NCBI GenBank assembly: GCA_963711835.1 | Contig: CAVQFQ010000025.1 | Span: forward strand, 49,442-113,441 | Reading direction: 5' to 3' | Length of the DNA stretch: 64,000 nt | Origin: an uncultured delta proteobacterium | GTDB taxonomy: Bacteria > Desulfobacterota > RBG-13-43-22 | Shown: positions 1 through 64,000 of the stretch, piece by piece | Layout: each line of letters opens with the position of its first letter | Numbering within the stretch: the first letter of the stretch is position 1 | Notes under the pieces: model-generated | Told to the model about the DNA's origin: nothing | Databases searched by the model: none | Seen by the model: only the letters and a program-made list of their open reading frames with translations | Position numbers and translations under genes: made by a program

Positions 1-370
1 GCCTTTGGCCTATGTCCGCTCCTATGCCACGGCCGGTGTGGATCCCTCCATCATGGGCACCGGTCCCATCCCGGCTTCCAAAAAGGCCCTGGAGAAGGCC
101 GGATTGACCGCCGAGAACCTGGATCTGATCGAAGCCAATGAGGCCTTTGCGGCCCAGGCCGCGGCGGTCAACAAGGAGATGGGCTGGGACCTGGAGAAGG
201 TCAACGTCAACGGCGGGGCCATTGCCATCGGCCATCCGATTGGGGCCAGCGGGGCCCGGATTTTAATTACCTTGCTTTTTGAGATGATCAAAAGGGATTC
301 CTCTTTGGGATTGGCTACCCTTTGTGTCGGCGGCGGCATGGGGGCGGCCTTGATACTGGAAAGAAAATAA
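1..370 (+). CDS. acetyl-CoA acetyltransferase (thiolase), 3' part; 5' end outside window
   Basis: Thiolase C-terminal motifs [21 protein letters not shown] and LCVGGGMG. Confidence 0.93.
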
Positions 371-516
371 AAACCGTGAGGCGCCAGGCGCGAAGGCGTA
401 ACGGGTATTAACCATGACTTTAATAACGGATCTTAACCTCTTACCCCTCACGACTTCCGCGCTCACGAGAAAACGGATTCACTAAAAAAAAGAACTGATT
501 TTATCAGGGAGGTGAT

Positions 517-1302
517 ATGGCTTACGAATTAATTCTTTTGGAAATTTCAGAAGGGATTGCCACGATTTCCGTTAATCGTCCCAAGGCCTTGAATGCCCTG
601 AATCCCCAGGTCATGGAGGAGATCGGCGCAGCCTTGAAGGAGATCAGCCAAAATAAGGAAGTGCGGGCGGCCATATTGACCGGCACCGGGGACAAGGCCT
701 TCGTGGCCGGAGCCGACATCGGGAGCATGGCCAAACAAACCCCGTTGGAGGCCAAACGATTTGGCGCTGCGGGACAGGAAGTTCTCTTTGCCATGGAAGC
801 GATGGAGATCCCGATCATTGCGGCAGTCAACGGATTTGCTTTGGGAGGCGGGACTGAGATCGCCATGGCCTGCGATTTTATTTATGCCTCGGAAAAGGCC
901 AAATTCGGCCAGCCTGAAATCAACCTGGGTATCATCCCCGGATTCGGCGGCACCCAGCGCCTGGCCCGCCTGGTGGGAAAGGGCTGGGCCCGGGAGTTGT
1001 GTCTGACCGGCGTTATCATTTCCGCCCAGGAGGCCCAAGAGATCGGCCTGGTGAACAAGGTGTTTCCTCCAGAAACCTTGATGGAGGAGACCCGTAAAAC
1101 GGCCAAACTGATAGCTTCGAAAGGCCGGGCCGCTATCCGGGCCGTCAAACAGGCCGTCAATCGGGGCTTTGATGTGGATCTGCGCAACGGCTGCGCCATG
1201 GAAGTGGATGCCTTTGCCATCGCTTTCACCAGCCCCGATGCCAAAGAGGGCTTGACGGCCTTTCTGGAAAAAAGAAAGCCGGATTTTAAGGGAGAAATTT
1301 AA
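517..1302 (+). CDS. crt: enoyl-CoA hydratase (crotonase)
   Basis: AFVAGADI, AAVNGFALGGGTE and PEINLGIIPGFGGTQRL motifs; RBS GGGAGG. Confidence 0.9.
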   Translation: MAYELILLEISEGIATISVNRPKALNALNPQVMEEIGAALKEISQNKEVRAAILTGTGDKAFVAGADIGSMAKQTPLEAKRFGAAGQEVLFAMEAMEIPIIAAVNGFALGGGTEIAMACDFIYASEKAKFGQPEINLGIIPGFGGTQRLARLVGKGWARELCLTGVIISAQEAQEIGLVNKVFPPETLMEETRKTAKLIASKGRAAIRAVKQAVNRGFDVDLRNGCAMEVDAFAIAFTSPDAKEGLTAFLEKRKPDFKGEI

Positions 1303-1491
1303 CTGCCGTACTGGTACTGGATATTGGTTGCTGGATAAAGACGAAAAACTTTTTTTGACAGCGGATTAGGAAAGAAAAAAGATCGAGGTTCGAAGGCCAA
1401 CGGATTAGAGGTTTAACTAAGGAGACTTTCTCCCCGGAACCCTTGAATCCGCGGCCCCTTGAACCCTTTAATCACTAAGGAGATAGTAATT

Positions 1492-2640
1492 ATGGATTTT
1501 AATTTAACGGAAGAACAGCAGATGGTCCGGGAAATGGCCCGGCGGTTTGCCGAGGCCGAAATCAAACCCGTGGCCGCCAAACTGGATGCCACGCATGACC
1601 ATCCGGCCGAGATCTGCAAGAAGTTGGCGGAATTGAAATTTCTGGGCATCGCCGTTCCCGAGGAATACGGCGGCGGGGGTATGGACTATGTCAGCTACGC
1701 GGTGGCTCTGATTGAAATCTCCAAGGCCTGCGCCTCCACCGGGGTCATCATGTCGGTCAACAACTCGTTGTATTGTTTCCCGGTCATGGCCTTTGGGACC
1801 CATGAACAGAAAGTAAAGTATTTAACCCCGGTAGCCAGCGGCCAATACCTGGGATGCTTTGGTTTGACCGAGGCCGGGGCCGGGTCCGATCCGTCCGGTA
1901 TGCGGACCACGGCCGTCCTGGATGGCCAGCAATGGGTCATTAACGGCGAAAAAAAATTTATCACCAACGGCAATGTCTCCCGCTATGGCGTGCTGGCGGC
2001 CGTCACCGAAAAAGGAAAAGGCTATAAGGGAATCAGCTCGTTTGTGGTGGACTTTGAAAACACGCCGGGTTTTTCTCTGGGGCGGGTCGAAGAAAAACTG
2101 GGCATCAACGCCTCGGGAACGGCGGAACTGGTTTTTGACAATGCCCGGGTCCCCAAAGATGCCTTGCTGGGCAATCCCGGAGACGGGTTTAAACAGATGC
2201 TGACCACCCTGGATGGGGGGCGGATCGGGATCGCTTCCCAGGCCATCGGAATCGGCCGGGCCGTTTTGGAAGAATCCTTGGATTACGCCAAGAGCCGCGA
2301 GCAATTCGGCAAAGCCATCTCCACCTTCCAGGCCATCCAGTGGAAGCTGGCCGATATGGCCACCCAATTGGACGCGGCGGAACTGCTGACCCTTCGGGCG
2401 GCCTGGATGGAAGACCACCATCTGCATTACGAAAAAGCAGCTGCCATGGCCAAAATGTTCGCTTCCGATTCGGCCATGCAGGCGGCCATAGAAGGTGTTC
2501 AGATCCTGGGCGGCTACGGCTACTGCCGGGAATACCCCATGGAGCGGCACATGCGGGATGCCAAGATCACCCAGATCTACGAAGGCACCAACGAGATCAT
2601 GCGGATCGTAATTGCCAATAATATCCTGAAAGGCAAATAA
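1492..2640 (+). CDS. short-chain acyl-CoA dehydrogenase
   Basis: MDFNLTEEQ start after AAGGAG; FGLTEAGAGSD, GGRIGIA, QIYEGTNEI motifs. Confidence 0.92.
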   Translation: MDFNLTEEQQMVREMARRFAEAEIKPVAAKLDATHDHPAEICKKLAELKFLGIAVPEEYGGGGMDYVSYAVALIEISKACASTGVIMSVNNSLYCFPVMAFGTHEQKVKYLTPVASGQYLGCFGLTEAGAGSDPSGMRTTAVLDGQQWVINGEKKFITNGNVSRYGVLAAVTEKGKGYKGISSFVVDFENTPGFSLGRVEEKLGINASGTAELVFDNARVPKDALLGNPGDGFKQMLTTLDGGRIGIASQAIGIGRAVLEESLDYAKSREQFGKAISTFQAIQWKLADMATQLDAAELLTLRAAWMEDHHLHYEKAAAMAKMFASDSAMQAAIEGVQILGGYGYCREYPMERHMRDAKITQIYEGTNEIMRIVIANNILKGK

Positions 2641-2796
2641 AAAAAGGGTTCAAGGGGTCAAGGATTCAAGCGAAAAAGGGAAGCATTAAAATTCAAGAAA
2701 TACTAACCGAACAACTATTATAAACGTTGCCCGGGAATTAATTTGGATCACCACTTTGACCCCTCGGCCCCTTGAACCCTCTTAGAGGTTTTTTTC

Positions 2797-3951
2797 ATGA
2801 ACTTTGCCCTAACGGAAGAACAGAAAATGATCCAGGAAACGTGCCGGGATTTCGCCCGGACGGAACTGGCCCCCCAGGCCGCCCGGCTGGATGAGACCAA
2901 AGACCGGACCATCCTCCTCAAAAATCTAAAAAAGATGGCCGAGTTGGGGCTGATGGGCATGACTATTCCGGAGAACTATGGGGGGCCCCAGGTGGGGGTG
3001 GTGGCCTATAGCCTGGCCATGACCGAGATCGGGGCCGGCTGTGCCTCAACAGCGGTTACCATGTCGGTTACCAATATGGTGGCGGAAGTTCTCCTGGAGT
3101 TCGGGACCGAAGAAGTAAAACGCAGGCACATCCCCCGGATCTGCTCCGGAGAGTATCCGGCCGGGGCCTTTGGACTTACGGAACCGGGGGCCGGCTCGGA
3201 TCCGGCCGGGATGAGGACCACGGCCGTGCTGGACGGCAACGAATGGGTTCTGAACGGCCAGAAGATTTTTATTACCAGCGCCGAATACGCCGGTTTGGTC
3301 ATTGCTTGGGCGGTTACCGATAAAAACGCCCCCAAAGGGCGGGGGATCAGCGCCTTTGTGGTCGAACAGGGGACGCCGGGCTATCTGGTTGGGGCTGATG
3401 AGAAGAAAATGGGACAAAAAGGCTCCAGCACCAATCAGTTGATTTTTGACAACTGCCGCATCCCCAAGGAAAATCTGTTAGGATCGGCAGATGACGGCCT
3501 TCGGATCGCCTTGATGGAGCTGGCCGGAGGACGGATTGGGATCGGCTCCATGTCCGTTGGGATTGGGCGGGCAGCCATGGATTTTGCCCTGGACTACGCC
3601 AAAAACCGGGAGCAGTTCGGCCAACCTATTTCCGCTTTTCAGGCCATCCAATGGATGATAGCCGATGCCTATACCGAGTTGGAGGCTGCCCAATTGCTGA
3701 TCCTGCGGGCGGCTTTCCTGAAGGAAACCGGCAAGGGCTTTACACGTGAGGCGGCCATGGGAAAGGTTCTGGCTTCCGAAGCAGCCAACCGGGCCTGTTA
3801 CAAGGCGGTTCAGATTCTGGGCGGCTACGGTTATACCGCCGACTATCCGGTGGAAAGACTGGCCCGGGACGTTCGGGTGACCACGCTTTATGAGGGGACT
3901 TCCGAAATACAACGGCTGGTTATTGCCAGGGAATTGCTGGGAGCCAGTTAA
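2797..3951 (+). CDS. acyl-CoA dehydrogenase (second paralog)
   Basis: FGLTEPGAGSD, GGRIGIG, LYEGTSEIQR motifs. Confidence 0.92.
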   Translation: MNFALTEEQKMIQETCRDFARTELAPQAARLDETKDRTILLKNLKKMAELGLMGMTIPENYGGPQVGVVAYSLAMTEIGAGCASTAVTMSVTNMVAEVLLEFGTEEVKRRHIPRICSGEYPAGAFGLTEPGAGSDPAGMRTTAVLDGNEWVLNGQKIFITSAEYAGLVIAWAVTDKNAPKGRGISAFVVEQGTPGYLVGADEKKMGQKGSSTNQLIFDNCRIPKENLLGSADDGLRIALMELAGGRIGIGSMSVGIGRAAMDFALDYAKNREQFGQPISAFQAIQWMIADAYTELEAAQLLILRAAFLKETGKGFTREAAMGKVLASEAANRACYKAVQILGGYGYTADYPVERLARDVRVTTLYEGTSEIQRLVIARELLGAS

Positions 3952-4488
3952 ATGACTGATGCCCGTGTCAAAGGGATGATCCAGATCTATACCGGAACAG
4001 GAAAAGGCAAGACTACGGCAGCCCTGGGTTTGGCCATGCGGGCCATCGGATATGGCCAGAAGGTGTTCATTATTCAATTTATGAAAGGGGAGGAGAAGAC
4101 AGGCGAGTTGCTGACTGCCGAAAAGCTATCCCCCTATCTGACCATCAAGCCCATGGGGAGGGAGGGTTTTATTGTTAAGGATCATATTGATCCCATCGAT
4201 CTCCATTGGGCCCAGGAAGGGATGGATCTGGCCCGGGAAGTGATCAGAAACGGCGCCCACGATATCCTGATTTTGGATGAAATCAACGTGGCCGTGTCTT
4301 TTGGATTGATCTCCGTCCAGGAGGTTTTGCAATTAATCAATAAAAAACCGCCCGGAATGGAATTGGTCCTAACCGGGAGATATGCCCCCGCCGAATTTTT
4401 GGAGAGGGCCGATTTGGTAACGGAAATGAAAAACATCAAGCATTATTACGAGAAGGGTGTTCCCCACCGGGAGAGTATCGAGCGTTAG
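3952..4488 (+). CDS. cobO: cob(I)alamin adenosyltransferase, CobO/BtuR type
   Basis: YTGTGKGKTTAALG P-loop, IQFMKG, ILDEI, ELVLTGR, ADLVTEM motifs. Confidence 0.9.
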   Translation: MTDARVKGMIQIYTGTGKGKTTAALGLAMRAIGYGQKVFIIQFMKGEEKTGELLTAEKLSPYLTIKPMGREGFIVKDHIDPIDLHWAQEGMDLAREVIRNGAHDILILDEINVAVSFGLISVQEVLQLINKKPPGMELVLTGRYAPAEFLERADLVTEMKNIKHYYEKGVPHRESIER

Positions 4489-4554
4489 GGAATTCAGGGC
4501 GGTCCTCCCGGACGGCCTTCCCCGGGTCCTTCCTGGGCTCCGGCATCTGCCATA

Positions 4555-4590
4555 GCGCCCATCCGGAAAGGATTGGTTCCGGATGGGCGC
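4555..4590. terminator. 14-bp perfect hairpin between convergent genes; likely bidirectional terminator
   Basis: GCGCCCATCCGGAA-8nt-TTCCGGATGGGCGC. Confidence 0.6.
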
Positions 4591-4614
4591 CCGAAGGGCC
4601 TGGATTTTTTCTGC

Positions 4615-5638
4615 TTATTTAAAATAATCGTCCCGGGCCTTTTTGAGCTGCTGAATATTCTCCAGGGGGGACCGGGGGGCGATCCCGCAGCCCGGGCAAA
4701 GAAAATCCGTGCCGTTTTCGAGGGCCTGGATGGATTCCTTATAGACCTCCTCCGGTGTTCCGCTGAAGAGAGTGGTGGCCGTGGCTACATTTCCAAAGAC
4801 TTTAACTCCGCTTTTGTGGGCGATCTCCACCGCCCGCTTTAGGTCCGCTTTTTCTTCGATGCTAATCCCGACCGCTCCCGTGGCGCACATCAATTCGATA
4901 ATCGGATCGGTATCGGCACAGACGTGTAAAACCACCGGCCCCTTGATGCTGCTGATGATTTCCTTTTCCAAAGGTAAAACAAATTTTTCATAAATTTTTG
5001 GGCTGAGGAGGGCCGGACCGGAAGTGGGTTCGGCAAAGACATAGAAATCGGCCCCCAGGTCAAAGGCGAAATTGGCGGCCGCTATGGCGGCCTGTTTGGT
5101 GACTTCAAAGGTCTTCAGCAGGGCATCCGGTTTTTTAAAGACCCATTTCATGAAGAGCTCGGTCCCCACCAGGTTGGCGGCGCAGGTAAAGGCCCCCTCC
5201 GATTCGCCGAAGATAACCATCGTCTCTCCGACTCTTTCTTCGAGCAGCCTGAAATTTTCTTTATAAACCGGAAAACGACCCCGGCTTAAAAAGTCGGCCG
5301 GGAATGCCAAATTTTCAACGCCTTCGGCATAGGGGTGTTCCTTGATAAAATACTGGCGATCGATCTCCGGCTTGCCCATGCCGCACCCCATAGCCTGGCT
5401 TAAAGGAATGATATCCCAGCCCATGGCCTTGACCCATTCAAAGTGCCCATAGACATGTCCCGCCATGGCCAACTCGGTCATGGCCTTCGGATCGTCATCC
5501 GCCAGGGGCCTCTCATAGCCGCATTTCTTCATAAAATCGACTACGCCATAGGTTGTTGTACGAGCCTACCGGGGTCTTGTCGACCTCTTTCCCCTGCAGT
5601 TGGTTTAAAAACCTTTTTTTTAAACTCAATTCTTCCAT
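4615..5638 (-). CDS. MtaA/CmuA-family (URO-D fold) methyltransferase; one apparent frameshift near 5562
   Basis: AGGAGG then ATG at 5638 gives MEELSLKKRFLNQLQGKEVDKTPVG; removing one base joins it to the 4615..5532 frame. Zn-ligand motifs LHVC and PGCG present. Confidence 0.8.
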
Positions 5639-5872
5639 CTTGGGCCTCCTTATATTTAAAAAAATGAATAATTTCCTTTTTAATTAGCTTAAACTAAAAT
5701 ACCACCGTTTTCAAATGATTTAATAACTCGACTATAAATTTCCTCTTTGCTATACTTCTTGTCCATCTCATTTGCATTGGGACCTCATCTGACGGATAAT
5801 TTTCTGGTGTCCGGGTCTCACGTTATCGACATCTGACCAGACCCTCCATTTATTTGAGAAAGGTCTAAAACT

Positions 5873-6394
5873 ATGTACTTAGACTTACGGAGTGCCCTTG
5901 TCCGTGATGGCAACCGGGTCACTTTTTTTGGACTTCCCATTGCCTTGCATTGCCACCACTACAATATTAATCTCCAAAAAACAGCGGAAGACATTTTGGG
6001 AGCGGAAGGGATTGAACTCCTCTTCCGGGCCGCTGAAGAGGCCAGCCATATGGGATTTAAAGCCATTTTAGGTTGGTATGATCGGATTAAGACCACAAAA
6101 TCGAAATTGGAATTGGCCGCTTCGGTTTATCAAAACTGCGGATTAGGCGTTATCCATTTCCAACAAATAGATCCCAAGAAAGGTCGGGTAGTCAGTACCT
6201 CCAGTTATCATGTCACCGGATGGTTGGCCAAGCATGGCATTCGATCAACTCCGGGTTGCCATTTTTCCCGAGGCTGGATCGCTGGGGTTCTGGAAGTCAT
6301 TTACGATCGACCCATTGGATATTTTGCTGTGAATGAGCGGGCCTGTAAGATGATGCGAAAAGAGAAATGTATTTTCGAGGTGAAGGAGCGTTAA
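5873..6394 (+). CDS. V4R-domain protein
   Basis: GLGVI...GCHFSRGWIAGVL...ERACKMM...CIFEV pattern typical of V4R. Confidence 0.7.
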   Translation: MYLDLRSALVRDGNRVTFFGLPIALHCHHYNINLQKTAEDILGAEGIELLFRAAEEASHMGFKAILGWYDRIKTTKSKLELAASVYQNCGLGVIHFQQIDPKKGRVVSTSSYHVTGWLAKHGIRSTPGCHFSRGWIAGVLEVIYDRPIGYFAVNERACKMMRKEKCIFEVKER

Positions 6395-6994
6395 GTGGCC
6401 ATTGATGGAAATAAAATAATTCAAGCTTTCATGGAAGGAAGTCGGATTCGGGATGAAAAGGGGATTATTCCTATCTTTGGGGTATATCTTTCCCTTTTTT
6501 TTGTCCAATATTATAATCGCCTTTCCTTTGATTTTGAAAGAAGGCTGGGTGAAGAGCGACAAGCGGAGGCAGAAGCTTATCTGATTCAAGCCGCTCAAGA
6601 ATGTGGCTATGCCACGTTTCATGGGCTACTCAATTCCTGGGAATGGGAAAACCTCGTTAAACCTATGATTGAGAAGGAAGAAGATAAGCTTCTTGGATTC
6701 ACCGCTGTGGCTTTGGCTGCCGGGTGGGGTGATTTGAGCATAAGAAGCCTCATTCCTGGGGAAAAGCTCGTTGTCTATGTAAATGAATCCTATGAGGCCA
6801 CAGGCTACCTCCAATCCCACGGTCGTGCCGGTTCAGGAAAATGTTTTATGCTTCGCGGGGTAACGGGAGCCTTTATGGATGTCCTCTACGGAGAAGACTA
6901 TCCGGACGGCTGCTTCACATTTTTAGCAGAAGAGCCTCTCTGCCGGGCCAAGGGAGATGTTCATTGTGAGTTCGAAGTCCATAAAAAATCCTAA
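6395..6994 (+). CDS. V4R-domain protein (second)
   Basis: GWGDL...SYEA...CFMLRG...EPLCRAKGDVHCEFEV; GTG start directly after the upstream stop. Confidence 0.72.
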   Translation: MAIDGNKIIQAFMEGSRIRDEKGIIPIFGVYLSLFFVQYYNRLSFDFERRLGEERQAEAEAYLIQAAQECGYATFHGLLNSWEWENLVKPMIEKEEDKLLGFTAVALAAGWGDLSIRSLIPGEKLVVYVNESYEATGYLQSHGRAGSGKCFMLRGVTGAFMDVLYGEDYPDGCFTFLAEEPLCRAKGDVHCEFEVHKKS

Positions 6995-9232
6995 AGGTTT
7001 TCAAAGGGAAGCCAACCTCGTTACCGGGCCAACTTGTTGGGAATACTTGGCCTGTTCCAAGGTGTTCTGTCCGGCATACGATAAAAGAAACCTGACCTGC
7101 TGGACCGTTTCTAAAACTCATTGCAGCGAAGAGGTCAGTGATGATTTCTTTAAAAAAATAGCGGCCTGTGTGGTTTGCCCATACTTCAAAAAAATAGGTG
7201 ACCAGGACCCAAGCGGATGGAATTATTTTCTGGCTGAGCAGATCCGCCAATATAATTTTAAGGCCTTGGGGCAGATCTATCAAAAGGAAGAAAGCTTTAT
7301 CGAAATCTTGGATCGCATCCCCGATGGGCTTTTTACCATCGATCAGGAATGGAGGATCACTTACTTTAATCCGGCGGCCGAAAAAATCACCGGTTTTTCA
7401 ACCCACGATGCGGTAGGGATGTATTGCAAGGACGTTTTAAAAAACACGATTTGTGAGACCGATTGTGCTCTGAAACGAGCTGTGGCTAACGGTACCTACA
7501 CCTATCATCAGGAGCAGATGATAACCAATATTGAAGGGAAAAAGATTCCGATTATCTGTTCAACCTCCGTCTTTTTAGATAACGAAAGGCGAATTACCGG
7601 GGGCATTGAGATATTCAAAGATATTACGGAACTGAGAAATCTCCAGGAGGAAATTTTAAGAAGGGAAAGAAAGTACCGGCGCATCTTTGAAAGCAGTAAT
7701 GACATGATTTATATTTCTAATCAGGGAGGCGCAATTCTGAATGTAAACCAGGCTGGGGTGGATATGCTCGGATACCGCAGCAAAGAGGAGTTGATGGGCA
7801 TCAGATCGGTAAGACAACTGTACCGAAGTACCCGAGATCGTGATCTTTTCATGGAACGGATCAATCGAGACGGGTACGTCAAAGATTTCGAAGTAGATTT
7901 GAAGCGGAAAGACAAATCGCTTGTCCATGTGCTCATTTCCAGCCGGCGCCATATAAATCCCGAAACAGAAGAAATCGAGTTCGAGGGAATTATTAAAGAT
8001 ATTACTCAGCGCAAAAAGGCAGAGCAAGCCCTCAAACAACGAAACCGGGATCTCTCCATTCTCAATACGATTGCTTTGGGTTTGAATATTACCATGGATT
8101 TGGATCAACTCTTGAGAATGACTCTAAAAAATATTATTAAGATGCTGCGAATACAAAGCGGGGCCCTGTTTCTGATTGACCGGGAAAAGAAAAAGGTCTT
8201 GCTCCAAGGGGGATATGGATTACCCGTCCAGGAACCCGGGCGCCTGGGCGAAGTTTTCTTTAAGGATATCCCCTTGATGAATTTCCTTTTAGACGAGGAT
8301 GGGAAGCTTCCACCAAAACCAAAGTTTCCTCCCTTTCAGGTAACTTACCCGGGAGAAGGTGGGAGGCCGGTTCCTTGGTTGTTTAGTTTTCTTATAACCT
8401 CACGGGGCAAATGCCTGGGATTCTTTGGCCTGGATCTTCCGCTCACAAAAATGCTAAGCCCCCATGAAGTGCATTTGCTCTCTTCTTTGGGCAATTTTTT
8501 AGGTGGAGCCATAGAAAATACTCAACTCGTTGAAACCATAAGGCGCCATCGACAAGAGCTGCGAAAACTAACTGAGAAGCTATTCCAGAGCCAGGAAGAG
8601 GAACGACGTCGTATCGCTCGGGAATTGCATGACGAAGCTGGCCAGGCCATGACGGGGATTAAATTGGGGTTGGATAGGCTGGAAGGGGCTGTGCCGGATG
8701 ATAACCAAATTCTTAAAGAAGAAATAGATCAAATCAGGAAGATGGTGACCCGCACTTCTTCGGAAATCAGACAGCTCTCCTATCGACTCCATCCTACGCT
8801 ACTGAGCGACCTTGGCCTGGAGCCGGCTCTGGACCTCTATTTAAAGAGCGTGGCCAACCAGTCGAAAATGAACATCGACTTTCGCATGGTGGGATTTGAC
8901 CACCGCCTGGACGCTGATATTGAAACCGTGCTCTATCGCTTCAGCCAAGAGGCCTTGACCAACACGCTAAAACATTCCGGAGCGGAAAACTTTCACCTCT
9001 CAATCATCAAGGGGTCACCAAAAATTATTTTTTTAGCTGAGGATGATGGGATTGGATTCGATGGCCGGATCATAGGAAACAACAAGAGGAGTTTGGGGTT
9101 ACTGGGTATGCGGGAGCGGGCTTCCCTTTTAGGAGGAACCTTCCAAATCCGAAGCCAACCCATAACCAGGGTACCCGAATTCGTATTGAAATTCCCTTAA
9201 ACGAGGTGCAGAGCCATGGCACAAACGATTAA
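6957..9232 (+). CDS. sensor histidine kinase (Cys-rich N-terminus, 2 PAS, GAF-like, HisKA_3/HATPase); frameshift near 9162; start uncertain
   Basis: IARELHDEAGQ H-box, QEALTN, EDDGIGF, GLLGMRERA; shifted frame restores QGTRIRIEIP as in the paralog at 21042. Confidence 0.85.
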
Positions 9233-9880
9233 AATTCTACTGGTTGACGACCATACCATTGTCAGGCAGGGACTGGCTCGCTTATTGGAGGATCAACCTG
9301 GTTTTAAAGTGGTGGGGGAAGCGGTGAATGGTAGGATTGCCGTTGAAAAGGCACAATCACTAAAACCGGATGTCATTATAATGGATATCGCCATGCCTTC
9401 TTTAAACGGCATTGAAGCCGCCAAAAGAATACGCAAGCTCCTCCCCAATACCAAGATACTGATTCTATCCATGTATTCTCAAGAAAATTATATTCACGAA
9501 CTTTTAGAAGCCGGGATATCGGGATATTTATTAAAAGACACCTCCAGCGGTCCTGATATTGTTCATGCTATTGAAGCGGCCATGAAGGGTGAAACCTCCC
9601 TAAGCCCGTCCGTGTCCAAATTGTTGGTGGATCGGTATCTCTCACTCCGAAAAAGTTCTCCCAAGGAAGAACGCTTCAATCAGCTATCCGATCGGGAAAG
9701 GGAGGTCTTACAGCTCATTGCCGAGGGCATTCGACCAAAAAGATTGCCGATCTACTCTGTATCAGCATTAGCACGATTAAAACCCATCGGGCCAAGGTTA
9801 TGGAAAAACTGGAATTGCGCACCACACCCCAATTAATATATTTTGCTATTCAGCTCGGTTTGGTTGAGCAGGAACTTTAG
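9216..9880 (+). CDS. NarL/LuxR-family response regulator; frameshift near 9728
   Basis: LVDDH...MDIAMP receiver domain; shifted frame gives STKKIADLLCISISTIKTHRAKVMEKL HTH ending at TAG 9878-9880. Confidence 0.85.
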
Positions 9881-9926
9881 CCCCCCTCTTTCCTCTCCAT
9901 CCTTCTCATCTCCAGAGATTATAAGG

Positions 9927-10008
9927 ATCATCCTTTTGTTGCCTAAGGATCATCTTTTTGTTGATTAAAAAACATCCTTTTGTTGATAAAAAACATCCCC
10001 AAGACGAT
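9927..10008 (+). promoter_or_regulatory. four tandem imperfect palindromic sites (A[T/A]CATC-N5-G[T/A][T/C]GAT consensus) at 22/22/21-bp spacing; candidate response-regulator operators
   Basis: Sites start at 9927, 9949, 9971 and 9992, upstream of the first methyl-transfer operon. Confidence 0.6.
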
Positions 10009-10133
10009 TTACCTTACGATCAAGTTTGTTGTATATTTGTTAAAATTCAAAAAGGTGAACTGGCTGATTTCTTTTTTGTTGGGTCGATACAAACCATACC
10101 GATTAACCCTAATCCGAGGTCAGACAGAGAATT

Positions 10134-10479
10134 ATGAGCTTCCTGCTCAGGCCACAGCACTCCCTAGGCAATCCTTTATACACAAAGTTGACCCTCCCGT
10201 GATGAGGCGCTGGAAGCGCTTCGAACGATTCTAAAAGAAGAAGAGATAAGCATACCTATTGATTTGATTTTAATCCGGGATGAAGCTGAAGCTACAGCCA
10301 AGCATTTCCAGGGTTCTCCGACCATCCAGATCAATGGATTGGATTTGGAGCCTGAGGCCCGAGAGCACCCAAAGATCGGTATGGGTTGACGATTTTATAT
10401 AGCGGAGGATGGACGATTCTCCAAGACCCCACCGGATTTCTTGGTCCGGGAGCAATTGAGGATATTGCTCAATGAATAA
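10134..10479 (+). CDS. putative thioredoxin-like selenoprotein with two Sec (DUF2703-like); needs a 1-nt frameshift near 10165-10170 to connect to ATG 10134
   Basis: Frame from 10171 reads ILYTQS-U-PSRDEALEAL...HFQGSPTIQINGLDLEP...GMG-U-RFY...; TGA at 10189 and 10387 sit where this family has Cys; hairpins follow both. Confidence 0.65.
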
Positions 10480-10517
10480 AAAGAACTAATTGATATTAAT
10501 TCGAAAGGAGTGACTTC

Positions 10518-11564
10518 ATGTCGGTCTTCAACTCAAGAGAAAGAGTCCTTCGACTTTTTCGTCGTGAACCGTTGGATACCATGCCCGTGTTTAGTGGGAT
10601 GGGTATGGTTACTATCCAGGCTATTCGTAAGATGGGGATCCCTTTTCCCCAGGTCCATAAATCGGCGGAATACATGGCCCGGGCGGCCTTGACTTCGGCT
10701 GAAATCTTCGGTTTTGATGCCGTGGTTATCCCTTATGATATGTGTACCGTTCCCGAAGCCCTGGGCCGTGGGGTGAGCCTTTATGAGGACTCTGAGGATA
10801 TCCTTTACCCTACCGTTCCAACCAAATGGGAAAGCCTGGAGGCAGTGGAAATTCCCCCGAATTATCTTTCTTTGGGTCGGATGCCTTTGGTGGACAAGGC
10901 ATTCGGTCTTTTAAAGGCCCAGTCGGATCAGGGGTTGGCCATCGGGGGATGGGTCTTGGGACCTTTTACCATGGCCGGACAACTCCTGGAACTGGATTTT
11001 CTCTTAAAAGGAATTAGAAAGGATAAAGAACGTATCGAAGCTTTTCTGGCCACCATGACTGATCTGGTGATTGAAGTAGCACGACATTATCAGGCCCTGG
11101 GACTTGATTATATCACGATCAGGGAAATGGGTTCAGGGACGGATCTCCTTTCCCCGCGTATGTGGACGACCATCATTGAACCCAACCTAAAAAGGCTTTT
11201 TGCCGCTATCCAATCACCCAAGATTCTCCATATCTGCGGTTCCACCGACCTGATTATCGAAATGATGAATAACTGCGGGGCCGATGCCCTTAGTGTGGAT
11301 CAGAAAAACAATTTAGCCTTATCTCGAAAAAAGTTGGGGAATGAAGTGCTGCTTTTAGGTAATTTCGATCCCTACCGTACTCTAGTGCATATGGACCCTT
11401 CTCAGGTGGAGTCGATTATTAAGAAGTGTATCGATGACGGTGCGGATGCGGTCTGGCCAGGATGTGACTTGTGGCCTGATGTGAATGAAGAAAATCTGAA
11501 AGTTGCTTTAAATACCATAAAGACTTATGGTCGCAAGCCGAGTCCCGCAGTCGGAAGGCTCTAA
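10518..11564 (+). CDS. MtaA/CmuA-family (URO-D fold) methyltransferase
   Basis: GPFTMA, ILHICG and WPGCDL motifs; RBS AAGGAG. Confidence 0.88.
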   Translation: MSVFNSRERVLRLFRREPLDTMPVFSGMGMVTIQAIRKMGIPFPQVHKSAEYMARAALTSAEIFGFDAVVIPYDMCTVPEALGRGVSLYEDSEDILYPTVPTKWESLEAVEIPPNYLSLGRMPLVDKAFGLLKAQSDQGLAIGGWVLGPFTMAGQLLELDFLLKGIRKDKERIEAFLATMTDLVIEVARHYQALGLDYITIREMGSGTDLLSPRMWTTIIEPNLKRLFAAIQSPKILHICGSTDLIIEMMNNCGADALSVDQKNNLALSRKKLGNEVLLLGNFDPYRTLVHMDPSQVESIIKKCIDDGADAVWPGCDLWPDVNEENLKVALNTIKTYGRKPSPAVGRL

Positions 11565-11589
11565 TAAATTTTATGAAAGGAGAAAAAAC

Positions 11590-12252
11590 ATGGCAAGCAA
11601 GGACGAATTGCACAAGGTCTTAAAGGAGGGAGTAATTAACTTTCAGGAAGAGGAAGTCAGGGAGGGGGCTCAAAAGATTCTGGCGGAAGGGTACGATCCT
11701 CTGGAAGCGGTCATGGATGGGCTCGCTGCCGGGATGCTGGTCGTGGGAGATCTTTATGAACGCAACGAGTATTTCGTTCCCGAGGTGCTCATGTGCGCCG
11801 ATGCCCTGTATGCCGGGTTGGACATTTTAAGACCCCATATCCCGAAAAAGGAAGGCAATATCAAGGGGCAGGTCGTTATCGGGACCGTTCAGGGGGATGT
11901 CCATGATATCGGTAAGAACCTAATTAAGATGATGTTTGATGTAAGCGGTTTCCAGGTTCATGATCTGGGTCGGGATGTCCCCGTGGAGAAGTTCGTGGCG
12001 GAACAGATGCGCACCGATTCCGAAATCGTCGCCCTGTCGGCGATGATGAGTACAACCATGCTGGGCATGAAAAAAGTAATCCAGATGATCAAGGAAAAAA
12101 ATCCCAACGTAGCCATTATGCTGGGTGGGGCACCGGTTTCTCAGGATGTAACCAAGTTGTTCGGTGCGGATGGCTATGCCGAATCGGCAGGTAATGCCGT
12201 TGAAGAGGCCATAAAAATGATCGGCCGTCTCCGGGAACTTAAGAAGGCGTAA
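11590..12252 (+). CDS. methyltransferase corrinoid protein (MtaC/MtbC-like)
   Basis: YFVPEVLMCA cap domain; GDVHDIGKN base-off/His-on motif; LGGAP; ATG after AAGGAG. Confidence 0.92.
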   Translation: MASKDELHKVLKEGVINFQEEEVREGAQKILAEGYDPLEAVMDGLAAGMLVVGDLYERNEYFVPEVLMCADALYAGLDILRPHIPKKEGNIKGQVVIGTVQGDVHDIGKNLIKMMFDVSGFQVHDLGRDVPVEKFVAEQMRTDSEIVALSAMMSTTMLGMKKVIQMIKEKNPNVAIMLGGAPVSQDVTKLFGADGYAESAGNAVEEAIKMIGRLRELKKA

Positions 12253-12393
12253 AAAGGGCCTCCTGTAATTATCTCCTTTTTCATTCAGCCGAAGGCCGAA
12301 ACCCAGTCGTTTGATATGGTTCGGGCTTCCGGCTTTCGCCGTAGTGACGGAATTTGTGAGTTGGGCAAGAGAATCCAATAAGGGAGGGAAAGT

Positions 12394-14451
12394 TTGAAGG
12401 ATAACAACGCGACTGTGATTTTCCAACCTTCTGGCCGCAGAGGGCTTGTTGAGAAAGGGATTTCTTTAATTGAGGCTTCCCGAAGGTTGGGTGTAGACAT
12501 CGAGGCCTTATGTGGGGAGAAAAAGAAGTGCGGCAAATGCAAGATTCGGATTGAAGAGGGTTTTTTTGAAAAGTTCGGTATTCAATCCAGCCTGTCCCAT
12601 ACGTCTCCCTGGTTGGAAGAGGAAGATAAGTATGTCAATGAACAGGAGAAGAACACCGGTTATCGCCTGGGATGTGTTGCCAATGTTGAGGGGGATCTTT
12701 TGGTCTTCGTACCGGAAGAATCCCGGGCCGGCAAACAGGTGGTGAGTAAAAAGGCCCGGGACATCTACATCGAGCATAACCCGGCCGTCAGGATCTATTA
12801 TGTCGAAGTGGACCCGCCTACTTTTGAGGACCCTACCGGCGATTTTGAACGAATCTGTAGGGAGCTGGAAAAACAATATGGGCTTGGCAAGTTAACGATC
12901 GACTTCTTCACCCTTCGGCAACTCCCCATGGCCCTTCGCGATGGAGACTGGAAAGTGACCGTGAGCATCTGGAATGACCTTGAGATCATCCGGGTGCGGC
13001 CCGGCAAGGCCGAGGCTGCTTATGGAATCGCCATTGATGTGGGGACTACCACCGTGGCCGGGTATTTTTGCAATCTCAACACCATGGAGGTTGTAGATAC
13101 CGTCACCCTGATGAATCCTCAGTGTAAATACGGGGAAGACGTCATGGCCCGAATTACCTGTCATATGACGAACCCGGACGGCCTCAAACGGATGAGCGAC
13201 GACATTATCGAGGGCCTGAACTGGATCATCGGTGAGGCCGTTAAGAACACCTTTCCTCCCAAGAAAAAGGTAAAAAGATCTGACGGGGAGGAAGGCCCTG
13301 AGGAATGGGTGGAGGTGCCGGAAGAAGGGAAGACCTATCTCCGGCTTACCTTGGATGATGTCGAGGATGTAACCATTGGCGGGAATACAGCCATGCATCA
13401 TATCCTGCTCCAGCTCAACCCGGAATTTGTGGGGATGGCCCCCTTTCCTCCGGTGATTCATCACAGCCTGGATGTCAAGACCCGGGATATCGGTCTCAAT
13501 ATTAACCGCGGATCCTATGTCTTCGTCCTGCCAAATGAGGCAGGTTTCGTGGGGGCCGATAATGTGGGGGTGCTTATCGCAGAGGAACCCTATAAGTCCG
13601 ATGAGACCCAGCTTATCATTGATATCGGGACAAACGGCGAGCTGGTTCTGGGCAACAGGCACAAGCTGATATCCTCCTCATGTGCTACGGGCCCGGCCCT
13701 GGAAGGGGCCCAGCTTCAATTCGGCATGCGGGCCGCCCCGGGGGCCATTGAACGGATCAAAATTGATCCGGAGACCCATGAAGTGGATTACAAGGTGATC
13801 GGGCGGGATGCCTGGCGGCAGTACTCCGAACCCAAGGAGATGAAGACCAAGGGAATCTGCGGATCGGGGATCCTGGATGTCTTGGCCGAACTTTATCGTT
13901 CCGGGGTTATTATGAAGAGCGGTGTGTTCAGTAAGAATCAAAAATCGAACCGCTCCCGTATTAATCCGGAAACCAAGCAACCTGAATTTGTGATTGCCTG
14001 GGCAAATGAGACTAGTATCGGGCGGGATGTGGTAATTTCCCAAAAGGATATCAGACAAATCCAACTGGCCAAAGGAGCCCTATATTGCGGATGTAAATTG
14101 ATGATGCGGCGTATGGGTATTGATAAGGTGGAGATAGTAAAGATTGCCGGGGCTTTTGGTACCCACGTAGACCGAGAAAAGGCCTTGATCATGGGTCTAT
14201 TCCCGGATTGTGCGATCGACAAGATTGTTTCCATAGGAAACGCCGCCGGGGATGGAGCTAGGGCGGCCCTGTTGAACCGGGAAAAACGGATTGAGGCCAA
14301 CTGGGTCTCCCGCAATGTGGAATATATTGAATTGACGGTGGAAAAGGATTTCCAGGTTCAATTTATGGAGGCCATGCAGATACCCCATATGAAGGATGCC
14401 TTTCTCCATTTGGAAGGATTGGTAAGAGCTGAAATTCTTCACCAGAAATAA
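12394..14451 (+). CDS. RACE/RamA-type ATP-dependent corrinoid reductive activator (2Fe-2S + ASKHA/DUF4445)
   Basis: CGEKKKCGKC...RLGC ferredoxin; DVGTTT, DIGTNGE, SCATGPALEG, GICGSG, GNAAGDGA. Confidence 0.9.
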   Translation: MKDNNATVIFQPSGRRGLVEKGISLIEASRRLGVDIEALCGEKKKCGKCKIRIEEGFFEKFGIQSSLSHTSPWLEEEDKYVNEQEKNTGYRLGCVANVEGDLLVFVPEESRAGKQVVSKKARDIYIEHNPAVRIYYVEVDPPTFEDPTGDFERICRELEKQYGLGKLTIDFFTLRQLPMALRDGDWKVTVSIWNDLEIIRVRPGKAEAAYGIAIDVGTTTVAGYFCNLNTMEVVDTVTLMNPQCKYGEDVMARITCHMTNPDGLKRMSDDIIEGLNWIIGEAVKNTFPPKKKVKRSDGEEGPEEWVEVPEEGKTYLRLTLDDVEDVTIGGNTAMHHILLQLNPEFVGMAPFPPVIHHSLDVKTRDIGLNINRGSYVFVLPNEAGFVGADNVGVLIAEEPYKSDETQLIIDIGTNGELVLGNRHKLISSSCATGPALEGAQLQFGMRAAPGAIERIKIDPETHEVDYKVIGRDAWRQYSEPKEMKTKGICGSGILDVLAELYRSGVIMKSGVFSKNQKSNRSRINPETKQPEFVIAWANETSIGRDVVISQKDIRQIQLAKGALYCGCKLMMRRMGIDKVEIVKIAGAFGTHVDREKALIMGLFPDCAIDKIVSIGNAAGDGARAALLNREKRIEANWVSRNVEYIELTVEKDFQVQFMEAMQIPHMKDAFLHLEGLVRAEILHQK

Positions 14452-14462
14452 GCAGGGTTTAA

Positions 14463-14807
14463 ATGCAGAAAGACCAACCAGAGAAGAGAGGCGTCCAAGT
14501 ATCCGTGGAACCGGGTATTTGCGGCTTTTCTTGTACGATCAAGGCCAGGATAAAGGAACGCTGGTCAGTGCAACTGGAAATTAATTCCGGCTGTGAGCAG
14601 ATCCAGAACCTTTCTAACCTCTTGAAGGATATTACGGTCAAGGATTTGTTTTTGCCTATAACCCGGAATCCTCTTTATCTTTCGGCTGAACAAGCGGGTT
14701 GTCACCCTTCCTGCGCGGTTCCGGTAGCGGCGGTTAAAGCGACCGAAGTGGCCATGGGGACAGCCCTGCCGCAAGAGGTCAAGATTGAATTCGAGGTCAT
14801 GAAATAA
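14463..14807 (+). CDS. small Cys-containing protein, DUF6951-like
   Basis: GICGF...SGC...CHPSCAVP pattern; paralog at 30478. Confidence 0.6.
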   Translation: MQKDQPEKRGVQVSVEPGICGFSCTIKARIKERWSVQLEINSGCEQIQNLSNLLKDITVKDLFLPITRNPLYLSAEQAGCHPSCAVPVAAVKATEVAMGTALPQEVKIEFEVMK

Positions 14808-14834
14808 TTTAAATTTATTGCGGAAAGGTAAAAA

Positions 14835-16106
14835 ATGATTTCAAAACCTATCCATCTGGTAGTCGTTCATAGTGGAGATTCAAATTGAAAGCCCTGCGAG
14901 CGGGCGCTGGATGCGGCTCAAAAGATAAAGGATCGTTTTGGCAATGCCATCCGATTCGAAGCCTTTACCATTGCTTCGGAAGAAGGAAAGGCCTTTAAAG
15001 TCACCACCTCAACCAATGTCTTTGTAAATGGGGAACTGCTTCCCCTAAACACCTGGCTGGAGGAAGAGAAATTCGTTCAGTATATTCAGGAAGCTATCGG
15101 AGGAAAGGAAAAAGCAGCCGGAAAGATTGAGGTACACGAAAAGTTCGACGTGGTGATCATTGGCGGCGGCCCGGCCGGATTGACGGCAGGTATCTATTGT
15201 GCTCGCGCCAGGCTGAAAACCATCTTATTGGAAGGGGCCAGCCTTGGTGGTCAGGTGGCTATGACGGACAAGATTGAAAATTACCCGGGGTACACCGGCG
15301 AAAGCGGCCCTGAATTAATTAATACTATGGAAAGGCAGGCCAGGAAGTTCGGTCTTGAGATACAAACGTTCAAAACGGTGACCCAGATCATGGGAGACGG
15401 GTTGCTCAAAGAAGTCTATGCCGGAAATGATCTTTATCCCTGCGAGGCGCTTATCTTAGCCACCGGCCTTAAGACATCGGAATTAAATCTTGAAAAAGAA
15501 GATTATTTCAGGGGCAAAGGCCTGTCGTATTGTGCCGTTTGTGATGCTAATTTTTTTGTCGGAAAGAAAGTTGTGGTCGTCGGGGGCGGGGACACCGCGG
15601 CTGAAGATGCCTTGTACCTGTCCAAATTTGCCTCACAGGTTTTTATTGTCCACAGAAGGGACGAGTTGCGGGCGGCAAAAATATTACAAGAAGCCGTTTC
15701 CTGCAATGAAAAGATCACCGTCTTGTGGAGCCATGTCGTCCAGAGTCTGGTTGGGGACACGGTGTTGGAGGGGCTGGTTTTGAGGGATCTGAAGACCGGA
15801 AACGAAACCAGGCTGGATGTGGAGGGTTTTTTCGTTGCCATTGGATCTCGTCCCTACACCGGCTTCATTAAAAACCTGGTGGCTATGGATGAACAAGGGT
15901 TTGTCCTGGTAAATTCCAGGATGGAGACTTCCTATCCAGGTATCTTTGCGGCTGGTGATATCAGAGACACCCCTTTGAGACAGGTATCCACAGCCGTTGG
16001 CGATGGGGCCATTGCGGCCATATCGGCTGAAAAATTTGTCAGAGACGTGAAGGATAAAGGCGAGTGTAAACTACCCGAATCAAAAACGGCCTCCTTTCCT
16101 TTTTGA
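14835..16106 (+). CDS. putative selenoprotein: UxxC thioredoxin-like domain fused to thioredoxin reductase (423 aa)
   Basis: ATG 14835 is in frame with the TrxR ORF; only interruption is TGA 14886 in SN-U-KPC; TrxR motifs GGGPAG, YCAVCD, GGGDTA, FAAGD. Confidence 0.8.
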
Positions 16107-16109
16107 TTC

Positions 16110-17057
16110 ATGGTTCTGAAAAACAGAATGCCTCCAGTAACTATGTATATCATAGGCGGTTTCCTTGGTTCCGGGAAGACCACTTTTTTGCAAACCCTGT
16201 TGGATTGGCAGGGCGATCTTTCCTCCACCGCTGTTATGGTTAACGAATTTGGGGAAATCTCGGTTGACGGGATGCTCCTGGATTCGAAAGGTAGCCAGCT
16301 TGTGGAATTGGCCAGCGGATGCATCTGCTGCTCCATGAGAGGGGAATTTATCAAGAGTTTGGAGAATGTTTTAGATAATTTTACGATTACCAGAATTTTT
16401 GTTGAGACAACGGGCGTGGCCGATACCTTGGAACTTATTTCGGTTCTGAAAGAATCCAAGGTCTCGGAACGTGTTGCCCTGAAAAAGATTATTTGCGTCC
16501 TGGATGCCGACCTCTGGCCGGGAAGAGATAATTTTGGGCTGGTTTTTTTAAATCAAATAAAGGCTGCCGATCTGATCCTTCTCAATAAAGTCGATCTCGT
16601 CGAAAAAGGTCAGGTGGTTCCCTTTATGGAAGAGATACAAAAGATAAATCCCGACAGTCTGGTCATCCCTACTTATTACTGCAGGATAGACCTGGATCTG
16701 CTTTTGGATGGGGAAGAACGAGATCGCCCCCTGCGCCTCGACACAGTGAATGGGCTGCCAGACTTTAATTCTAATCTGGAGAAGCCCATCGGTTTTGCGA
16801 CTTTTCTTTTTCAGGAGGAGGGCTCGCTCTCCGAGGCTTGTTTCAAAGAGTTCCTTGATAAAATCCCTCCCCACATTTTTCGTATTAAGGGGCAAGTAAG
16901 GTTTTCGGGAAAGGCTTTTCTGCTGAACCATGTCGGAGGCAGGAGCCAATGGATCGAATCTGAAAACAAAAGTGGCTCCCAATTGGTCTTTATCGGCTGG
17001 AATATGGATACGGAGGCCCTTAAGGCCGATCTGGCAGCTTGCCTGGAGGGCAAGTGA
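16110..17057 (+). CDS. CobW/COG0523-family GTPase metallochaperone
   Basis: GFLGSGKTT, NEFG, GCICC, ETTG, NKVD, RIKG motifs. Confidence 0.88.
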   Translation: MVLKNRMPPVTMYIIGGFLGSGKTTFLQTLLDWQGDLSSTAVMVNEFGEISVDGMLLDSKGSQLVELASGCICCSMRGEFIKSLENVLDNFTITRIFVETTGVADTLELISVLKESKVSERVALKKIICVLDADLWPGRDNFGLVFLNQIKAADLILLNKVDLVEKGQVVPFMEEIQKINPDSLVIPTYYCRIDLDLLLDGEERDRPLRLDTVNGLPDFNSNLEKPIGFATFLFQEEGSLSEACFKEFLDKIPPHIFRIKGQVRFSGKAFLLNHVGGRSQWIESENKSGSQLVFIGWNMDTEALKADLAACLEGK

Positions 17058-17111
17058 TCATGAAGGAAGGACTTTCCAAAAGTGTTTGGATATCAGAAAG
17101 GGGATTGGGCC

Positions 17112-17549
17112 GTGGATAAGGAGTCTATTCAAAAAGGTATGCTGGCCTTAGCGCAGGAGGGATTTCGCTGCAGCCAAATTATGCTGGCCTTGGGACTCAA
17201 ACGCCAGGGCAAGGAAAACCCGGATCTGATTCGAGCCATGGGCGGTTTGATCGTCGGGGTCGGCTACAGCGGCAAGATTTGCGGTGCCCTCACCGGGGGT
17301 ACTTGCCTGATCACTTTGTATGCCGGTAGGGGGCGGGCTGATGAGAAAGAGCACCCTAAGCTGTGGCCCATGGTCCAGGAATTCGTTGAATGGTTTGAGT
17401 CGGAGATAGGGGAAAACAAGGGAATCATTGACTGTGATGGGATCCTGGAAAGAGCCGGTGTAGCTAAACCTTCCAGCGAGACCTGCGGACCGATCGTACT
17501 TAAAGCCTACATAAAGGCCGTTTCCATTTTAGAGGCAAACGGACTATAG
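17112..17549 (+). CDS. C-GCAxxG-C-C family putative redox protein
   Basis: CSQ...ICGALTGG...C...C pattern; probable GTG start at 17112. Confidence 0.75.
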   Translation: MDKESIQKGMLALAQEGFRCSQIMLALGLKRQGKENPDLIRAMGGLIVGVGYSGKICGALTGGTCLITLYAGRGRADEKEHPKLWPMVQEFVEWFESEIGENKGIIDCDGILERAGVAKPSSETCGPIVLKAYIKAVSILEANGL

Positions 17550-17599
17550 CAAAAAAAATACCATAAATTAAACTCGAAAAAGAAAGGGGGCGAGAGAAG

Positions 17600-17818
17600 G
17601 TGGCGAACGAAATAAAGACAAGCAAGTTGCAGATTATTGCCAATACGGGGAACTGAATACCGATTATTAAAATAGCCCTGGAAGGGACTGAAGGGGTTGA
17701 AAAGGCCGAGGTCGATATTCAATATGCCACCGTATGGCATGATCCGGCTAAGGTTTCTGCTGATCAGTTGGCCGCCATAGTAACCAAAGCAGGAAAAGAT
17801 TGTTTTCCTGTAAGTTAA
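17600..17818 (+). CDS. putative HMA/CopZ-fold selenoprotein with a single Sec (72 aa)
   Basis: GTG after purine-rich RBS; MANEIKTSKLQIIANTGN-U-IPIIKIALEGTEGVEKAEVDIQYATVWHDPAKVSADQLAAIVTKAG; TGA 17654; fills the operon gap. Confidence 0.75.
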
Positions 17819-17842
17819 GACAAGCCTGAAAGGAGGGCAAAC

Positions 17843-18892
17843 ATGAGCATTCCAAAAGACAAAATGACCCCCAAGGAAAGAATGGGCTCCCTACTTCAAG
17901 GAAAACCCATTGACAGAGTCCCTTGCATTCCGGTTATCCTTAACGGTTGTGCCAGAGTGGCAGGCTATACCATCAAGGAAATGACCCTGGACGGAGAGAA
18001 GTTCGGTAAGGCTAATGTAGCCACTTATAAAAAATACGGCCATGATATGATTTGTCTGCTTGATGCCACGGGTACCACAGCCGAGGCAGCGGGAACCAAA
18101 CTGAATTATCCGGATGAGATGCCTGCTTTTGTGGAAGACCCCTTGATCAAGTCCAGGGACGATTTAAAAAAGCTGCGTCCACTGGACCCCACCAAGGATG
18201 GCCGCCTCAACAATTACCTGATAGCCACGGAGTATTGCGTTTCAGAAGTAGGCAACGAGGTGTTTGTCGGGACCCTCTTTGCCGGCGCCTTTACCACCGC
18301 AGCCTGTTTGAGAGGCACTGAGGCCCTTTTGAAAGATATCTATAAAGATAAAGAAATGGTCCATCATCTGGTGAGATGGGCAACCGACGTCACCATACCT
18401 TTTTTAGATGAAGTCATCAAAAGAGGGGGCGTTCCGTTTTTGTGTGAGCCGGTAGGTACGGGAAGCATCCTGAATCCCAAAGCCTTTGCTGAATTTGTAG
18501 AACCGTATCAGAAAGAATTAAACGATTTTGTAAAATCTAAAGGTCTCCCCGCGCTAAATCATATCTGTGGGAATTCCCTGCCGATCATGGAACCTTGGCT
18601 CCGGACCGGCCCGACGGTCATTAGTGTGGATCGGGTGGATATCGGGGAGATCTCAAAAAAGTTTGGAGATAAGGTGGGATTGTGTGGGAATGTCAATCCC
18701 GGGAAGACGCTCTTTATGGGTTCCCCGGAAGCGGTCGATGCCGAGGTAAAGGATATTATGGAAAAAGCTGGGAAAAATCCCTGCGGTTTTGTGCTGGCTT
18801 CGGGGTGCGAAGTGCCCAGTGAAACGCCTCCGGAGAATATCTTTGCCATGATGGATGCCGCGAGAAAATATGGGCAACATCCATTACCTTAG
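17843..18892 (+). CDS. URO-D/MtaA-CmuA family methyltransferase
   Basis: MTPKER...DRVP, GAFTTA, NHICGN, SGCEV motifs. Confidence 0.88.
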   Translation: MSIPKDKMTPKERMGSLLQGKPIDRVPCIPVILNGCARVAGYTIKEMTLDGEKFGKANVATYKKYGHDMICLLDATGTTAEAAGTKLNYPDEMPAFVEDPLIKSRDDLKKLRPLDPTKDGRLNNYLIATEYCVSEVGNEVFVGTLFAGAFTTAACLRGTEALLKDIYKDKEMVHHLVRWATDVTIPFLDEVIKRGGVPFLCEPVGTGSILNPKAFAEFVEPYQKELNDFVKSKGLPALNHICGNSLPIMEPWLRTGPTVISVDRVDIGEISKKFGDKVGLCGNVNPGKTLFMGSPEAVDAEVKDIMEKAGKNPCGFVLASGCEVPSETPPENIFAMMDAARKYGQHPLP

Positions 18893-18908
18893 ATAGGAGG
18901 TGTAACTT

Positions 18909-19139
18909 ATGGAAGACATAAAAGAGATTATCATTAAGATCCCCAGCTTAACTTGAACTACTTGAGAGGTGATGGTTAACGCGGCTCTGGATGAGTCCGT
19001 CGGCGTTCTTGAGTATGAAACAAGTATTGCAACACTGCAAACACGGGTGAAATTTAATTCAAATCAAACCAACGAAGAGACCTTGATGGAAAATATCAAG
19101 AAGAAAACAGGTTATAGTAACCTATACGTACTCTCATAA
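18909..19139 (+). CDS. putative HMA/CopZ-fold selenoprotein with UxxU motif (76 aa)
   Basis: GGAGG RBS, ATG 18909; MEDIKEIIIKIPSLT-U-TT-U-EVMVNAALDESVGVLEY...KKTGY; TGA at 18954 and 18963 replace both Cys of the MxCxxC motif. Confidence 0.82.
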
Positions 19140-19147
19140 GGTTCGTG

Positions 19148-19201
19148 TCCTTTCTGGGGGGCGGAGATTTCTATCCTATCCCCAGAAAGGATAAATTTTT
19201 C
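19148..19201 (+). terminator. probable intrinsic terminator closing the selenoprotein operon
   Basis: TCCTTTCTGGGG...CCCCAGAAAGGA 12-bp stem followed by a T-rich tract. Confidence 0.6.
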
Positions 19202-19474
19202 AATCAGGGTCGTTCAATTCCCTTTCGTCATTCCACTATTAAATCCCTTCAGGAAGAATTTTTTTTCATATCGGCATTAATATTTCAACCAAGTTATAAG
19301 AATGAGCTAGAAGAAAAAATATATTATCGGAAATATCTATTTAAAAATAAATTTGCATCCAAATTTTCTATTTGATCTATCGCCTTAACCATAATAATAG
19401 AACAACATTTAGATTCCTAGTTCAGCACAATCTGTATGCGCAATTAAGTTGAATCAAAATAGAGAGGCTGAGAA

Positions 19475-20083
19475 ATGAAAGAGAAAAGGATCATTGATTG
19501 TCGAGGCCTTGCCTGCCCTCAACCGGTAATTCAAACTAAGGAGGCCCTTGAAAAGTTCTCAGCCGGCTGTCTTCAAGTTATAGCCGATAATGATTCCTCC
19601 TGCATCAATGTCAGGCGTTACGCCGAGAGCCAGGGGCATCTGGTTCAAGTTGAGGAAAAGGAAGGAAATTATTTTTTGGAGATTGAGAAAAGAAATGCTT
19701 CAATTGCCTCGGATAGGTTAACCGAAGTTTCCCAGGAAGCTCAGGAAAAGAGCCTTGTGATTTATATTGCTTCCGAAGGGGTTGGAAGGGGAGATGATGA
19801 ATTGGGCCGTATTCTAATGGCCGCCTACCTGGATACCCTCTCCCAATTTGCCCGAGAGATCTCTCACCTGATTTTTATGAATAGTGGGGTCAAGTTGGCA
19901 GTGGAGGGCTCTTCAGTTCTTGAGCAAATAGAAAATCTGAAGAGCATGGGTGTCGAGGTGCTGAGCTGCGGTACCTGCTTGAATTTTTTCGGGGTTATTG
20001 AAAAACTTCGAGTCGGCTCTGTTTCCAATATGATGATTATACAGGAGATCCTTTCTAAGGCGAAAAAGGTCTTGAGCCCATAA
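19475..20083 (+). CDS. yedF: selenium metabolism protein YedF (TusA-like + DsrE-like)
   Basis: IDCRGLACPQPV N-terminus; GRGDDELGRILM; MNSGVKL; SCGTCL; VGSVSNM. Confidence 0.85.
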   Translation: MKEKRIIDCRGLACPQPVIQTKEALEKFSAGCLQVIADNDSSCINVRRYAESQGHLVQVEEKEGNYFLEIEKRNASIASDRLTEVSQEAQEKSLVIYIASEGVGRGDDELGRILMAAYLDTLSQFAREISHLIFMNSGVKLAVEGSSVLEQIENLKSMGVEVLSCGTCLNFFGVIEKLRVGSVSNMMIIQEILSKAKKVLSP

Positions 20084-20206
20084 AAAATAAACCGGTGAAT
20101 TTTCACCTACTGAGGCGGATATCTTATTTTTCAAATATAAAATAATACCTCCCGATCGATCATGTCGGTTAAACGGATTGTTTGTACCTGTGATGAAAGG
20201 AGCTGC

Positions 20207-20746
20207 GTGGAAAACAAAAGGCATTCCCGTAATAAGATAAAGCCAGCCTCACTGATTTCACTGGTCCAAAGAGCCCTCGAATTGGGGGCGAATGAAGCCA
20301 AGCCTTTGAGGACGGATCAGGTGGTTTTTGATCCTCGTGCCCATCTCAAGTGCCGCTTTGGCTGCGGGCGCTGGGGCAAGTATTGGACCTGCCCACCCCA
20401 TCTTGCTCTCCCGCAGTCCACTTTTGATAAAGCCTTTGCTCGATACCAGACGGCTTTGGTTATCAAAACCAGCGATCCCAAATCCGGGCAAGAGGTGGCC
20501 CTATCTTTGGAAAAAGAGGCCATGTTACAATATGGCTGCTCCTTTGCCCTGGCCCTGGCCCTCTGTGTTCAGTGTGAAGAGTGCGCTTATCCGGAGCCCT
20601 GCCGTTACCCTCACCTGGCCAGGCCGGCCTTGGATGCCTTAGGCGTAGACGTGGGCAAGACCCTGGAGCCTCTGGGCTTTAAGGTGGAATTCGACAAGGA
20701 AGGCCTGCTCCTTCCCGTCTGGTACACCATGGTCTTGCTGGATTAA
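20207..20746 (+). CDS. DUF2284-like Cys-rich putative metal-binding protein
   Basis: KCRFGC...WTCPP and CVQCEEC...PCRYP...ARP..DALGVDV; GTG after AGGAG. Confidence 0.7.
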   Translation: MENKRHSRNKIKPASLISLVQRALELGANEAKPLRTDQVVFDPRAHLKCRFGCGRWGKYWTCPPHLALPQSTFDKAFARYQTALVIKTSDPKSGQEVALSLEKEAMLQYGCSFALALALCVQCEECAYPEPCRYPHLARPALDALGVDVGKTLEPLGFKVEFDKEGLLLPVWYTMVLLD

Positions 20747-21041
20747 GATTTAAAGCCTTGTGGTCTGAGGGGGTCGGCTTTCGGGAATGCCGTTTCAGAG
20801 AGGATGTGTATCATAAAAAATGGTTATATTCTTTCTTGGAATGCCTCCTCCCACCTGATTTTGAAGAGTTGGTAACGTCAACCCAATACCCTTTCTAATT
20901 GTACTGCCCTAATCTTTGCAGCGCATAGGGGCCATCCCACCCTTTTAAAGATGGGAAATCCCGTCAATCAAAGGAACATACGGGAATCGGCCGGATAAAA
21001 AATGTCTGGTTCCGGCGGCCGGATTTTGTTATAGTTGGCCC

Positions 21042-23036
21042 ATGTCTGGGCAAGCAAAAATCTTATCTGCAACCCCTTTGATACCCACTGGTCCGGCGGA
21101 GGAAGTTCTTTTCCAGGTCATGGCCCGACTGAATGACGGTCTTTTTATCGTCGACAGCGGGGGAAAAATTACCTATCTGAATCCGGCGGCCGAGGAAATA
21201 ACCGGCCTTTCATCCTCCGAGGCGGCAGGCCGCCCCTGCAGCGAAGTATTCGAAAGCCTGACTGTTGAGCAGGGCCCTTTCCCCCCCGAAGGCCCGGAAA
21301 CGACGGATTCGATTCTTCATCAAAAATGTTTGTCCCTGAAGGGCGACGGAAAAAAAATTCCACTCTATCGCACCCTGTCGGTCTTAACGGATCGGGCCGG
21401 AAAGACGATCGGCCAAATGGGGATCTTGAGGGATGTTTCCCGCAGCAAGGCCCTGGAGGATGATTGGCAGCTTTCCGAGAACCAATACCGGCAGATTTTT
21501 GAGGGATCCAGGGATTTGATTTTTATTACCTCCAAGGAGGGGAGGATTAAAGATGTCAATCAAGCCGGGTTGGACTTGCTGAAATACCGCCATAAGCCGG
21601 AATTATTGGACCTGGAATCGGTGGAGAAGATATTTCGAAATCCCATACATTGGGCGGTATTCCGGAAACAAATCGACCGCCACGGTTCCATAAAAGACTT
21701 CGAAGCCGGATTCAAGAGGAAGGATGGCGCCTTTATTCATTGTCTGCTGAGCGGAAATGCGGTTCGCAACTGGATCGGAGAGATTGTAGGCTATGAGGCG
21801 ATAGCCAAAGATATCACCGCCCGCATGGACGCCCATCGGATTTTACAACAGCGGCATAGCGACTTACAGGTACTGACCTCCGTTGCTCTGGCCATGAACA
21901 CCACCCAGGATTTAAATGACATCCTCAAAATTGCCCTGACCAAGGTTCTAAATGCTTTAAACCTGACCTCGGGGGGGATCTTCTTAATCGACCATGATAA
22001 AGCGGCCTACCTGCTCCGGGCCCAACAGGGACTCCCGGATATCGGGGCCGATACCGGCAACCGCATTTTCCTCACGGACCAACTCCTTATGGAGGGGCTC
22101 CTCAAAAAAAATCTTCATCTTGCCCCGGAACCCATTTTCCCTCCTTTCAAGGCCGTCCTGCGGGGCGAAAACGAGGCTCCGGCTTTGGAGTTTACCTGCT
22201 TCCTGATTACCGCCAAGGAGAAGGCCTGCGGGTTTATGGCCTTTGTGGTTCCCGCAAACAGGGATCTTACCTCCGGGGAAGATTACCATCTCCTGGGTTC
22301 TTTAGGGAACTTTTTAGGCGGGGCTATTGAAAACGCCCAACTTCTCGAAACGATTCAGGAGCACCGGGAAGAGCTCAAAGGGTTGACGGCGAACCTGTTT
22401 CATTCCCAGGAGGGAGAAAGAAAACGGATTGCCCAGGAATTGCATGACGAGGCCGGGCAAGCCCTGACCGGGATTCATTTTACCCTGGAAACGATTGAGA
22501 AGGGCATTTCCTCCGAATCGATCCAGACCCGGGAACTTATTGCCGAGGTGAAACGGCAGATCAACCGCACTTATCAGGAAATGCGCAATATTTCGTATAG
22601 CCTGCACCCGGCCATTTTAAGTGATTTAGGCCTGGAACCGGCCTTGGATTCCTATGTGGCCAATCTTTCCCTGCTTCGGGAAATTGAAATCGATTTCAAA
22701 ATGATCGGTTTCGAAAAGCGCCTGGACACGGAAATGGAGACCGTCTTATACCGCCTTTCGCAGGAGGCGATAACCAACTCTCTGAAACACTCCGGGGCAA
22801 AACATATTAAGCTTTCGATCATCAAGAGTTATCCCCGTATTATCTTTGTTGCCGAGGATGACGGGGTGGGTTTCAGCAGCCCTTCAAGAACCAAGCCCAA
22901 ACAATCCCTGGGTCTATTGGGCATGCGGGAAAGGGCCTCCATGTTGGGGGGAAACTTCTCGATCCGGTCGAACCCCGGGCAAGGGACCAGGATACGAATT
23001 GAAATGCCCATCCGGGAGGCCTCTAATGGCCGATAA
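21042..23036 (+). CDS. PAS/GAF sensor histidine kinase (HisKA_3), paralog of 6957
   Basis: IAQELHDEAGQ, QEAITN, EDDGVGF, GLLGMRERA. Confidence 0.9.
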   Translation: MSGQAKILSATPLIPTGPAEEVLFQVMARLNDGLFIVDSGGKITYLNPAAEEITGLSSSEAAGRPCSEVFESLTVEQGPFPPEGPETTDSILHQKCLSLKGDGKKIPLYRTLSVLTDRAGKTIGQMGILRDVSRSKALEDDWQLSENQYRQIFEGSRDLIFITSKEGRIKDVNQAGLDLLKYRHKPELLDLESVEKIFRNPIHWAVFRKQIDRHGSIKDFEAGFKRKDGAFIHCLLSGNAVRNWIGEIVGYEAIAKDITARMDAHRILQQRHSDLQVLTSVALAMNTTQDLNDILKIALTKVLNALNLTSGGIFLIDHDKAAYLLRAQQGLPDIGADTGNRIFLTDQLLMEGLLKKNLHLAPEPIFPPFKAVLRGENEAPALEFTCFLITAKEKACGFMAFVVPANRDLTSGEDYHLLGSLGNFLGGAIENAQLLETIQEHREELKGLTANLFHSQEGERKRIAQELHDEAGQALTGIHFTLETIEKGISSESIQTRELIAEVKRQINRTYQEMRNISYSLHPAILSDLGLEPALDSYVANLSLLREIEIDFKMIGFEKRLDTEMETVLYRLSQEAITNSLKHSGAKHIKLSIIKSYPRIIFVAEDDGVGFSSPSRTKPKQSLGLLGMRERASMLGGNFSIRSNPGQGTRIRIEMPIREASNGR

Positions 23037-23694
23037 AGCGGTTACCGTACTGTTGGCCGACGACCATACCATTGTCCTCCAAGGCTTGGCCAAGTTATTG
23101 GAAGGGGAACCGAACATCCGGGTGGTGGGGGAAGCGCACAACGGGCGGGAGGCCGTCAATAAGGTGGAGGAATTAAAACCCGATGTGATCGTGATGGACA
23201 TCGCCATGCCCATTTTAAACGGCATTGAGGCCACCCGTCAGATCAAAAAAATCCGCCCTCAAAGCAAAGTCATCATCCTATCCATGCATTCACACGATCG
23301 TTTTATCAATGAACTTTTTTCTCTGGGGGCCTCGGGCTATCTTCTGAAGGATTCTACAGGCCAGGACATCATTCGGGCGATTCAGGCCGCCGTCAGGGGA
23401 GATACCTACTTGAGTCCTTCCATTTCCCGGCGGGTTATAGAAAACTATGTTTCCTTGAAAAAAAATAAATCCTCCCAGGAAGAACTTTACAGTCAACTTT
23501 CAAACCGGGAGCGGGAAGTGTTCCAGATGATCGCCGAGGGGCGTTCCACGAAAGAAATTGCCGATATTCTTTATGTCAGCCAAAGTACGGTAAAGTCCCA
23601 TCGCGCCAATATCCTGGAAAAACTGCAGATAGAAAACCTTAGCCAGCTCATCCAGTTTGCCATTTCCTTGAACCTAGTGGAAATCCAGCAATAG
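23026..23694 (+). CDS. NarL/LuxR-family response regulator
   Basis: LADDH, MDIAMP, LSNREREV...TVKSHRANI; ATG 23026 after GGAGG. Confidence 0.92.
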   Translation: MADKAVTVLLADDHTIVLQGLAKLLEGEPNIRVVGEAHNGREAVNKVEELKPDVIVMDIAMPILNGIEATRQIKKIRPQSKVIILSMHSHDRFINELFSLGASGYLLKDSTGQDIIRAIQAAVRGDTYLSPSISRRVIENYVSLKKNKSSQEELYSQLSNREREVFQMIAEGRSTKEIADILYVSQSTVKSHRANILEKLQIENLSQLIQFAISLNLVEIQQ

Positions 23695-23742
23695 ACTTTT
23701 CCACCCGGAATCCCTTCAAAATAGTCTCGTTGCCTCCCAAAA

Positions 23743-23759
23743 ATCATCTCTCGGACGAT
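23743..23759 (+). promoter_or_regulatory. ATCATC-N5-GACGAT site matching the 9927-10008 operator array
   Basis: Same half-sites and spacer, upstream of the second methyl-transfer operon. Confidence 0.5.
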
Positions 23760-23855
23760 AGATTTAGTTTCTTTTTTAAGGTATTGTTTCATAGAGGCTA
23801 TTACAGAAATAATTTTTTTAACGCGTTTTTATCTTTTTTATAAGGAGGCTGACTC

Positions 23856-24803
23856 GTGTTCCAGATAGAAACAGCACAAAAAGTGTGCCAGGTCGGAGGG
23901 GTGAAGTTCGGGGGGCAACCTGGAGAATATCCTACCGTGGTCTGTTCCTCCATCTTCCAAAAAGGAGACAAATTATTTCTGGGAAAAAGGCAGGAGGGCT
24001 TTGATGAAAAGCGGGCCGCGGAACTCCTTAAGACCCAGGACAAGCTCTGGCAGGAGACCGGGGTGCCGGGCATGGCCGATATCGTGGCCAATACCGGCAG
24101 TGAATTTAAGACTTATATTGATTTTGTGACCTCAGTGAGTAATATGCCCTTTTGTATCGATGCCTGGACTATGAAACCCAAACTGGAGGGGGCGGCCTAT
24201 TGTGCCGAAAAAGGCCTGCTGGACCGGATGTTTTATAACAGCCTGACGGTCTGGGAAAAGGATTTGGAGACCGAAATCAAGGAAATTGCCCAAATCGGCG
24301 TAAAACACGTGCTCCTGGTGGCCTTTGATATGGCGGATCAATTACCCAGTGGGAGAATCGCCGGCACCCAAAAACTACTTGATGCCATTGATAAGGTGGG
24401 GGCATCCTTTGAAAGCCTATTTGTTGACACTTCGGTCATGAACGGACCGGCCACGGCTTTTTGTGGCCTGGCCAACCGTCTGATTAAGGAAAAATGGGGC
24501 TTCCCCACCGGAAGCGCTCCGAGTAACGGATCGTATATGTGGAAAAAGGCCCGGGAAATGTGGGGGTTCACGGGCTGGTCGGCGGTCGATGCCGGTTTGG
24601 AGTCCCTGGCCTCCTTTCTATACCATGACATCATCTTTTCCGGTCCCATGGCCGGTGCCCCGAGAATCTTTCCGGCCGTGGCCATGGCCGATGCCTTTTT
24701 AGCCACGGCGGTTTTTGCCGAGAGCAAGCGGTTGCCCCAGGATCCGAACCATCCGCTATTTAAGCTCTTTCCGGAATTTGTGGAGCAACTCAAAAAGATT
24801 TAA
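23856..24803 (+). CDS. MtrH-like pterin:corrinoid methyltransferase
   Basis: FGGQPGEYPTV..SIF signature, FCID, YNSL, VDTSV, PTGSAPSN. Confidence 0.85.
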   Translation: MFQIETAQKVCQVGGVKFGGQPGEYPTVVCSSIFQKGDKLFLGKRQEGFDEKRAAELLKTQDKLWQETGVPGMADIVANTGSEFKTYIDFVTSVSNMPFCIDAWTMKPKLEGAAYCAEKGLLDRMFYNSLTVWEKDLETEIKEIAQIGVKHVLLVAFDMADQLPSGRIAGTQKLLDAIDKVGASFESLFVDTSVMNGPATAFCGLANRLIKEKWGFPTGSAPSNGSYMWKKAREMWGFTGWSAVDAGLESLASFLYHDIIFSGPMAGAPRIFPAVAMADAFLATAVFAESKRLPQDPNHPLFKLFPEFVEQLKKI

Positions 24804-24900
24804 TAAGCTAAGGTTCCAATTCTAAACCGGCAGCGGGTGGCCGGCCGAGGCCTTTCGCCGAGGGAATCCCCGGAAATAAAAAGAAAAAGGAGGGACAGGC

Positions 24901-25581
24901 ATGGCTTCAGAAGAAAGAACAAAAGAACTAATGAAAGCCCTTCAGGAGGCGGTAGTCAACTACGATGAGGACAAGGTCAAGGAATTGTCTCAGGCCGTTA
25001 TCGATGAAGGGGCGGATCCCTTTACGGCTACCATGGACGGTTTGGCTGAAGGGATGATTCAGGTTGGGGATCTTTATAATAAAAAGGAATACTTCGTCCC
25101 CGAGCTCCTGATGTGCGCCGATGCCCTGTATGCAGGACTGGACCTTCTGAAGCCCGCCATTGAGGCTTCCGGGAGAAAAAGCGAATCCAAGGGTTCTATC
25201 GTGCTCGGGGTGGTCGAAGGCGATGTCCACGACATCGGTAAAAACCTGATCAAGATGATGTTTGAGGTGGCCGGCTGGACCGTTTATGACTTGGGTAAAG
25301 ACGTGCCTTTGGACCGGTTCTTGGAGGAACAGTTGAGGACGGACTCGGATATCGTCGGGCTTTCGGCCTTGATGACTACCAGCATGATCAGTATGCCCGA
25401 GATCGTCAAGAAGCTGAAGGAGAAAAATCCCAAGGTTCGGGTTATGTTGGGCGGCGCCCCCATTACCCCGGAAGTGGTGGAAAAGTACGGCGCCGACGGC
25501 TACGCCCGGGATGCCGGGACGGCCGTAGACGAGGCCATTAAATTGATTAAGATGCTCCGGGAAGAAGAAAAGGCAAAGTAA
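24901..25581 (+). CDS. methyltransferase corrinoid protein
   Basis: YFVPELLMCA, GDVHDIGKN, SALMTT, LGGAP. Confidence 0.92.
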   Translation: MASEERTKELMKALQEAVVNYDEDKVKELSQAVIDEGADPFTATMDGLAEGMIQVGDLYNKKEYFVPELLMCADALYAGLDLLKPAIEASGRKSESKGSIVLGVVEGDVHDIGKNLIKMMFEVAGWTVYDLGKDVPLDRFLEEQLRTDSDIVGLSALMTTSMISMPEIVKKLKEKNPKVRVMLGGAPITPEVVEKYGADGYARDAGTAVDEAIKLIKMLREEEKAK

Positions 25582-25719
25582 ATCAAAGCCTTTTCAAGGG
25601 TGATTTCCCTTTTCCTTTGAGCGATCCGGCGGGCAAAAAATAACACCCTTTTTTGTTTTCTCAGTCTTACTCTGAGCTGAGCATTAACTCGTTATCGGGA
25701 TAGAGAAAGGAGCCGTATT

Positions 25720-28700
25720 ATGCCGAGTGGGGAAATTGAAAAAGTTTTAGTCATTTTTCAACCCTCAGGATGTCGAGGGCACATCGAACCAGGAAAGACC
25801 CTCAAACAGGCCTCCGTGGCCTTAGGCGTGGATATTGAAGGGGTCTGCGGGGAACAGGCTATTTGCGGGACCTGCAAGGTTCGGGTCGAGGAAGGGGAAT
25901 TCGAAAAATACGGTATCCGCTCCACCCGAGATCATCTTTCCGCTATGGGGCCTTCGGAGAGAAAATTCTTTAACCTGCGGCAGGTCGACGAGGGCTACCG
26001 GCTGGCCTGTCAGGCCCAGATCCTGGGCGATGTGGTTATCTTCGTCCCGGAAGAAAGCCGGATGGGTAAGCAGGTGGTCCGAAAGGCGCCTACCGCGCGG
26101 CCGATTGAAATCAAACCGGCGGTCAGAAAATATCCGGTCGAGCTGATCAAAGCCACCCTGGAAGACAATATCGGTGATTGGGAACGATTGACGGCGGCCC
26201 TGGAGGAAAAATACGGCCTGAAGCAGTTGACCTTAGACTACGAAGTGCTCATGGATTTACAGACCATCGTCCGCCAGGGGGAGTGGAAGATTACGGTTAC
26301 GGTCTGGCAGGGCCGGGAAGTGATCCGGGTCGAACCCGGAATCAAGGAAAAGGGCTATGGGCTGGCGGTCGATGTGGGCACTTCCACGGTAGCCGGTTAC
26401 TTGTGCGATATAAGCGATGGGACGGTGATCGCCACCGCCTCCATGATGAATCCCCAGATTGTCTATGGGGAAGATGTCATGTCCCGGATCAGTTACACCA
26501 TGACCAATTCGGACGGCTTGGAGATCCTGAACCAGGCTATCGTGGACGGTCTGAACGGTATCGTGGCCGAAGTAGCGGAAACCGCCGGTATCAAGCGCCA
26601 GGATATCCTGGATATGAGCATCGTAGGCAACACCTGTATGCACCATATCTATTTGAACATCGATCCCAAGTACATCGGGCGTTCTCCCTTTGCGCCGAGT
26701 TTACACCATTCGATGGATATCAAGGCCCGTGATTTCGGCTTCAAGATTCCCCAGGAAAAAGAAAGGGAAGACAAAGGGAAGTATGCCCCCTGCCGGGTGG
26801 AATGTCCGGCGGGGGTTAACGTCGATGATTTCTTATATCTCATGGCGCAGCATAAGTTTAAAGAGGCCCTGGAACTGGTCCGATTATCCTATCCCTTTTC
26901 CGGCGTCTGCGGTCGGGTCTGTACCCATCCCTGCGAAGGGATATGCGAAAGGGGTAAAGTGGATGCGCCCATTTCCATCCGGGCGGCCCATCGTTTTCTG
27001 GCTGATTATGAATTGACCCAGGGAAGGGAAAAGGCCGCTCCCGTGGAATTGAAAAAGGCCTCCCGGATCGCTATCGTAGGTTCCGGGCCGGCCGGTCTGG
27101 CCTGTGCTTATGATTTGATTCGCCGGGGACACCCTATAACCGTTTTTGAGGCCAAGGCCCAGGCCGGAGGTATGCTGCGCTACGGCATTCCGGAATACCG
27201 GCTGCCGAAAGGTATTCTGGAAGATGAAATCCATTACCTGGAAGAGTTGGGTGTGGAGATAAAGACCAATACCGCCGTGAAAAACGTGGAGGATATCTTC
27301 AACGAGGGATATCAAGCTATCTTCCTGGCGACCGGGACCTGGAAAAGCCAGAAATTGAACCTACCGGGGGAAGACAGCCCGGATGTAATCTATGCCCTCG
27401 ATTTTCTAAGAGAGGTGAATTCAGGCGAGAAAGTCGGACTGGGCGGCCGGGTGGCGGTTATCGGCGGAGGCAGTGTGGCTGTGGATGCAGCCCGGCTATC
27501 CAAGCGTCTGGGCGCCCGGGAAATTCACCTGATCTGTCTGGAATCCACCGACCTGACCTGCCGGGATCGGATGCCGGCCCAGGATCTGGAAATCGAACAA
27601 GCCCGCCAAGAAGGGATTATTATCCATCCTTCCCTGGGCGTTGGGAAAATTATCTCCGAAGAGGGCAAGGTCAAGGCGGTCGACACAGTCGGTTGTGTGT
27701 CGGTTTATGATGCCGAAGGCCGGTTTGACCCGCAGTTTTCCAAAGAGCCCGCTCCCTCGATTTCCGTAGATACCGTGATTGTGGCCGTAGGCCAGAGGGC
27801 CGAGGATAACGTTTTCTCGGAAATCAATCGGCACTCTTCGGGGATCATCCAGGTTGATGAAATTACTCTCGAAACAAACCAAAAGGGGGTTTTTGCCGGT
27901 GGTGATGTAGCTACCGGCCCCGCCAATGTGATCAAGGCCGTTCGGGCCGGAAAAGAGGCCGCTATTTCCATCGAGCTTTATCTGGCCGGGATGGATATGA
28001 AGGAAGACCGGCCTAAACCTTTAAAGGCTGTCGAAGATGTACCCAAAGAAGGGGTCAGGAAAGAAGCCCGCCAGGAGGTTCCGGAACGGCCCCTGGATCA
28101 GCGTCAGGGTTTTGATGAGGTGGAATTGGGCTTTGAGGAATCCCAGGTGGTTCAAGAATCGCTCCGCTGTCTCCACTGCGCGGTGTATGCCCAGAAGGAC
28201 GTCTCCGATGGTGAAGAGGCCCGGGGCTGGGGTATCAAAATCGCCCCCGGGGCGTACATCCATTGTCTGCCGATTGAGGCCGGTTTTGTAGGGGCCGATA
28301 ATGTGGGCGTGCTGATTGCCGAAGCACCCTATAACCAGGATAGCCTCGAGCTGGTTATCGATATCGGCACCAACGGGGAAATCATTCTGGGCAACCGGAA
28401 GAGGTTGATTTCCGCTTCCTGCGCCACGGGACCGGCCTTTGAGGGGGCCCAGTTGCGTTTCGGTATGCGGGCCGCCCCTGGGGCCATTGAAAAAATTGAA
28501 ATTGATAAAGAGACCCAGGAGGTCCGTTTCAAGGTTATTGACGAGACCCGCTGGAATACCGAAATGAAACCGGAAGAGATAAAGGCCAAGGGCATCTGCG
28601 GCTCCGGTATCATTGATGCCATCCCGCAACTCTTCTTAGCCGGTATTATTGATAAAACGGGAAAGTTCGTTAAAGAACTCCAGCATCCCCGGTTGCGGCA

Positions 28701-29172
28701 AGTGGAGGGTCAATACGAATACATTATTGCCTGGGCCCACGAGACCTCCATCGGCCAGGATGTGGTCGTCTGCCAGGATGATATCCGGGCCATCCAGTTG
28801 GGTAAGGCCGCCATGTACGCCGGCAGCAAAATCCTGATGGAGACCCTGGGGATTGAAAAGCTGGACAAGGTGATTTTAGCCGGGGCCTTCGGAAGTTACA
28901 TTGACAAGCTGTCGGCCGCGATTCTGGGGATGTTCCCGGATTGTGATCCCAAAAATGTGTATTCGGTAGGCAATGCGGCCGGGGACGGGGCTCGGATGGC
29001 TTTGCTCAATGTCGATAAACGGAGAGAGGCCGATGAGTATGCCAGAAAGGTGGAGTATATCGAGCTCACCATCTCCCCGAGATTCGAAAAGATATTTGCC
29101 CAATCGATGTGGTTTCCCCATATGAAGGACCCTTTTCCGAACTTGCAGGAGTATCTCCCGGCCAAGAAATAG
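25720..29172 (+). CDS. RACE/ASKHA corrinoid activator with an internal GltD/NfnB-like FAD/Fe-S oxidoreductase module
   Basis: RACE motifs as in 12394, split by APCRVECPAG...CGRVCTHPCEGIC...GSGPAG...GGMLRYGIP...GGGSVA...FAGGD...RCLHC. Confidence 0.88.
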   Translation: MPSGEIEKVLVIFQPSGCRGHIEPGKTLKQASVALGVDIEGVCGEQAICGTCKVRVEEGEFEKYGIRSTRDHLSAMGPSERKFFNLRQVDEGYRLACQAQILGDVVIFVPEESRMGKQVVRKAPTARPIEIKPAVRKYPVELIKATLEDNIGDWERLTAALEEKYGLKQLTLDYEVLMDLQTIVRQGEWKITVTVWQGREVIRVEPGIKEKGYGLAVDVGTSTVAGYLCDISDGTVIATASMMNPQIVYGEDVMSRISYTMTNSDGLEILNQAIVDGLNGIVAEVAETAGIKRQDILDMSIVGNTCMHHIYLNIDPKYIGRSPFAPSLHHSMDIKARDFGFKIPQEKEREDKGKYAPCRVECPAGVNVDDFLYLMAQHKFKEALELVRLSYPFSGVCGRVCTHPCEGICERGKVDAPISIRAAHRFLADYELTQGREKAAPVELKKASRIAIVGSGPAGLACAYDLIRRGHPITVFEAKAQAGGMLRYGIPEYRLPKGILEDEIHYLEELGVEIKTNTAVKNVEDIFNEGYQAIFLATGTWKSQKLNLPGEDSPDVIYALDFLREVNSGEKVGLGGRVAVIGGGSVAVDAARLSKRLGAREIHLICLESTDLTCRDRMPAQDLEIEQARQEGIIIHPSLGVGKIISEEGKVKAVDTVGCVSVYDAEGRFDPQFSKEPAPSISVDTVIVAVGQRAEDNVFSEINRHSSGIIQVDEITLETNQKGVFAGGDVATGPANVIKAVRAGKEAAISIELYLAGMDMKEDRPKPLKAVEDVPKEGVRKEARQEVPERPLDQRQGFDEVELGFEESQVVQESLRCLHCAVYAQKDVSDGEEARGWGIKIAPGAYIHCLPIEAGFVGADNVGVLIAEAPYNQDSLELVIDIGTNGEIILGNRKRLISASCATGPAFEGAQLRFGMRAAPGAIEKIEIDKETQEVRFKVIDETRWNTEMKPEEIKAKGICGSGIIDAIPQLFLAGIIDKTGKFVKELQHPRLRQVEGQYEYIIAWAHETSIGQDVVVCQDDIRAIQLGKAAMYAGSKILMETLGIEKLDKVILAGAFGSYIDKLSAAILGMFPDCDPKNVYSVGNAAGDGARMALLNVDKRREADEYARKVEYIELTISPRFEKIFAQSMWFPHMKDPFPNLQEYLPAKK

Positions 29173-29296
29173 GTGTTGGAGTGCAAAAAAGAATTGCGTG
29201 TGAAGAAAATTCAAAACGAACATCGAACATGAAATTTCGAATGACGAAGTGTTCTTTTTTTTGATAGGCATCATTCGTTAATTAAGGAGGCTAATC

Positions 29297-30334
29297 ATGA
29301 TGGGAACGGAAATGAGTTCCAGAGAAAGGGTGCTGAAATTATTCAACAAGGAAAAGGTCGATCGTCTGCCCATTTTCAGCGGTATGGGAAACATCACCGT
29401 CCAAGGACTGGAGGGGACCAACTGGCGGTTTGCGGAACTACACGTGGATGCCGGAAAAATGGCCAAAATGGCCGCCTCAACCGCCCAGCTTTTCGGCTTT
29501 GAATCTGCCGTAGTCCCTTTTGATATGGGCGTGGAAGCCGAGGCTTTAGGGGCCGGCGTTAATTTCTATGCCGGTCACACCGATATCGTTTATCCGACCA
29601 TTATCAAGAAGGCGGCCGACAAGTTTCAGGATTTGAAGATCCAGGTCCCGGATTTATCCAAAGCCGGGAGGATCCCCTTGGTGGCCGAGGCCATTCGCAT
29701 CCTGAAAGAACAGGTAGGGGATAAAATTGCTATCGGCGCCTGGGTGCTGGGTCCTTATACCTTGGCCGGCCAGTTGACCGATATCGGCGATCTGGCCAAG
29801 TCCGCGTTCAAGAAAACGGCTCAAGTCCAGGAGGTCCTCAACCAATTGGCCGATGTCATTATTGCCATTTCCAAGATTTACCGCCAGGCCGGGGCGGATT
29901 ACATCACCATTCGGGAAATGGGAGCCGGTCCGGATATCTTAAGTCCTCGGATGTTCAAGGCCCTGATTCAGTCTCCCCTGGAAAAGGTCTTTGCCGGTTT
30001 GCAATCGCCCAAGATCCTGCATATTTGCGGCAGCACGGACACGATCATTGAGCAAATGGCCCAGTGCGGGGCGGAGGCCATCAGCGTGGACCAAAAGAAT
30101 ACCCTGGCGGAAACCCGAAAGAAGATCGGCAAGGATCTGCTGCTGTTTGGGAATTTCAGCCCTTATGATACCTTGGTTCTCATGGAGGCCTCGGAAGTGG
30201 ACCCGGTCATTAAGAAGTGTCTGGAAGACGGTGCCGATGCCGTCTGGCCCGGATGTGATCTTTGGCCGGATGTTAAGAAAGAAAATATGCAGGCCATGAT
30301 GGCGGCCGCCTTGAAATACGGACAGCGCTCCTAA
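29297..30334 (+). CDS. MtaA/CmuA-family methyltransferase, paralog of 10518
   Basis: PIFSGMG, GPYTLA, ILHICG, WPGCDLWP. Confidence 0.88.
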   Translation: MMGTEMSSRERVLKLFNKEKVDRLPIFSGMGNITVQGLEGTNWRFAELHVDAGKMAKMAASTAQLFGFESAVVPFDMGVEAEALGAGVNFYAGHTDIVYPTIIKKAADKFQDLKIQVPDLSKAGRIPLVAEAIRILKEQVGDKIAIGAWVLGPYTLAGQLTDIGDLAKSAFKKTAQVQEVLNQLADVIIAISKIYRQAGADYITIREMGAGPDILSPRMFKALIQSPLEKVFAGLQSPKILHICGSTDTIIEQMAQCGAEAISVDQKNTLAETRKKIGKDLLLFGNFSPYDTLVLMEASEVDPVIKKCLEDGADAVWPGCDLWPDVKKENMQAMMAAALKYGQRS

Positions 30335-30477
30335 GGGGAAACATCGGACCCATTTCGTATTAAAGCAGGACCCGGGCTCTTGGCCCGGGAAGGGGATGAA
30401 AAGGCCAACCACCTTGACCGTTAGAGGTAAATTCGCGGAACAGGTTTTATAAGTACCTATAGGGGAGCAACAGGCCT

Positions 30478-30825
30478 ATGACAAGAGTCCGGGTCAAATC
30501 CGGCGGCTGCGGCTTTGAGGCTCACATACACGTTCAAAAAACGGAGAGAAGAAAAGTATCGGTCACGATAAGCAGTAACTGCCCCCAGGTAAGCTGCCTG
30601 GCCAAGGAATTGCCGGACCTGACCATGATGGAGGTGCTCAAGAGCCCCATCGATAAAAACCCGGTCTATGAAAAAGCCGGGCAATGCGGATTACATCCCG
30701 GTTGCCCGGTGCCCTGCGGGGTCTTAAAAGCCGCTGAAGTTGAGCTTGAACTGGCCCTGAAAAAGGAGGCCGCCATTGAATTCCAGGAGGTAGGCCTCAA
30801 AGATCAAAAGGCAAACAAAGGTTAG
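30478..30825 (+). CDS. small Cys-containing protein, DUF6951-like
   Basis: GCGF...SNC...HPGCPVP; paralog of 14463. Confidence 0.6.
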   Translation: MTRVRVKSGGCGFEAHIHVQKTERRKVSVTISSNCPQVSCLAKELPDLTMMEVLKSPIDKNPVYEKAGQCGLHPGCPVPCGVLKAAEVELELALKKEAAIEFQEVGLKDQKANKG

Positions 30826-31002
30826 GAGGAAATAAACCATTCACTCCTTCATCTTATCGGCTTGAGGGCCATTCTCTTCCGGCATGATTACTCCCCTTTA
30901 ACCCCTGATCCGGGATTCTGGAAAATCAAGAAAAAGATTGACAAAAATCGACCTAAGGACTTAATATTTAAATTCTTTCCATCCACTGGAAATGAAATCT
31001 TA

Positions 31003-31200
31003 GGGATAGTCCCAAAGTTACGTGATTCTCAAACTGAAGGGGGTGTCTCTTAAAATAGTAAATCACCCCAAAGGGCTTCAGGGGTCTTGATTTCAAGGAT
31101 TGTCCGCCAAAACGCCGGCAGCCTGAACCCGGGCAGGAAGAGACCCCCGAAGCCCTCGACGAATGGATGGCTTAAAAATCACGTAACGTTGGGACAAACT
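31003..31200. mobile_element. MITE-like element, family A, copy 1
   Basis: Terminal inverted repeats GTCCCAAAGTTACGTGATT / AATCACGTAACGTTGGGAC; near-identical reverse-complement copy at 55942-56138. Confidence 0.75.
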
Positions 31201-31271
31201 CAAACCTTATTTCATCCGGCACCGGTTTTAAATTCTATTCTTTAATCCATCATACCGAGAGAGGATGGTGT

Positions 31272-32957
31272 ATGAGCAGCCTGTTTAACAAAAAGCAATT
31301 GGAAAAGGTGCGGGTCGGGCGAGAAGCCTGGGAAAAGGACCTGGCCGGGAAGCTGGTCCAAAAACCGGATCGAAAGGCCCGCTTCTCGACCGTATCCGAC
31401 CTGGAGATCAAGTCCATTTATTCCCCGGAGGACATTGCCCACCTGGATTATGAACAAGACCTGGGTTTCCCAAGCCAATATCCCTATACCCGGGGGGTGC
31501 AGACCTCTATGTATCGGGGCCAGCTCTGGACGATGCGGATGTTTGCCGGACTGGGCTCGGCTGAGGATACCAATCAACGCTTCCACTATCTGGTCCAACA
31601 GGGCCAGACTGGCTTGAGTACCGCCTTTCATATGCCCACCTTGATGGGCTACGATAGCGATTCTCCCCTGGCCAGAGGGGAATGTGGCAAATGCGGGGTG
31701 GCCATCGATACCTTAAAAGATATGGAGATCCTCTTTGACGGTCTTCCGATTGATCGGATCACCACCTCGATGACGATCAATCCCCCGGCCTCGGTCATCT
31801 GGGCTATGTACCTGGCCATGGGGGAAAAAAGAGGGATCCTCCGAAGCAAGTTGGGCGGGACTATTCAAAACGATATGTTAAAGGAATTTGCCGCCCAGAA
31901 GACCTTCATGTGTCCGATTCGCCCTTCACTCCGGGTGGTAACCGACACGGTTGAATTCGGGACTAAGGAGGTGCCGCGTTGGAATACCATCAGTATCAGC
32001 GGTTATCACATTCGGGAGGCCGGTTCCACGGCTGTTCAGGAACTGGCCTTTACCCTGGCCGATGGGTTGGCTTATGTGGAGGACGCCATGAACAGGGGCC
32101 TGGATGTTGATGATTTTGCCCCCCGCCTGTCTTTTTTCTTTAATGCCCACATTGACTTTTTTGAGGAGATTGCCAAATACCGGGCGGCCCGTCGGATGTG
32201 GGCCCGGTTTATGAAGGAGCGGTTTAAGGCCAAAAACCCCAGGTCCTGGTGGCTGCGCTTCCATACCCAGACCGCCGGATGCTCCTTAACGGCCCAGCAG
32301 CCCTATAATAACGTGGTCCGGACCGCTTTAGAGGCCTTGGCGGCCATATTGGGCGGGACGCAATCCTTGCACACCAACTCGTTAGACGAGGTATTGGCCA
32401 TCCCGACCGCCGAAGCGGCGACTATTGCCCTGCGCACCCAGCAGATCCTTGCCGAGGAATCGGGGGTGACCCATACCATTGATCCCTTGGGGGGGTCTTA
32501 TTTTATCGAGGCCTTGACCAACCAGATGGAAGAAGAGGCCCTGGCCTACATCCGAAAGATCGATGAAATGGGGGGTATGGTTGAGGCCCTGGATCGACAT
32601 TATCCTCAAATGGAGATAGCCGATTCCGCCTATAAATTTCAACAACAGATCGATCGCGGGGAAAAGACCATGGTCGGGGTCAATAAATACGCCACCGGAG
32701 AGCCGCCACCGGTTGAGATCCTGAAAATTGACCCTGAATTGGAGGCTAAGCAGATTGCCCGCCTCCATCAGGTGAAAAACGATCGGAACAATAAGAAGGT
32801 CCGGGAATGCCTGGAACGCTTAGGTGAGGCCTGTGTGAACAATGAGAATGTCATGCCTTTCCTGATCCAGGCGGTTAAGGAATATGCCAGCTTGCAGGAA
32901 TGCTGTGATGTTTACCGGAAGGTATTCGGGCGATACCGGGATCCCGGGATTTTTTGA
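31272..32957 (+). CDS. icmA: acyl-CoA mutase large subunit, isobutyryl-CoA mutase-like
   Basis: YPYTRG, GYDSD, ISISGYH, HTNSLDE; specificity positions WTMRMF (Phe) and KEFAAQK (Gln). Confidence 0.78.
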   Translation: MSSLFNKKQLEKVRVGREAWEKDLAGKLVQKPDRKARFSTVSDLEIKSIYSPEDIAHLDYEQDLGFPSQYPYTRGVQTSMYRGQLWTMRMFAGLGSAEDTNQRFHYLVQQGQTGLSTAFHMPTLMGYDSDSPLARGECGKCGVAIDTLKDMEILFDGLPIDRITTSMTINPPASVIWAMYLAMGEKRGILRSKLGGTIQNDMLKEFAAQKTFMCPIRPSLRVVTDTVEFGTKEVPRWNTISISGYHIREAGSTAVQELAFTLADGLAYVEDAMNRGLDVDDFAPRLSFFFNAHIDFFEEIAKYRAARRMWARFMKERFKAKNPRSWWLRFHTQTAGCSLTAQQPYNNVVRTALEALAAILGGTQSLHTNSLDEVLAIPTAEAATIALRTQQILAEESGVTHTIDPLGGSYFIEALTNQMEEEALAYIRKIDEMGGMVEALDRHYPQMEIADSAYKFQQQIDRGEKTMVGVNKYATGEPPPVEILKIDPELEAKQIARLHQVKNDRNNKKVRECLERLGEACVNNENVMPFLIQAVKEYASLQECCDVYRKVFGRYRDPGIF

Positions 32958-32970
32958 TGGAGGATGACCT

Positions 32971-33381
32971 ATGGCAGGGGAAAGAAAATTACGTGTACTG
33001 GTTGGCAAACCAGGATTAGACGGACACGATCGTGGGGCCCGTATCATTGCCCGGGCCTTCCGGGATGCGGGATTTGAGGTGGTTTATACCGGGCTGCATC
33101 AGACCCCGGAGGAGATCGTCCAAGCCGCCCTTCAGGAAGATGTCGATATGATCGGGTTATCCAGCCTGGCCGGCGCCCATAACTATTTATTGCCCCGGGT
33201 CCTGGAACTCCTCAAGGAAAATAAGGCCGAAGATATCGCCCTGGTCGGCGGAGGAATCTTCCCGGATGCAGATATTATTACCTTAAAGCAGATGGGGGTC
33301 AAAGAGTTATTTACCCCTGGGGCAACCCTGGATGATATCACCAACTGGGTCAGGGAAAACATCAAGCCGAGATCATTATGA
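32971..33381 (+). CDS. icmB: acyl-CoA mutase B12-binding small subunit
   Basis: [11 protein letters not shown] motif, GGGIFP, FTPG. Confidence 0.85.
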
Positions 33382-34364
33382 ACTGGACTCAAAAAATCTT
33401 AGCCGGGGATCTCCGCTCCGTAGCCCGGTTAATCCGAGATATTGATGACGGGATTCCGGAGGCCCGGTCCGTCTTGAAGGAGTTGTACCCCCATACCGGA
33501 CGGGCTTACGTCATCGGCATCACCGGTTCGCCCGGGGTGGGAAAAAGCACCCTGGTGGACCGGATGATCCAACATCTCAGGGCCCGGGGCAAGACCGTAG
33601 GCATCCTGGCCGTGGATCCCACCAGCCCCTTCAGCGGCGGGGCCATCCTGGGGGACCGCATCCGCATGCAGCGGCACAGCACCGACGAAGGGGTCTTTAT
33701 CCGCAGTATGGCCACCCGGGGTCATTTCGGAGGCCTGACCCCTTCCACCCGGGGGGCCATTGCCGTGTTGGATGCCATGGGCAAGGATTATATCCTGGTG
33801 GAAACGGTCGGGGTAGGGCAGGACGAGATCGAGATTGTCCGGTCCGCCCACACTACCCTGATCGTTCTGATCCCGGGCATGGGGGACGACATCCAGGCCA
33901 TCAAGGCCGGCATCTTGGAGGTCGGGGACGTCTTCGTCATCAACAAGTGCGAGCGGGAAGGGGCCCAGAAGACCCGCCAGGAGCTTCAGATGATGATCGA
34001 GATGGGTAAGGACCGTAAAGCCAAGGGCGGCTGGAAGCCTCTCATTTTTATGACCGAGGCGGTCAAAAACGATGGCTTGGAGGCCTTAATGGCCGGTATT
34101 GAGGAACACCGGGGCTTCCTATTCAAAAAAGACCCTGCTTATTTATCGGAGTTCCAGTATTCCCGGGCCCGTATGGAGCTGTTTGATCTGGTCAAGCAGG
34201 ATGTTATTCAGGTTATCATGGATCATTTGACCCAGACCGGCCGCTGGGATCACTTTGTCCAGGAACTGGTCCAAAAAAAAACCGATCCCTATACGCTTTC
34301 CGAAGAAATCATCGCCCGCTACCTGAACGCCGGAAACGAGCCCATTACAGACCGCTTGGAGTAG
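33378..34364 (+). CDS. meaB: MeaB/ArgK GTPase chaperone
   Basis: [35 protein letters not shown]. Confidence 0.92.
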
Positions 34365-34394
34365 GCTTCTTAAGCTGGATGCGAGTGACCTTTT

Positions 34395-34712
34395 ATGGGT
34401 GAATTAACAAAGTTCAAGGACTTGCCGATCAATTGGGAGATGGGGCCGGCCGATGCCGTGGCCCTTCACCTGGAATGGGGCAATACCGGCTATGGCGGCC
34501 ATTACGGCGATCCGGAGAAAGAATCCTTTTATTTTTCCATTGATACCTGGCAGGAACCCTTCTTGGTTCGGCTGCAGAAGATGACCAAGGACGGGCCGGA
34601 AACCCTTTACGAGATGGAGCTGCCTGGCAGATTCTGGCCTTGTTGCGATTATTCCAAAGGGGTTCATCCCCTTCCCCCGGAAGTTAGAGACTGGCTCGTG
34701 ACCTTTTTCTAA
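34395..34712 (+). CDS. conserved hypothetical protein, DVU0772-like
   Basis: INWEM...LEWGN...YFSIDTW pattern. Confidence 0.55.
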   Translation: MGELTKFKDLPINWEMGPADAVALHLEWGNTGYGGHYGDPEKESFYFSIDTWQEPFLVRLQKMTKDGPETLYEMELPGRFWPCCDYSKGVHPLPPEVRDWLVTFF

Positions 34713-34728
34713 AAACGCCATCCCCAAA

Positions 34729-35469
34729 ATGCATCCACAAGATAAAGTTCAAAGGTATACCTATTTGATAATCATCGGGATCCTCAGCCTGGCGGCTGTC
34801 GGGATTTTTATCGGGCTTTATTGGGAGATCCTTAGGGGTGGATTAAGTCACTATTACCTGGTTTTTTCCGATAAAGAGGCCATAAAAACCCTGTTAAAAT
34901 CCTGGGGTCCCTGGGCTCCTTTGATTTACGTTATTTTTCAGGCGGCCCAGGTTCTGATTGCCCCGTTACCCGGGGAGGCGACCGGGGGATTCGTGGCCGG
35001 CTATTTCTTCGGAGTCTTTTGGGGGACCCTTTACTCCCTGATCGGACTGATATGCGGATCCGTGGTGGCTTTTTTATTGGGCAATTGGTTGGAACACCGT
35101 TTTGTCGTCAAATGGGTTCCACACCAAATTATGGAGCGGTTCCATCATTTGGCCGAAACCAAAGGTCTGGTTATCTCTCTGATCATTTTCGTCCTGCCTT
35201 ATTTCCCCAAAGATTATTTTTGTTTCCTCCTAGGGATAAGCGAGATGTCGTTATCCCTTTTCTTGTTTGTTATAATCATCGGCCGCCTGCCGGGGGCCCT
35301 GATGTTCGCCTTACAGGGGGCTCAGGTCTATAAAGGAGAATACCATCACGTCATTGTCCTGAGCGTTATCTACATCCTGCTGGCCTTCGCCCTTTTTATG
35401 TATCGCCAGCGCCTCTATCAATGGCTTAAGAAAAGGGCCAAGCCCCAAAAAAAAGATTCTCCCATCTAA
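34729..35469 (+). CDS. TVP38/TMEM64 (VTT-domain) membrane protein
   Basis: QVLIAPLPGE, GYFFG..WG.LYS, PYFPKD, GRLPG; multiple hydrophobic segments. Confidence 0.8.
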   Translation: MHPQDKVQRYTYLIIIGILSLAAVGIFIGLYWEILRGGLSHYYLVFSDKEAIKTLLKSWGPWAPLIYVIFQAAQVLIAPLPGEATGGFVAGYFFGVFWGTLYSLIGLICGSVVAFLLGNWLEHRFVVKWVPHQIMERFHHLAETKGLVISLIIFVLPYFPKDYFCFLLGISEMSLSLFLFVIIIGRLPGALMFALQGAQVYKGEYHHVIVLSVIYILLAFALFMYRQRLYQWLKKRAKPQKKDSPI

Positions 35470-35529
35470 CCCCAGGTTAACCCGGTTTGGATTGGAAAGG
35501 CCGATTAAACCTGACAGGAGGTTTTGCCC

Positions 35530-35809
35530 ATGGACTTCAAGACCCTGCTGACTACCTTCGGAATGATCTTTCTGGCCGAACTTGGGTGATAAAACGCAAC
35601 TGGCCACCTTCGCTTTTTCCGCCAATAGTTCCTCCCGGCTTTCGGTCTTTCTGGGGTCGGCCGGGGCCCTGGTCTTGACTTCTTTTCTTGGCGTGCTTCT
35701 CGGGGGGGTGGTTCATAAGTGGATCCCGCCCCAGGTGATTAAAATGGGGGCCGGGGGTCTGTTCATCCTCCTGGGGTTTTGGATGGTCTTTTTTTCAAAT
35801 GGAAAATAG
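35530..35809 (+). CDS. UPF0016/TMEM165-GDT1 family half-size membrane protein; 1-nt frameshift near 35585
   Basis: MDFKTLLTTFGMIFLAELG joins DKTQLATF when one G is removed, restoring the ELGDKT motif. Confidence 0.75.
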
Positions 35810-35847
35810 AAGGGTGAAGGCGTTTTTTTTAAAGCCTGAGGGGCCGA

Positions 35848-36831
35848 TTGAATCGCCGTGATTTTTTAAAGATTTCAGGGGCGGCCGGGGCCGCCCTATG
35901 GTCCGGATTAAAAGGAGAGGCCGTTATGGGTACACCCAAAACCAATGTCGCCTTGGTCAAGACCGATAACCGAAAAGAAGGGGTAAAAGCCTCTTTGAAA
36001 ACACTGGGCCTTAATCCGGTCAAAGGGAAAGAGGTCCTGATCAAGCCCAATTTCAATACCGCGGATGTCCCCCCGGGATCAACCCACAAGGATACCCTGT
36101 TGGCCCTGGTGGAGGAGATCTGGGCCATGGGAGCTAAATCGATCAGCCTGGGGGAAAGAAGCTATCCCCCCACTCAGGAGGTCATGGAGCAAAAAGGAAT
36201 TTTGCCTCACCTGAAGAAATTACAGGTTCAGGTGATCAACTTTGATGCCCTGGACCGGAACGACTGGATCGAGGTCCGGCCTAAGGACAGCCACTGGAAG
36301 GACGGCTTTCGCATCGCCCGACCCGTGCTGGAATCGGAGTGTCTGGTTTCCACCTGTTGTCTAAAAACCCATCAGTACGGCGGGGTTTTCACCCTATCCT
36401 TGAAGCTTCATGTGGGGGTGGTGCCTACGGCCCGGCAGGGATTCGCGTATATGAGTGAACTGCACGGTTCGCCACACCAGCGAAAAATGATTGCCGAGAT
36501 CAACCAGCCCTTCAGGCCTTCTCTGGTCGTCCTGGATGGGGTGGAAGCCTTTGTCGACGGTGGGCCGATGACCGGCAAGCAGGCCCGGGGAGAAGTTTTT
36601 TTGGCTTCCGGCGATCGTGTAGCCATCGACGCCGTCGGCCTGGCGGTGTTAAAGTCCTTGGGAAGCAATGCCGCCATCATGGAAACTAAGATATTCGAGC
36701 AGGAGCAGATTGCCCGGGCGGTTCAACTGGGCCTGGGGGTTGCCTCGGCGGAAGAAATAGCTCTGCTGGCGGCTGATGATCAAAGCCGGGATTATCGAAA
36801 TCGTATTGAAGCCTTGTTAAATAAAGGGTAG
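35848..36831 (+). CDS. DUF362-family protein with Tat-like N-terminus
   Basis: RRDFLK; VLIKPN, LKTH, TLSLK, DRVAIDA. Confidence 0.75.
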   Translation: MNRRDFLKISGAAGAALWSGLKGEAVMGTPKTNVALVKTDNRKEGVKASLKTLGLNPVKGKEVLIKPNFNTADVPPGSTHKDTLLALVEEIWAMGAKSISLGERSYPPTQEVMEQKGILPHLKKLQVQVINFDALDRNDWIEVRPKDSHWKDGFRIARPVLESECLVSTCCLKTHQYGGVFTLSLKLHVGVVPTARQGFAYMSELHGSPHQRKMIAEINQPFRPSLVVLDGVEAFVDGGPMTGKQARGEVFLASGDRVAIDAVGLAVLKSLGSNAAIMETKIFEQEQIARAVQLGLGVASAEEIALLAADDQSRDYRNRIEALLNKG

Positions 36832-36867
36832 GTTTTTTCCCTTAATCGGAAAGCAGAAAAGACGGCC

Positions 36868-37353
36868 ATGCTGGATACCGTGGTGATCATTTTCGGTGGG
36901 ATTTTGGTTTTATTAGGGGTTGCCGGGAGCCTCCTGCCGATTCTACCGGGGCCGCCTTTGAGTTTTATGGGGCTGCTGCTCTTGGCCCTGGTTCGCGGCT
37001 TCGCGCCTCCTCTGACTCCGACCTTGATGGGGATCATGATCGTGCTGACTATTCTATCAGCCGTGGCCGACCATGTCCTCCCCCTGATAGGCGCCAAACG
37101 ATACGGGGCCTCCAAGTGGGGGCTCTGGGGATCGGTGGCGGGAATGATCATCGGGATGTTTTACTCTCCTCTGGGTCTGATCCTGGGGGCCATGGCCGGG
37201 GCCTTGGTTGTGGAACTGATGATGCAGAAAGAAAAGAAGGCGGCCTTCCGGGCCAGTTGGGGAATCCTGGTGGGAACCTTGGTCGGCCTGGGGTTAAAAT
37301 TGGGCCTCTCGGGAGTAATGGCCTATTATTTCCTTCGAGGCTTATCTTCCTGA
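36868..37353 (+). CDS. DUF456-family membrane protein
   Basis: LPILPGPPL, GAKRYGASKWG. Confidence 0.75.
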   Translation: MLDTVVIIFGGILVLLGVAGSLLPILPGPPLSFMGLLLLALVRGFAPPLTPTLMGIMIVLTILSAVADHVLPLIGAKRYGASKWGLWGSVAGMIIGMFYSPLGLILGAMAGALVVELMMQKEKKAAFRASWGILVGTLVGLGLKLGLSGVMAYYFLRGLSS

Positions 37354-37439
37354 GGATTATTCTTCTCGTCCGGCAATGAAGGCTTAGGAGAAACCGGATC
37401 AATGGTCGCCCTTATCGGTGCGACGACCGGAATACCGAT

Positions 37440-38396
37440 TTACCGGATGGGCTTTAAAATCTCGATCGGGTTGGAAAGGGAATGGGTCGGCATGTGTTCA
37501 GAAGGCCGTTGGCAGAAGTCCAGTTGAATACGGTAATTCCCGGGATCCAGATTCTCCGGAAGGTTCAGATAGATGAATCGGGATGCCTTTCGGTCCGGGA
37601 TCAGGATACATTTCGAGCGATCCGGATTTTCGATTTCCAGCTCTTTGGGCTGCAGGGAACTTTCCGCCGCCTTCCATAAAACCGCTTTTCCTTTAACGCC
37701 GAATCCGAAATCGCTGACGGAGGCGAAAGAGAGGCGGATCCTTTGACCGGGCCGGTATCGGTCGTATTCAGTGGACAGGGTCATCCGGCGATTATAGTCG
37801 CTTTCCCCGGTTGTCACCTTGGAGGTAGCCGCCTCCCAGAATCGAGGTCTGGCCGAGTCCAGGTGAATCACTTCGCCTCCGTAATGGCCGACGCCGCAAC
37901 AGTTGTTTCGGCGAATAAGCTCCCAAAGATCTTTTCCTTTGACGCCGTCAATGGAAAAATCGATGGCCAGGCCGTCGATGTGGGTGCTGGTCCTGGCTAC
38001 ATTCCCTCCGGCATTTTTCAATTTTTGGTTGTACTCGGGGTTGCGGAATCCGGAGTGTAAGAGGATGGGTTTGCCCGGGGCTGCCAAATCCGAAAAGTAA
38101 TCCAGCATGAAAATCAACCGCTGAGAGATATGCTCGCCCTGGTCCCTGGTGGGTAATCCAAAGACCTGATCAAGGGCATCAAAGGAGGGGTCACAGAGAG
38201 AGCCGTCAGGGTTCAGGAGATGCACCCGGGCTTCCAGACCGTTATGCAGGTTGCGAATATGAATCCGTCCATCGCCCATAAGAAAAAAAAGGGCCGGATG
38301 GTCCGGAATATCCTGGGCGCGGGCCGGGGGGAAAAAAAGACAGCAGGAAAGGGCGAGACCCATAGCCCAAAATTTTTTGGAAGGGTGCTTGAGCAT
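37440..38396 (-). CDS. YcbK/DUF882-like peptidase M15 protein with signal peptide
   Basis: SGFRNPEYN, VARTSTH..GLAIDF, GVGHY...IHLD. Confidence 0.75.
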   Translation of the reverse strand: MLKHPSKKFWAMGLALSCCLFFPPARAQDIPDHPALFFLMGDGRIHIRNLHNGLEARVHLLNPDGSLCDPSFDALDQVFGLPTRDQGEHISQRLIFMLDYFSDLAAPGKPILLHSGFRNPEYNQKLKNAGGNVARTSTHIDGLAIDFSIDGVKGKDLWELIRRNNCCGVGHYGGEVIHLDSARPRFWEAATSKVTTGESDYNRRMTLSTEYDRYRPGQRIRLSFASVSDFGFGVKGKAVLWKAAESSLQPKELEIENPDRSKCILIPDRKASRFIYLNLPENLDPGNYRIQLDFCQRPSEHMPTHSLSNPIEILKPIR

Positions 38397-38503
38397 AAAG
38401 AAAAACCTGTTCCCTTAGAAAACGATTTTCCCCGAAAAGGAACCCCCAGCCAGGCCTGAATGATCCTATCTCACAGTTTGAGTTCGGGTGGCCAGGGACC
38501 CTT

Positions 38504-39415
38504 CTATTGGAGGATTAATACAATCTCCGATAGCGCTTTCTGCCAGTACCGGGTTGGCACCTGGCAGGTAGCGACCCGCTCGTGTCCCCCGCCGCCGTAA
38601 CGAAGCAGAAGACCGCCCAGGTTTCTTTTACAGGTTCGGTTCAAGATGCTGTGCCCGGCCGTGATGACGACGTTCTGTTTCTCCCGGCCCCAGAGGACCC
38701 GGACTTCGACATTCTGCTCAGACCAGAGAGCATAGACCAAAAAGCGATTACCGATGTAGACGACCTCCTCATCGATCAAATTGGTGATGATGGCCTGGCC
38801 TTCAACGCGACAGCACCGGGTCAACATCTCCTTAAAATGGGTCTGCTGTTCGAGGTAGCGTTCTATCCGCTCCTGTACATCCGGAACCTCCAGGATCTGT
38901 TCGACGGTCAGGGTGCGGCAATACTGGATCATATCTTCCATCAATTGATAGTTGCTGATCCGGTAGTCCTTGAAACGCCCCAGCCCGGTGCGCGGGTCCA
39001 TCAGAAAAGACAACAGGACCCACCCCTGGGGATTTAAAATCTCCTCTTGGCTTAAATTTCCGGAATCGCTCTTGTTGACGGCCTGCAGCAGGGGCAGCAG
39101 TTGGGATCCGAAGGCCTTTCCCCCGCCGTAATATTCCCAAACCACCTGGGCGGCACTGGGGGCCCGGTTGGAGGCGCCTTCGAAACGGGGTCTATCAGGG
39201 CCGAGGCGTTCCTCTTCACTGATATGGTGGTCGAACCAGAGGCCGCAGCCAGGGGCAAAGGGAACATTAGCCAGCACATCGTTGGCGGTAACTTCTACCT
39301 TGCCGTCCTGGACATCCTTGGGGTGGACAAATTTATACTGATCAACGACCCCTTTTTCCACCAAAAGAACGGCGCAGGCCAAGCCATCAAAATCGGAGCG
39401 GGTAAGCAGACGCAT
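38504..39415 (-). CDS. DHH-family phosphoesterase (exopolyphosphatase-like)
   Basis: MRLLTRSDFDG, VHPKDVQDG, FDHH, GGGGH. Confidence 0.8.
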   Translation of the reverse strand: MRLLTRSDFDGLACAVLLVEKGVVDQYKFVHPKDVQDGKVEVTANDVLANVPFAPGCGLWFDHHISEEERLGPDRPRFEGASNRAPSAAQVVWEYYGGGKAFGSQLLPLLQAVNKSDSGNLSQEEILNPQGWVLLSFLMDPRTGLGRFKDYRISNYQLMEDMIQYCRTLTVEQILEVPDVQERIERYLEQQTHFKEMLTRCCRVEGQAIITNLIDEEVVYIGNRFLVYALWSEQNVEVRVLWGREKQNVVITAGHSILNRTCKRNLGGLLLRYGGGGHERVATCQVPTRYWQKALSEIVLILQ

Positions 39416-39495
39416 TTTGATTCCCCCTTTATCTTAATTGTTTGACGTTTATGGGGGGGAGTATAAAATAGGGCCTTAGGGGGTGTCAAGACAGG

Positions 39496-40383
39496 ATGTT
39501 AACAAGACATAAAATCCTATTTTTTTTCTCAGCTCTTATTTCGCTAACCCTGATCGTTGTGGGTGCCTATTTTTATGTCAACGTTACCCGCCAACCACCC
39601 CAGGAGCTTCCCGTTGCGGTCACAGGAGTCATCTCCCTTGGATCAGACACCTGGCTTCTCCCTAAAAAGGCCCTGGTTGGAAAAATCTCCGCTTCGGAAG
39701 GGTCCCTGTATCAGGTAAAGAACCTCCGGGCTCGAAAAGTGCAGGTTGCTCTGCTTCAAGATTCGGATGCCGGTATTAAGATCAAAAACGCATCCTTGCG
39801 ACCGGGTGATTTCGTCATTGTCAACCCTCAAAGTATCAGTGAAAATCAGGCCGTATCACCTGTTGCCGGGATTGATGACAAGCAACTGATCCAATTGGTC
39901 CTGGAGGCCGGCAGGGTTGCTATTGAAAAAGAGGATTTCTATGAAAGCCTCCGGTTTCTCTCGTCTCGATATCAAGACCCCTGGGGGTATAATGCAAAAC
40001 TCATTGAGGCCTTCTTAAAGCGGGCCTATAAAGAGTTTTCTAATCCCCGTCTGGAAGTATTCGAAGAGCCTGTTATCCAGTTGGAGGGTAATCGGGCGCT
40101 GGTGCAGCTCGCGGTTCGTTTGAGCGCAACCTATCAGACACGATCCAATTATCTGCTGGGGGATTCAAAAGGATTCAACAGCCTCGTGCTCACCCTGGAG
40201 AGGGGTCCTGTTGGGTGGAAACTTGTCCATGTTAAGGGAGTGAAACCTTTAGGCTTTGACGAGGGATTTCTGAAACTGATTGGCTCCGAAATCGGCTTGT
40301 CTTTGACCGAGGCCGAGCAGCGGGAGCGCCAAAAGGCCTGCATGCCCTGCCGGGAAAGGATGGCTGAGCGTTTCGGTTCGTAA
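39496..40383 (+). CDS. hypothetical membrane-anchored protein
   Basis: Long ORF, N-terminal hydrophobic helix, C-terminal CMPC. Confidence 0.55.
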
Positions 40384-40402
40384 AAGTAAAAAGGAGGTGC
40401 CC

Positions 40403-40870
40403 ATGGTTACACTTAAGATCAACGGGAAGAAATACCAGGTAGAAGTCCCTCCGGATACCCCCCTGCTCTGGGTCATCCGGGAGGAGTTAAAGCTGACCGG
40501 GACCAAGTTTGGCTGCGGCATCGGGGAGTGTGGGTCCTGTACGGTCCACCTGGATGGCCAAGCCGTCCGGTCCTGCCAGGTGCCTGTAGAAAAGGCCCAG
40601 GGCAAGGCCATTACCACCATAGAAGGGCTTCCGGAAAACCACCCGGTAAAGAAGGCCTGGATCGAGGAGGAGGTCCCCCAATGCGGCTACTGCCAGCCAG
40701 GTCAAATCATGCAGGCGGTCGCCTTCCTGGCCAAAAATCCCAATCCCAAGGAGGAGGCCATAGTCAAGGCCATGGAAGACATCCTCTGCCGCTGCGGCAC
40801 TTATCCCCGTATAAAAAAGGCCGTTAAAACAGCGGCCGATCTGATGAGAAAGGAGGGCAAGATATCATGA
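40403..40870 (+). CDS. (2Fe-2S)-binding small subunit, IorA-like
   Basis: [10 protein letters not shown] and QCGYCQPG...CRCG; ATG after AAGGAGG. Confidence 0.9.
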
Positions 40871-43041
40871 GGACCTCACTTTCACGTCGTAGTTTTTTGG
40901 AGGGATCCCTGGGCGGCCTCAGTCTCATAGTGGCGGTCTTAATGACTCCGCGCGGATTCCGACTGGTCCAAGCCGGAGAGCTGAAAAAAAATAGTTCTCA
41001 AAATATCCGGCTTGGAAGCTGGATTGAAATAACCCCGGATAACCGCATTGTCATAATCGTCTCCCAATCGGAGATGGGGCAAGGGGTCTATACCTCCATG
41101 CCTATGATTGTAGCCGATGAATTGGAAGCGGACTGGAAGCAGGTTCGCTCTCATCCCGCCCCAGCCCGGGACGAGTATAAGAATCCTATTTTCAAGATGC
41201 AGCTTACCGGTGGAAGCACCAGCGTTAGACACCGGTTGGAACAGTTGCGCAAAGCCGGGGCAGCGGCCCGGGAGATGCTTCTGATGGCTGCGGCCGAGAC
41301 CTGGAAAACGGCCAGAGAGGAGTGTGAGGCCTTCCAGGGAACAATACGGCATAAGGCCAGCGGCCGAAGCCTGACCTTCGGGCAACTGGTCAAAAAGGCC
41401 GCCACCCTTCCGGTTCCGCAAGATCCACCCTTGAAAAAGGAGAACCAGTTCCGGTTGATTGGACAGCCCTTGCCCCGTTTGGACACCCCGGTCAAGGTCC
41501 AGGGATTGGCCCGTTTTGGCCTGGATGTCCAAATGCCGGACCTGCTCTATGCGGTCGTAGCCAGGCCGCCGGTTTATGGGGCCAAGGTTGTTTCCTTCAA
41601 TCAAAAAGTTCCCCAAAAAGTTCCGGGAGTGACCCGGATCGTAACGATTAATCGGGGGATCGCGGTTTGTGCAAAGACTCCTTGGCAGGCCTGGAGGGGT
41701 CGGGAGGCCCTGAACCTCAAGTGGGGTGATGGATCCCATCCAAAGTTGGATACCGGAGCTGTGGAGAAGATTTTTTTGGAATCTTTGGCTAAGGCCGGCA
41801 TAAATGCAAAAAATAAAGGAGATGCCAAAAAAGTCCTGGACCAGGCCGCTAAAAAAGCCGAGGCTGTTTATCAACTGCCCTACCTGGCCCATACTACCAT
41901 GGAACCTATGAATTGTACGGCCCATGTCCAAAAGGAACGCTGTGATATCTGGGTCCCAACCCAGTTCCAAACGGCGGCTCAACAAATGGGCGCCAAACTG
42001 ACCGGTCTGAAACCGGACCGTGTTTTCGTTCATACGACCTTTCTCGGAGGCGGGTTCGGGCGGCGGTCCGAAGTCGATGTGGTGGAGGAAGCGGTTCAAA
42101 TTTCACACCAGGTTAAGAAACCGATCAAGGTCATCTGGACCCGGGAGGAGGATATTCAATATGATTTTTACCGCCCCGGGAATTGCTGCCTGATAACTGC
42201 CGGCCTTGATGAAGCAGGGCGATTGCTGGCCTGGTCCCATAAGGTCGTGACCCCTTCGATCTTCACCCGGGTTTTCCCTTCCATGATGAAAAATGGGATT
42301 GACCCGGCGGCCGTGGAAGGGATCGAAGACACCCCTTATGAAATCCCGAATCTTAACGTGGAGTACACCGAGGTTGATTTGCCGATACCGGTTGGATTTT
42401 GGCGCTCCGTGGGTAATTCTCATAATGCCTTTACTATGGAGTGTTTTATGGATGAAATGGCTCATCTGGCTCAGAGGGATCCTTTGGAATTTCGATTGGG
42501 CCTTCTTAAAAGTCATAAGAGAGCGGCCAGGGTCCTGGAAGTGGCGGCCGAAAAGGCCGGTTGGGGGAAACCATTAACCAGAGGGCAGGGCCGAGGGATA
42601 GCCCAGCACCATTCTTTTGGCAGCTATGTGGCCCAGGTGGCCGAGATCTCTTTAGACAAAAAAGAAGGGGCCATCCAGGTTCATAGGGTTGTCTGCGTCC
42701 TGGATTGCGGCCTGGTGGTAAATCCGAATACGGTCATGGCCCAAATGGAAGGGGCGATCATAATGGGCTTGAGCGCCGCCTTAAAGGAGAAGGTCGAATT
42801 TATCAAAGGGGGTGTTAAAACGGCAAATTTTGATGAATACCCCCTGATCCGAATGAAAGAGATTCCTGAAATCGAGGTCCACATTATTAAAAGCAACGAT
42901 CCGCCGGGCGGTATCGGCGAACCGGGCCTGCCCCCCATCGCCCCGGCCGTAGCAAATGCCCTTTTTGCTGCAGCCGGAATTCGCCTCCGGCGGTTGCCAA
43001 TGAGTGCCGGGGCAATTTTGGAGGCTTTGGATAATAAATAG
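40867..43041 (+). CDS. xanthine-oxidase-family molybdopterin subunit, IorB-like
   Basis: SRRSFL Tat-like motif, SEMGQG, GGSTS, GGGFGRR, WRSVG, GIGEP. Confidence 0.88.
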
Positions 43042-43202
43042 GAGTTTGCCCCTGTTTCCCTTTGCCTTACCGGTTGCTAATCAGAATTTGATAGTGTAAA
43101 AAGGAAACAAGTAATAAAAAGAGACTTTTTATATTAAAGGACTGGGGTCCCCAAACCTAAGATGTGTCGAAATAATTTTGCTGAAGTGGGAGAAGAGCTG
43201 GC

Positions 43203-44732
43203 ATGGCCACGGAATTATTGATAAATGCCCGTTCCTATGAAACCCGGGTGGCCGTTATTGAAAATAATATTTTGGCCGAACTCCATGTGGAAAGGCCGAA
43301 CAGGCACAGCCTGGCCGGCAATATCTATAAAGGGCAGGTGGTCAGGGTCCTGCCGGGGATGCAGGCGGCTTTTGTGGATATCGGTCTAGAACGAGCGGCT
43401 TTTCTGTATGTCAGTGATGTAACTGATAATTTTGAGGAATTCGAAGCCATGATGAAGGAGGAGGAAGAGGAACGGGAGGGCCTTGTTGAGATAGAGGGGG
43501 ATGCGGAGGAAAAGCCCCTGGCAGGGCAGCCTTATTTCAATATTGAAGATCTGTTATCCGAAGGACAGGAACTCCTGGTTCAGGTGGCCCGGGAACCCAT
43601 AGGGTCCAAAGGGGCCAGGATCACCACCCACATTTCCTTGCCCGGACGTCATCTGGTTCTTATGCCGACCATGGATCATATCGGGGTTTCCCGCCGGATT
43701 GAGGATGAAAACGAGCGGAAAAAGCAGCGGGATCTGCTGGCCAACCTCAAACCAAGCGGTTTCGGGTTGATTGCCAGAACCGCCAGCGAAGGGGTCCCCA
43801 AAGACAAGATCAAAACCGAGATGGATTTTTTGATTAAGCTCTGGAACAATATCCAGCAAAAAATGAACCGGGCACCCTTACCCAGCCTGATCCACGAAGA
43901 TTTGAATATTACCCTCCGGGCGGTCCGGGACCTTTTTACCAAGGAGGTGGACCGGTTGGTGATCGACTCCCGCTCCGAATACGAGCAGATCCTGACCTTT
44001 ATTGATACCTTCATGCCCAAACTGAAACAGTTGGTTCATTTCTATGAGGAGAAAGAACCCCTTTTCGATGCCTATGGGATCGAAGTGGAGGTGGGCCGGG
44101 CTTTAGGGAAAAAGGTCTGGCTGAAATCGGGAGGCTATATCGTCATTGAAACGACCGAAGCCCTGACCTCGATTGATATCAATACCGGCCGCTACGTGGG
44201 GAAAAGAAACCTGGAAGAGACCATCCTGAAAACGAACCTGGAGGCGGTCAAGGAGATTGCCTACCAGTTGCGGCTCCGAAATATCGGAGGGCTGGTGGTG
44301 ATCGATTTTATTGATATGGAAAAAAAGGGGGACCGGGAAAAGGTCTTTAACGCCCTGAAGGAGGCCTTAAAAAGAGACAAGAGCAAAACCAATGTCCTGA
44401 AAATGTCGGAACTCGGTCTGATCGAAATGACTCGTAAAAGGACCCGGGAAAACCTGAACCGGCTTTTTCGGGAACCCTGCTTTTATTGTGAAGGAGAAGG
44501 CTGGCTGAAATCCAAGAATTCCATCTGTTATCAAATTTTCAGGCAGATCGAGCGGGAAGTCTGGGAGATCCCGGCGGATAACCTGATCTTACAGGTCCAC
44601 CCCGATATCGCCGGCCTGCTTCTGGATGAGGAGCAGACGGCCATGGAGGAGCTGGAACAACGGATCGGGAAGAGGATTTCGGTCGAATCCAAGGAAGCGA
44701 TGCACTTGGAGCAGTTTAAAATTTATAGTTGA
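43203..44732 (+). CDS. rng: ribonuclease G/E family
   Basis: GNIYKG..VRVLPGMQAAFVDIG, IDINTG, IDFIDM. Confidence 0.92.
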   Translation: MATELLINARSYETRVAVIENNILAELHVERPNRHSLAGNIYKGQVVRVLPGMQAAFVDIGLERAAFLYVSDVTDNFEEFEAMMKEEEEEREGLVEIEGDAEEKPLAGQPYFNIEDLLSEGQELLVQVAREPIGSKGARITTHISLPGRHLVLMPTMDHIGVSRRIEDENERKKQRDLLANLKPSGFGLIARTASEGVPKDKIKTEMDFLIKLWNNIQQKMNRAPLPSLIHEDLNITLRAVRDLFTKEVDRLVIDSRSEYEQILTFIDTFMPKLKQLVHFYEEKEPLFDAYGIEVEVGRALGKKVWLKSGGYIVIETTEALTSIDINTGRYVGKRNLEETILKTNLEAVKEIAYQLRLRNIGGLVVIDFIDMEKKGDREKVFNALKEALKRDKSKTNVLKMSELGLIEMTRKRTRENLNRLFREPCFYCEGEGWLKSKNSICYQIFRQIEREVWEIPADNLILQVHPDIAGLLLDEEQTAMEELEQRIGKRISVESKEAMHLEQFKIYS

Positions 44733-44788
44733 CAAAAATTAAAAATCTGCTTAAATAAAAATTTTAATTTTTTTGAGAGGGTATAACC

Positions 44789-45103
44789 ATGTATGCCATT
44801 ATTCAAACCGGGGGGAAACAGTATCAGGTCGCCCCGGGAGATGTGATCCAGGTGGAATCCCTGGAAGGGGCCAAGGGGGATGCCGTAACCCTGCCCCAGG
44901 TCCTGTTCGTCGCCCGGGAGCAGGACATCCAGGTGGGACGGCCTTACCTGGAAGGGATTTCGGTCCTGGGAGAGATTCTTCATCAGGGCCGTCACCGAAA
45001 GATATTGATTTTTAAGCATAAAAGGAGAAAGGGGTACCGTAAGCTGGTCGGTCATCGGCAGCCCTTTACCTCCCTGAAAATAAAAGAAATTCAAGGTCTG
45101 TAA
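44789..45103 (+). CDS. rplU: 50S ribosomal protein L21
   Basis: [12 protein letters not shown]...GHRQPFT. Confidence 0.97.
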
Positions 45104-45114
45104 GGAGTTCAGTC

Positions 45115-45363
45115 ATGGCACATAAAAAAGCCGGTGGAAGTTCCAGAAACGGCCGGGATAGCGCCGGGCAGCGTTTTGGAGTGAAACGGTTTGCCGGTCA
45201 GATTGTCAAGGCCGGCAACATTCTGGTGCGGCAAATAGGGACCCGATTCCATCCCGGCGAAAATGTCGGATTGGGAAAGGACTACACCCTTTTTGCCAAA
45301 AAAGACGGGGTAGTGGCCTTCGAACGTTGGGGAAAAGACCGAAAAAGGGTCAGCGTGCATTAA
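45115..45363 (+). CDS. rpmA: 50S ribosomal protein L27
   Basis: [16 protein letters not shown]. Confidence 0.98.
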
Positions 45364-45474
45364 ACGCTTTTTTCGGGTTATCTGCTGAGATTCCCAACTC
45401 CGAGTGCCCCTAATCATCCAACTCTCGATCCCACCCTCCCCCTCACGGCCTGGGGAGGTTCTTTCCAGCCCCTA

Positions 45475-46521
45475 TTGAAATTTATTGATGAAGCCAAAAT
45501 CGTCGCGCGTTCCGGAGACGGAGGCAACGGTTGCCTCAGTTTCCGCCGGGAGGCCTTCAGGCCGCACGGCGGGCCGGATGGGGGCGACGGGGGCAAGGGT
45601 GGGGATGTCCTTATAACCGCCTCGGCCAAGATCCATTCGCTTTTAGATTTCCACTACCAGAGGCTTTTTAAGGCCTCCAAGGGGGCCCATGGCCAGGGCA
45701 ATGACCGCCATGGTAAGAACGGACTGGATGTGCGCCTGCTGGTACCCCGGGGCACCCTCATCCGGGAGGTGGAAACCGGCCTGATTATGGGCGACCTGAT
45801 TGAAGACGGCCAAACCATCGTGGCGGCTAGGGGAGGAAGAGGAGGGAAGGGGAACAGGCATTTTGCCACCTCCACCCACCGTACTCCGCGATTCGCTCAG
45901 AAAGGTGAGCCCGGGGTGGAGCTGACCTTGCATCTGGAGTTGAAACTCTTGGCCCAGGTAGGGCTCATCGGCCTCCCCAATGCCGGCAAATCCACCCTTC
46001 TTTCCAGACTTTCAGCCGCCAGACCTAAAATCTCCGACTATCCTTTCACCACCTTAAGCCCCAACCTGGGGGTCATCGAGGATCAACAAGGTCGCCGCCT
46101 GACCCTGGCCGACATTCCGGGGATTATCGCAGGCGCCAGCGCCGGAGCCGGTTTGGGAATAAAATTCCTTCGCCACATTGAGAGGACCCAACTTTTGGTT
46201 TTTTTGATCGATGGGTCTCTGGAAGGGGAAGGTCCGAGAGAGTCTTTCCAGACCTTATGGGAAGAAATGAAGGCCTTTAACCCCAAGCTGGTGGATAAGC
46301 CGGGCTTGATTGGGGTCAATAAAATGGATCTGCCTGGTTCTCAGATCAAATATGGGAAGACCAAAGCGGCCTTAAAACCTTTTGGATTGCCTATAATACC
46401 CCTGTCAGCCAAGACCGGCCAGGGGTTGCCTCTTTTGATCGAGCACCTTTTCTTAAAAATTGGGTCAGGAGACTATGGAGATTCGAACGGGCTCAACCGA
46501 TCTGAGGAAAAGCGTACTTAA
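45475..46521 (+). CDS. obgE: GTPase ObgE
   Basis: FIDEA, GGPDGGDGG, GLPNAGKST, YPFTT, DIPG, NKMD. Confidence 0.95.
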   Translation: MKFIDEAKIVARSGDGGNGCLSFRREAFRPHGGPDGGDGGKGGDVLITASAKIHSLLDFHYQRLFKASKGAHGQGNDRHGKNGLDVRLLVPRGTLIREVETGLIMGDLIEDGQTIVAARGGRGGKGNRHFATSTHRTPRFAQKGEPGVELTLHLELKLLAQVGLIGLPNAGKSTLLSRLSAARPKISDYPFTTLSPNLGVIEDQQGRRLTLADIPGIIAGASAGAGLGIKFLRHIERTQLLVFLIDGSLEGEGPRESFQTLWEEMKAFNPKLVDKPGLIGVNKMDLPGSQIKYGKTKAALKPFGLPIIPLSAKTGQGLPLLIEHLFLKIGSGDYGDSNGLNRSEEKRT

Positions 46522-47629
46522 GGATGTCAAAAGGATCGTCGTTAAAATCGGCAGTGCCGTCCTGACCGAAAACGGGGTATTGCATCAACCCACCATCGCT
46601 CGACTGGCCGATGAGGTCGCTTTTTTAAAGAAGAAAGGCTTTCAGGTGGCGCTGGTATCGTCGGGAGCGATAGCCTCGGGCGTAGGTAAAATGGGATTGG
46701 CCCGAAAACCGGAGACCATTCCTCAAAAACAGGCCGTGGCCGCCGTCGGCCAGGGCAGTCTGATCAAGGCCTATGAGGAGGCTTTTGAACATTACCGGCT
46801 TCTGGTAGCCCAGATCCTCCTGACCCGGGAAGATTTAACCCATCGGCAGCGTTATCTGAATGCCCGCAATACCCTTTTAACCCTCCTGGATTGGGGCATC
46901 ATTCCCATTATCAATGAAAATGATACCGTGGCGGTCGAAGAAATCAAATTCGGCGACAATGACAATTTATCGGCCTTGATTACCCACTTGATTGATGGGG
47001 ATTTATTGATCGCTTTGACCGACACCGAAGGACTCTATGACCGGGATCCCCGGGAGGATCCCCAGGCCCGACTCATACCGATCGTTGAAAGGATAGACCG
47101 GCAGGTCGAAGGATACACCTCCAAGGATTCGGGGCGTTGGGGATCGGGGGGGATGCGCTCTAAGATCGCGGCAGCCAGAAAGGTTACGGCCGGCGGAATC
47201 CCGGTCATCGTGGCCAATGGCCGCAAGATGGGGATATTAAAGGACTTGATGAAAGGAAAGGCCTTGGGAACGCTTTTTTCTCCTCAGGTTCCCCAATTGA
47301 GCCGGAAAAAACATTGGATCGCCTATACCCTTAAACCCAAAGGGGAAATCACGGTCGATGAAGGGGCCATGGCCGCTCTGGTGGAAAAAGGGAAAAGTTT
47401 ATTGCCTTCAGGGGTGACGGGAGTACGGGGACGATTTGGAATTGGGGCCTGCGTCCGGCTTCTGGATCCGGGGGGGCTGATAGTCGGAAAAGGACTGGTC
47501 AACTACTCTTCTTCCGATATCGCCAAAATCCAAGGGATAAAGACTTCGGATATTGAAAATCGCTTGGGGACTAAACATTCCGATGAAGTGGTTCACCGGA
47601 ACAATATGGTGATTCTGAAGGAGGCTTAA
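46475..47629 (+). CDS. proB: glutamate 5-kinase
   Basis: VVKIGS, VSSGA, NENDTV, FGDND, PUA domain. Confidence 0.95.
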
Positions 47630-47714
47630 GGTAAGGCCAAAGGCCCAAGGCAAAAGAACGGTTAAGGCGAACCGTTCTGAACCTGGCTCCCCTTTTATTT
47701 TAAGGAGATCGGTT

Positions 47715-48980
47715 ATGGACCTGAAAACAGAAATACGCCAGATGGCTAAAAAGGCCAAAGAGGCCGGCCCGGCTCTGACCCGGCTCAAGACAACCCAAAA
47801 AAACCGGGTCCTGGAGCAGACGGCCGACAGTCTCTTGAAACACTCCAGACTAATCATCCGGGAAAATCAAAAAGACCTGAAGTCGGCCCGGAAAGCCGGT
47901 CAGGGGGCCGCTTTCTTGGATCGCCTGAGCTTAAAAGAATCCACCTTGAAGGAAATGGCCCAGGGCCTTAGAGAAGTGGCTCAGTTGCCTGACCCGGTGG
48001 GCGAGGTGACCGGGATGTGGACCCGGCCCAACGGTCTTCAGGTGGGCCGGATGCGGATTCCTTTAGGCGTGATAGGTTTCATTTACGAGTCGCGCCCGAA
48101 TGTGACGGTGGATGCCGCCGCTCTTTGCCTGAAAGCCGGAAATGCGGTAATCCTGAAAGGGGGAAGCGAAGCTTTTTGTTCCAACCTGGTGTTGACCCGA
48201 CTCATGCAGGAATGCCTGGTCCGGGAAGGCCTGCCCCGGGCAGCCATCCAACTGATTCCGACCACCGATCGTGAGGCCATTGTCGAACTTTTGAAATTAG
48301 AGGAGTTCATCGACTTGGTCATCCCCCGGGGTGGAGAAGAGTTGATCCGCATGGTCACGGCCCAGGCCCGGATGCCGGTCCTGAAGCACTATAAAGGCGT
48401 TTGCCATATCTTTGTGGATGAAGGGGCTGATATTGCTCAGGCCCAGGTTATCTGCCTGAATGCCAAGGTCCAGCGACCCGGGGTCTGCAATGCCATGGAA
48501 ACCCTTTTGGTCCATCAATCCATAGCTAAAACCTTTTTACCGGCCATGGTTAGATTGTTCCGCAAAGAAAAAGTCGAAATTCGCGGCTGTCCTCAAACCT
48601 TAAAGATTATCGGGACCGGCAAGGCTATCCGACCGGCCGCCGAGGAGGACTGGTTTGCGGAATACCTGGACCTTATTCTGTCGGTCCGGGTGGTGGCCGG
48701 GATTAAGGAAGCCATGGCCCATATTCATAAATACGGTTCCCGGCATACCGAAGCCATTCTTACCCGGGATTACGACCGCGCCCGTGAATTCCTGAATTCC
48801 GTGGATTCGTCGGTGGTCCTGGTAAATGCCTCGACTCGTTTTAATGACGGCCATCAGTTGGGATTAGGGGCGGAAATAGGGATCAGCACTTCCAAATTGC
48901 ATGCCTTTGGTCCGATGGGTTTGACCGAACTGACGACCACCAAATTTATCGTGTTTGGCCAGGGCCAGATCCGCAACTGA
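47715..48980 (+). CDS. proA: gamma-glutamyl phosphate reductase
   Basis: [31 protein letters not shown]. Confidence 0.95.
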
Positions 48981-49044
48981 TTTTACACAGAGGGGATTGA
49001 AAGGTTAAGAGGTAACCTATTTGGTTCATTTTCCAAAAGTCTTG

Positions 49045-49148
49045 TTGGAGGCGGGAGGTTTGAGGCCGGAGGCCAGAACCAAAAAGCCTCCAACCTCCAA
49101 CCTCCAACCGGATGCTGCCTTGCGCCTTGCACCTGAACCTTTACGCCT
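49045..49148. repeat. 7-bp-period short tandem repeats in inverted arrangement (GGAGG.. / CCTCCAA x3)
   Basis: gttggaggcgggaggtttgaggccggaggc...gcctccaacctccaacctccaacc...gccttgcgccttgcacctgaacct. Confidence 0.6.
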
Positions 49149-49788
49149 GGGTTTGTTCGGCGGCACCTTTAATCCCATTCATTTGGGACATCTGAGGGCG
49201 GCGATGGAAATTGAGGAAGCCTTTTCCTTAGACCGGATCCTTTTTATCCCGGCAGCCGTTCCACCTCACAAGACCCCTGAAAATGTACTTCCTTTCTCCC
49301 GGCGCTCTCGGATGGTCCGTCTGGCCATAGCCGGCCATCCCTCTTTCCGGGTCTCGGATGTGGAGCAAAGAAGAAAGGGGAAATCCTATTCCATCCGAAC
49401 CCTGCGCTATTTCCATAAGGTTTACGGGCGGAAGGTAGACCTGTTTTTTATCCTGGGCCTGGACGCTTTCGGGGAGATTAATACCTGGAAGGATTATCAG
49501 CAGTTATTTCCCTTAAGCCATTTTGTGGTCATGGACCGCCCCGGTTACCGCCGGAGTCATCTGAAGGAATTCCTCCGGCAGGAGATCTCTTCCGACTTTG
49601 TTTTCCTCCCCAAGGAGAGCCGGTTTCTCCATCCCAGCGGTCATTCGGTTTATTTTTTCTCCATCACCTTAATGGATATCTCCTCCACTCTGATCCGGAA
49701 TCTCAGGAAGCGGGGGCGGTCGATTCACTATCTTTTACCCCAGGCTGTGGAAGACTATATTTTGGGAAAAAAATTTTATGAAAACTAA
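49120..49788 (+). CDS. nadD: nicotinate-nucleotide adenylyltransferase; start uncertain
   Basis: GGTFNPIHLGH, PPHK, SYS, ISSTLIR. Confidence 0.9.
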   Translation: MRLAPEPLRLGLFGGTFNPIHLGHLRAAMEIEEAFSLDRILFIPAAVPPHKTPENVLPFSRRSRMVRLAIAGHPSFRVSDVEQRRKGKSYSIRTLRYFHKVYGRKVDLFFILGLDAFGEINTWKDYQQLFPLSHFVVMDRPGYRRSHLKEFLRQEISSDFVFLPKESRFLHPSGHSVYFFSITLMDISSTLIRNLRKRGRSIHYLLPQAVEDYILGKKFYEN

Positions 49789-50167
49789 GGCTTCGAAAAA
49801 TCGCCCAACTTTGGAAAAAGCCCTTCTGATTGCCCGGGCCGCACTCCAAAGAAAACCGCTGGATCCTCTGCTCCTGGAGGTCAAGGAGCAGTGCTCCTTT
49901 GCCGATTATTTTTTGATTCTCAGCGGGACGTCCACTCGCCAGACCCAGGCTCTGGCCGCTCATATTGAGGCGTCTATGGAGCAACAAGGGTTCCGGACCC
50001 TGGGGGTGGAGGGTCGGGAATTGGGCCATTGGATCTTACTGGACTATGGCGATGTGATTGCTCATATTTTTTTCGAGCCGGTGCGGCCTTTTTATGATTT
50101 GGAGGGATTGTGGCTGGATGCCCCCCGCCTTGATCCGGCGGCCGAATCCCTGACTTTGCCTAATTAA
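49778..50167 (+). CDS. rsfS: ribosome silencing factor
   Basis: ADYFLI.SG.S.RQ, WILLDYGDVIAHIF, YDLEGLW. Confidence 0.93.
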   Translation: MKTKASKNRPTLEKALLIARAALQRKPLDPLLLEVKEQCSFADYFLILSGTSTRQTQALAAHIEASMEQQGFRTLGVEGRELGHWILLDYGDVIAHIFFEPVRPFYDLEGLWLDAPRLDPAAESLTLPN

Positions 50168-50302
50168 GGCCTTCCTTCCATCCTTGGCCTTGATTTTTTT
50201 TAAAATGATCCCAGGATTTAACCTGGGACAGGTCAACATAGTCTTATTGATTGGTATCGTTCAAAAGTTGTGGCATTACTATTTCTGATACCCGTTGAAA
50301 GA

Positions 50303-50515
50303 GGACCGGGGGTCTTGATTTCAAGGTTGTCCACCATAAACTCCTCACTTTGAAACCGGGCTGGAAGGTTGACGATAATGCCTTAAGCAGGCCTTCACCA
50401 AAGCTGTTTGTCCGGTTGGGTGAATGCCCGGCTCTAAACCAACCTTAGAAATCTGGGCCGGATTGGCGGGAAGGATCACCCTTTGGACAAGCCTTGAAAT
50501 CAAGACCCCCGGTCC
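50303..50515. mobile_element. MITE-like element, family B, copy 1
   Basis: About 30-bp terminal inverted repeats GGACCGGGGGTCTTGATTTCAAGGTTGTCCA / TGGACAAGCCTTGAAATCAAGACCCCCGGTCC. Confidence 0.65.
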
Positions 50516-50608
50516 CCAGTTAGGCAATAATGCGCCAATGCCAAAACTTTTGAACGATACTTATTGATTAGGCGAGTTGAAAAAAGGATCCCGATAAGGG
50601 GGAAGACC

Positions 50609-52051
50609 TTGAGAACAATAAAAGCAGGCTCTTTTTTCAGGATTATAGCCCTTCCGGTCTTGTTGTTATCCTTCTTAATGGGCTATTCTTTCCTGGGGAC
50701 CCTCCAGGCCCTGACCATCGAGGAGGAACGGAATTTAGGGGATCAGGTGCTTAAGGAGGTTTCGGCCAAGTTTACCCTGATCCAGGATCCGGTGCTCTTA
50801 GGCTACCTGAACCGCCTTGGACAGGAGACCCTGAAACAGGCCGGTCCCCAGCCTTATCCTTTCCGGTTTTACTTACTAAAAGACTCTCAATTAAACGCCT
50901 TTTCCGTACCGGGGGGACATATTTTTCTTACCACCGGCATCATCGAGATCATGGACTCGGAGGCCGAACTGGCCGGTCTTCTCGGTCATGAAATTGCCCA
51001 TGTGACCAATCATCATATTTCCAGGAGAATGGAACAGGAGAAGAAAATCAATCTGGCTACGATGGCCATTGCCCTGGCCAGCGTTTTTGCCGGAGACCCC
51101 AGAATTGCCAGTGCCGCCATTACCGGCTCCATCGCAACCGCTATTTCCATGTCCCTGAAATACAGCCGGGAAGATGAAGATGAGGCCGACAACTTCGGTT
51201 TTAAATACATGGCCCGTGAGGGTTTCGATCCTAAAGGGATGGTCGACCTGCTGGATAAGATAAGACGTTGGGGGTCCTATGGTTCCGAAACCATCCCGGC
51301 CTATCTGCAGACCCATCCCATAACGGGCGATCGGATGTCTCAGATTGACCAACTGCGCCACCGGTATCTTGACCAAGGTCCCTGGTCGCGAACCAGTTCG
51401 GAAGATTTCCGACGCTTCCAGGTTATTATCCTGGCCAAATACGGGGATATTCAGAAGGCCCGCAACCGCTTCCAGGTCTGGGAAAAGGATTCTTCCTCCA
51501 ACCCCTGGTTTCATTTTGGCCTGGGCTGGTTGTATTTACGGGAAGGAAAATTTGATTCGGCCATCGAGGCTTTTGAAAAAACCCTGGCCCAACGACCCCG
51601 TGATCCTTATTTCCTTAGAGATTTGGGACAAGCCTATTTCTCCAAAGGTCAATACGATCTGGCCATACAAAAATTAGGGCAGGCTGCCTTAATCAATCCC
51701 CAGGAAGGGTCTATTGCCTTTTTGTTGGCCCGGGCCTATCAGGAAAAAGGCGAGGCGCAACTGGCCCTGGATAATTTCAATCGGGTATTTCAGCTTAACC
51801 CCCATGATGGGGAAACCCACTATTACTTAGGAATTGCCTATGGCAACCTAAAAGATCTGGGGCAGGCCCATTTCCATTTTGGGAAATCCTTCCAGATCAA
51901 AGGGGATACGGAAAAAGCCCTCTTTCATTTCAGACTGGCCTTAAAATACAGCGAACAGGATGAGAGAAAAAAGGAACTACTTGAAAGGGAGATAAAATCA
52001 TTGACCGGCAAGATTGAAAAAGCCCCGCCCGGTAAAGGTCCGAATTATTAA
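50609..52051 (+). CDS. M48 metalloprotease with TPR repeats (BepA-like)
   Basis: NAFSVPGG, HEIAH, YSREDEDEAD, THP, C-terminal TPRs. Confidence 0.88.
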   Translation: MRTIKAGSFFRIIALPVLLLSFLMGYSFLGTLQALTIEEERNLGDQVLKEVSAKFTLIQDPVLLGYLNRLGQETLKQAGPQPYPFRFYLLKDSQLNAFSVPGGHIFLTTGIIEIMDSEAELAGLLGHEIAHVTNHHISRRMEQEKKINLATMAIALASVFAGDPRIASAAITGSIATAISMSLKYSREDEDEADNFGFKYMAREGFDPKGMVDLLDKIRRWGSYGSETIPAYLQTHPITGDRMSQIDQLRHRYLDQGPWSRTSSEDFRRFQVIILAKYGDIQKARNRFQVWEKDSSSNPWFHFGLGWLYLREGKFDSAIEAFEKTLAQRPRDPYFLRDLGQAYFSKGQYDLAIQKLGQAALINPQEGSIAFLLARAYQEKGEAQLALDNFNRVFQLNPHDGETHYYLGIAYGNLKDLGQAHFHFGKSFQIKGDTEKALFHFRLALKYSEQDERKKELLEREIKSLTGKIEKAPPGKGPNY

Positions 52052-52077
52052 GGGTCTCAAAATAATAGTGACCAACA

Positions 52078-52294
52078 GGGACCGGGGGGTCTTTTTTTCT
52101 GGGTTGTCCACCTTCATAGCCCAAAGCTTCTTTGCCGGGCCAAATTTTGAATCTAATTCAGAGATAGGCCTACACTAATGCCCGAAACGGACTTGGGTGA
52201 ATGCCCTGCACCTAACCCACTTAGCCGTCCGGGCCGGGATAGGGCGATGAGTTACCCTTTGGACAACCCAGGAAAAGAAGACCCCCCCGGTCCC
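52078..52294. mobile_element. MITE-like element, family B, copy 2 (diverged)
   Basis: GGGACCGGGGGGTCTT...GGGTTGTCCA / TGGACAACCC...AAGACCCCCCCGGTCCC; shares internal TTGGGTGAATGCCC and ACCCTTTGGACAA with copy 1. Confidence 0.62.
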
Positions 52295-52449
52295 CTTTAA
52301 TGCAAGCTCCTCAATCTCATGTCAAGACTATTATGGGTCCCTTAATAAGCCGAACCAACCCGGCAATTATCCTGTTTCCCATGACCGGCTGCCCGGATAG
52401 CCGGTTTTTTATTGATGCGGATACCCTAACGGACCGAGGGGTAAAAAAA

Positions 52450-52632
52450 TTATCTGGGACCGGTCAGGGACTGGAGTTCCTTTTCTTTTTGGGCAATTTT
52501 TTCCTCCAATTCCTCAATGAGCACCAGTTGATAGGGTCGGATGGAATGGGCCGGAAGGGCGGCTTCCCGTTCCGCTTTTTCCTGCTGCAACAGGCAGATT
52601 TCCTCCTGAAGTTTTTGAATCAAGGGATTCAA
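52450..52632 (-). CDS. small coiled-coil hypothetical protein
   Basis: EREAALPAHSIRPYQL..IEELEE pattern. Confidence 0.5.
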   Translation of the reverse strand: MNPLIQKLQEEICLLQQEKAEREAALPAHSIRPYQLVLIEELEEKIAQKEKELQSLTGPR

Positions 52633-52901
52633 AGTGGTTCCTTTCGCTTAGATCGTTTTAGACCTCCTGCTTTTAGGCCATTCATTCGGGAATTATGAAC
52701 GGAAACGGAATCCGATTCAACCTCATTATATTTTTTGACGATCGCTTGTCAGATCCAACACCAAAATAGAACAAAGCGTCCTGGGCTCCCAGGAGGTTCA
52801 GCAGGCTGCAGAAAATGAGGATTACCTGCCCTGGACATCTCTTCGGGATGACTATATAATAATAGGTCACAATTTAAAGATCTCTTAAACATCTGACCCT
52901 C

Positions 52902-54209
52902 ATGATCCAATTCAACGGGCTCCTCGTTGCCTTCCTGGCCTTAACCTTCCTCCAGCTAATCTTTTTCCTCCGGATGGAGCAGATGAATCGGAACTATTTG
53001 CGAAAACATGGGCAACAGGTACCGGTAGTATTCGCTGGATTCATAGACAGCCGGAAACTGGCCCAAATGGTAGCCTATGGTTGGGACAAAAGCCGCTTTT
53101 CCTCGCTGGACCATATTTTTTCGGATGTGCTGCTCCTGGCTTTCCTGCTTTCCGGGATTCTCCCCGGCCTAAACGATTGGATCTCGGTCTGGGGATTTCC
53201 TTCGATGGTCTCGGGGTTTATCTTCCTGTTGATGTTGACCATATTGTCCTCGCTAAGCGCCATTCCCTTCGCATACTACCAGACCTTTGTCCTGGAGGAG
53301 AAATATGGCTTTAATCGGTCCAGCCTCCGGACCTGGATCGGCGATCAACTCAAGTCGGCCCTTTTATCCCTGGTCCTGTTTTCGCTGATCCTATCCCTGG
53401 TCCTCTGGATGATTCACCTCTCCCCGCGTTTCTGGTGGTTATGGGGTTTTTTTCTTCTTTCCGCCATCCAGATCCTTTTAACGGTGCTCTACCCGATCCT
53501 GATCGCTCCCCTCTTCAATAAATTCCAGCCCCTTCAGGATCAAGCCTTAGCCGAAAAGATTACCCGTCTGGTGGAAGGAGCGGGACTGCACCTCAAGGAA
53601 ATCGTGCAGATGGATGCCGGGCGGCGCAGCGGGCATACCAATGCCTATTTTACCGGGTTGGGAACCACCAAGCGGGTCGTCCTCTTCGATACCCTGATCC
53701 AAACGCACCCCCAGGAAGAAATCCTGGCCGTCCTGGCCCACGAATTGGGTCATTTTAAAAAGAAACACATCCTTAAACAACTCGGGCTAATGGAATTTTC
53801 CCTGCTGGCCGGTCTATACCTGACCAGCCTTTTATTGGACTGGCCTCTTTTGTATGAAACCTTTGGTTTTAAGGCGGCTGTGCCTTATGTGGGTTTATTC
53901 CTGATAGGCGTTTTGGGGTCTAAAACAGGCTTTTTCCTGGTTCCTTTTTCTATGGCCCTGTCCCGGAGATTTGAACGCCAGGCCGACCGGTTTGCCCTGC
54001 ATGTACTGAAATCTCCTGAAAACCTGGTCAGTGTCTTCAAAAGGATGGCCGCCGACAACCTGAGTAACCTTTTCCCACACCCCTTTTATGTCTGGTTTCA
54101 CTATTCCCATCCGCCCCTGGCAGAACGGATTGCCGTACTGGAAAACCAGTCGAAAAGCCTTCTTCTCACCGCCCACTCGTCAGGCCCCGGCGTGATTCGT
54201 TCGATATGA
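52902..54209 (+). CDS. Ste24-like M48 membrane metalloprotease
   Basis: EEKYGFN, PLFNKF, NAYFTG, HELGH, SRRFERQAD, YSHPP. Confidence 0.9.
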   Translation: MIQFNGLLVAFLALTFLQLIFFLRMEQMNRNYLRKHGQQVPVVFAGFIDSRKLAQMVAYGWDKSRFSSLDHIFSDVLLLAFLLSGILPGLNDWISVWGFPSMVSGFIFLLMLTILSSLSAIPFAYYQTFVLEEKYGFNRSSLRTWIGDQLKSALLSLVLFSLILSLVLWMIHLSPRFWWLWGFFLLSAIQILLTVLYPILIAPLFNKFQPLQDQALAEKITRLVEGAGLHLKEIVQMDAGRRSGHTNAYFTGLGTTKRVVLFDTLIQTHPQEEILAVLAHELGHFKKKHILKQLGLMEFSLLAGLYLTSLLLDWPLLYETFGFKAAVPYVGLFLIGVLGSKTGFFLVPFSMALSRRFERQADRFALHVLKSPENLVSVFKRMAADNLSNLFPHPFYVWFHYSHPPLAERIAVLENQSKSLLLTAHSSGPGVIRSI

Positions 54210-55105
54210 AGGCCATTAATCCTGCACCGGGCGACCGGGGGGACCGTTTGGCTTTAATGGCCCTGTTAGGCGGGGCAGCCGGCATTGCCTTTGCCCCGAT
54301 TTTTGTTCGGCTCAGCCAAGTGGGTCCGGTGGCCACGGCCTTCTGGCGGGTGGCTTTGGCCATTCCTCCCTTGTGGCTCTGGCTCTCTCTTGAAGGCCAA
54401 GGATCGTCCTCAGAAAGAAGGCCTGATTCTTTAAAGGATTATCTGGGGTTGATCATGGCCGGCATTTTTTTTGCCGGGGATTTGGCGGTCTGGCACTGGT
54501 CCATCAAGCTTACCTCGGTGGCCAATGCCACCCTCCTGGCCAATTTTGCTCCGGTTTTTGTGACCCTGGGGGGCCGGTTTATTTTCGGTCAAAAAGTCCG
54601 GGCTCTTTTTATGGTTGGGATGAGCCTGGCCCTGGCCGGGATGATCCTGATCGTCGGGCGAAGCTTCCAGGTGAGTTGGAATACCTTTTTAGGTGATCTT
54701 TTCGGGCTGACCACGGCCTTCTTTTATGCCGGCTATATTCTCTCGGTAAAGCAGTTAAGGAACGATTTTTCCACGGCCCATATTATGGCCTGGAGCGGGG
54801 CGGTAACCGCCGCCGCCTTATTGCCGGTAACCCTTTTATTTGGAGAAAAGCTTCTTCCCCTGACCGGTTCCGGCTGGCTGGTCCTGATCGGCCTGGCCAT
54901 CATTTCTCATGTAGGCGGGCAAAGCCTGATCGCCTTTGCCCTGGCCCATCTGCCGGCTTCCTTTTCTTCGGTGGGTTTGCTGGTCCAGCCGGTCCTGGCT
55001 GCCTTCCTGGCCTGGTTTATCCTTTCGGAAGGATTGGGGGTTTTTCAGGCCCTGGGCGGGGTGCTGGTCTTGATCGGGATTGTTATAGCCCGGCGAGGGA
55101 GCTAA
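54206..55105 (+). CDS. DMT/EamA family transporter
   Basis: About ten hydrophobic helices; TSVANAT, QPVLAA. Confidence 0.85.
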   Translation: MKAINPAPGDRGDRLALMALLGGAAGIAFAPIFVRLSQVGPVATAFWRVALAIPPLWLWLSLEGQGSSSERRPDSLKDYLGLIMAGIFFAGDLAVWHWSIKLTSVANATLLANFAPVFVTLGGRFIFGQKVRALFMVGMSLALAGMILIVGRSFQVSWNTFLGDLFGLTTAFFYAGYILSVKQLRNDFSTAHIMAWSGAVTAAALLPVTLLFGEKLLPLTGSGWLVLIGLAIISHVGGQSLIAFALAHLPASFSSVGLLVQPVLAAFLAWFILSEGLGVFQALGGVLVLIGIVIARRGS

Positions 55106-55138
55106 CCGGGCTGGAGCAAAACCGGTTACGCCTCCTCC

Positions 55139-55921
55139 TCAGGCAGGTTGCCCTTTTTTTACTTCTTCGATGACGGCGGCCATAATCGAGCCGGCTTGCC
55201 CCCGAAGGATCAGGTCGGCCAAATGATCCATGGGGGTGTGGTCCCGGTTGATAATAACCAGGCGGGACTTATGGCGTTTGGCCTCCCCCGGGAGGGCGGC
55301 GGCCGGGTGCACGACCAGGGAAGATCCGATCACCATAAACAGGTCCGCCAGGGAGGCCCGCCTGAAGGCCTCACTGGTTTCTCTTTCCGGCATGGCCTGG
55401 CCGAAAGAGATGGTGCTGGGCTTAAGGGGCTTCCCGCAGGCATCGCAATACGGCACTTTTAATCCCTCCTGCAGACGTCTTTGAATTTCGTCCCGGTCGT
55501 AAACCCGGCCGCATCCCTGGCAGGTTACGGACAGGGCCGACCCGTGAATCTCAATGATTTTTTCAGGTGAGTTTCCGGCCTTTAAATGAAGCCCGTCGAT
55601 ATTCTGGGTAATCAGGGCATCCAGCTTGCCCAGCCTTTCCAGCTCGGCAATGGCCAGATGGGCCGGGTTGGGTTGGGCCGGTTTCAGAGTCAGGTACATT
55701 TCAGTTGCCATCTCCCAGTACTTCTCCCGGGCCGATTCCCGGGTCATGAAATTCCGGTAATCAAAGTCTTCCGGGTTATAACGGTCCCAGATTCCGCCGG
55801 GACTTCGAAAATCGGGTATACCCGACTCGGTGCTTAAACCGGCCCCGGTCAGAATAACGGTCCTGATGGAATGGTTAATCCATTCGGCAAGTTGAGAGAC
55901 TGAAGGGTCCATGGCAGCCAT
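55139..55921 (-). CDS. cobB: NAD-dependent deacylase (sirtuin)
   Basis: GAGLSTESGIPDFR, TQNIDGLH, HGS, two CxxC, GSSLVV. Confidence 0.9.
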   Translation of the reverse strand: MAAMDPSVSQLAEWINHSIRTVILTGAGLSTESGIPDFRSPGGIWDRYNPEDFDYRNFMTRESAREKYWEMATEMYLTLKPAQPNPAHLAIAELERLGKLDALITQNIDGLHLKAGNSPEKIIEIHGSALSVTCQGCGRVYDRDEIQRRLQEGLKVPYCDACGKPLKPSTISFGQAMPERETSEAFRRASLADLFMVIGSSLVVHPAAALPGEAKRHKSRLVIINRDHTPMDHLADLILRGQAGSIMAAVIEEVKKGQPA

Positions 55922-55941
55922 TTCCTATGAAAAAATTTTTA

Positions 55942-56138
55942 AGTTTGTCCCAACGTTACGTGATTTTTAAGCACTCCATTCGTCGAGGGCTTCGGGGGTC
56001 TCTTCCTGCCCGGGTTCAGGCTGCCGGTGTTTTGGCGGACAATCCTTGAAATCAAGACCCCTGAAGCCCTTTGGGGTGATTAATATTTTAAGAGACACCC
56101 TCTTTGGTTTGAGAATCACGTAACTTTGGGACAATCCC
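55942..56138. mobile_element. MITE-like element, family A, copy 2 (inverted)
   Basis: Reverse complement of 31003-31200 with few substitutions. Confidence 0.75.
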
Positions 56139-56238
56139 CCAGTTTTTGATTGAGAAATAGAAGAAGTTGGGTCATTATAACAAAATTATAGGGTTACACC
56201 AAAAAAAATCACACCGGACCCAGGAGGAGGTTGCCGAA

Positions 56239-57928
56239 ATGGCGACAAAAGATCCCACCCTTGTTTCCCATTTTATCAAAGAAATCATTATGGATGACTT
56301 AAAGACCAACAAATACCAGGGCAGGGTTCAGACCCGTTTTCCCCCGGAACCCAACGGGTATCTGCATATCGGGCATGCCAAATCCATCTGTCTGAATTTC
56401 GGCCTGGCGGCTGAATTCGGCGGTCGCTGCAATCTTCGCTTCGACGATACCAATCCCACTAAAGAGGAAGTGGAATACGTGGATTCCATCAAGGAAGACG
56501 TGCGCTGGCTGGGTTTCAGTTGGGATGACCGGGAATACTATGCCTCCGATTACTTTGAACGGTTATATGCCTTCGCCCTCCAATTGATTCGGAAAGGAAA
56601 GGCTTATGTCTGCGACCTCAGCGCGGAAGAAACCCGGACCTATCGAGGCACCCTGACCGAGCCGGGAAAGGACAGCCCTTATCGCAACCGCTCGATAGAG
56701 GAAAATCTGGATCTCTTTCAAAAAATGCGGGCCGGAGAATTCCAGGATGGGGCCAGAACCTTGCGGGCCAAGATTGACATGACCGCCCCCAATCTCAATC
56801 TGCGGGACCCGGTCCTGTACCGCATCCTGCACGCCGATCATCACCGTACCGGGAAGGCCTGGTGCCTCTATCCTATGTATGACTGGGCCCACGGCCAGTC
56901 CGACTCCCTGGAGGGCATCACCCATTCCATCTGCACCCTGGAATTTGAAGACCACCGGCCTCTCTATGATTGGTGTTTGGAGGCCCTGGAAATCTATCAC
57001 CCCCGGCAGATCGAATTCGCCCGTCTCAACCTGACCTATACGGTCATGAGTAAACGAAAATTGCTCCGGCTGGTTCAGGAAGACCGGGTTTCCGGATGGG
57101 ATGATCCCAGGATGCCCACCCTGTCGGGTCTGAGGCGCCGGGGATATACCCCGGAGGCTATCCGGTCCTTCTGCGATCGTATCGGGGTGTCCAAGGGCAA
57201 CAGCCTGGTGGATATCGCCCTGCTGGAACATTGTCTTCGGGAGGACCTCAACAAGAGGGCCCCACGGGTCATGGCCGTGTTAAGGCCTTTGAAGGTGGTT
57301 ATCGTGAATTATCCCGAAGGCCAAATGGAAGAGCTGGAGGCCGTCAACAACCCCGAAGACCCCGCCATGGGCACCCGGAAGGTTCCCTTTTCCAGAGAGA
57401 TTTTCATCGAGCAGGACGACTTTCGTGAAGATCCGCCTAAAAAATTCTTCCGACTGGCTCCGGGCCGGGAGGTCCGGTCTGCGCTATGCCTATTTCATTA
57501 CCTGTGTCGGGGTGGTGAAGAACGATCAAACCGGCGAGATCATGGAATTGCATTGTACCTTTGATCCCCAGACCCGGGGCGGGGATTCCCCTGACGGCCG
57601 GAAGGTCAAGGCCACCCTGCACTGGGTTGCAGCCAATCAGGCCCTTGAGGCCGAGGTGCGTCTTTACGATCATCTCTTTCTCAAGCCGATACCCGAAGAA
57701 GTGGAAGATTTTCTGACGGTCCTGAATCCAGACTCCCTGGAGACCCTGGCGGGCTGCCGGGTGGAACCCGGTTTGGCAACCGCCGTTCCCGGGAGCCGCT
57801 TCCAGTTTGAAAGGCAGGGTTATTTTTTCGTTGATCCCAAGGCATCCCATCCCGGGAGACCGGTCTTCAACCGGACGGTACCCCTGAAAGATACCTGGGC
57901 CAAGATTGAGAAGGAGGGCAAGCTATAA
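56239..57928 (+). CDS. glnS: glutaminyl-tRNA synthetase; 1-nt frameshift near 57478 (probable assembly error)
   Basis: [18 protein letters not shown]; removing one T restores EVRLRYAYFI and joins the two ORFs. Confidence 0.92.
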
Positions 57929-57962
57929 GCCCTTAACCCATCTTTTCCTGGTTTGATGTGCC

Positions 57963-58295
57963 TTAGGTTAAAAAGATCTCCAAAAAATTTGAGAGAAAGG
58001 CTTCATCCCGGGGATCGATTTTAATGAAATCGATCCCGGTTCCCACTTCATCCTTCCCGGAATGAATGACCTGCCCTTCAACGGTAATTTTGCCCATCCC
58101 AGGCAAATCAATCAAGAGTGGAAAATGTGTGCCCGGCCGGGCCAGGTTGCTTTCAGGAAGAAAGCATCCTTTAATGGAGAGATTGGTGCAAAGGCAGGTT
58201 TTTTGGAGATGAGGGATGAGGATGGGAACCCCCAGGGCCAGGCGCTGGAATTTCCGTTTCTCTATGCCGGCGGGAGATTCGTTGGTGGTATCCAC
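57963..58295 (-). CDS. PilZ-domain protein
   Basis: KRKFQR and NLSIKG motifs, GIDF. Confidence 0.75.
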   Translation of the reverse strand: MDTTNESPAGIEKRKFQRLALGVPILIPHLQKTCLCTNLSIKGCFLPESNLARPGTHFPLLIDLPGMGKITVEGQVIHSGKDEVGTGIDFIKIDPRDEAFLSNFLEIFLT

Positions 58296-58350
58296 TTGCC
58301 TTAGGCCCTTCCTGGGGATTTTCCCTTATGCGGGCGGTATAAAAAGCAAA

Positions 58351-58575
58351 TCAATAAACGGTGACTAAGGCCTCACGGTCTGCCAGGTTAATGCGAGCCC
58401 CCATTGGTTTGGCGATCCAGCGTTGCGGTTTAGCTGAACCTGCGGCCAATTTGCGCTCCCTGAGCGCCTGGGCCAGCAGGTTGGAGATCAGCCGGCCAAG
58501 TGATTGGCCCTCCTGCTGCTGGATTTTTTTCAGATCCTTCAAAATGGTAGCTTCGATATCGACAGTCGTTCGCAT
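58351..58575 (-). CDS. VapB/RHH-like antitoxin without adjacent toxin
   Basis: MRTTVDIE...SLGRLISNLLAQAL. Confidence 0.6.
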   Translation of the reverse strand: MRTTVDIEATILKDLKKIQQQEGQSLGRLISNLLAQALRERKLAAGSAKPQRWIAKPMGARINLADREALVTVY

Positions 58576-58638
58576 GATGTTTTGATGCTAATATAAATCG
58601 CATCAGATGTCAATGTGTCATTAAAGTTAAAAAAAGAG

Positions 58639-58667
58639 TTGACACCGGATTAGGGTGAGGTTAAAAT
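58639..58667 (+). promoter_or_regulatory. sigma70-type promoter of the TA operon
   Basis: TTGACA-17nt-TAAAAT. Confidence 0.6.
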
Positions 58668-58706
58668 TGGACAAAATTACCAAAATGTTCAAAAAGGAAA
58701 AAGAGA

Positions 58707-58961
58707 ATGGCTGAGTTATCCACCAGTGAGGCAAGAGAAGGCTTTTCGGATACTGTAAGCCGAGTCTTTTATAAAGGGGAGCGGATAATCCTTAAAAGGC
58801 ATGGCAAGGAATTGGCCGCCATTATACCTATTGAAGATCTAAAAATGTTGGAAGATTTGGAAGATCGGCTTGACCGGGATGAAATAAAAAAGATACGACA
58901 AGAGATAAAAAAGAAGGGAACCATTTCCTGGGATAAAATTAAATCTGATCTGGCCTTGTAG
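58707..58961 (+). CDS. Phd/YefM-family antitoxin
   Basis: SEARE.FS..V...GERIILKRHGKELAAIIP. Confidence 0.85.
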   Translation: MAELSTSEAREGFSDTVSRVFYKGERIILKRHGKELAAIIPIEDLKMLEDLEDRLDRDEIKKIRQEIKKKGTISWDKIKSDLAL

Positions 58962-58963
58962 CC

Positions 58964-59212
58964 ATGTCCTATCACATAGAGTTCTCCCCCCGAGCAGACC
59001 GCCAATTCAGGAAACTTTCTCGAGATATCCAGATCGCTTTAAAACCTGCCATTGATTCTTTATCGTCCAATCCCTACCCGTCTAAGATAAAAAAGTTGGA
59101 GGAAAACGTTTTCCGCCTCCGCAAGGGGGATTTTCGAGTTGTCTATGAGGTTCAGGAAAAGGCCCTCATTATAATCAAAATAGGCCACCGGAAAGGAGTT
59201 TATCGAAAATAA
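58964..59212 (+). CDS. RelE/ParE-family toxin
   Basis: IEFSPRA.RQ.RKL...NP...KKL...FRLRKGDFRVVY...IGHRK.VY. Confidence 0.88.
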   Translation: MSYHIEFSPRADRQFRKLSRDIQIALKPAIDSLSSNPYPSKIKKLEENVFRLRKGDFRVVYEVQEKALIIIKIGHRKGVYRK

Positions 59213-59258
59213 AAACCTCTCAACTTTTAAGGACCGCTTTTAAAAGTGGACCCTAAAC

Positions 59259-59363
59259 CGATTCCATGACCTCTGGCATACCTTCGCAAGTCACCTGACT
59301 ATGGGAGGGGCCAACCTAAGAACCGTTCAAACCCTACTGGGCCACAAGGATTTGAGAATGACT
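59259..59363 (+). pseudogene. tyrosine recombinase C-terminal remnant
   Basis: [35 protein letters not shown]; no N-terminus, HxxR Arg replaced by Trp, catalytic Tyr segment missing. Confidence 0.75.
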
Positions 59364-59558
59364 GAACTGGATCTCTTCCCCCGGGCGATAATTTATGTCT
59401 TCCGAATACTTTTTTATTAATTCTCGAAGGGTTTCCCACTTATACCACAGCCCTTCAGCAAGATAGGAGAGTTCCCTCCTTTTGGCAGCCCAAACTGGTC
59501 CGGATATTTTAATCTTTAAAAATTTCTCAATATCTGTTTTTGTCATTAGCGTCATCAT
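59334..59558 (-). CDS. short hypothetical protein, possibly truncated
   Basis: AGGAG RBS and ATG; 3' end overlaps the integrase remnant. Confidence 0.35.
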
Positions 59559-59754
59559 AGAAACTCCTTATCTGCTGTTTATTAATCAGTCCAGGGTTCA
59601 GTGAGTAATCGGAACTTAATTGTTTCTTTTCAACCAGTCCCAATTGATGCTCGATCTTTTGGGTCAGGTTCAGGCAGGTCTTTCCCTTGACTCCCCGCAC
59701 CTGGATTTCTATCTTACCATCTTTTTGGATGAGTATTTCCAATTCTTCGGCCAT
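59527..59754 (-). CDS. DUF2997-family protein
   Basis: EILIQKDGKIEIQVRGVKGKTCLNLT..IE..LG. Confidence 0.8.
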   Translation of the reverse strand: MAEELEILIQKDGKIEIQVRGVKGKTCLNLTQKIEHQLGLVEKKQLSSDYSLNPGLINKQQIRSFYDDANDKNRY

Positions 59755-59794
59755 AATCTGTTTTCCCCTTAAATTTTTATGATGCCAATAAACA

Positions 59795-60184
59795 CTAAAA
59801 CCCGGCCACTTTTCGAAGGATTAATTTGATCGCCCCGGTCTCGGTCCGGACCTGATTAACCAGGCTGAAGCCCCTGACCCTGGCCTCCTTGATAACCTTC
59901 CTCTGGGCATATCCCTGATGAATTTGGGATATTAAACCTTTTACCTCCCGCCGATTCAGTTCCTCCCATATCCCTTCAATTTGGTAGGCACCTTTAGCGT
60001 TATCTTTTTGGAATCCCCACCTGGCGCCCCCTTTATCTCCTACTATCAAATCGATGGTTTTTCCAGACCCCCCAAACCCCTGGATCCTTCCCCCTTCTTG
60101 CACGGTGAGATTCAGCCCCCGGAGGGTTTCCAATAATACCTCTCGATCATAAAACTCGGTACGGATAGTCGTGATATGTGACAT
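59795..60184 (-). CDS. DUF1257 (Ycf35-like) protein
   Basis: MSHITTIRTE...L.L...IQGFGG...YA..KV..EAR..GF. Confidence 0.8.
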   Translation of the reverse strand: MSHITTIRTEFYDREVLLETLRGLNLTVQEGGRIQGFGGSGKTIDLIVGDKGGARWGFQKDNAKGAYQIEGIWEELNRREVKGLISQIHQGYAQRKVIKEARVRGFSLVNQVRTETGAIKLILRKVAGF

Positions 60185-61072
60185 TTAGGTTCTCCTTTCC
60201 GGCCTAATGCCGATCAATTCCAACCGTTCTTTTCGTAACCAATTTCCCTTAGGCTTACCGACCGGAGGAGCTGGAGGCCCCGGGTGGAAGTGCTTGGGCA
60301 AGGGATTGTCATGTCCGGTTATCAGATCCAAACGCAGTCTCAAATCCCATCCCCGGACCTTGTGATTGAAAGGGAAGGCTTCTTCCCCTGGTTCAGGCTT
60401 CGCTCTCAGGAGAAGCCAGAGGGCGTTCAGATCTAAAATTCCCTGTTTGATTTCATGGTAGATCTCCTGATCCTGAGTAATCAGCGAGCGCAGGGTCTCG
60501 CAAAAAAAGAGGGAATGCGGGGGACTTTGGGTTTTAATGGCTCGAATAACCGCCCTTAAACCTTCGGTCCTAAAATGCTTATAAATAAATAAAAGGCAGC
60601 GACAGCGAATGGTTATATCCGGATGATAGAGACCCGGCATCAGGTCTTCCGGCTGAACCCTCGCTGGGGGAGTCTTGGAAAAGCGAACCATGATCTCAAC
60701 CAATCGGGTCTTGAAGCGTAATTGGGTCTCTTGGCGGACCCGCTCCGTAAGCAAGGTAAAAAAGTCCTCTAGATCGATTCCTTTTGGAATATTTCTATTG
60801 GTAGGGAAGAAGATCTCGAGGATTTTAAAAAAATCGCCCTGCCTCGGCCCCTTCGTTAATCCCTGGATCAGACCCTTTAGGGTCTCCTCTTTCTCCAGAA
60901 TGGTCCGGCTCCCAAAATCGGGCCTCCGGAAAGTCAAACAAGTCCATATCCAGCGCAGGACCTGAGTCGGGGATTTGGCCCGGCGGACCTCCTGAAGGAG
61001 GGCCTGTTTCTGCTCCGAATCCAGGGCGGGTTCCTGTTCGATAAACCGCATTCCTTCCTTGAAAATGTTCAC
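60185..61072 (-). CDS. hypothetical protein
   Basis: 295-aa ORF translationally coupled between the AAA gene and DUF1257. Confidence 0.55.
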   Translation of the reverse strand: MNIFKEGMRFIEQEPALDSEQKQALLQEVRRAKSPTQVLRWIWTCLTFRRPDFGSRTILEKEETLKGLIQGLTKGPRQGDFFKILEIFFPTNRNIPKGIDLEDFFTLLTERVRQETQLRFKTRLVEIMVRFSKTPPARVQPEDLMPGLYHPDITIRCRCLLFIYKHFRTEGLRAVIRAIKTQSPPHSLFFCETLRSLITQDQEIYHEIKQGILDLNALWLLLRAKPEPGEEAFPFNHKVRGWDLRLRLDLITGHDNPLPKHFHPGPPAPPVGKPKGNWLRKERLELIGIRPERRT

Positions 61073-62593
61073 CTTTCCCGTCCCCTTTGGGTGAATTGTT
61101 TTACCTTGTTTGAACTGGGGGAGCCGCTTTGTCCCCCGGTCCGGTTGGCCGGCCGGGCATGAAAAAGTCCCCAGGTTCTAATAGCCTCAATCTTTTCTTT
61201 CATCAGGCTTGAAAGAGGGCGGGTCTCCCGGATGGCCTTTAAGAGGCCCAGCGAGGAGAGCTTCACACCCCGGTAAAAAGATTCGTACCCGGCGTCCTCA
61301 AAGGCCTGTTGAATTTCAGCCCCGGAAAACCCCTCAGTCGAGTTTACCCATTCGGTTTCAAGAGGGAGATCGAGTCGTCTGCCTTCCAGAAGAATCTTAA
61401 AGATCTCCTCTCGTTCCTCCCAACCGGGTAGATCGATGAAAAAAATCTCATCCCATCGTCCTTTGCGAACGAATTCAGGCGGGAGGGCCGTGGGATCATT
61501 GGCCGTAGCCGCCAAAAAAACCGGGGCCGACCTGTCCTGGAGGAAATGGAGAAAGGTCCCGAGGATGCGGTGGGAAACCCCCCCATCGGTGCGGGAATCG
61601 GTCCGGGGGAAAATTTTTTCCAGTTCATCAATCCAGAGCAGGCAGGGGGCGTATTGGATAACGGTCGTCAATGCCTGTTGGATCCGACGTTCGCTCTCCC
61701 CCACACCCGAGCGGTAGATCCTTGACGGGTCGAGCCTGAAAAGGGGCAGTCCCCATTCTTTTGCGAGGAACTGGACCAACAGGCTCTTGCCGCAGCCTGG
61801 GACCCCGGTCAACAAGACCCCTTTGGGAGGACACAACCCCGCCTCGGAAGCGGACTGGGGGTCGCAAAAGACACGGCCCCGGACCTGGAGCCAGTTCTTG
61901 AGAGGTTTTAATCCCCCGATTTGATTAAAATCACCCCGGGGATGTTCGACGATCAGGATCTCCCCCGAGCGGGATTCCAGCCATTCCGACCGCAGTTCTT
62001 CCAGCCCGCGGTGATCTATTTTTCCGAAGCGGACCAGGGCCAGGGCTATAAAATGTTCTATTTCCCTGGGGCTCATGCCCGAGCAGGCCAGAATGGCCTT
62101 TTCTTTTTCTTCCGGAGGAAGCCCAAAATCGAAAATCTCACCGAGTTCCCTGCGGTCAGGGCGGCGGGACCGCAGGACCGGGATATCGGCCAGTTCGTCG
62201 GGCAGATTAATATCCGGTCCTCCGACTATGACCACTGTATCGGTGAACCGGCTGAACTCGATAATCTCCCGCAGCCGTCCCAGGATCAGGGGATCGGGGG
62301 ATGAAGAAAGAGGTGAAAATAATCGTAAGATCCAGACCACCTGGTTCCCGCGGAACAAACCCTCGGTTCCCCTTTTCTGGATGCTGTCCAGGACCGACAG
62401 GGGGTCGGCAGGCTCTCTTTTTTTTCCCGACGGTCAGGGTATTGGTCCCGCTGGAATAGACCCGGACCTCGGCCCCGATTTCAGCAGCGACCCCGGAGAT
62501 TTCTTCCTGGGCTCGGCGGAGTTCGTCGGCCCCCAGGTAAAACACCGGGGTTCGGGCCTTGATGAGTTCGGCTATCCTTTCCCGGGGGATCAT
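61069..62593 (-). CDS. Ycf46-like AAA+ ATPase; frameshift(s) near 62360-62420
   Basis: IGGLKPLKNWL, GVPGCGKS Walker A, LWIDELEK Walker B, RKGRWDEIFFIDLP; N-terminus LIKARTPVFY in another frame. Confidence 0.8.
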
Positions 62594-62597
62594 CGCC

Positions 62598-62738
62598 TCA
62601 TCCGCAGTAGCCCGAGGCCGTGGGAAACAGCTCCTGGCCGAGGGTCTCGGAAATCCCTTCCAAATCGGGGCTGCTGCCCCACCAGACTACCAGCCCGTCT
62701 TCGGCAACGACGATTTCAATTTCGATTTGAGGATCCAT
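62598..62738 (-). CDS. 46-aa acidic protein ending YCG, first gene of the AAA operon
   Basis: MDPQIEIEIVVAEDGLVVWWGSSPDLEGISETLGQELFPTASGYCG; stop 4 nt before the AAA ATG. Confidence 0.5.
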   Translation of the reverse strand: MDPQIEIEIVVAEDGLVVWWGSSPDLEGISETLGQELFPTASGYCG

Positions 62739-62856
62739 TTTTTTCTACCATTTAGGGATTTATTAAAAAAATGTATTATGTTTTTAAACATTAAACACAT
62801 TGAGTCAAAAAAACAGGTTGTTTGCCTCCTTGATACCTTTCCGATTTGCGAAGCCG

Positions 62857-63564
62857 TCACTTCTTCAGTATCCCGGTTTTGTTTATCAGCATCCCAAGGT
62901 CTTCCAGACGGTAGCGCATGGCTTCTTTCGAGCAATTCGTAAAACCCCCGGCGGTGATGACCTGCTGGGCGATTTCCTTGGCCGTCTCCAGGCAGGGGTC
63001 CAAGACCGGCATAACCGCCCGGGAAATTCGGCTGAAGCAGGATTTCCGGTTGTACATGACCAAAGGATCAGGCCCGAAGCATTTTTCGAAAGAAACCCGG
63101 ACTTCTTCTTCGGGCATGAGCAGGCAGGCGGCAAAGTAATCGGCCTGCCACTCACCCCGCAGCTTGGCATCCTGCTTCCGGCAGACCACCACCGGGACTT
63201 TCCGGTTGCTTTGGCGGACTGAGCTATTATTTCTCTCTAAGAATTCCTTATGAAGGACCCAGTGGCCTACCTCATGGGCGCAGGTGAAGGCGATCCGCCC
63301 CTCGATTCCCTCGGATAGACCCTCATGAATGATCACCCGACCCTCGTTCACCCAGGTGGCCCCCAGCACGTCTGATTCACCCAGGATTGCATCGAGGTCG
63401 TCATACTCCAGGCTCAGCCCCAGGTGCTTTTCGATCAGAGCTTCCACCGGGTAGGGGGCTTCAGGATTTTTTCGGGTGCTCTCCCGGTAATCGTCCCAAA
63501 GGGATTGGGCCTTCCAGCCGATAGTCGAACGGTCCAGCCAGGGGACCTGATTCAGCCATTCCAT
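62857..63564 (-). CDS. ImmA/IrrE-family metallopeptidase
   Basis: RIAFTCAHEVGHWVLH (HExxH), EWQADYFAACLLMP. Confidence 0.88.
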   Translation of the reverse strand: MEWLNQVPWLDRSTIGWKAQSLWDDYRESTRKNPEAPYPVEALIEKHLGLSLEYDDLDAILGESDVLGATWVNEGRVIIHEGLSEGIEGRIAFTCAHEVGHWVLHKEFLERNNSSVRQSNRKVPVVVCRKQDAKLRGEWQADYFAACLLMPEEEVRVSFEKCFGPDPLVMYNRKSCFSRISRAVMPVLDPCLETAKEIAQQVITAGGFTNCSKEAMRYRLEDLGMLINKTGILKK

Positions 63565-63569
63565 GGGTT

Positions 63570-63945
63570 TTACCTTGTTTTTTTATTCTGAAATAATTTG
63601 GGGATCATCTGGCCCAGCCGCTCCCAGTCCTGCCTGGATTGGAGGCCTGATTCTTCCGCTTTTCGTAAAAAATCGGCCATGCCCCGGGGATTCTTCTGAA
63701 AGGCCGCCAGGAACTCCGGGGGCATCTTCCCGGCCAGGCTGAACAGCTCATATTTGTCGGCCTGAAGGGCTTCGGCCAGACGCTCGATGACCCCCTCGGA
63801 GGGCGGCGGGACCTTGTTGTTTTCCAGATGGCTCATATAGGTAGGGGAGAGGCCCACCTTGGAGGCAAAAGTTCCGCAGGCTGGCATATTCCTCCCGTTG
63901 AAGCCGAAGCTCCCGCAGTTTGTCGCCAAAGGTTTTATGCTTCAT
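63570..63945 (-). CDS. XRE-family HTH regulator; 1-nt frameshift near 63868
   Basis: FGDKLRELR...SLRNF joins ASKVGLSPTYMSHLENNKVPPPSE when one T is removed. Confidence 0.8.
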
Positions 63946-64000
63946 GGTCGTTTAATGTAATTAAACAATAAACGGTTGTCAAGAAAAAAATGGGTACGTG

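Follow-up and report, generated by a model that had tools for sequence, protein, structure and literature searches.

A corrinoid methyltransferase island with predicted TsoX-type and HMA-like selenoproteins in a sediment bacterium

Gene content of the island

We analysed one stretch of 64,000 nucleotides (the window) from the draft genome of a sediment bacterium, which is 89% complete with 6.4% contamination. The genes of the island lie on the plus strand, except for the first one, MtaA_a (4615-5532, minus strand), a URO-D/MtaA-family methyltransferase (Pfam URO-D, 168 bits). Approximately 45 N-terminal residues of MtaA_a are absent: its URO-D match begins at profile position 39 and a stop codon lies 12 codons upstream of its Met. 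A tandem pair of V4R-like proteins (5873-6394 and 6395-6994) scored 24.6 and 16.6 bits with PF02830, both below the cut-off of 31. Pfam searches and translations identified a PAS-PAS-GAF-HisKA_3 sensor kinase with a Cys-rich N-terminus (6957-9200) and a response regulator (9216-9877). The frame of this regulator (9216-9836) shifts after approximately position 9722 and its LuxR-type HTH is in the other frame, which reads as a frameshift or an assembly error. A second PAS-GAF-HisKA_3 kinase (21042-23036) and an intact LuxR-type response regulator (23026-23694) were detected with Pfam.

Besides the truncated gene, three full-length members of the URO-D/MtaA family are present: MtaA_b (10518-11564) and MtaA_c (17843-18892), both assigned by profiles, alignment and tree, and MtaA_d (29297-30334; NF004889, 272.4 bits, cut-off 244). 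The corrinoid proteins are CoP1 (11527-12252; B12-binding_2 and B12-binding) and CoP2 (24901-25581; profile matches). There are two RACo/RACE-type reductive activators. Activator 1 (12394-14451) matched PF14574 (311 bits), PF17651, PF17650 and Fer2, and activator 2 (25720-29172; profile matches) carries an inserted GltD-like [4Fe-4S]/FAD/NAD(P)H module. An MtrH-family methyl-corrinoid:pterin methyltransferase (23856-24803; PF02007) scored 290.5 bits with NF002142 (cut-off 287). We also found a CobW/COG0523-type GTPase (16110-17057; PF02492, 151 bits, and PF07683), a DVU_1555-family C-GCAxxG-C-C protein (17082-17549; NF045669, 161.5 bits, cut-off 103) and the selenium-metabolism protein YedF (TusA and DsrE-like; 19475-20083; TIGR03527, 218.5 bits, cut-off 110). 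A DUF2284 predicted metal-binding protein (20162-20746; PF10050, 100.6 bits) gave partial matches to the MbdU and ArsM/DUF2284 selenoprotein models. Two Cys-rich DUF6951 proteins (14463-14807 and 30478-30825) scored 97.7 and 110.7 bits with PF22263. The first-pass annotation had listed four MtaA enzymes, two corrinoid proteins, two RACE activators, MtrH, CobW and YedF; profiles confirmed this content, with the reservation that one of the four MtaA genes lacks its N-terminus.

Methyltransferases

The HxC...C zinc ligands, which had been said to be kept in all four MtaA paralogues, were invariant in our alignment (His240, Cys242 and Cys322 in MtaA_c numbering). MtaA_b and MtaA_d are paralogues with 49% identity. 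MtaA_d is the closest of the four to archaeal MtaA (166 bits for the match to 4AY7), and 4AY7 is also the best solved relative of MtaA_c (81.8 bits). Methanosarcina MtaA shares with the four paralogues the UroD fold, the H-x-C...C zinc motif and corrinoid-thiol methyl transfer, features also found in the methylthiol methyltransferases MtsA and MtpA. However, with 131-269 bits all four stayed below the MtaA equivalog cut-off of 400, and their host, a bacterium, shows no sign of using coenzyme M.

In the tree, five rows of MtaA_c flanked by HMA genes formed one clade (SH-aLRT 100), nested in a 44-row Mlp clade (support 99) whose genes belong to CoP-Mlp-(CobW)-Mlp-RACo clusters, next to the gene of the corrinoid protein. 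By its tree position MtaA_c thus classes as a putative Mlp-type enzyme. The second Mlp clade of the related clusters had no member in the window. Of 75 loci, 11 had a CobW gene next to Mlp genes and 7 of these 11 carried no HMA gene, and therefore CobW goes with the enzyme and not with the selenoproteins.

In-frame TGA codons

Four further genes are interrupted by six in-frame TGA codons. These are the DF-family gene (10168-10479; TGA at 10189 and 10387), the TsoX-thioredoxin reductase (TrxR) fusion (14835-16106; TGA at 14886), HMA1 (17600-17818; TGA at 17654, GTG start) and HMA2 (18909-19139; TGA at 18954 and 18963, GGAGG ribosome binding site). None of the four was present whole in the table-11 ORF list, so the earlier remark that the ORF track had missed or truncated them was correct.

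The Sec machinery that the proposal of selenoproteins presupposes was found in the genome: selA (638.9 bits), selB (384.7 bits), selD (388.7 bits, the gene itself with one TGA) and tRNA-Sec (75.1 bits, anticodon TCA). All four TGA codons of the TsoX/HMA core stayed TGA across five other contigs (79-99% identity). Counted only in orthologous contigs reaching the gene, the TsoX TGA was conserved in 2 of 2 (L037, L043), the HMA1 TGA with its flanks in 4 of 4 (L037, L041, L043, L044) and both HMA2 TGA in 4 of 4 (L037, L041, L042, L043). These codons are more than chance, because they were kept as TGA in every orthologous contig reaching them. The first-pass annotation had also placed the TGA at Cys-equivalent positions, and the alignments agreed. 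The HMA2 UxxU aligned with the CxxC metal site of CopA/ATP7 domains, the single U of HMA1 with the second CxxC position (MAFFT) and both DF positions with Cys in Cys-form relatives, and the TsoX motif HSGDSNU (HSGDSNUKPC) corresponds to the curated HSGNPxU.

A hairpin with a UGGAW loop was found 21-33 nt downstream of five of the six TGA, and the sixth was followed by a hairpin with an AUGGACG loop. Neither of the two stop TGA that we checked had such a hairpin. The HMA1 and HMA2 hairpins were each conserved in five sequences with one covarying pair, though all the hairpins are short, and a conserved Ala-Leu-Glu/Asp coding motif confounds their sequence signal. With Sec machinery in the genome, TGA conserved in orthologues and hairpins downstream, it is very likely that all six are selenocysteine codons.

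The opposite view takes the TGA for normal stop codons, errors of sequencing or lesions in pseudogenes. It draws on the draft state of the genome, with its completeness and contamination given above, and on the left part of the island. There, a TAG (10165) replaces the start Met that relatives of the DF gene carry and leaves it without a canonical start, a response regulator has changed frame and MtaA_a is truncated; judged from the sequence, this part shows decay or assembly errors, and the DF copy in the window may be defective. Still, three related genomes contain between them four DF genes with both of these TGA. For TsoX and the HMA genes this view is contradicted by the same TGA in the five other independently assembled contigs, with the protein conserved on both sides and a ribosome binding site and ATG upstream of the TGA in all three genes. 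Neighbouring genes in the window also end in TGA, as does TsoX-TrxR itself (16104), and therefore the genetic code is not reassigned. We regard an artefact as very improbable, and as possible only for the DF copy of the window.

Selenoproteins and the conserved unit

Both parts of the reductase fusion were above the model cut-offs (TsoX, NF045809, 94.4 bits, cut-off 52; TrxR, TIGR01292, 359.5 bits, cut-off 343.45), which upheld the proposed fusion of a Sec-containing thioredoxin-like domain with TrxR. The same fusion with the same TGA was present in L037 and L043. Among 400 sampled genomes it was confined to this type of cluster, and in the 9 of 9 other genomes with TsoX the protein was stand-alone (frames of 86-147 aa). 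The AhpF model aligned over residues 45-398 with 245.7 bits, below its cut-off of 502.9, and we rejected membership in AhpF. Like AhpF and other thioredoxin-fold/TrxR fusions, the protein joins an N-terminal redox-active thioredoxin-fold domain to a low-Mr TrxR with CxxC (CAVC). Its redox motif, in contrast, is UxxC with selenocysteine, and a peroxiredoxin gene was not found near it.

HMA1 lies 25 nt from MtaA_c on one side and HMA2 17 nt from it on the other, an arrangement kept in every orthologous contig reaching them. They had been described as Sec-containing HMA domains. This holds for HMA2 (PF00403, 29.6 bits, cut-off 24.8), whereas HMA1 was below the threshold (17.7 bits). HMA2 shares the HMA fold and the CxxC metal site, here with two Sec, with NF041115 and the MerP/CopZ/CopA domains. 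HMA1 differs from these by a single Sec, in 'ANTGNUIPIIK', and a conserved C-terminal Cys ('GKDC'), and both genes flank a methyltransferase instead of a transporter or reductase. No NCBIfam model reached its cut-off with either protein. The UxxU metal-binding model NF041115 gave 35.8 and 37 bits (cut-off 95), and the best matches of HMA2 were the mercury proteins MerTP (4e-12) and MerP (1e-7). All five database relatives of HMA2 were called from a Met three residues downstream of the second TGA. The comparison with NCBIfam selenoprotein models was positive for TsoX and DF (NF049942, 93.3 bits, cut-off 70) and negative for the HMA proteins. Curated selenoprotein families already exist for TsoX, DF and UxxU metal-binding proteins.

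The conserved gene order was TsoX-TrxR, CobW, C-GCAxxG-C-C, HMA1 (xxxU), MtaA_c (Mlp), HMA2 (UxxU), so that both the TGA and the synteny expected in other genomes were observed. In the orthologous contigs the DF gene was not part of this unit. YedF and DUF2284 adjoined the core only in the window and its closest relative, L041. In L043 a 70% identical counterpart of CoP1 lies upstream of TsoX-TrxR, an ArsR/SmtB-type regulator (TsoR-like, 82 bits) heads the cluster, and TsoA-like and HUIPC-like genes are also found around the same core. The first-pass annotation had linked the island to the folate C1 pool; the MtrH-family gene of the window, and another directly downstream of HMA2 in L037 (a Desulfocapsa contig), support a link to a pterin C1 carrier.

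Comparison with known systems

Among the closest published systems are the type 1 mlp clusters of Kountz & Balskus (bioRxiv 2023, PMC10418091). Like the window they combine several MtaA-like genes of the UroD superfamily, which have His-Cys-Cys zinc sites, with a corrinoid protein and a RACE activator, in a Sec-trait host and with selenium-linked genes nearby, and MtaA_c nests among such Mlp genes. According to the same source, 87% of type 1 mlp species also encode Sec machinery and ClMlp2 methylates selenide in vitro (Km ~80 uM); the authors propose (de)methylation of methyl-selenide or methyl-sulfur compounds and connect such clusters with the Sec trait. In Methanococcus voltae the sdmABC genes serve dimethylselenide use (Niess & Klein 2004, as cited in PMC10418091 and PMC11097638), and the Sdm-like locus of M. 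maripaludis is highly expressed under selenium starvation, with dimethyl diselenide used. The window differs from type 1 clusters, as described there, by its MtrH-family folate/pterin methyltransferase, the absence of which the preprint stresses, by the lack of a second-clade Mlp, and by two Sec-HMA genes flanking Mlp, the Sec-TsoX-TrxR fusion and the C-GCAxxG-C-C protein. The words CobW, YedF, 'heavy' and MtrH are absent from its main text.

Tso neighbourhoods (Haft & Tolstoy 2025, mSystems), as described in the review PMC13188914 and by NCBIfam model names, contain TsoA/B/C, TsoX, TsoY, TsoR and HUIPC thioredoxin-like selenoproteins. They share TsoX with the N-terminal domain of our reductase, and TsoR-like, TsoA-like and HUIPC-like genes with L043. 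Unlike them, the window has TsoX fused to TrxR, and the TsoA locus of the genome is on another contig, next to selB and without MtaA genes. The combination had been called uncharacterised. As far as we searched the literature, with the Tso study compared through the review and NCBIfam names, the conserved Sec-TsoX-TrxR/CobW/C-GCAxxG-C-C/HMA/Mlp/HMA unit is new, but its MtaA_c belongs to Mlp clusters resembling published type 1 mlp.

Possible function

Our preferred reading, which we put at slightly less than an even chance, is that the island is a corrinoid cluster of the mlp/Sdm kind that passes methyl groups from methylated compounds of selenium (or sulfur) to a folate-type C1 carrier or back, and that the three selenoproteins form a predicted NADPH-driven selenol relay around one methyltransferase. 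RACo activators would reduce the corrinoid proteins to Co(I). The soft His-Cys-Cys zinc site of MtaA_c would exchange methyl between a substrate of the methyl-selenol or methyl-thiol type and CoP1, and MtrH between the corrinoid and tetrahydrofolate. HMA2 (UxxU) and HMA1 (xxxU plus the C-terminal Cys) would bind or reduce selenium species, candidates being dimethyl diselenide, methylselenol and selenide, and would become oxidised to a diselenide or selenenyl-sulfide. Sec-TsoX-TrxR with NAD(P)H would re-reduce them, as AhpF does with AhpC, while YedF may hand selenide on and CobW may metallate the zinc enzyme. The process could be a salvage or catabolic demethylation or a detoxifying methylation. 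What we propose for substrate, direction and selenol function is an inference. Several results count against this reading: the MtrH gene, given its absence from type 1 clusters as described, the missing second-clade Mlp, and YedF and DUF2284 next to the core only in the window and L041. No substrate-specific gene was found in the cluster, and the MerTP and MerP matches of HMA2 point to metals rather than selenium.

These matches fit instead a role in organometal(loid) chemistry, as does the fact that HMA2 is a genuine HMA domain with UxxU at the position of the metal-binding CxxC. In this reading the ligand of the Sec-HMA proteins would be a soft metal(loid), Hg or As or perhaps Cd or Cu, and MtaA_c would transfer methyl from the corrinoid to the bound metal(loid) or back, in methylation or in anaerobic demethylation of methylmercury or methylarsenicals, with MtrH as the folate link. 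We know of no genes so far for the latter process. Curated selenoproteins include fusions of DUF2284 with arsenite methyltransferase, an ArsR/SmtB-type regulator heads the L043 cluster, and the review PMC13188914 connects many Sec proteins of transport or binding with resistance to Hg or As. We nevertheless consider this unlikely, as profile searches found no merA, merB, merT, arsM or ars genes in the window, HgcA was not found above cut-off in the incomplete genome (67.7 bits against 275), and the nearest published enzymes use selenide or sulfide. In addition, Co(I)/methyl-Co(III) cycling moves a methyl cation, whereas Hg chemistry requires a carbanion.

The HMA fold is also the classic metallochaperone fold, and none of the four MtaA paralogues can do without the His-Cys-Cys zinc site. 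HMA1, HMA2 and CobW could supply MtaA_c and the corrinoid protein with zinc (or cobalt), with TsoX-TrxR keeping the zinc-site Cys or the chaperones reduced and the selenols never meeting the methyl substrate. CobW beside Mlp would agree with this, but approximately 70 related clusters have no HMA or TsoX-TrxR genes, which therefore are not needed for general metallation. HMA1 lacks one of the two metal ligand positions, and two costly Sec residues together with a dedicated Sec reductase would be hard to justify for zinc delivery. We give this a rather low probability, and a lower one to the idea of the first-pass annotation that the HMA selenols accept or donate methyl for MtaA_c, as Se-methyl-selenocysteine on a carrier protein replacing coenzyme M. 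The close flanking of MtaA_c by the HMA genes agrees with this idea, MtaA-type enzymes are established to methylate a zinc-bound thiolate, and coenzyme M synthesis would not be expected in the host. However, the corrinoid protein is already a methyl carrier, to our knowledge a second protein methyl carrier beside it has no precedent, and the reductase is conserved with the HMA genes although simple methyl shuttling would run without redox input.

A conserved unit of predicted selenoproteins around one MtaA-like protein

The first-pass annotation had placed selenocysteine (Sec)-containing HMA proteins in a corrinoid methyl-transfer island, and their co-occurrence with an MtaA-family gene was borne out in other genomes. 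We mapped the island proteins on 75 related loci and observed the order HMA1 (17600-17818), MtaA_c (17843-18892), HMA2 (18909-19139) in all five loci in which MtaA_c identity was at least 79%. One of these, the Desulfocapsa MAG contig L037 (MtaA 79% identical), came from a scan of species genomes, and the metagenome contigs L041-L044 (81-99%) came from a metagenome scan. The TsoX-thioredoxin reductase fusion (TsoX-TrxR, 14835-16106), CobW and the C-GCAxxG-C-C gene were also kept in the close loci where the contig reaches. A corrinoid protein gene lies directly upstream of the unit in L043, and MtrH lies directly downstream of HMA2 in L037.

About 44 loci at 40-49% identity were CoP-Mlp-(CobW)-Mlp-RACo clusters (CoP, corrinoid protein; Mlp, MtaA-like protein; RACo, activator) without HMA genes, and a profile search of 77 loci detected no small HMA genes outside the five close ones. 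Among 400 genomes sampled from the same phylum there was no MtaA_c orthologue above 46% identity, and no HMA gene was found in the flanks of the four best matches. None of 13 same-family genomes matched MtaA_c at E <= 1e-40. What seems to be new is the conserved unit of Sec-containing TsoX-TrxR, CobW, C-GCAxxG-C-C protein, HMA1, Mlp and HMA2. A 2026 review (PMC13188914) already catalogues TsoX, DF, a UxxU "metal-binding protein", MbdU and ArsM/DUF2284 selenoproteins; its section on operons is silent on a cluster of this kind. Beyond the papers cited here, the full-text literature, whose coverage does not extend to Haft & Tolstoy 2025, gave no description of the selenoprotein, HMA, corrinoid and MtaA combination.

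Probable selenocysteine decoding of the TGA codons

Every gene named in the first-pass annotation was present in the window, including four TGA-interrupted genes with six TGA codons: the DF gene (10189 and 10387), TsoX-TrxR (14886), HMA1 (17654) and HMA2 (18954 and 18963). The genome also encodes the decoding machinery, with selA, selB, selD and tRNA-Sec (anticodon TCA) all above cut-off. An in-frame TGA in selD (contig C6, 87193-88110) makes the selenophosphate synthetase a selenoprotein too.

The strongest support for the Sec reading was comparative. The TGA codons were kept in every orthologous contig reaching the site (TsoX 2/2, HMA1 4/4, both HMA2 codons 4/4). In L037 and L041-L044 the protein sequence was conserved on either side of the TGA, and a GGAGG-type ribosome-binding site and an ATG were found upstream. 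The claim that the TGA codons occupy Cys-equivalent positions held for HMA2, in which UxxU falls on the CxxC of the metal-binding domains of CopA and ATP7 in an alignment, and for the DF gene, whose Sec codons align with Cys in four Cys-forms (L119-L121 and L140); for HMA1 it holds just through the alignment to HMA2.

Candidate SECIS hairpins with a G-rich UGGAW loop were located 21-33 nt past the Sec-TGA codons, the second DF site having an AUGGACG loop instead, and two stop TGA codons that we tested had no downstream hairpin. The hairpins were kept across five sequences each, with short stems and one covarying pair each. Since they overlap a conserved Ala-Leu-Glu/Asp coding motif, we counted them as supportive only. 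Several further TGA codons were rejected as Sec: those at 16104, 17055 and 17061 are stops between genes, and those at 5834/5855 and 25617/25677 lie ahead of clear ATG starts, with no protein family match to back them.

Relatives at 90-99% identity were present as contigs in sediment samples (four sequencing runs). One RNA-library contig spans 14909-15140 with a single difference, not enough to infer expression. Standard gene calling drops or truncates these Sec genes, and such clusters are therefore under-counted.

HMA1, HMA2 and the TsoX-thioredoxin reductase fusion

HMA2 scored 29.6 bits, above the PF00403 gathering threshold of 24.8, while HMA1 scored 17.7 bits (E 0.005), under the same threshold. 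The two proteins share 24% identity; HMA1 has one Sec and a conserved C-terminal Cys, and HMA2 has UxxU. Both were under every NCBIfam cut-off, including that of the UxxU metal-binding family NF041115 (HMA1 37.0 and HMA2 35.8 bits vs 95). The Sec site of HMA2 was found as LTUTTU, MTUTTU, MQUSTU and MMUTTU, and because residues between and around the selenocysteines differ, we regard the contigs as independent lineages. In the database HMA2 had just five relatives, each 55 residues long and each called from a Met three residues past the second TGA, as expected from the usual treatment of TGA-containing genes by gene callers. A search for Cys-form orthologues of HMA1 and HMA2 gave none.

The N-terminus of the reductase is TsoX (94.4 bits vs the NF045809 cut-off of 52). 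Its motif, HSGNPxU in the model, reads HSGDSNU in the window and HSGDPNU in L037 and L043, and these three were the only places where the fusion was seen. In all nine other TsoX-bearing genomes among 400 sampled from the phylum, TsoX was a stand-alone protein. The fusion resembles AhpF in layout, but its thioredoxin-fold head carries UxxC.

TsoX and its neighbourhoods were reportedly defined by Haft and Tolstoy in 2025 (mSystems). That work may touch on the HMA1-Mlp-HMA2 core, because in L043 (1-2800 and 6149-6556) the genes around the core include a TsoA-like one with a single TGA, a DsrE-like one with "VUPPC" and one for an ArsR/SmtB regulator that resembles TsoR. A Cys-form relative of the HUIPC thioredoxin-like selenoprotein is encoded there as well, and another is present in L042 (1928-2248). 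The TsoA gene of the window genome (one TGA) is on another contig (C13, 71976-81715). Two larger TGA-containing frames and a DsrC/TusE-like gene follow it, and selB is about 7 kb on; no MtaA or corrinoid genes were found at this locus.

The MtaA paralogues and their relation to mlp clusters

All four MtaA-family paralogues have His240, Cys242 and Cys322 (MtaA_c numbering), which we take to be the zinc ligands of MtaA, in line with the claim that each keeps a zinc site. In 15 relatives His240 and Cys242 were invariant and Cys322 was kept in at least 90%. This assignment is consistent with the His-Cys-Cys description of Mlps by Kountz & Balskus (PMC10418091). None of the paralogues reached the cut-off of the MtaA equivalog NF040654 (400 bits): MtaA_a scored 268.9, MtaA_b (10518-11564) 219.9, MtaA_c 131.2 and MtaA_d (29297-30334) 252.4 bits.

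We built a tree of 106 MtaA-type sequences, from which the partial MtaA of L044 was left out. MtaA_c and its counterparts in four close contigs formed a clade of five rows (SH-aLRT 100), nested in a larger one of 44 rows (99) made up of Mlp genes that adjoin a corrinoid protein gene. For the second Mlp of the related clusters there was a separate 27-row clade, with no member from the window. MtaA_b and MtaA_d paired together outside both Mlp clades.

According to Kountz & Balskus (PMC10418091), type 1 mlp clusters contain several MtaA-like His-Cys-Cys proteins, a corrinoid protein and a RACE activator, and by definition at least one Mlp2 and one Mlp3; Sec machinery is present in 87% of the species that have them. 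The corrinoid protein, the RACE activator and the His-Cys-Cys sites are also found in the window cluster. Type 1 clusters are described without an H4folate methyltransferase, which is a trait and not a strict criterion, whereas the window has an MtrH-family gene (23856-24803). The main text of that paper does not contain the words CobW, YedF, "heavy" or MtrH. It reports in vitro methylation of selenide by one Mlp and, starting from the sdm genes known in Methanococcus voltae, proposes demethylation of methyl-selenide or methyl-sulfur compounds. The only published enzyme assay ran in the methylating direction. For M. maripaludis, high expression of an Sdm-like locus is described when selenium is scarce, and dimethyl diselenide is described as a good selenium source.

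Proposed mechanism and alternative explanations

From the parts, their order and their conservation, all of which were observed, we infer how the cluster might work. The most likely reading, which we hold tentatively, is selenium/sulfur methyl transfer with redox-cycling Sec-HMA proteins. The RACo proteins (RACo1, 12394-14451; RACo2, 25720-29172) would hold the corrinoids as Co(I). MtaA_c, through its soft zinc site, would exchange methyl groups between a selenol- or thiol-type compound and CoP1 (11527-12252), and MtrH would couple the corrinoid to tetrahydrofolate. HMA1 and HMA2 would be redox-cycling selenol proteins which capture or reduce dimethyl diselenide, methylselenol or selenide, and TsoX-TrxR would reset them with NAD(P)H. 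The low potential of a diselenide suits a Sec-based reductase. YedF, found in the window genome and in L041, may take selenide onward. CobW is present in HMA-less clusters too and so belongs with the Mlp, not with the selenoproteins.

The first-pass annotation had proposed protein selenols as methyl carriers. Methyl transfer back and forth requires no reductant by itself, yet a dedicated NAD(P)H reductase travels with the Sec-HMA genes, so we read the HMA proteins as redox-cycling and consider the carrier model improbable. Metal(loid) methyl chemistry, the likeliest of the alternatives and still unlikely, would draw on the similarity of HMA2, which is most like MerP/MerTP, on the fusion of DUF2284 to ArsM elsewhere and on the ArsR-type regulator in L043; however, mer and ars genes are absent from the window and hgcA was not found in the genome. 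That the HMA proteins are plain metallochaperones is less probable than metal(loid) chemistry, and an artefact is highly improbable.

A further reading, which we consider unlikely, is that the Sec-HMA proteins are functional partners of the methyltransferase, hand protein-bound methyl-Se or methyl-metal(loid) species (e.g. CH3Hg+ or a methylselenenyl-selenide) to the corrinoid enzyme and are reset by the Sec reductase. If true, they would form a selenol-based substrate relay of a kind not yet described. Such a relay would be a candidate route for catabolism of dimethyl diselenide into the folate pool, or for the anaerobic "oxidative" demethylation of methylmercury, to which no genes have yet been assigned. 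A full-text literature search gave nothing, beyond the papers cited, on oxidative demethylation of methylmercury through a corrinoid methyltransferase.

Corrinoid Mlp clusters occur widely among anaerobes, where they are suspected to take part in the cycling of methylated selenium and sulfur. In this cluster one Mlp lineage gains a conserved trio of two HMA-fold proteins and TsoX-TrxR, apparently obligately Sec-containing, and the cluster ties the same lineage to an MtrH-type folate methyltransferase. It offers concrete testable proteins for two questions, namely how reactive selenols, diselenides and soft metals are routed to a B12 enzyme and what TsoX-type selenoproteins are for. Whether sediment sulfate reducers convert methyl-selenium, methyl-sulfur and methyl-metal compounds to folate-bound C1 units can be tested as well.

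Organization and setting of the island

We read the window with TGA as stop and as Sec, scanned it with Pfam and NCBIfam, and observed one long array, nearly all on the plus strand. At the left edge lies MtaA_a (4615-5532, minus strand), which lacks about 45 N-terminal residues. To its right are two weak V4R-like genes, a PAS-GAF-HisKA_3 kinase and a response regulator. A tight run with gaps of 4-142 nt follows in the order DF (10168-10479), MtaA_b, CoP1, RACo1, DUF6951, TsoX-TrxR, CobW, DVU_1555-type C-GCAxxG-C-C, HMA1, MtaA_c and HMA2. YedF (218.5 bits vs the TIGR03527 cut-off of 110) and then DUF2284 are found 336 nt beyond HMA2. Beyond DUF2284 are a second kinase/regulator pair, MtrH, CoP2 (24901-25581), RACo2 with a GltD-like NAD(P)H module, MtaA_d and a second DUF6951. 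In a promoter and terminator scan of 9800-25000, predicted sites were rarer than in shuffles.

The island is flanked by an ATP:corrinoid adenosyltransferase gene (3952-4488) and a methylmalonyl-CoA mutase/B12-subunit/MeaB operon (31272-34364), and its G+C content is 45-49% from about 5 to 21 kb vs 54-56% in the flanks. Position and G+C suggest that the island was inserted into a B12-related acyl-CoA operon. The low G+C, together with the lack of an MtaA_c orthologue in the 13 same-family genomes sampled, suggests acquisition by transfer.

The left edge (4615-10480) carries a truncated MtaA_a, a frameshifted response regulator (near 9722, the LuxR helix-turn-helix running on in another frame) and a DF gene without a start. 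These lesions are decay or draft-assembly error; the genome is 89% complete with 6.4% contamination. The PAS domains of the first sensor kinase are preceded by a Cys-rich N-terminal segment (6957-7250; about 10 Cys in 70 residues) that may sense metals or redox state and is missing from the second kinase.

The DF gene scored 93.3 bits (NF049942 cut-off 70), but it has TAG where its relatives start, and no ribosome-binding site was seen. Both of its TGA codons were kept in four genes of three same-family genomes. We rejected it as part of the conserved unit, as no MtaA or corrinoid gene adjoined it in 30 other DF loci (1.5-kb flanks). In two same-family genomes (loci L138 and L139; genomes G360 and G312) a Cys-form DF gene adjoins a low-molecular-weight phosphatase/ArsC-like gene, a neighbour which hints at a link of the family with the handling of arsenic or with redox functions, not with methyl transfer.

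Each DUF6951 gene (14463-14807 and 30478-30825; about 115 aa with 7-8 Cys) ends one corrinoid module, the first gene following RACo1 and the second MtaA_d, and an ESM Atlas query with DUF6951 gave DUF6951 clusters only. In RACo2 the GltD-like module (Fer4_20 and FAD/NAD(P)H Pyr_redox_2) is inserted between the RACo middle and ASKHA domains and, judged by its domains, would give the protein its own NAD(P)H electron input. This domain set was common to 120 of 120 database clusters among the matches listed (57-97% identity, most about 1150 aa). They came from Deltaproteobacteria, Chloroflexi and Peptococcaceae MAGs and were named just DUF4445 or ASKHA.

Follow-up and report, generated by a model that had tools for sequence, protein, structure and literature searches.

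The name hypothetical protein DF was given in the deep-Sep study (PMC12013277) to the product of a single genome, for which the available text reports cysteine homologs and no homologs with TGA. In the table of a 2026 review (PMC13188914), DF is given one selenocysteine (Sec) and no motif. For the genes downstream of our locus, close described systems are type 1 mlp clusters, which, in the parts of Kountz and Balskus (PMC10418091) that cover them, combine several UroD methyltransferases, a corrinoid protein, an activase and selenium genes, and the Haft-Tolstoy selenoprotein neighbourhoods with TsoX (NF045809) and ArsM/AhpD (NF041537).

The DF gene considered here lies in the window, that is, the whole stretch of 64,000 nucleotides that was analysed. 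Its product has the same Cys/Sec columns and GSP motif as the DF of deep-Sep, and two TGA codons where the table of the review lists one Sec. The operon that follows (Table 1) likewise contains several UroD methyltransferases, a corrinoid protein and an activase of the Ram/RACE type. Unlike the type 1 mlp clusters as described in that source, it includes DF, HMA-type Sec proteins and a fusion of TsoX with thioredoxin reductase (TrxR), and an MtrH-like gene lies nearby. TsoX thus occurs in the operon itself, and ArsM/AhpD in the Sec cassette of a related genome, G005.

An earlier note, made from the letters of the window, had proposed a frame with two TGAs, and this frame reads as written from 10168 to 10479, with TGA at 10189 and 10387 and a TAA stop at 10477. 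The note had also pointed to an in-frame TAG at 10165 and to the need for a one-nucleotide indel to reach ATG 10134, which is off by one base; both points were confirmed. Between 10168 and the first TGA, there is no in-frame ATG, GTG or TTG. Overall, DF is a real and likely intact gene of a known family.

Table 1. Features of the DF locus and the downstream operon (positions in the window).
Feature	Position	Strand	Remarks
DF-family (NF049942) thioredoxin-fold gene	10134..10479	+	likely Sec at residues 19 and 85 (numbering of the unbroken relative L083, 114 codons)
Probable assembly break	10164..10167	+	extra base at 10167 and differing base at 10164, giving in-frame TAG 10165
TGA 1	10189..10191	+	first-Cys position of thioredoxin active site, start of helix 1
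SECIS-like hairpin after TGA 1	10204..10222	+	7-bp core, extendable to 9; G opens loop
TGA 2	10387..10389	+	invariant Cys of G-C-R motif, insertion after strand 4
SECIS-like hairpin after TGA 2	10404..10422	+	7 bp; G opens loop
UroD/MtaA-CmuA-like methyltransferase (MT1)	10518..11564	+	38 nt after DF stop
Corrinoid protein	11527..12252	+	
RACo corrinoid activase	12394..14451	+	
DUF6951 protein	14463..14807	+	
TsoX domain (UxxC, TGA 14886) fused in frame to thioredoxin reductase	14835..16106	+	NF045809 98 bits, cut-off 52
CobW GTPase and C-GCAxxG-C-C (DVU_1555) protein	16110..17549	+	
HMA-like small protein, one in-frame TGA (17654)	17600..17818	+	weak family scores
Second UroD-type methyltransferase (MT2)	17843..18892	+	
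HMA-domain protein, UxxU (TGA 18954, 18963)	18909..19139	+	both TGAs kept in G005
Selenium-metabolism protein YedF and DUF2284 protein	19475..20746	+	

Membership of the gene at 10134-10479 in the DF (seleno)protein family NF049942 is confirmed at the level of the profile: against a cut-off of 70, the model gives 93.3 bits when Sec is replaced by Cys (model positions 3-95 of 96) and 77.7 bits when the stops are read through, and the protein shows the GSP motif of the family together with both invariant Cys/Sec columns. The earlier note had named DUF2703 (PF10865) for a search with Sec read as Cys. That search gave only 17.8 bits (E 0.0036), below the gathering cut-off of 23.6, and membership was rejected in favour of NF049942; DUF2703 is a distant thioredoxin-like relative only.

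The thioredoxin-like character claimed for the protein is borne out by the predicted fold and its structural matches. The AlphaFold model has a pLDDT of 92, and among known structures it is thioredoxins that align to it best (top Z 7.9, rmsd 2.9, 79 residues aligned), a Z below 8 being not distinctive; Foldseek with the model gave no match at E<=0.001. A profile match to 1fo5 was found (E 2.7e-5). Small archaeal-type thioredoxins, MJ0307, MTH807 and MTH895 (PDB 1fo5, 1nho, 1ilo), match the first 60 positions of DF and share its fold. In contrast to them, DF has no CxxC: its first site reads U-P-S-R with no second Cys, which leaves the first-Cys position without a partner, and the second Cys/Sec follows only after 66 residues, within an insertion of ∼20 residues after strand 4. 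DF thus adds a protein whose two Sec would sit 66 residues apart rather than in a UxxU motif. The ESM Atlas, queried with a Cys homolog, returned only "thioredoxin domain" and unnamed clusters, and a word-based protein search with the window protein gave no matches, while the HMMER representative search yielded 2,495 clusters at E<=1e-10.

To see how the Sec forms are distributed, we compared three sets of genomes. Among the 21 genomes of the window's family, 11 carry 13 DF matches at E<=1e-8, comprising nine loci with two TGAs (in 7 genomes), one partial locus with one TGA, and three without TGA; each of the 8 other two-TGA loci has an in-frame Met start. Among 401 genomes of the phylum, 40 match DF, Cys/Sec forms are common, and two TGAs were seen only in the window's family. 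In the family of G408 (187 genomes), there are 26 matches in 24 genomes, 22 of them listed with one TGA and four with two. Sec forms of DF are widespread in Desulfobacterota and not unique.

In print, the founder sequence carries U at site 1 and breaks off immediately ahead of site 2. One locus, L271, with TGA at both columns, translates letter for letter to this printed sequence and then runs through the second TGA, behind which there are a hairpin and 26 more residues. Since L271 equals the printed sequence plus the read-through of the second TGA, the founder itself is likely a two-Sec protein. Judging from this locus, the published count of one Sec reflects a truncated sequence, and the record of the family needs to be corrected: the founder was printed truncated at its second UGA. 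We found no published two-Sec DF and no published mer or ars link of DF in the literature searched, outside which most subscription papers lie, and no DF entry in one supplement of BSepDB; as far as the searches reach, the two-Sec state is unpublished.

L271 belongs with L272-L274 (in G466, G556, G519 and G550 for L271-L274) to a second two-Sec clade, separate from that of the window. The two groups do not form one clade (p-AU 0.0075 in a quick tree of 37 rows), and the double-Sec state would have arisen at least twice or been lost repeatedly. At a further locus, L277, site 1 is TGA, and the frame appears to shift ahead of site 2. In a quick tree of 84 rows, including 40 sampled Cys/Cys rows, the copy of the window and that of L083 form a long branch (0.72) nested in the acr3-linked two-Sec group, the 12 rows making one branch with support of 93.

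We surveyed the neighbours of DF in the best 80 of 508 metagenome loci, the best 80 of 156 genome loci and the loci from the genome searches. The 228 matches were typed by codon, 19 were set aside because the residue at a site was unclear, and collapsing of duplicates left 167 loci. A mer or ars gene was found within 3 kb at 88 of the 122 Cys/Cys loci (78 by a stricter count of MerA/B/T/C, Acr3 and ArsM/C/P only), at 11 of 32 Cys/Sec loci and at 10 of 12 Sec/Sec loci, the other two being the window and L083, compared with a baseline of 0.65% of this genome; in these counts, seeds were drawn from the DF loci themselves, kin are not independent, and many contigs are short. The commonest neighbour is MerR (63 loci), and acr3 adjoins all ten other two-Sec loci of the window's clade. 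Outside this clade, most Sec-bearing loci are without a mer or ars neighbour (21 of 32 Cys/Sec). The same holds in the family of G408 for 20 of 26 loci, including all four with two Sec, whereas six show merR or merB and none of these is two-Sec (1.5-kb flanks only).

DF also occurs in fusions. Among 34 scanned of the 36 homologs of at least 150 residues, a fusion with MerT was seen in 13, with HMA alone in one more, and with parts of MerB in two (P0026, P0041); in addition, three genomes of the window's family (L010, L011, L012) encode a Cys/Cys DF joined to an ArsC/LMW-phosphatase-like domain. The statement in the earlier note that some members occur with MerB stands, both for fusions and for neighbours, with the amendment that MerT, MerR and Acr3 are commoner partners. 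Two candidate neighbours were discarded: a seed for ArsA proved to be the N-terminus of Acr3, and the single "MerA" near the two-Sec locus L038 is probably lipoamide dehydrogenase. At L067, a DF-like domain that lacks both cysteines is joined to a BFD-like [2Fe-2S] domain, and MerT/MerP-like genes lie upstream. In the window, no merA, merB, merT, merR, acr3, arsC or arsM was found in 4000-22000. The genome (89% complete) has matches to arsM, arsC, arsP and arsR, and, by the queries used, no acr3, no merR, merT, merB or merA, and no hgcA over the cut-off.

On balance, the observations tilt towards DF being a two-Sec thioredoxin-fold protein, its break likely an assembly error, that binds a soft metal or metalloid between two selenols and passes it on. 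Residue 19 would be the thioredoxin-type nucleophile beside the GSP loop, and residue 85, on the inserted loop, would fold back to meet it. The Sec pair may then cycle between diselenol, metal-bound and diselenide states, with the TsoX-TrxR fusion of the same operon as the candidate reductant. Sec at both sites would raise the affinity for soft ions. As a soluble carrier, DF could bind As(III), Hg(II) or their methyl forms and hand the ion to a transporter or enzyme; here, it would capture or buffer a soft ion that demethylation frees or is poisoned by. MerP, CopZ and ArsD are accessory metal carriers of mer and ars systems. Like them, DF is small and soluble with two soft ligands, and its gene is found beside or fused to MerT, MerB, Acr3 or ArsC; unlike them, it has the thioredoxin and not the HMA fold, and its ligands are far apart in sequence. 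A large family would in this way gain a testable accessory role in mer and ars systems.

The gap between DF and MT1 contains no terminator-like site, and a promoter scan gave two sites versus 1.4 expected, which is the chance level. In an RNA run (X18), contigs fall on MT1, the corrinoid gene and RACo, but DF has neither a contig nor any depth. DF is likely co-transcribed with this selenium-rich corrinoid methyltransferase operon. Reading through TGA in the operon yielded three further Sec candidates, namely, the TsoX-TrxR fusion, the HMA-like protein with one TGA, and the HMA protein with UxxU, whose hairpins are weaker (3-5 bp). The TGA of TsoX is kept in 4 of 20 relatives; the fusion recurs in G005:C195, and stand-alone TsoX with TGA is found in G019, G020 and G003. 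The two small HMA genes flank MT2, in the same order in G005, where the gene at 17600-17818 has an 81%-identical homolog at the same place; both resemble NF041115 and score 36-37 against its cut-off of 95. G005 keeps TsoX-TrxR, HMA, MT2 and HMA together with an arsenite methyltransferase/AhpD selenoprotein (L250:10063-11222, G005:C195; NF041537 537 bits, cut-off 510). At that locus, the ArsM/AhpD selenoprotein and a HUIPC-like thioredoxin directly follow the UxxU HMA gene. With four Sec candidates round corrinoid methyltransferases, the operon is a candidate for the handling of methylated Se, As or Hg in anoxic sediment, the link being weak.

A second methyl-transfer block is present at 23856-30825, with an MtrH/MtgA-like gene, a corrinoid protein, RACo, a UroD methyltransferase and DUF6951. 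Its RACo has 1150 aa and an inserted 4Fe-4S/flavin oxidoreductase, which is a separate gene in relatives.

These surroundings also suit the main competing explanation, which we consider rather unlikely, that two-Sec DF is a plain redox enzyme, a diselenide oxidoreductase, in an operon for salvage of methyl-selenide or methyl-sulfide like type 1 mlp. DF would then reduce diselenides or keep the Zn-thiols of the methyltransferases reduced. It agrees with the thioredoxin fold, with an operon of two UroD methyltransferases, corrinoid protein, RACo, YedF, TrxR and three more Sec candidates, and with the MT2 homologs of G043, which stand in the order corrinoid-MT-MT-activase. Moreover, in the sections cited above, Kountz and Balskus (PMC10418091) tie type 1 mlp clusters to methyl-Se/S and report that ClMlp2 carries out selenide methyl transfer. 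Against it, DF has no CxxC, the neighbours and fusion partners of the family are metal transporters and regulators, and an MtrH/MtgA-like gene is present at 23856, while the first clusters in that source are without an H4folate methylase.

Alternatively, DF may be intact and metal-binding, as preferred here, and stand before the methyltransferase because a rearrangement happened to bring it there, the two being functionally unrelated. Among the 167 loci, DF adjoins this operon only in the window and L083, and the operon core of V4R, kinase, regulator and methyltransferase recurs without DF in four relatives (G001, G005, G007, G013). The claim that DF heads a methyl-transfer operon is hence right for this locus and wrong as a family trait, being specific to this species group. 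Judging from the loci compared, the gene has left an acr3 cluster for the head of the operon in this lineage, and the long branch that followed would fit such an accident. Yet the window copy, though ∼45% diverged from the acr3-linked ones, has retained the two TGAs and the two hairpins, hairpin 1 is stronger in it than in relatives, the 38-nt gap shows no terminator, and the operon includes two HMA-type Sec candidates, so that we regard a purely accidental placement as improbable.

Carrying the metal-transfer reading further, the operon of this Desulfobacterota lineage could serve to demethylate methyl-arsenic, methyl-mercury or methyl-selenium by an anaerobic route that depends on a corrinoid. 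UroD methyltransferases would pass the methyl group to the corrinoid and then to tetrahydrofolate; As or Hg set free in this way would be trapped on the selenols of DF and the Sec-HMA proteins, which TsoX-TrxR would recycle. According to the available text of two reports (bioRxiv 10.64898/2026.08.27.747368; PMC10579292), the anaerobic demethylation of arsenic in methanogens has been linked to corrinoid methyltransferases, and because of this precedent we keep the idea, as a long shot. If true, it would put names to candidate genes for a demethylation that proceeds anaerobically and needs neither MerB nor ArsI.

Between the upstream regulator and the DF start (9922-9998), there are three to four tandem 22-bp repeats, with one more copy in L083. 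These are possibly binding sites of the regulator.

For the break near the DF start, the earlier note had left a choice between an assembly error and a recent pseudogene, and the comparisons favour the former. We used twenty public runs that share part of 8500-12500; each has at most 40% of the words of this region, and therefore none is clearly the source. The base at 10167 is absent in all five DNA runs that cover the site (X1-X5), four of which (X1-X4) also differ at 10164. It is also absent from the metagenome contig L083, which is 96% identical to window 7799-10806 (3 kb) and whose DF gene is a single open frame of 114 codons that begins at ATG and reaches its stop with both TGAs inside it. 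The extra base is thus likely an assembly error.

The indel has company upstream. The C-terminal part of the kinase gene has extra bases at 9158 and 9162, and the HTH regulator lacks a base near 9723-9727; these changes are seen in the window only and not in the other runs or L083. By comparison, frame changes affect 3 of 39 genes tested genome-wide, one being this same regulator and one probably a break in the relative itself. The four one-base indels in 9158-10167 (1 kb) are thus far denser than the genome background, which fits local decay too: the frameshift could be real in the strain, with the kinase, regulator and DF genes decayed together as a recent pseudogene block. That three adjacent genes are struck is in keeping with such decay, as is the fact that the comparison runs come from other strains (contigs ∼97-99% alike over the gene) and not from the source sample. 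On the other side, two one-base insertions four bases apart look like consensus errors, as does a substitution plus an insertion inside four bases; all relatives covering the sites are free of the indels, and the DF gene shows no further decay. Consequently, joint decay is a poor bet, and we infer that a patch of poor consensus is very probably the cause rather than three fresh pseudogenes. At 20181, at the start of the DUF2284 gene, a base is absent in one run (X3), possibly a further assembly indel.

Both in-frame UGA codons are likely read as Sec. They align to invariant family Cys columns in an alignment of 21 sequences, and, as the earlier note had observed, each is followed by a hairpin, with the stem beginning 12-14 nt 3' of the TGA. 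By the same rule, stems of at least 9 bp are found behind 0.4% and stems of at least 7 bp behind 2.5% of 18,935 sampled genomic TGAs, and the TGA of the genome's own selD has a stem of 7. Folding z-scores computed over the full folded segments at the two sites are modest (-2.6 and -1.25), and two-sided covariation was found in neither hairpin. The idea that the TGAs are plain stops and DF is no selenoprotein is hardly tenable, as TGA occurs only at the two Cys columns in nine loci from seven genomes of the 21-genome family and at column 2 in dozens more loci, hairpins and Sec machinery are present, and NCBIfam already calls the family (seleno)proteins. Hairpin 1 is strong in the window copy and has only 3-4 bp in relatives of the same family. 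In hairpin 2, all six pairs are kept in 11 of 11 sequences, with one G-U/A-U change. The genome itself carries selA, selB and selD (with TGA), all over the cut-offs, and tRNA-Sec (selC).

Follow-up and report, generated by a model that had tools for sequence, protein, structure and literature searches.

The window, a stretch of 64,000 nucleotides from an uncultured delta proteobacterium (GCA_963711835.1, CAVQFQ010000025.1:49442-113441), carries a gene cluster with six in-frame TGA triplets, all at Cys-equivalent sites and spread over four genes. These encode a DF-family protein, a fusion of TsoX with thioredoxin reductase (TsoX-TrxB) and two HMA-type proteins, and they are interspersed with genes for corrinoid-dependent methyl transfer (Table 1). 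The HMA-methyltransferase-HMA order is repeated in four related loci (L092, L093, L099, L100). TsoX-TrxB and the two HMA genes recur together beside an MtaA/CmuA-like methyltransferase; the DF gene does not. Nearby genes of the relatives encode ArsM-like, ArsR-type, TsoA-like and ACR3 proteins. One query (P0004), run against 251 genomes of the phylum, returned no TGA-containing match in any other genome. RNA contigs of run X10 cover parts of the cluster, which has no bearing on expression or read-through.

Table 1. Genes and SECIS-like hairpins of the cluster, in window coordinates
Feature	Position	Strand	Evidence or structure
DF-family selenoprotein gene, two Sec codons (TGA 10189, 10387)	10134..10479	+	NF049942 93.3 bits, cut-off 70
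SECIS-like hairpin for TGA 10189	10203..10223	+	9-bp stem, GGA triloop, U-A closure; encodes Glu-Ala-Leu-Glu-Ala-Leu
SECIS-like hairpin for TGA 10387	10404..10422	+	7-bp stem, GGACG loop; encodes Glu-Asp-Gly-Arg-Phe-Ser
MtaA/CmuA-like methyltransferase	10518..11564	+	PF01208; TIGR01463 218 bits, under 235 cut-off
Corrinoid (B12-binding) protein	11590..12252	+	PF02310, PF02607
RACo/ASKHA corrinoid activator	12394..14451	+	PF14574, PF17651, PF17650
TsoX domain (U-x-x-C, TGA 14886) fused to thioredoxin-disulfide reductase	14835..16106	+	NF045809 94.3 bits (cut-off 52); TIGR01292 359 bits (cut-off 343)
Weak SECIS-like hairpin for TGA 14886	14898..14919	+	bulged 4+3 bp stem, UGGAU loop; encodes Glu-Arg-Ala-Leu-Asp-Ala-Ala
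CobW-type GTPase	16110-17057	+	PF02492, PF07683
DVU_1555 C-GCAxxG-C-C protein	17082-17549	+	NF045669
HMA-like protein, one Sec (TGA 17654)	17600..17818	+	PF00403 17.7 bits, under 24.8 cut-off; NF041115 37 bits, cut-off 95
SECIS-like hairpin for TGA 17654	17674..17689	+	4-bp core CCCU/AGGG, GGA triloop; encodes Ile-Ala-Leu-Glu-Gly-Thr
Second MtaA/CmuA-like methyltransferase, between both HMA genes	17843..18892	+	PF01208
HMA-fold protein, U-T-T-U (TGA 18954, 18963) replacing the metal-binding CxxC	18909..19139	+	PF00403 29.6 bits, above cut-off
SECIS-like hairpin, 22 nt after TGA 18963, 31 nt after TGA 18954	18983..18997	+	5-bp stem, UGGAU loop; encodes Ala-Leu-Asp-Glu-Ser
Selenium metabolism protein YedF	19475-20083	+	TIGR03527 218 bits, cut-off 110
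DUF2284 protein	20162-20746	+	PF10050

A preliminary description had singled out five of these TGAs as being followed by hairpins with a shared loop and spacing. Direct inspection confirmed a TGA at 10189, 10387, 14886, 17654 and 18963, with 19, 20, 19, 22 and 22 nt, respectively, between TGA and TGGA. A sixth TGA, at 18954, was overlooked; it lies in frame 9 nt ahead of 18963. All stems quoted were found, and at the five sites TGGA lies within or closes the hairpin loop. Thus the common tetranucleotide and its spacing stand, yet the loops are not identical: a U-A pair closes a GGA triloop at 10189 and 17654 and a GGACG loop at 10387, and 14886 and 18963 display a UGGAU pentaloop. The TGGA hairpins are real and commoner than chance. 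TGGA at 19-22 nt together with a perfect stem of at least 4 bp occurs at four of the five sites (14886 fails the strict stem rule), at none of 920 TGA stops and after 63 of 10211 in-frame Cys codons. The motif is therefore not equally frequent after ordinary stops. A scan of the window at the Rfam gathering threshold yielded no match.

The bacterial SECIS model of Zhang and Gladyshev demands an apical loop of 3-9 nt on a stem of at least 4 bp, 16-37 nt from the UGA and within the coding region (PMC13188914, section 5 and legend to Fig. 2); the loop has G within its first two positions, as a rule with G or U next. As the preliminary description had proposed, the window hairpins match this model in all essentials, UGGA being a case of N-G-G-N. 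All six sites pass our own version of the model. When folded from position +12 each has a 3-9 nt loop on a stem of at least 4 bp (14886 only with a bulge) and a G among the first two loop positions. The distance from UGA to loop is 19-31 nt and the minimum free energy, computed for nt +12 to +58, ranges from -8.4 to -13.8 kcal/mol; the rule applied, with a limit of -7.5 kcal/mol or lower, is our own and not bSECISearch. Each UGA occupies a conserved, Cys-equivalent position, and the hairpins are conserved in relatives with compensatory changes. Two points differ from the consensus: the spacing is tighter in this genome (17-24 nt at most sites), and two of the window stems are at its weak end. 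Evidence for selection on the stem is strong at 10387 and moderate at 18963, and consists of conservation only at 10189, 14886 and 17654. The homologue sets are small and their members related.

The DF gene presumably starts with ATG 10134. In this assembly its frame is broken near 10167, with an in-frame TAG at 10165. Because contigs of three other runs are without one base at 10167, this is probably an assembly error; by the same token pyrrolysine read-through of the TAG was ruled out. The protein lies above the curated cut-off of its family (hypothetical protein DF; PMC12013277) and has in common with many relatives a C-terminal Sec site. It adds a second, N-terminal Sec, whereas a 2026 inventory gives one Sec for DF. 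Among 251 genomes the two-TGA form was found only in this genome and in G105 and G229, which constitute one family. For alignment 24 of 30 loci were used together with L096, and six weak partial matches were dropped. At the first site both other Sec-type homologues possess a weaker 4-bp core, none of 20 Cys-type homologues passes the hairpin rule, and TGGA at 19-22 nt is present in two of these 20. A CTGGA at 16 nt in three Cys-type sequences (L036, L038, L039) was considered as a same-position control and discarded as it is placed one codon earlier. At the second site 19 of 20 TGA-type sequences pass, although only four of the 20 carry TGGA; two homologues without TGA pass as well, L032 (Cys) and L035 (Arg). 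In the 10387 stem 41 of 42 cells are paired, three of seven pairs are changed on both sides, none of 500 shuffles scored as high, and covariation was found in two subgroups.

TsoX was reportedly introduced by Haft and Tolstoy in 2025. The window gene shares with TsoX (NF045809) the HSG-x-x-x-U motif and UxxC and differs by its fusion to a full thioredoxin reductase in an AhpF-like layout; the coding sequences of three other TsoX genes stop at about residue 90. Full-length fusions are also present in L099 and L100, and since the model's type is 'equivalog_domain' its curators may already be aware of fusions. Positions 14259-15718 lie on one gap-free contig from another run, and TGA 16104 is read as the stop codon of the fusion. 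The hairpin after TGA 14886 consists of 3 bp, a bulge and 4 bp. When the whole stretch is folded the energy minimum is another structure; the hairpin forms only without the first 12 nt (-8.6 kcal/mol, GG unpaired with P=0.99). These 12 nt would be covered by the ribosome. The 13-nt core is identical in 4/4 fusion genes; in stand-alone TsoX genes the corresponding loop reads AGGU, AGGC or AGGCGG. Four of nine loci were used for the TsoX analysis.

An AlphaFold model of the U-T-T-U protein (pLDDT 92.7; TM 0.87 and rmsd 1.3 against MerP) and the profile match jointly indicate the HMA beta-alpha-beta-beta-alpha-beta fold with a CxxC-equivalent loop. With MerP/CopZ/HMA metallochaperones (PDB 1osd, 3dxs) it shares the predicted fold (TM 0.86-0.87), the UxxU being aligned with MTCxxC; it differs by Sec in place of Cys, about 25% identity, no evident signal peptide and a location next to methyltransferase genes. 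In the single-Sec protein Sec occupies the second Cys position of the CxxC loop and the first position is not Cys. The closest curated model is NF041115, metal-binding UxxU (seleno)protein, HMA-like and about 75 aa long, labelled 'putative mercuric reductase' in the 2026 inventory. It is the best selenoprotein model for the U-T-T-U protein (35.8 bits) and the best overall model for the single-Sec protein, which has the second Sec only; 12/12 aligned members match at E<=0.001. Because 36-37 bits compare with a cut-off of 95, both are regarded as separate subfamilies.

TGA 17654 is present in 4/4 homologous loci. Its hairpin is weak; the core is retained in 5/5 sequences, and one A-to-G change preserves a U-G pair. 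Both TGAs of the U-T-T-U gene are invariant in 10/10 aligned sequences and also occur in L100; these loci were found partly via a peptide pattern which spans the hairpin region. All 5 bp are retained in 10/10, with one C-G to U-A change, and synonymous sites are frozen in 3/3 hairpin codons versus 2/25 comparable codons elsewhere. Five of 31 Cys-type HMA motifs also pass the hairpin rule. A tandem SECIS for UxxU was considered, as L094 and L096 have a UGGU-loop hairpin 17 nt after the first UGA, and rejected, as it is absent from the consensus of ten. The UxxU motifs of group 4 [NiFeSe] hydrogenases, which are unrelated proteins, have the same 9-nt UGA spacing, and one shared downstream SECIS has been proposed there (PMC13582414); a single SECIS is a proposal in both cases.

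The genome encodes selA, selB, selC (tRNA-Sec) and selD, the latter with an in-frame TGA of its own, and a single selB above cut-off. A blind scan of 125271 TGA triplets for the TGGA hairpin produced mostly noise without a peak at 19-22 nt. Hence 34 Sec sites in 32 regions outside the window cluster were picked on protein evidence. Pfam backs 30 of the 32 regions and one more is TsoA; the last (C5, L115), which matches no family, is probably no gene, yet was kept. Five Cys-aligned rows whose downstream sequence scored poorly as coding or whose frame was implausible were left out, as were the window's own two. A hairpin with G[G/U] in the first loop positions at 17-24 nt follows 26 of the 34 sites, a partly fitted number as this interval was fixed after inspection of the 34, compared with 26 of 920 TGA stops and 514 of 10211 Cys codons; the distances peak sharply at 17-24 nt. 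An unfitted, literature-style rule is loose: 25/34 Sec sites, 158/920 stops and 409/1500 sampled Cys codons. Among Cys-type HdrA/MvhD paralogue sites of this genome one of 11 passes the hairpin rule. The loops of the 26 passing sites vary: CGUG (6), CGGG (5), AGGU (3), AGGA, UGGC, CGGU and GGUC (2 each), UGGA, AGUU, GGGC and AGUG (1 each). Family matches, Sec machinery, enrichment over stops, and conservation with covariation in relatives make it very likely that the window TGAs are Sec codons and the hairpins SECIS elements.

The recurring UGGA requires a different explanation. In four of five cases it is formed by the Leu-Asp/Glu codons within Ala-Leu-[Asp/Glu], and genome-wide this tripeptide yields TGGA in 1021 of 1223 cases; the fifth, at 10387, is GGUC in 5/5 close homologues. 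Asp or Glu after the conserved Leu is found in 6/31 Cys-type HMA motifs versus 12/12 Sec-type rows. The shared UGGA is thus probably for the most part a by-product of these codons and not a lineage-specific code. Within the cluster this lowers the UGGA excess without abolishing it. The 'independent support' for Sec decoding claimed earlier survives as far as the Sec reading goes, not as to an independence of the UGGAs from protein sequence.

What do six UGAs with similar hairpins signify? In our judgment they are in all likelihood read as Sec via ordinary SECIS hairpins, with UGGA mostly a codon by-product. The preliminary description favored a UGGA at 19-22 nt as the SECIS consensus of this lineage's SelB, as it is present in 5/5 cluster hairpins and invariant in orthologues of both HMA genes and the fusion. 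Genome-wide this is refuted and must be considered highly improbable: TGGA at 19-22 nt follows two of the 34 other Sec sites, in one of 34 within the loop, about the Cys-codon background (415/10211), and is absent after both fdhA, selD, the NiFe hydrogenase, NuoE and three of four hdrA sites, i.e., from the very genes proposed for comparison. Same-family DF homologues carry GGUC, in related clusters the Sec sites of adjacent genes are followed by AGGU and further loop types, and all sites must share the one selB. A cassette-specific subclass, tuned in strength or acquired from a donor with a UGGA-preferring SelB and setting gene priority under scarce selenium, could draw on the cluster's excess (5/5 versus 2/34, Fisher p=3.6e-5, unadjusted for the site selection in the preliminary description), the synonymous freeze in the UxxU hairpin and the region's G+C of 48.3% against 52.8% genome-wide. 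It is improbable nonetheless, because codons account for four of five and the remaining one is a private wobble, most of the freeze follows from stem pairing by itself, and ArsM-like genes of related clusters alternate between AUGGAU and AAGGAU.

The identity of the inserted amino acid is a separate matter. Some or all UGAs might be read as Cys by tRNA-ReC/SelB* using the same hairpins; according to PMC13582414 tRNA-ReC is present in about 56% of genomes with UxxU hydrogenases, of which one or both UGAs could be Cys. In the present genome, 89% complete, which leaves some room for this view, ARAGORN in default mode reports one tRNA-Sec, one selB exceeds the cut-off, and BLAST with selC retrieves itself and partial exact repeats only. 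We consider Cys insertion quite improbable. Least credible of all is the view that the genes are decayed, their TGAs being genuine stops or sequence errors, and that the hairpins arose by chance. Assembly frameshifts near 9160 and 10167 are close by and database entries of these proteins end at the TGA, yet relatives of 50-84% identity without exception keep the TGA at Cys-equivalent positions, conservation of the protein extends to either side of it, synonymous changes abound elsewhere, and the stems covary.

In Sec decoding, SelB-GTP-Sec-tRNA binds the G-containing loop while the hairpin lies immediately outside the ribosome, and brings Sec to the UGA. The same mechanism would operate on the window hairpins: the loop G is 20-23 nt from the nearest UGA and each hairpin likely aids the reading of Sec. 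In the U-T-T-U gene a single hairpin would serve both UGAs, at 22 and 31 nt. The recurrence of UGGA may then reflect a compromise between two codes. Six to eight residues past the Sec motif, a helix Leu in four genes would supply UG through CUG; the SECIS requires a further G, most commonly from Asp or Glu (GA.). The G would be under selection, U and A would mostly accompany the codons.

It is tempting to go further and view the hairpins as marking an uncatalogued cassette, TsoX-TrxB, single-Sec HMA and U-T-T-U HMA around an MtaA/CmuA-like methyltransferase, for anaerobic demethylation or methylation of organometals. This is a tentative and rather unlikely proposal. In this scheme the selenol carriers would take up a metal or metalloid in methylated form (Hg, As, Se) and pass the methylated ligand to the corrinoid methyl-transfer system, the fusion enzyme would keep them reduced, and the U-T-T-U protein would take two Sec from one hairpin. 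A literature search turned up papers neither on a UGGA class of SECIS nor on Sec-HMA proteins next to corrinoid methyltransferases, which is no proof of absence.

As an RNA signal the hairpins are ordinary. There are practical consequences: a scan restricted to UGGA loops would overlook 33 of the other 34 Sec sites, while the standard G-loop rule at 17-24 nt finds most, and the database copies of these genes are fragments cut at the UGA. The remaining interest resides in the proteins, i.e., the UxxU and single-Sec HMA subfamilies under curated cut-offs, the TsoX-TrxB fusion and the two-Sec DF. The U-T-T-U protein, with 76 residues and predicted to be well folded, is a test case for one SECIS decoding two UGAs 9 nt apart. 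Finally, the recurring link between Sec-HMA carriers and corrinoid methyltransferases points to a yet unassigned substrate in sediment anaerobes.

The five TGA codons for which the preliminary description claimed SECIS-like hairpins are all present, and on re-reading the sequence TGGA follows each of them at the claimed distance. The common loop stands as far as TGGA itself is concerned; its details vary between a GGA triloop, GGACG and UGGAU. For the hairpin after TGA 14886 to fold, the first 12 nt have to be omitted. Of 920 TGA stops none is followed by TGGA at 19-22 nt in combination with a perfect stem of at least 4 bp, and of 10211 Cys codons 63 are; therefore, the feature is not due to chance. 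An Rfam scan of the window gave no matches.

Coordinates of the TGA sites and of further loci (G000, this genome; C, its contigs; L, loci in G000 or in genomes of relatives; positions without prefix, the window)
Feature	Location	TGA (nt to TGGA)	Loop or remark
DF, first site	10134..10479	10189 (19)	GGA, closed by U-A
DF, second site	10134..10479	10387 (20)	GGACG
TsoX-TrxB	14835..16106	14886 (19)	UGGAU
Single-Sec HMA	17600..17818	17654 (22)	GGA, closed by U-A
U-T-T-U HMA	18909..19139	18954	sixth TGA; with 18963 gives U-T-T-U
U-T-T-U HMA	18909..19139	18963 (22)	UGGAU
PAS histidine kinase and response regulator upstream of cluster	9150-9200, 9730-9880		frameshifted towards their ends; bases 9158 and 9162 missing from other runs
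Paralogous kinase/regulator pair	21042-23694
Second corrinoid methyl-transfer set	23856-30825		MtrH-like protein, corrinoid protein, RACo activator (1150 aa, GltD-like flavin/Fe-S module inserted), MtaA-like enzyme, DUF6951
Small TGA-containing genes in related clusters	L092:5639-6547, L099:833-1807, L097:3232-3504, L029:1173-1463		TsoA-like, DsrE-like UPPC protein (label by eye), second UxxU HMA copy, secreted-looking protein ending GUSU before two-Sec DF gene
RtcB RNA ligase (L131)	G000:C26:22508-23167, minus		in-frame TGA within DIN-C-G motif; G-loop hairpin 21 nt downstream
NuoI-like ferredoxin (L102)	G000:C10:150873-151532		TGA at 4Fe-4S ligand position
NuoE-type 2Fe-2S subunit (L121)	G000:C23:9802-10146, minus		in-frame TGA, good hairpin
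NiFe hydrogenase large subunit, N-terminal CxxU (L112)	C24:6334-6993		in-frame TGA, good hairpin
Further Sec candidates, glutaredoxin-like (by eye)	C4:353846, C17:471837, minus
Second selenoprotein cluster, tso-type	G000:C13:70010-74300		rhodanese, TsoA, rhodanese/DsbD fusion with UxxxxU; UxxF candidate at 74253
tRNA-Sec 3' part, exact partial copies	C1:7246-7312, C21:18566-18587		67 nt, 22 nt

Translated with TGA as selenocysteine (U), the sites fall in four genes. One encodes a two-Sec protein of the DF family (NF049942, 93 bits vs a cut-off of 70), and another joins a TsoX domain to thioredoxin reductase (NF045809, 94 vs 52; TIGR01292, 359 vs 343). The remaining two encode HMA-like proteins, for which NF041115 is the best selenoprotein model, yet far under its cut-off. 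The U-T-T-U protein has a predicted HMA-domain fold (pLDDT 92.7; TM 0.87 to MerP), and its UxxU aligns to MTCxxC. The DF gene has no in-frame start in the present assembly. Because contigs of three other runs lack the base at 10167, this extra base is probably an assembly error, which points to a start at 10134. Cluster neighbours are two MtaA/CmuA-like methyltransferases, a corrinoid protein, a RACo activator, CobW, a C-GCAxxG-C-C protein, YedF and DUF2284.

A reading of the hairpins as SECIS elements is supported by their enrichment, by conservation in relatives and by the Sec machinery of the genome, which comprises selA, selB, tRNA-Sec and a selD that itself contains a TGA. For a genome-wide test 34 Sec sites outside the window were picked on protein evidence, i.e., a TGA aligned to a paralogue Cys or a familiar motif. 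Pfam backs 30 of the 32 regions which hold these sites; of the other two, the first is TsoA and the second probably a false one. Hairpins whose loop starts with G[G/U] lie 17-24 nt past UGA, a range fixed only after the sites were inspected, at 26/34 Sec sites, 26/920 TGA stops and 514/10211 Cys codons. A looser published rule accepts 25/34 Sec sites and 6/6 window sites, together with 158/920 stops and, from a sample of 1500 Cys codons, 409. Among Cys-type HdrA and MvhD paralogue sites 1/11 passes the hairpin rule.

The homologue sets behind the conservation counts are small and related. At the second DF site 19 of 20 TGA-type sequences pass the hairpin rule, although two non-TGA homologues pass as well. 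In the subgroup which includes the window 41/42 cells are paired, with changes on both sides in 3/7 pairs; a second subgroup covaries too, in a different register. The first DF site passes in 2/3 TGA-type and 0/20 Cys-type sequences. Each of the 10 UxxU-family sequences has the two TGAs; the 5-bp stem of this family is retained with one compensatory change, and synonymous sites in the hairpin are frozen in 3/3 codons vs 2/25 comparable codons elsewhere.

The further proposal of UGGA as a lineage-specific consensus is wrong, because among the 34 Sec sites outside the window only 2 have TGGA at 19-22 nt, and just one of the two has it in a loop; the background past Cys codons is 415/10211. It is missing at the two fdhA genes and at selD, hydrogenase and NuoE, an outcome which the preliminary description itself named as refuting. 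The commonest loop 4-mers at these sites are CGUG, CGGG and AGGU. In four of the five hairpins UGGA represents the Leu-Asp/Glu codons of Ala-Leu-[Asp/Glu], a motif encoded with TGGA at 1021 of its 1223 occurrences in the genome. The residue after this Leu is Asp/Glu in 6/31 Cys-type HMA motifs vs 12/12 Sec-type rows, a bias as would be expected if the RNA requires a G there. The fifth UGGA corresponds to Asp-Gly codons and is GGUC in five close homologues; stand-alone TsoX genes have AGGU, AGGC or AGGCGG loops. There is a small chance that UGGA marks a cassette-specific SECIS subclass, given the 5/5 excess in the cluster (p=3.6e-5, without correction) and three orthologue sets in which it does not vary.

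Codons, frames, hairpins, conservation and machinery are established at the sequence level. SelB binds a G-containing loop and brings Sec-tRNA. From this established knowledge, SelB would take the G-loop of these hairpins and deliver Sec-tRNA. In U-T-T-U a single hairpin, 22 and 31 nt away, may serve both UGAs, by analogy to UxxU hydrogenases. For these, PMC13582414 carries the proposal that a single SECIS may suffice for both UGAs, and also raises Cys insertion by tRNA-ReC as a possibility. In this genome ARAGORN at default settings, a selB model search and BLAST with selC gave neither another selB over the cut-off nor a further selC-like gene.

The selenoproteome of this organism is large: the window holds six Sec sites and the rest of the genome about 33. 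RtcB is absent from the table of 119 families in PMC13188914, and a literature search gave no report of a Sec-RtcB. At the NuoI-like ferredoxin a hairpin passing either rule was not found; its TGA may be Sec, a mutation or a sequence error. The partial tRNA-Sec copies may have been left by elements integrating at selC.

The order TsoX-TrxB, single-Sec HMA, methyltransferase and UxxU HMA is repeated in three related loci (L092, L099, L100; the full-length check of the TrxB part covers L099 and L100), and L093 has the last three. L099 has ArsM-like, ArsR-type and TsoA-like genes close by, L097 has an ArsM-like gene, and in L029 ACR3 comes after the two-Sec DF gene. Because such genes are nearby, a role of the cluster with methylated metals or metalloids is supported, without being demonstrated. 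The window elements agree with the bacterial SECIS consensus of PMC13188914 on every feature tested, and DF, TsoX and a UxxU metal-binding family are all in its table. Missing from that table are a two-Sec DF, a fusion of TsoX with TrxB and the two HMA subfamilies of the cluster; their novelty, measured against this table, is provisional. The hairpins exist and, taken as an RNA signal, are ordinary; the proteins which they mark are modestly new.

Follow-up and report, generated by a model that had tools for sequence, protein, structure and literature searches.

Two in-frame TGA codons interrupt a short frame at positions 18909-19139 of the window (the whole 64,000-nucleotide stretch of DNA analysed here). 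Is this frame a gene, are its TGAs read as selenocysteine (Sec), and what might its product do? The frame (P0001) runs from an ATG at 18909 to a TAA at 19137-19139, 76 codons in all, and its product, with TGA written as U, reads MEDIKEIIIKIPSLTUTTUEVMVNAALDES...TGYSNLYVLS. The sequence-only reading of this locus had placed a strong GGAGG ribosome binding site ahead of the frame and a terminator behind it, and both are borne out. The GGAGG (18896-18900) lies 8 nt 5' of the ATG, and an in-frame TAA at 18903-18905, two codons 5' of the ATG, excludes a longer amino terminus; the product begins three residues ahead of strand 1, without a signal peptide. Downstream of the gene, a 15-bp hairpin (19146-19193) is followed by AAUUUUU. 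When folded directly, this hairpin reaches -29.5 kcal/mol (z = -4.74), a value matched by none of 200 shuffles. A simple pattern scan, limited to loops of up to 8 nt, did not detect the terminator because the hairpin loop is longer than this. P0001 is a genuine, previously unannotated gene (Table 1).

Table 1. Features of the window that bear on the P0001 gene, in order of position
Feature	Position	Strand	Evidence or remarks
URO-D gene	4615-5532	-	Pfam URO-D
Second MtaA/Mlp-like methyltransferase	10518-11564	+	Pfam URO-D, 215.7 bits
Corrinoid (B12-binding) protein	11527-12252	+	Pfam B12-binding, B12-binding_2
RACo-type reductive activase of corrinoid enzymes	12394-14451	+	Pfam RACo_C_ter, Raco_middle, RACo_linker, Fer2
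Thioredoxin-disulfide reductase	15150-16106	+	TIGR01292, 357 bits (cut-off 343)
CobW/COG0523-type metallochaperone GTPase	16110-17057	+	Pfam cobW, CobW_C
C-GCAxxG-C-C protein, DVU_1555 family	17082-17549	+	NF045669, 161.5 bits (cut-off 103)
Second hidden HMA-like selenoprotein gene, P0174	17600-17818	+	GTG start; TGA at 17654-17656; motif TGNU
MtaA/Mlp-type corrinoid methyltransferase (URO-D family)	17843-18892	+	Pfam URO-D, 237 bits
Shine-Dalgarno GGAGG	18896-18900	+	Read from sequence
UxxU gene, P0001	18909-19139	+	76 residues, cytoplasmic, HMA fold; translation, Pfam HMA, AF2, Foldseek, homologues
First in-frame TGA, codon 16, predicted Sec	18954-18956	+	TGA in 4/4 DNA homologues and the X1 variant
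Second in-frame TGA, codon 19, predicted Sec	18963-18965	+	TGA in 4/4 DNA homologues and the X1 variant
SECIS-like hairpin, ACG(C)GGCUC-UGGAU-GAGUC-CGU	18979-19000	+	Core same in 4/4 loci; synonymous change suppressed
Intrinsic-terminator-like hairpin and U run	19146-19201	+	Folding against shuffles
YedF, selenium-metabolism TusA/DsrE-like, past the terminator	19475-20083	+	TIGR03527, 218.5 bits (cut-off 110)
DUF2284 predicted metal-binding protein	20162-20746	+	Pfam DUF2284, 100.6 bits

The gene can be compared across four DNA loci (the window, G005/L030, L032 and L033), whose UxxU proteins are 68-74% identical. Both TGAs occupy the identical two codons in all four, which agrees with the earlier argument that two chance nonsense mutations at exactly these positions are improbable. 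A fifth variant, about 94% identical and found in contigs of sediment run X1, also keeps both TGAs; read from loose contig ends, its motif is IKCPSLT-TGA-ACA-ACC-TGA. In the contigs of sequencing runs X2-X4 the motif falls outside the coverage. When the 16 codons that precede or separate the TGAs are compared pairwise across the four loci, 47 pairs are identical, 35 synonymous and 14 non-synonymous, and this predominance of synonymous change indicates that the region is translated. Homologues terminating at the first TGA, which would have spoken against recoding, were not found: UxxU is kept, with no stop or reversion.

In protein databases, the family is present mainly in shortened form. Among 5.8 billion clustered proteins there are 21 relatives, each a fragment of 52-59 residues that begins after the UxxU motif. 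A library of 1.84 billion representatives contains two full-length relatives, which carry W at both TGA positions, as expected if the gene caller took TGA for Trp. A search for CxxC, CxxU and UxxU homologues had been proposed as a check; it returned UxxU forms in all four DNA loci, and no close Cys-form orthologue in the 21 fragment clusters or the representative library. The Cys-containing homologues that align with the UGAs, P0166 among them, are related no more closely than as members of the HMA superfamily (about 33% identity). The top long matches are generic multi-HMA CxxC proteins, and no fusion to a methyltransferase of the Mlp type was seen. A genome-collection scan, of low sensitivity since one of its two patterns spanned the Cys/Sec codons and was unable to match TGA, gave only the G005 contig and one unrelated CxxC HMA protein, and a metagenome scan gave at least two loci. 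Profile searches covering 401 genomes from the phylum and 21 from the order recovered the UxxU family in G000 and G005 alone.

The genome is equipped to decode UGA as Sec: it encodes a tRNA-Sec (75 bits, anticodon TCA), SelA, SelB (384.7 bits) and SelD (388.7 bits), the last with one TGA within its own gene. Global reassignment of TGA (codes 4 or 25) is rejected because TGA ends 11 of the 54 open frames of at least 200 amino acids in the window. The hairpin that had been proposed to serve both codons is located exactly as described, and is conserved. Its core, GGCUC-UGGAU-GAGUC, continues into ACG/CGU pairs past a bulged C, and its loop (UGGAU, 18988-18992) starts 22 nt past the second TGA and 31 nt past the first. 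A bacterial SECIS is a stem-loop a short way 3' of the UGA with a G in its apical loop, and bSECISearch reportedly uses a distance of about 16-37 nt; the loop here contains G and lies within this range of both codons. The hairpin reaches -9.8 kcal/mol in the window (z = -1.97), modestly better than shuffles, as across the loci (z from -1.3 to -2.1). The core is identical in all four loci, while the extension of the stem to 7-8 pairs uses different bases in different loci. Synonymous pairs number 4 of 42 across the hairpin, compared with 35 of 96 on its 5' side and 82 of 264 on its 3' side. A long-range fold across the TGAs, in which ACUACUUGAG pairs with CUUGAGUA in the minimum-energy structure, was discarded as this pairing is absent in the other loci; comparison of the loci leaves the short hairpin as the sole conserved fold near the TGAs. 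An Rfam scan of 17500-19300 at E <= 10 gave no family for the hairpin and one chance match to RsmY (11.5 bits). Very likely, both TGAs encode Sec; judged from the aligned loci, it is also very likely that one downstream hairpin directs the reading of both.

What kind of protein carries this motif? With C in place of U, P0001 scores 29.6 bits against Pfam HMA (PF00403; gathering score 24.8), and three of the four UxxU proteins pass (P0002 with 34.8 and P0003 with 35.4, and not P0004 with 18.8). The AF2 model (pLDDT 89.3) has the beta-alpha-beta-beta-alpha-beta order of an HMA domain (E4-10, H17-29, E33-39, E44-50, H56-67 and E73-75); U16 closes loop 1, and U19 lies within the opening turn of helix 1. 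These positions match the HMA ligand site and align with the CxxC of P0166. Foldseek gives 18 matches at E <= 0.001; those listed are HMA domains, with MerP (1osd) as the best (TMq 0.87). P0001 is, in its predicted structure, an HMA fold, and the proposal that both Cys of the MxCxxC site are replaced by TGA is upheld by the profile and by the model alike. The label 'CopZ-like' holds for the fold and not for family membership (28.1 bits against a CopZ cut-off of 91). Both CopZ (NF033795, NF033794) and MerP/MerTP (TIGR02052, NF033556) have the fold and the loop 1/helix 1 motif in common with P0001; unlike them, P0001 has Sec, as predicted, instead of Cys, no signal peptide and no mer or cop operon among its annotated neighbours. 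Its scores against MerTP (46.1 bits, cut-off 180) and MerP TIGR02052 (32.4 bits, cut-off 92.55) are likewise low.

A UxxU site on an HMA protein is a known idea. The NCBIfam model NF041115 (UxxU_metal_bind, 'metal-binding (seleno)protein') describes a single HMA-type domain in which both ligands can be Sec, as in P0001, and soft-metal binding is predicted for both. In the tables of PMC9312934 and PMC13188914 that we draw on, this family appears as a 'putative mercuric reductase' with UxxU and two Sec. P0001, however, scores 35.8 bits against NF041115 (20.7 bits in a six-frame search) and P0002-P0004 score 35.6-45.4 bits, below the curated cut-off of 95, whereas ordinary CopA N-terminal HMA domains reach 60-70 bits. 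The seven top NF041115 matches inspected (L044-L048 above the cut-off, L049-L050 just below) are all CxxC forms, and five of them have a hydrophobic N-terminal leader, a feature of these matches and not a stated definition of the family. P0001 differs from them in having no leader, no close Cys form and a tie to an Mlp methyltransferase; by its profile scores it lies outside this known UxxU family of exported MerP-like proteins. No NCBIfam model covers the P0001 family or the paired single-Sec family. The UxxU family and its Mlp pairing were not found in the catalogues compared, a set that did not extend to the Haft 2023 and 2025 surveys, and the main text of the Olavius paper does not describe the UxxU protein.

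P0001 is encoded in a conserved cassette. It comes last, after P0174 with its one TGA and a methyltransferase (Mlp) with a Zn(His-Cys-Cys) site. The context that tells most about function, namely the upstream MtaA-like gene and the second hidden HMA-like selenoprotein gene, was absent from the sequence-only reading. The Mlp aligns to Methanosarcina mazei MtaA (4ay7), with HICGN and SGC aligned, and its H240, C242 and C322, which we take to be the positions of the MtaA zinc ligands, are invariant in 7 of 7 sequences. The Mlp gene lies directly 5' of the UxxU gene in all four loci, and P0174 is kept with its TGA in G005. The eight database relatives of P0174 comprise seven fragments that begin after the TGA and one with W there. 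Near distant Mlp homologues (35-46% identical) in four other genomes, no HMA-like ORF was found within 1.5 kb.

The cassette belongs to a cluster for corrinoid methyl transfer and lies in an operon-like run that includes thioredoxin reductase, the CobW GTPase, the corrinoid protein and the RACo activase. YedF and the DUF2284 protein, which gives partial matches to the MbdU and ArsM/DUF2284 selenoprotein models, are encoded beyond the terminator and so may belong to another transcription unit. Several of these genes recur: thioredoxin reductase and DUF2284 are found in both the window and G005, and a Grx-like CxxC gene lies 3' of the cassette in G005 and L033. In G005 the cassette is flanked on one side by ArsR, a DsrE-like selenoprotein and thioredoxin reductase, and on the other by the Grx-like protein and an ArsM/AhpD-type multi-Sec methyltransferase (SWFRUEGG, CEPU); in L033 the Grx-like gene is likewise accompanied downstream by an ArsM-like selenoprotein. 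Within the 12 kb examined of G005, there is no corrinoid protein, RACo or CobW.

With three URO-D genes, a corrinoid protein and RACo, the window holds the gene set of the mlp clusters described by Kountz & Balskus (PMC10418091). According to the sections of that paper on which we draw, these clusters share with the window several Mlp genes, a His-Cys-Cys zinc site, a corrinoid protein, RACE/RACo, and an anaerobic host that makes Sec and has selenium-linked genes adjoining. The same sections state that the His-Cys-Cys sphere marks S- or Se-methyltransferases, link mlp clusters to methyl-selenium metabolism, report methylcobalamin:selenide methyl transfer by ClMlp2, and place most of the clusters described in Firmicutes; they name no HMA-type partner of Mlps. 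A second point of comparison is provided by the organometallic neighbourhoods (ArsM selenoproteins, MbdU, ArsM/DUF2284 and ArsM/AhpD fusions), which, as far as the partial descriptions compared extend, also combine small Sec proteins and methyltransferases with Trx/TrxR-type reductants. Their DUF2284 and ArsM/AhpD-type genes adjoin the cassette in homologous loci as well. The methyltransferases of these descriptions are SAM-type, however, whereas the one paired with P0001 is corrinoid-type, and no NCBIfam model of the organometallic selenoproteins reaches its cut-off on the HMA proteins.

Taken with this context, the reading that we favour, tentatively and at somewhat less than an even chance, is that P0001 is a Sec-containing HMA diselenol carrier serving the adjoining MtaA/Mlp-type methyltransferase. 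A UxxU site, as already proposed from the sequence, would bind Hg, Cu or As tightly, or form a diselenide. On the carrier reading, the reduced site would hold a soft chalcogen or metalloid, most likely selenium (selenide or methylselenol, as Se-Se bonds), and would pass it to, or receive it from, the Mlp zinc site, with the corrinoid protein accepting or donating the methyl group. The diselenide would be returned to its reduced state by the thioredoxin-reductase system, and the freed selenium would supply YedF and SelD. The selenium and redox context consists of YedF next door, thioredoxin reductase in both the window and G005, and the Grx-like gene 3' of the cassette in G005 and L033. A salvage route that itself needs three Sec looks paradoxical; yet SelD here is also a selenoprotein. 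As to the cargo, we infer selenium as the favoured candidate, with arsenic or mercury as rivals.

Vicinal dithiols and diselenols are strong As(III) binders, and P0001 might instead be an arsenic chaperone whose diselenol binds As(III) or methyl-As(III) and presents it to enzymes that methylate or demethylate it within an arsenic island (Mlp and ArsM-like selenoproteins); such a scheme might include anaerobic removal of methyl groups from methylarsenicals by a corrinoid-dependent route. The ArsM-like selenoproteins downstream in two of the four loci (G005 and L033, there with the Grx-like gene) and the ArsR that flanks the cassette in G005 point to arsenic rather than selenium, and both the window and G005 encode DUF2284, a fusion partner of ArsM in NF041536. 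We know of no HMA domain that acts as an arsenic chaperone, and neither ArsM, ArsR nor an ars transporter was seen near the cassette in the window. A Zn(His-Cys-Cys) Mlp, moreover, activates S or Se nucleophiles according to the sections cited of PMC10418091, a misfit with arsenic methyl chemistry. We consider this reading unlikely.

The family-level matches point to mercury. MerTP is the best NCBIfam match of P0001-P0004 and of the WxxW relative P0030 (39.7-53.8 bits), with MerP and NF041115 next, and MerP is also the top structural match. P0001 could accordingly be pictured as a cytoplasmic MerP-like diselenol that traps Hg(II) or methylmercury, either protecting selenol, zinc and corrinoid enzymes or presenting CH3Hg+ or Hg(II) to the corrinoid methyltransferase system for (de)methylation; selenoprotein forms of MerT, HgcA and HgcB are tabulated in the part of PMC13188914 consulted. 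The MerTP and MerP scores are far under their cut-offs, however, a MerP-like fold is common to any HMA domain, and the annotated parts of the four loci showed neither mer genes nor hgcAB. A role in mercury handling is, in our judgement, quite unlikely.

Two further readings appear very unlikely. HMA proteins are classic Cu/Zn chaperones, the Mlp requires zinc and a CobW/COG0523 GTPase is encoded two genes upstream, so that the HMA proteins might, together with CobW, deliver or buffer Zn, Co or Cu for the Mlp zinc site or the corrinoid system as ordinary metallochaperones. Routine Zn/Cu delivery leaves unexplained the obligate Sec at both ligands and the single-Sec paralogue; CobW, in addition, is missing from the stretch examined in G005, and the 21 clusters and the representative library yielded no close Cys form. 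No more probable is a redox protein in which UxxU cycles between diselenide and diselenol at very low potential, reduced by thioredoxin reductase and with no bound element. Thioredoxin reductase and Trx/Grx-like genes do recur across the loci, and UxxU is found in Prx-like redox selenoproteins in the part of PMC9312934 drawn on. The predicted fold of P0001, however, is that of an HMA domain and not thioredoxin-like. To our knowledge, no HMA oxidoreductase has been described.

It is scarcely credible that the TGAs are true stops, or marks of a decaying gene, leaving only the 55-residue ORF from Met22 that gene callers predict alone, or nothing at all, since the 21 codons 5' of Met22 are under purifying selection, the strong ribosome binding site serves the upstream ATG (a GAGG lies just 2 nt from the internal one), translation from Met22 would leave out strand 1 and the binding loop of the model, both TGAs persist in five variants, the genome has the Sec machinery and the hairpin is conserved.

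The diselenol carrier reading can be extended. It is conceivable, though doubtful, that the selenolates of two HMA carriers, P0001 and P0174, are direct partners of a corrinoid-dependent Zn methyltransferase and form a protein-mediated shuttle that keeps a soft element bound to selenium during methyl removal or addition, with selenium (as Se-Se adducts), methylarsenic or methylmercury as cargo. Since the searches gave no Cys-form orthologue, such a shuttle would depend strictly on Sec. If true, this would give methyl-selenium salvage its first carrier system, or supply the missing anaerobic demethylase route for methylated As or Hg.

Until now, a double-Sec family and its paired single-Sec family have been systematically shortened in public annotation (21 of 21 and 7 of 8 relatives are fragments). 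With two UGAs 9 nt apart and apparently a single SECIS hairpin, P0001 also offers a natural case for the spacing tolerance of bacterial Sec decoding. The role of mlp clusters has been proposed to be methyl-sulfur or methyl-selenium metabolism, and the cassette gives one Mlp a concrete partner open to experimental test. It also brings together corrinoid methyl transfer and the binding of soft elements by Sec in anaerobes of sediment and groundwater, settings in which the cycling of Se, As and Hg matters.

The frame at window positions 18909-19139 (+) runs from ATG to TAA over 76 codons; it is a real gene, overlooked by annotation, for an HMA-fold protein with two predicted selenocysteines. Codon 16 (18954-56) and codon 19 (18963-65) are both TGA, and its product, P0001, reads MEDIKEIIIKIPSLTUTTUEVMVNAALDES...TGYSNLYVLS, where U denotes predicted selenocysteine (Sec). 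An in-frame TAA two codons upstream of the ATG excludes a leader peptide. The terminator that the sequence-only reading placed after the gene is present as a 15-bp hairpin and a U run 3' of the stop (-29.5 kcal/mol, z = -4.74), with an energy equalled by none of 200 shuffles. The HMA fold proposed for the frame with TGA taken as Cys is likewise borne out: with Cys for Sec, P0001 scores 29.6 bits against the Pfam HMA model (gathering score 24.8), and its AlphaFold2 model (pLDDT 89.3; input alignment of 22 rows) has the element order beta-alpha-beta-beta-alpha-beta, with U16 closing loop 1 and U19 within the opening turn of helix 1. The best PDB match of this model in Foldseek is MerP (1osd, TMq 0.87), and the remaining matches listed are HMA domains.

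Homologues that keep the UxxU motif occur at DNA level in a genome of the same family (G005/L014/L030) and in two metagenome contigs (L032 and L033). They are 68-74% identical at the protein level, and both codons are TGA in all four loci, the window included. A fifth variant, about 94% identical, is found in contigs of a sediment sequencing run (X1); read from loose contig ends as ATC AAA TGT CCC AGC TTG ACC TGA ACA ACC TGA GGA, it keeps both TGAs, and four adjoining codons are changed synonymously. This relative also has a 6-nt insertion (two codons) at window position 19122, near the HMA carboxy terminus, that leaves the frame intact. When the 16 codons that precede or separate the TGAs are compared pairwise, 47 codon pairs are identical, 35 differ synonymously and 14 non-synonymously, so this stretch is under coding constraint. 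In L032, the stop codon of the HMA gene is itself TGA (661-666); two of the three TGAs in this short gene would then be decoded as Sec and the third as a stop, presumably according to how far each lies from the hairpin.

Reassignment of TGA is ruled out, as it terminates 11 of the 54 open frames of at least 200 aa in the window, including the thioredoxin reductase and CobW genes. The genome encodes a tRNA-Sec (75 bits, anticodon TCA), SelA, SelB (384.7 bits) and SelD (388.7 bits). Selenium use in this genome begins with an enzyme, SelD, that is itself a selenoprotein; 16 nt downstream of its UGA lies a small hairpin, G-rich in its loop and comparable to that of the HMA(UxxU) gene. The tRNA-Sec model also matches a stretch of only 77 nt on G000 contig C12 (41783-41859, - strand) just above threshold (50.2 bits, gathering score 47); this is probably an ordinary tRNA.

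Coordinates of features in the window, its genome (G000) and homologous loci
Feature	Location	Strand	Details
Sister hidden selenoprotein gene	window 17600-17818	+	GTG start, one TGA (17654-56); directly 5' of MtaA-like gene
Shine-Dalgarno GGAGG	window 18896-18900	+	8 nt 5' of HMA(UxxU) ATG
Hairpin	window 18979-19000	+	ACG(C)GGCUC-UGGAU-GAGUC-CGU
Second corrinoid module	window 23856-29172	+	MtrH-like methyltransferase, corrinoid protein, 1150-aa RACo-type activase
DsrE-like ORF broken by TGA	L030 2928-3300	+	AVGVUPPCANARQ
ArsM-like SAM methyltransferase genes	L030 6791-7950; L033 2287-3229	+	in-frame TGA, SWFRUEGG
SelD	L064 (G000 contig C6, 87193-88110)	-	one in-frame TGA, AAGUASKLGPGD

The hairpin described in the sequence-only reading is found; counted from the first and the second TGA, its loop starts 31 and 22 nt downstream, respectively. 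All four loci share an identical 15-nt core. The stem reaches 7-8 pairs by two routes: in G005 and L032 it is GUGGCUC/GAGUCAC, in the window and L033 CG(N)GGCUC/GAGUCCG. Synonymous codon pairs number 4/42 across the hairpin versus 35/96 upstream and 82/264 downstream, the pattern that RNA constraint would give. The hairpin energies are only modestly below those of shuffles (z = -1.3 to -2.1), and Rfam has no family matching the hairpin. Because no second conserved hairpin occurs at the HMA(UxxU) loci, one element most likely serves both UGAs.

In all four loci the upstream neighbour is an MtaA-like URO-D methyltransferase (Mlp). The cassette copy aligns with Methanosarcina mazei MtaA (4ay7) across HICGN and GC, and H240, C242 and C322 are invariant in 7/7 homologues. 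Such a His-Cys-Cys sphere marks S- or Se-methyltransferases, according to Kountz & Balskus (PMC10418091). The product of the sister gene (...LQIIANTGNUIPIIKIALEG..., motif TGNU) is weakly HMA-like (17.7 bits, under the gathering score), and the gene and its TGA are conserved in G005.

The cassette sits in a + strand run that comprises, in order, an Mlp (10518-11564), a corrinoid protein, RACo, DUF6951, a thioredoxin reductase, CobW, a C-GCAxxG-C-C protein, the HMA-like protein, Mlp, HMA(UxxU) and the terminator, beyond which lie YedF and DUF2284 genes. Inserted in the activase of the second corrinoid module are Fer4_20 and a pyridine-nucleotide-disulfide oxidoreductase part, which makes it an unusual fusion. 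In G005, the cassette is flanked on one side by DUF2284, thioredoxin, ArsR, a DsrE-like ORF that is probably a selenoprotein, and thioredoxin reductase, and on the other by a Grx-like CxxC protein and an ArsM-like methyltransferase; the same Grx-like and ArsM-like genes lie downstream in L033. The G005 ArsM-like frame extends into an AhpD-like part with CEPU, and looks like the ArsM/AhpD multi-Sec type of a review table. In L030, the ORF preceding the DsrE-like one starts at 2586 and reads ...KASGA before its terminal TGA.

The loci show a conserved trio, a zinc Mlp set between two predicted Sec-bearing HMA-type proteins, amid genes of corrinoid methyl transfer and close to reductants of the thioredoxin type. 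The reduced UxxU site would hold a soft element, which it may swap with the Mlp zinc site while a methyl group moves to or from the corrinoid protein; the thioredoxin reductase system would maintain the diselenide in the reduced state. We favour selenium as the cargo, since Mlp zinc chemistry suits S or Se nucleophiles, ClMlp2 performs methylcobalamin:selenide methyl transfer and Sec use tracks with mlp clusters (both from PMC10418091), and YedF adjoins the cassette. Arsenic is a live alternative, given ArsR and ArsM in 2/4 loci, as is mercury, given the resemblance of the protein to MerTP and MerP.

The UxxU kind is already known: NF041115 (UxxU_metal_bind) is tabulated as a UxxU protein with two Sec in the reviews PMC9312934 and PMC13188914. 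Judged by score, P0001 falls outside NF041115 (35.8 bits, cut-off 95; 20.7 bits in a six-frame search), whose model gives ordinary CopA amino-terminal domains 60-70 bits; P0001 is also well under the cut-offs of the MerTP, MerP and CopZ models. NF041115 matches above cut-off occur in only 5/401 genomes of the phylum, and the seven matches inspected (these five and the next two) all read as CxxC forms, five with a hydrophobic leader. The text of the 2026 review lacks the terms PF00403, HMA and metallochaperone, and the family may have been described earlier elsewhere. What is new is a cytoplasmic family within the UxxU kind, apparently Sec-obligate and linked both to a methyltransferase of the corrinoid type and to another hidden selenoprotein.

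Among 78 candidates from a 5.8-billion-cluster protein database, all 21 family relatives are 52-59-aa pieces starting directly after the motif. A 1.84-billion representative library contains just two full-length members, the entries P0030 and P0072; each carries W in place of both predicted Sec residues, which we infer to be a gene caller reading TGA as Trp. Fold, DNA homologues, codon constraint and database relatives all argue for a gene read through both TGAs. The sister product has eight database relatives, seven of them fragments beginning after the TGA and one with W there; this W signature is seen for the sister gene in P0176, at the place where the window DNA has TGA. For both small proteins, W in the full-length database entries falls exactly at the TGA positions of the DNA loci. 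This suggests that some public gene calls were made with a TGA=Trp code, and the W-at-TGA signature may help uncover hidden selenoproteins.
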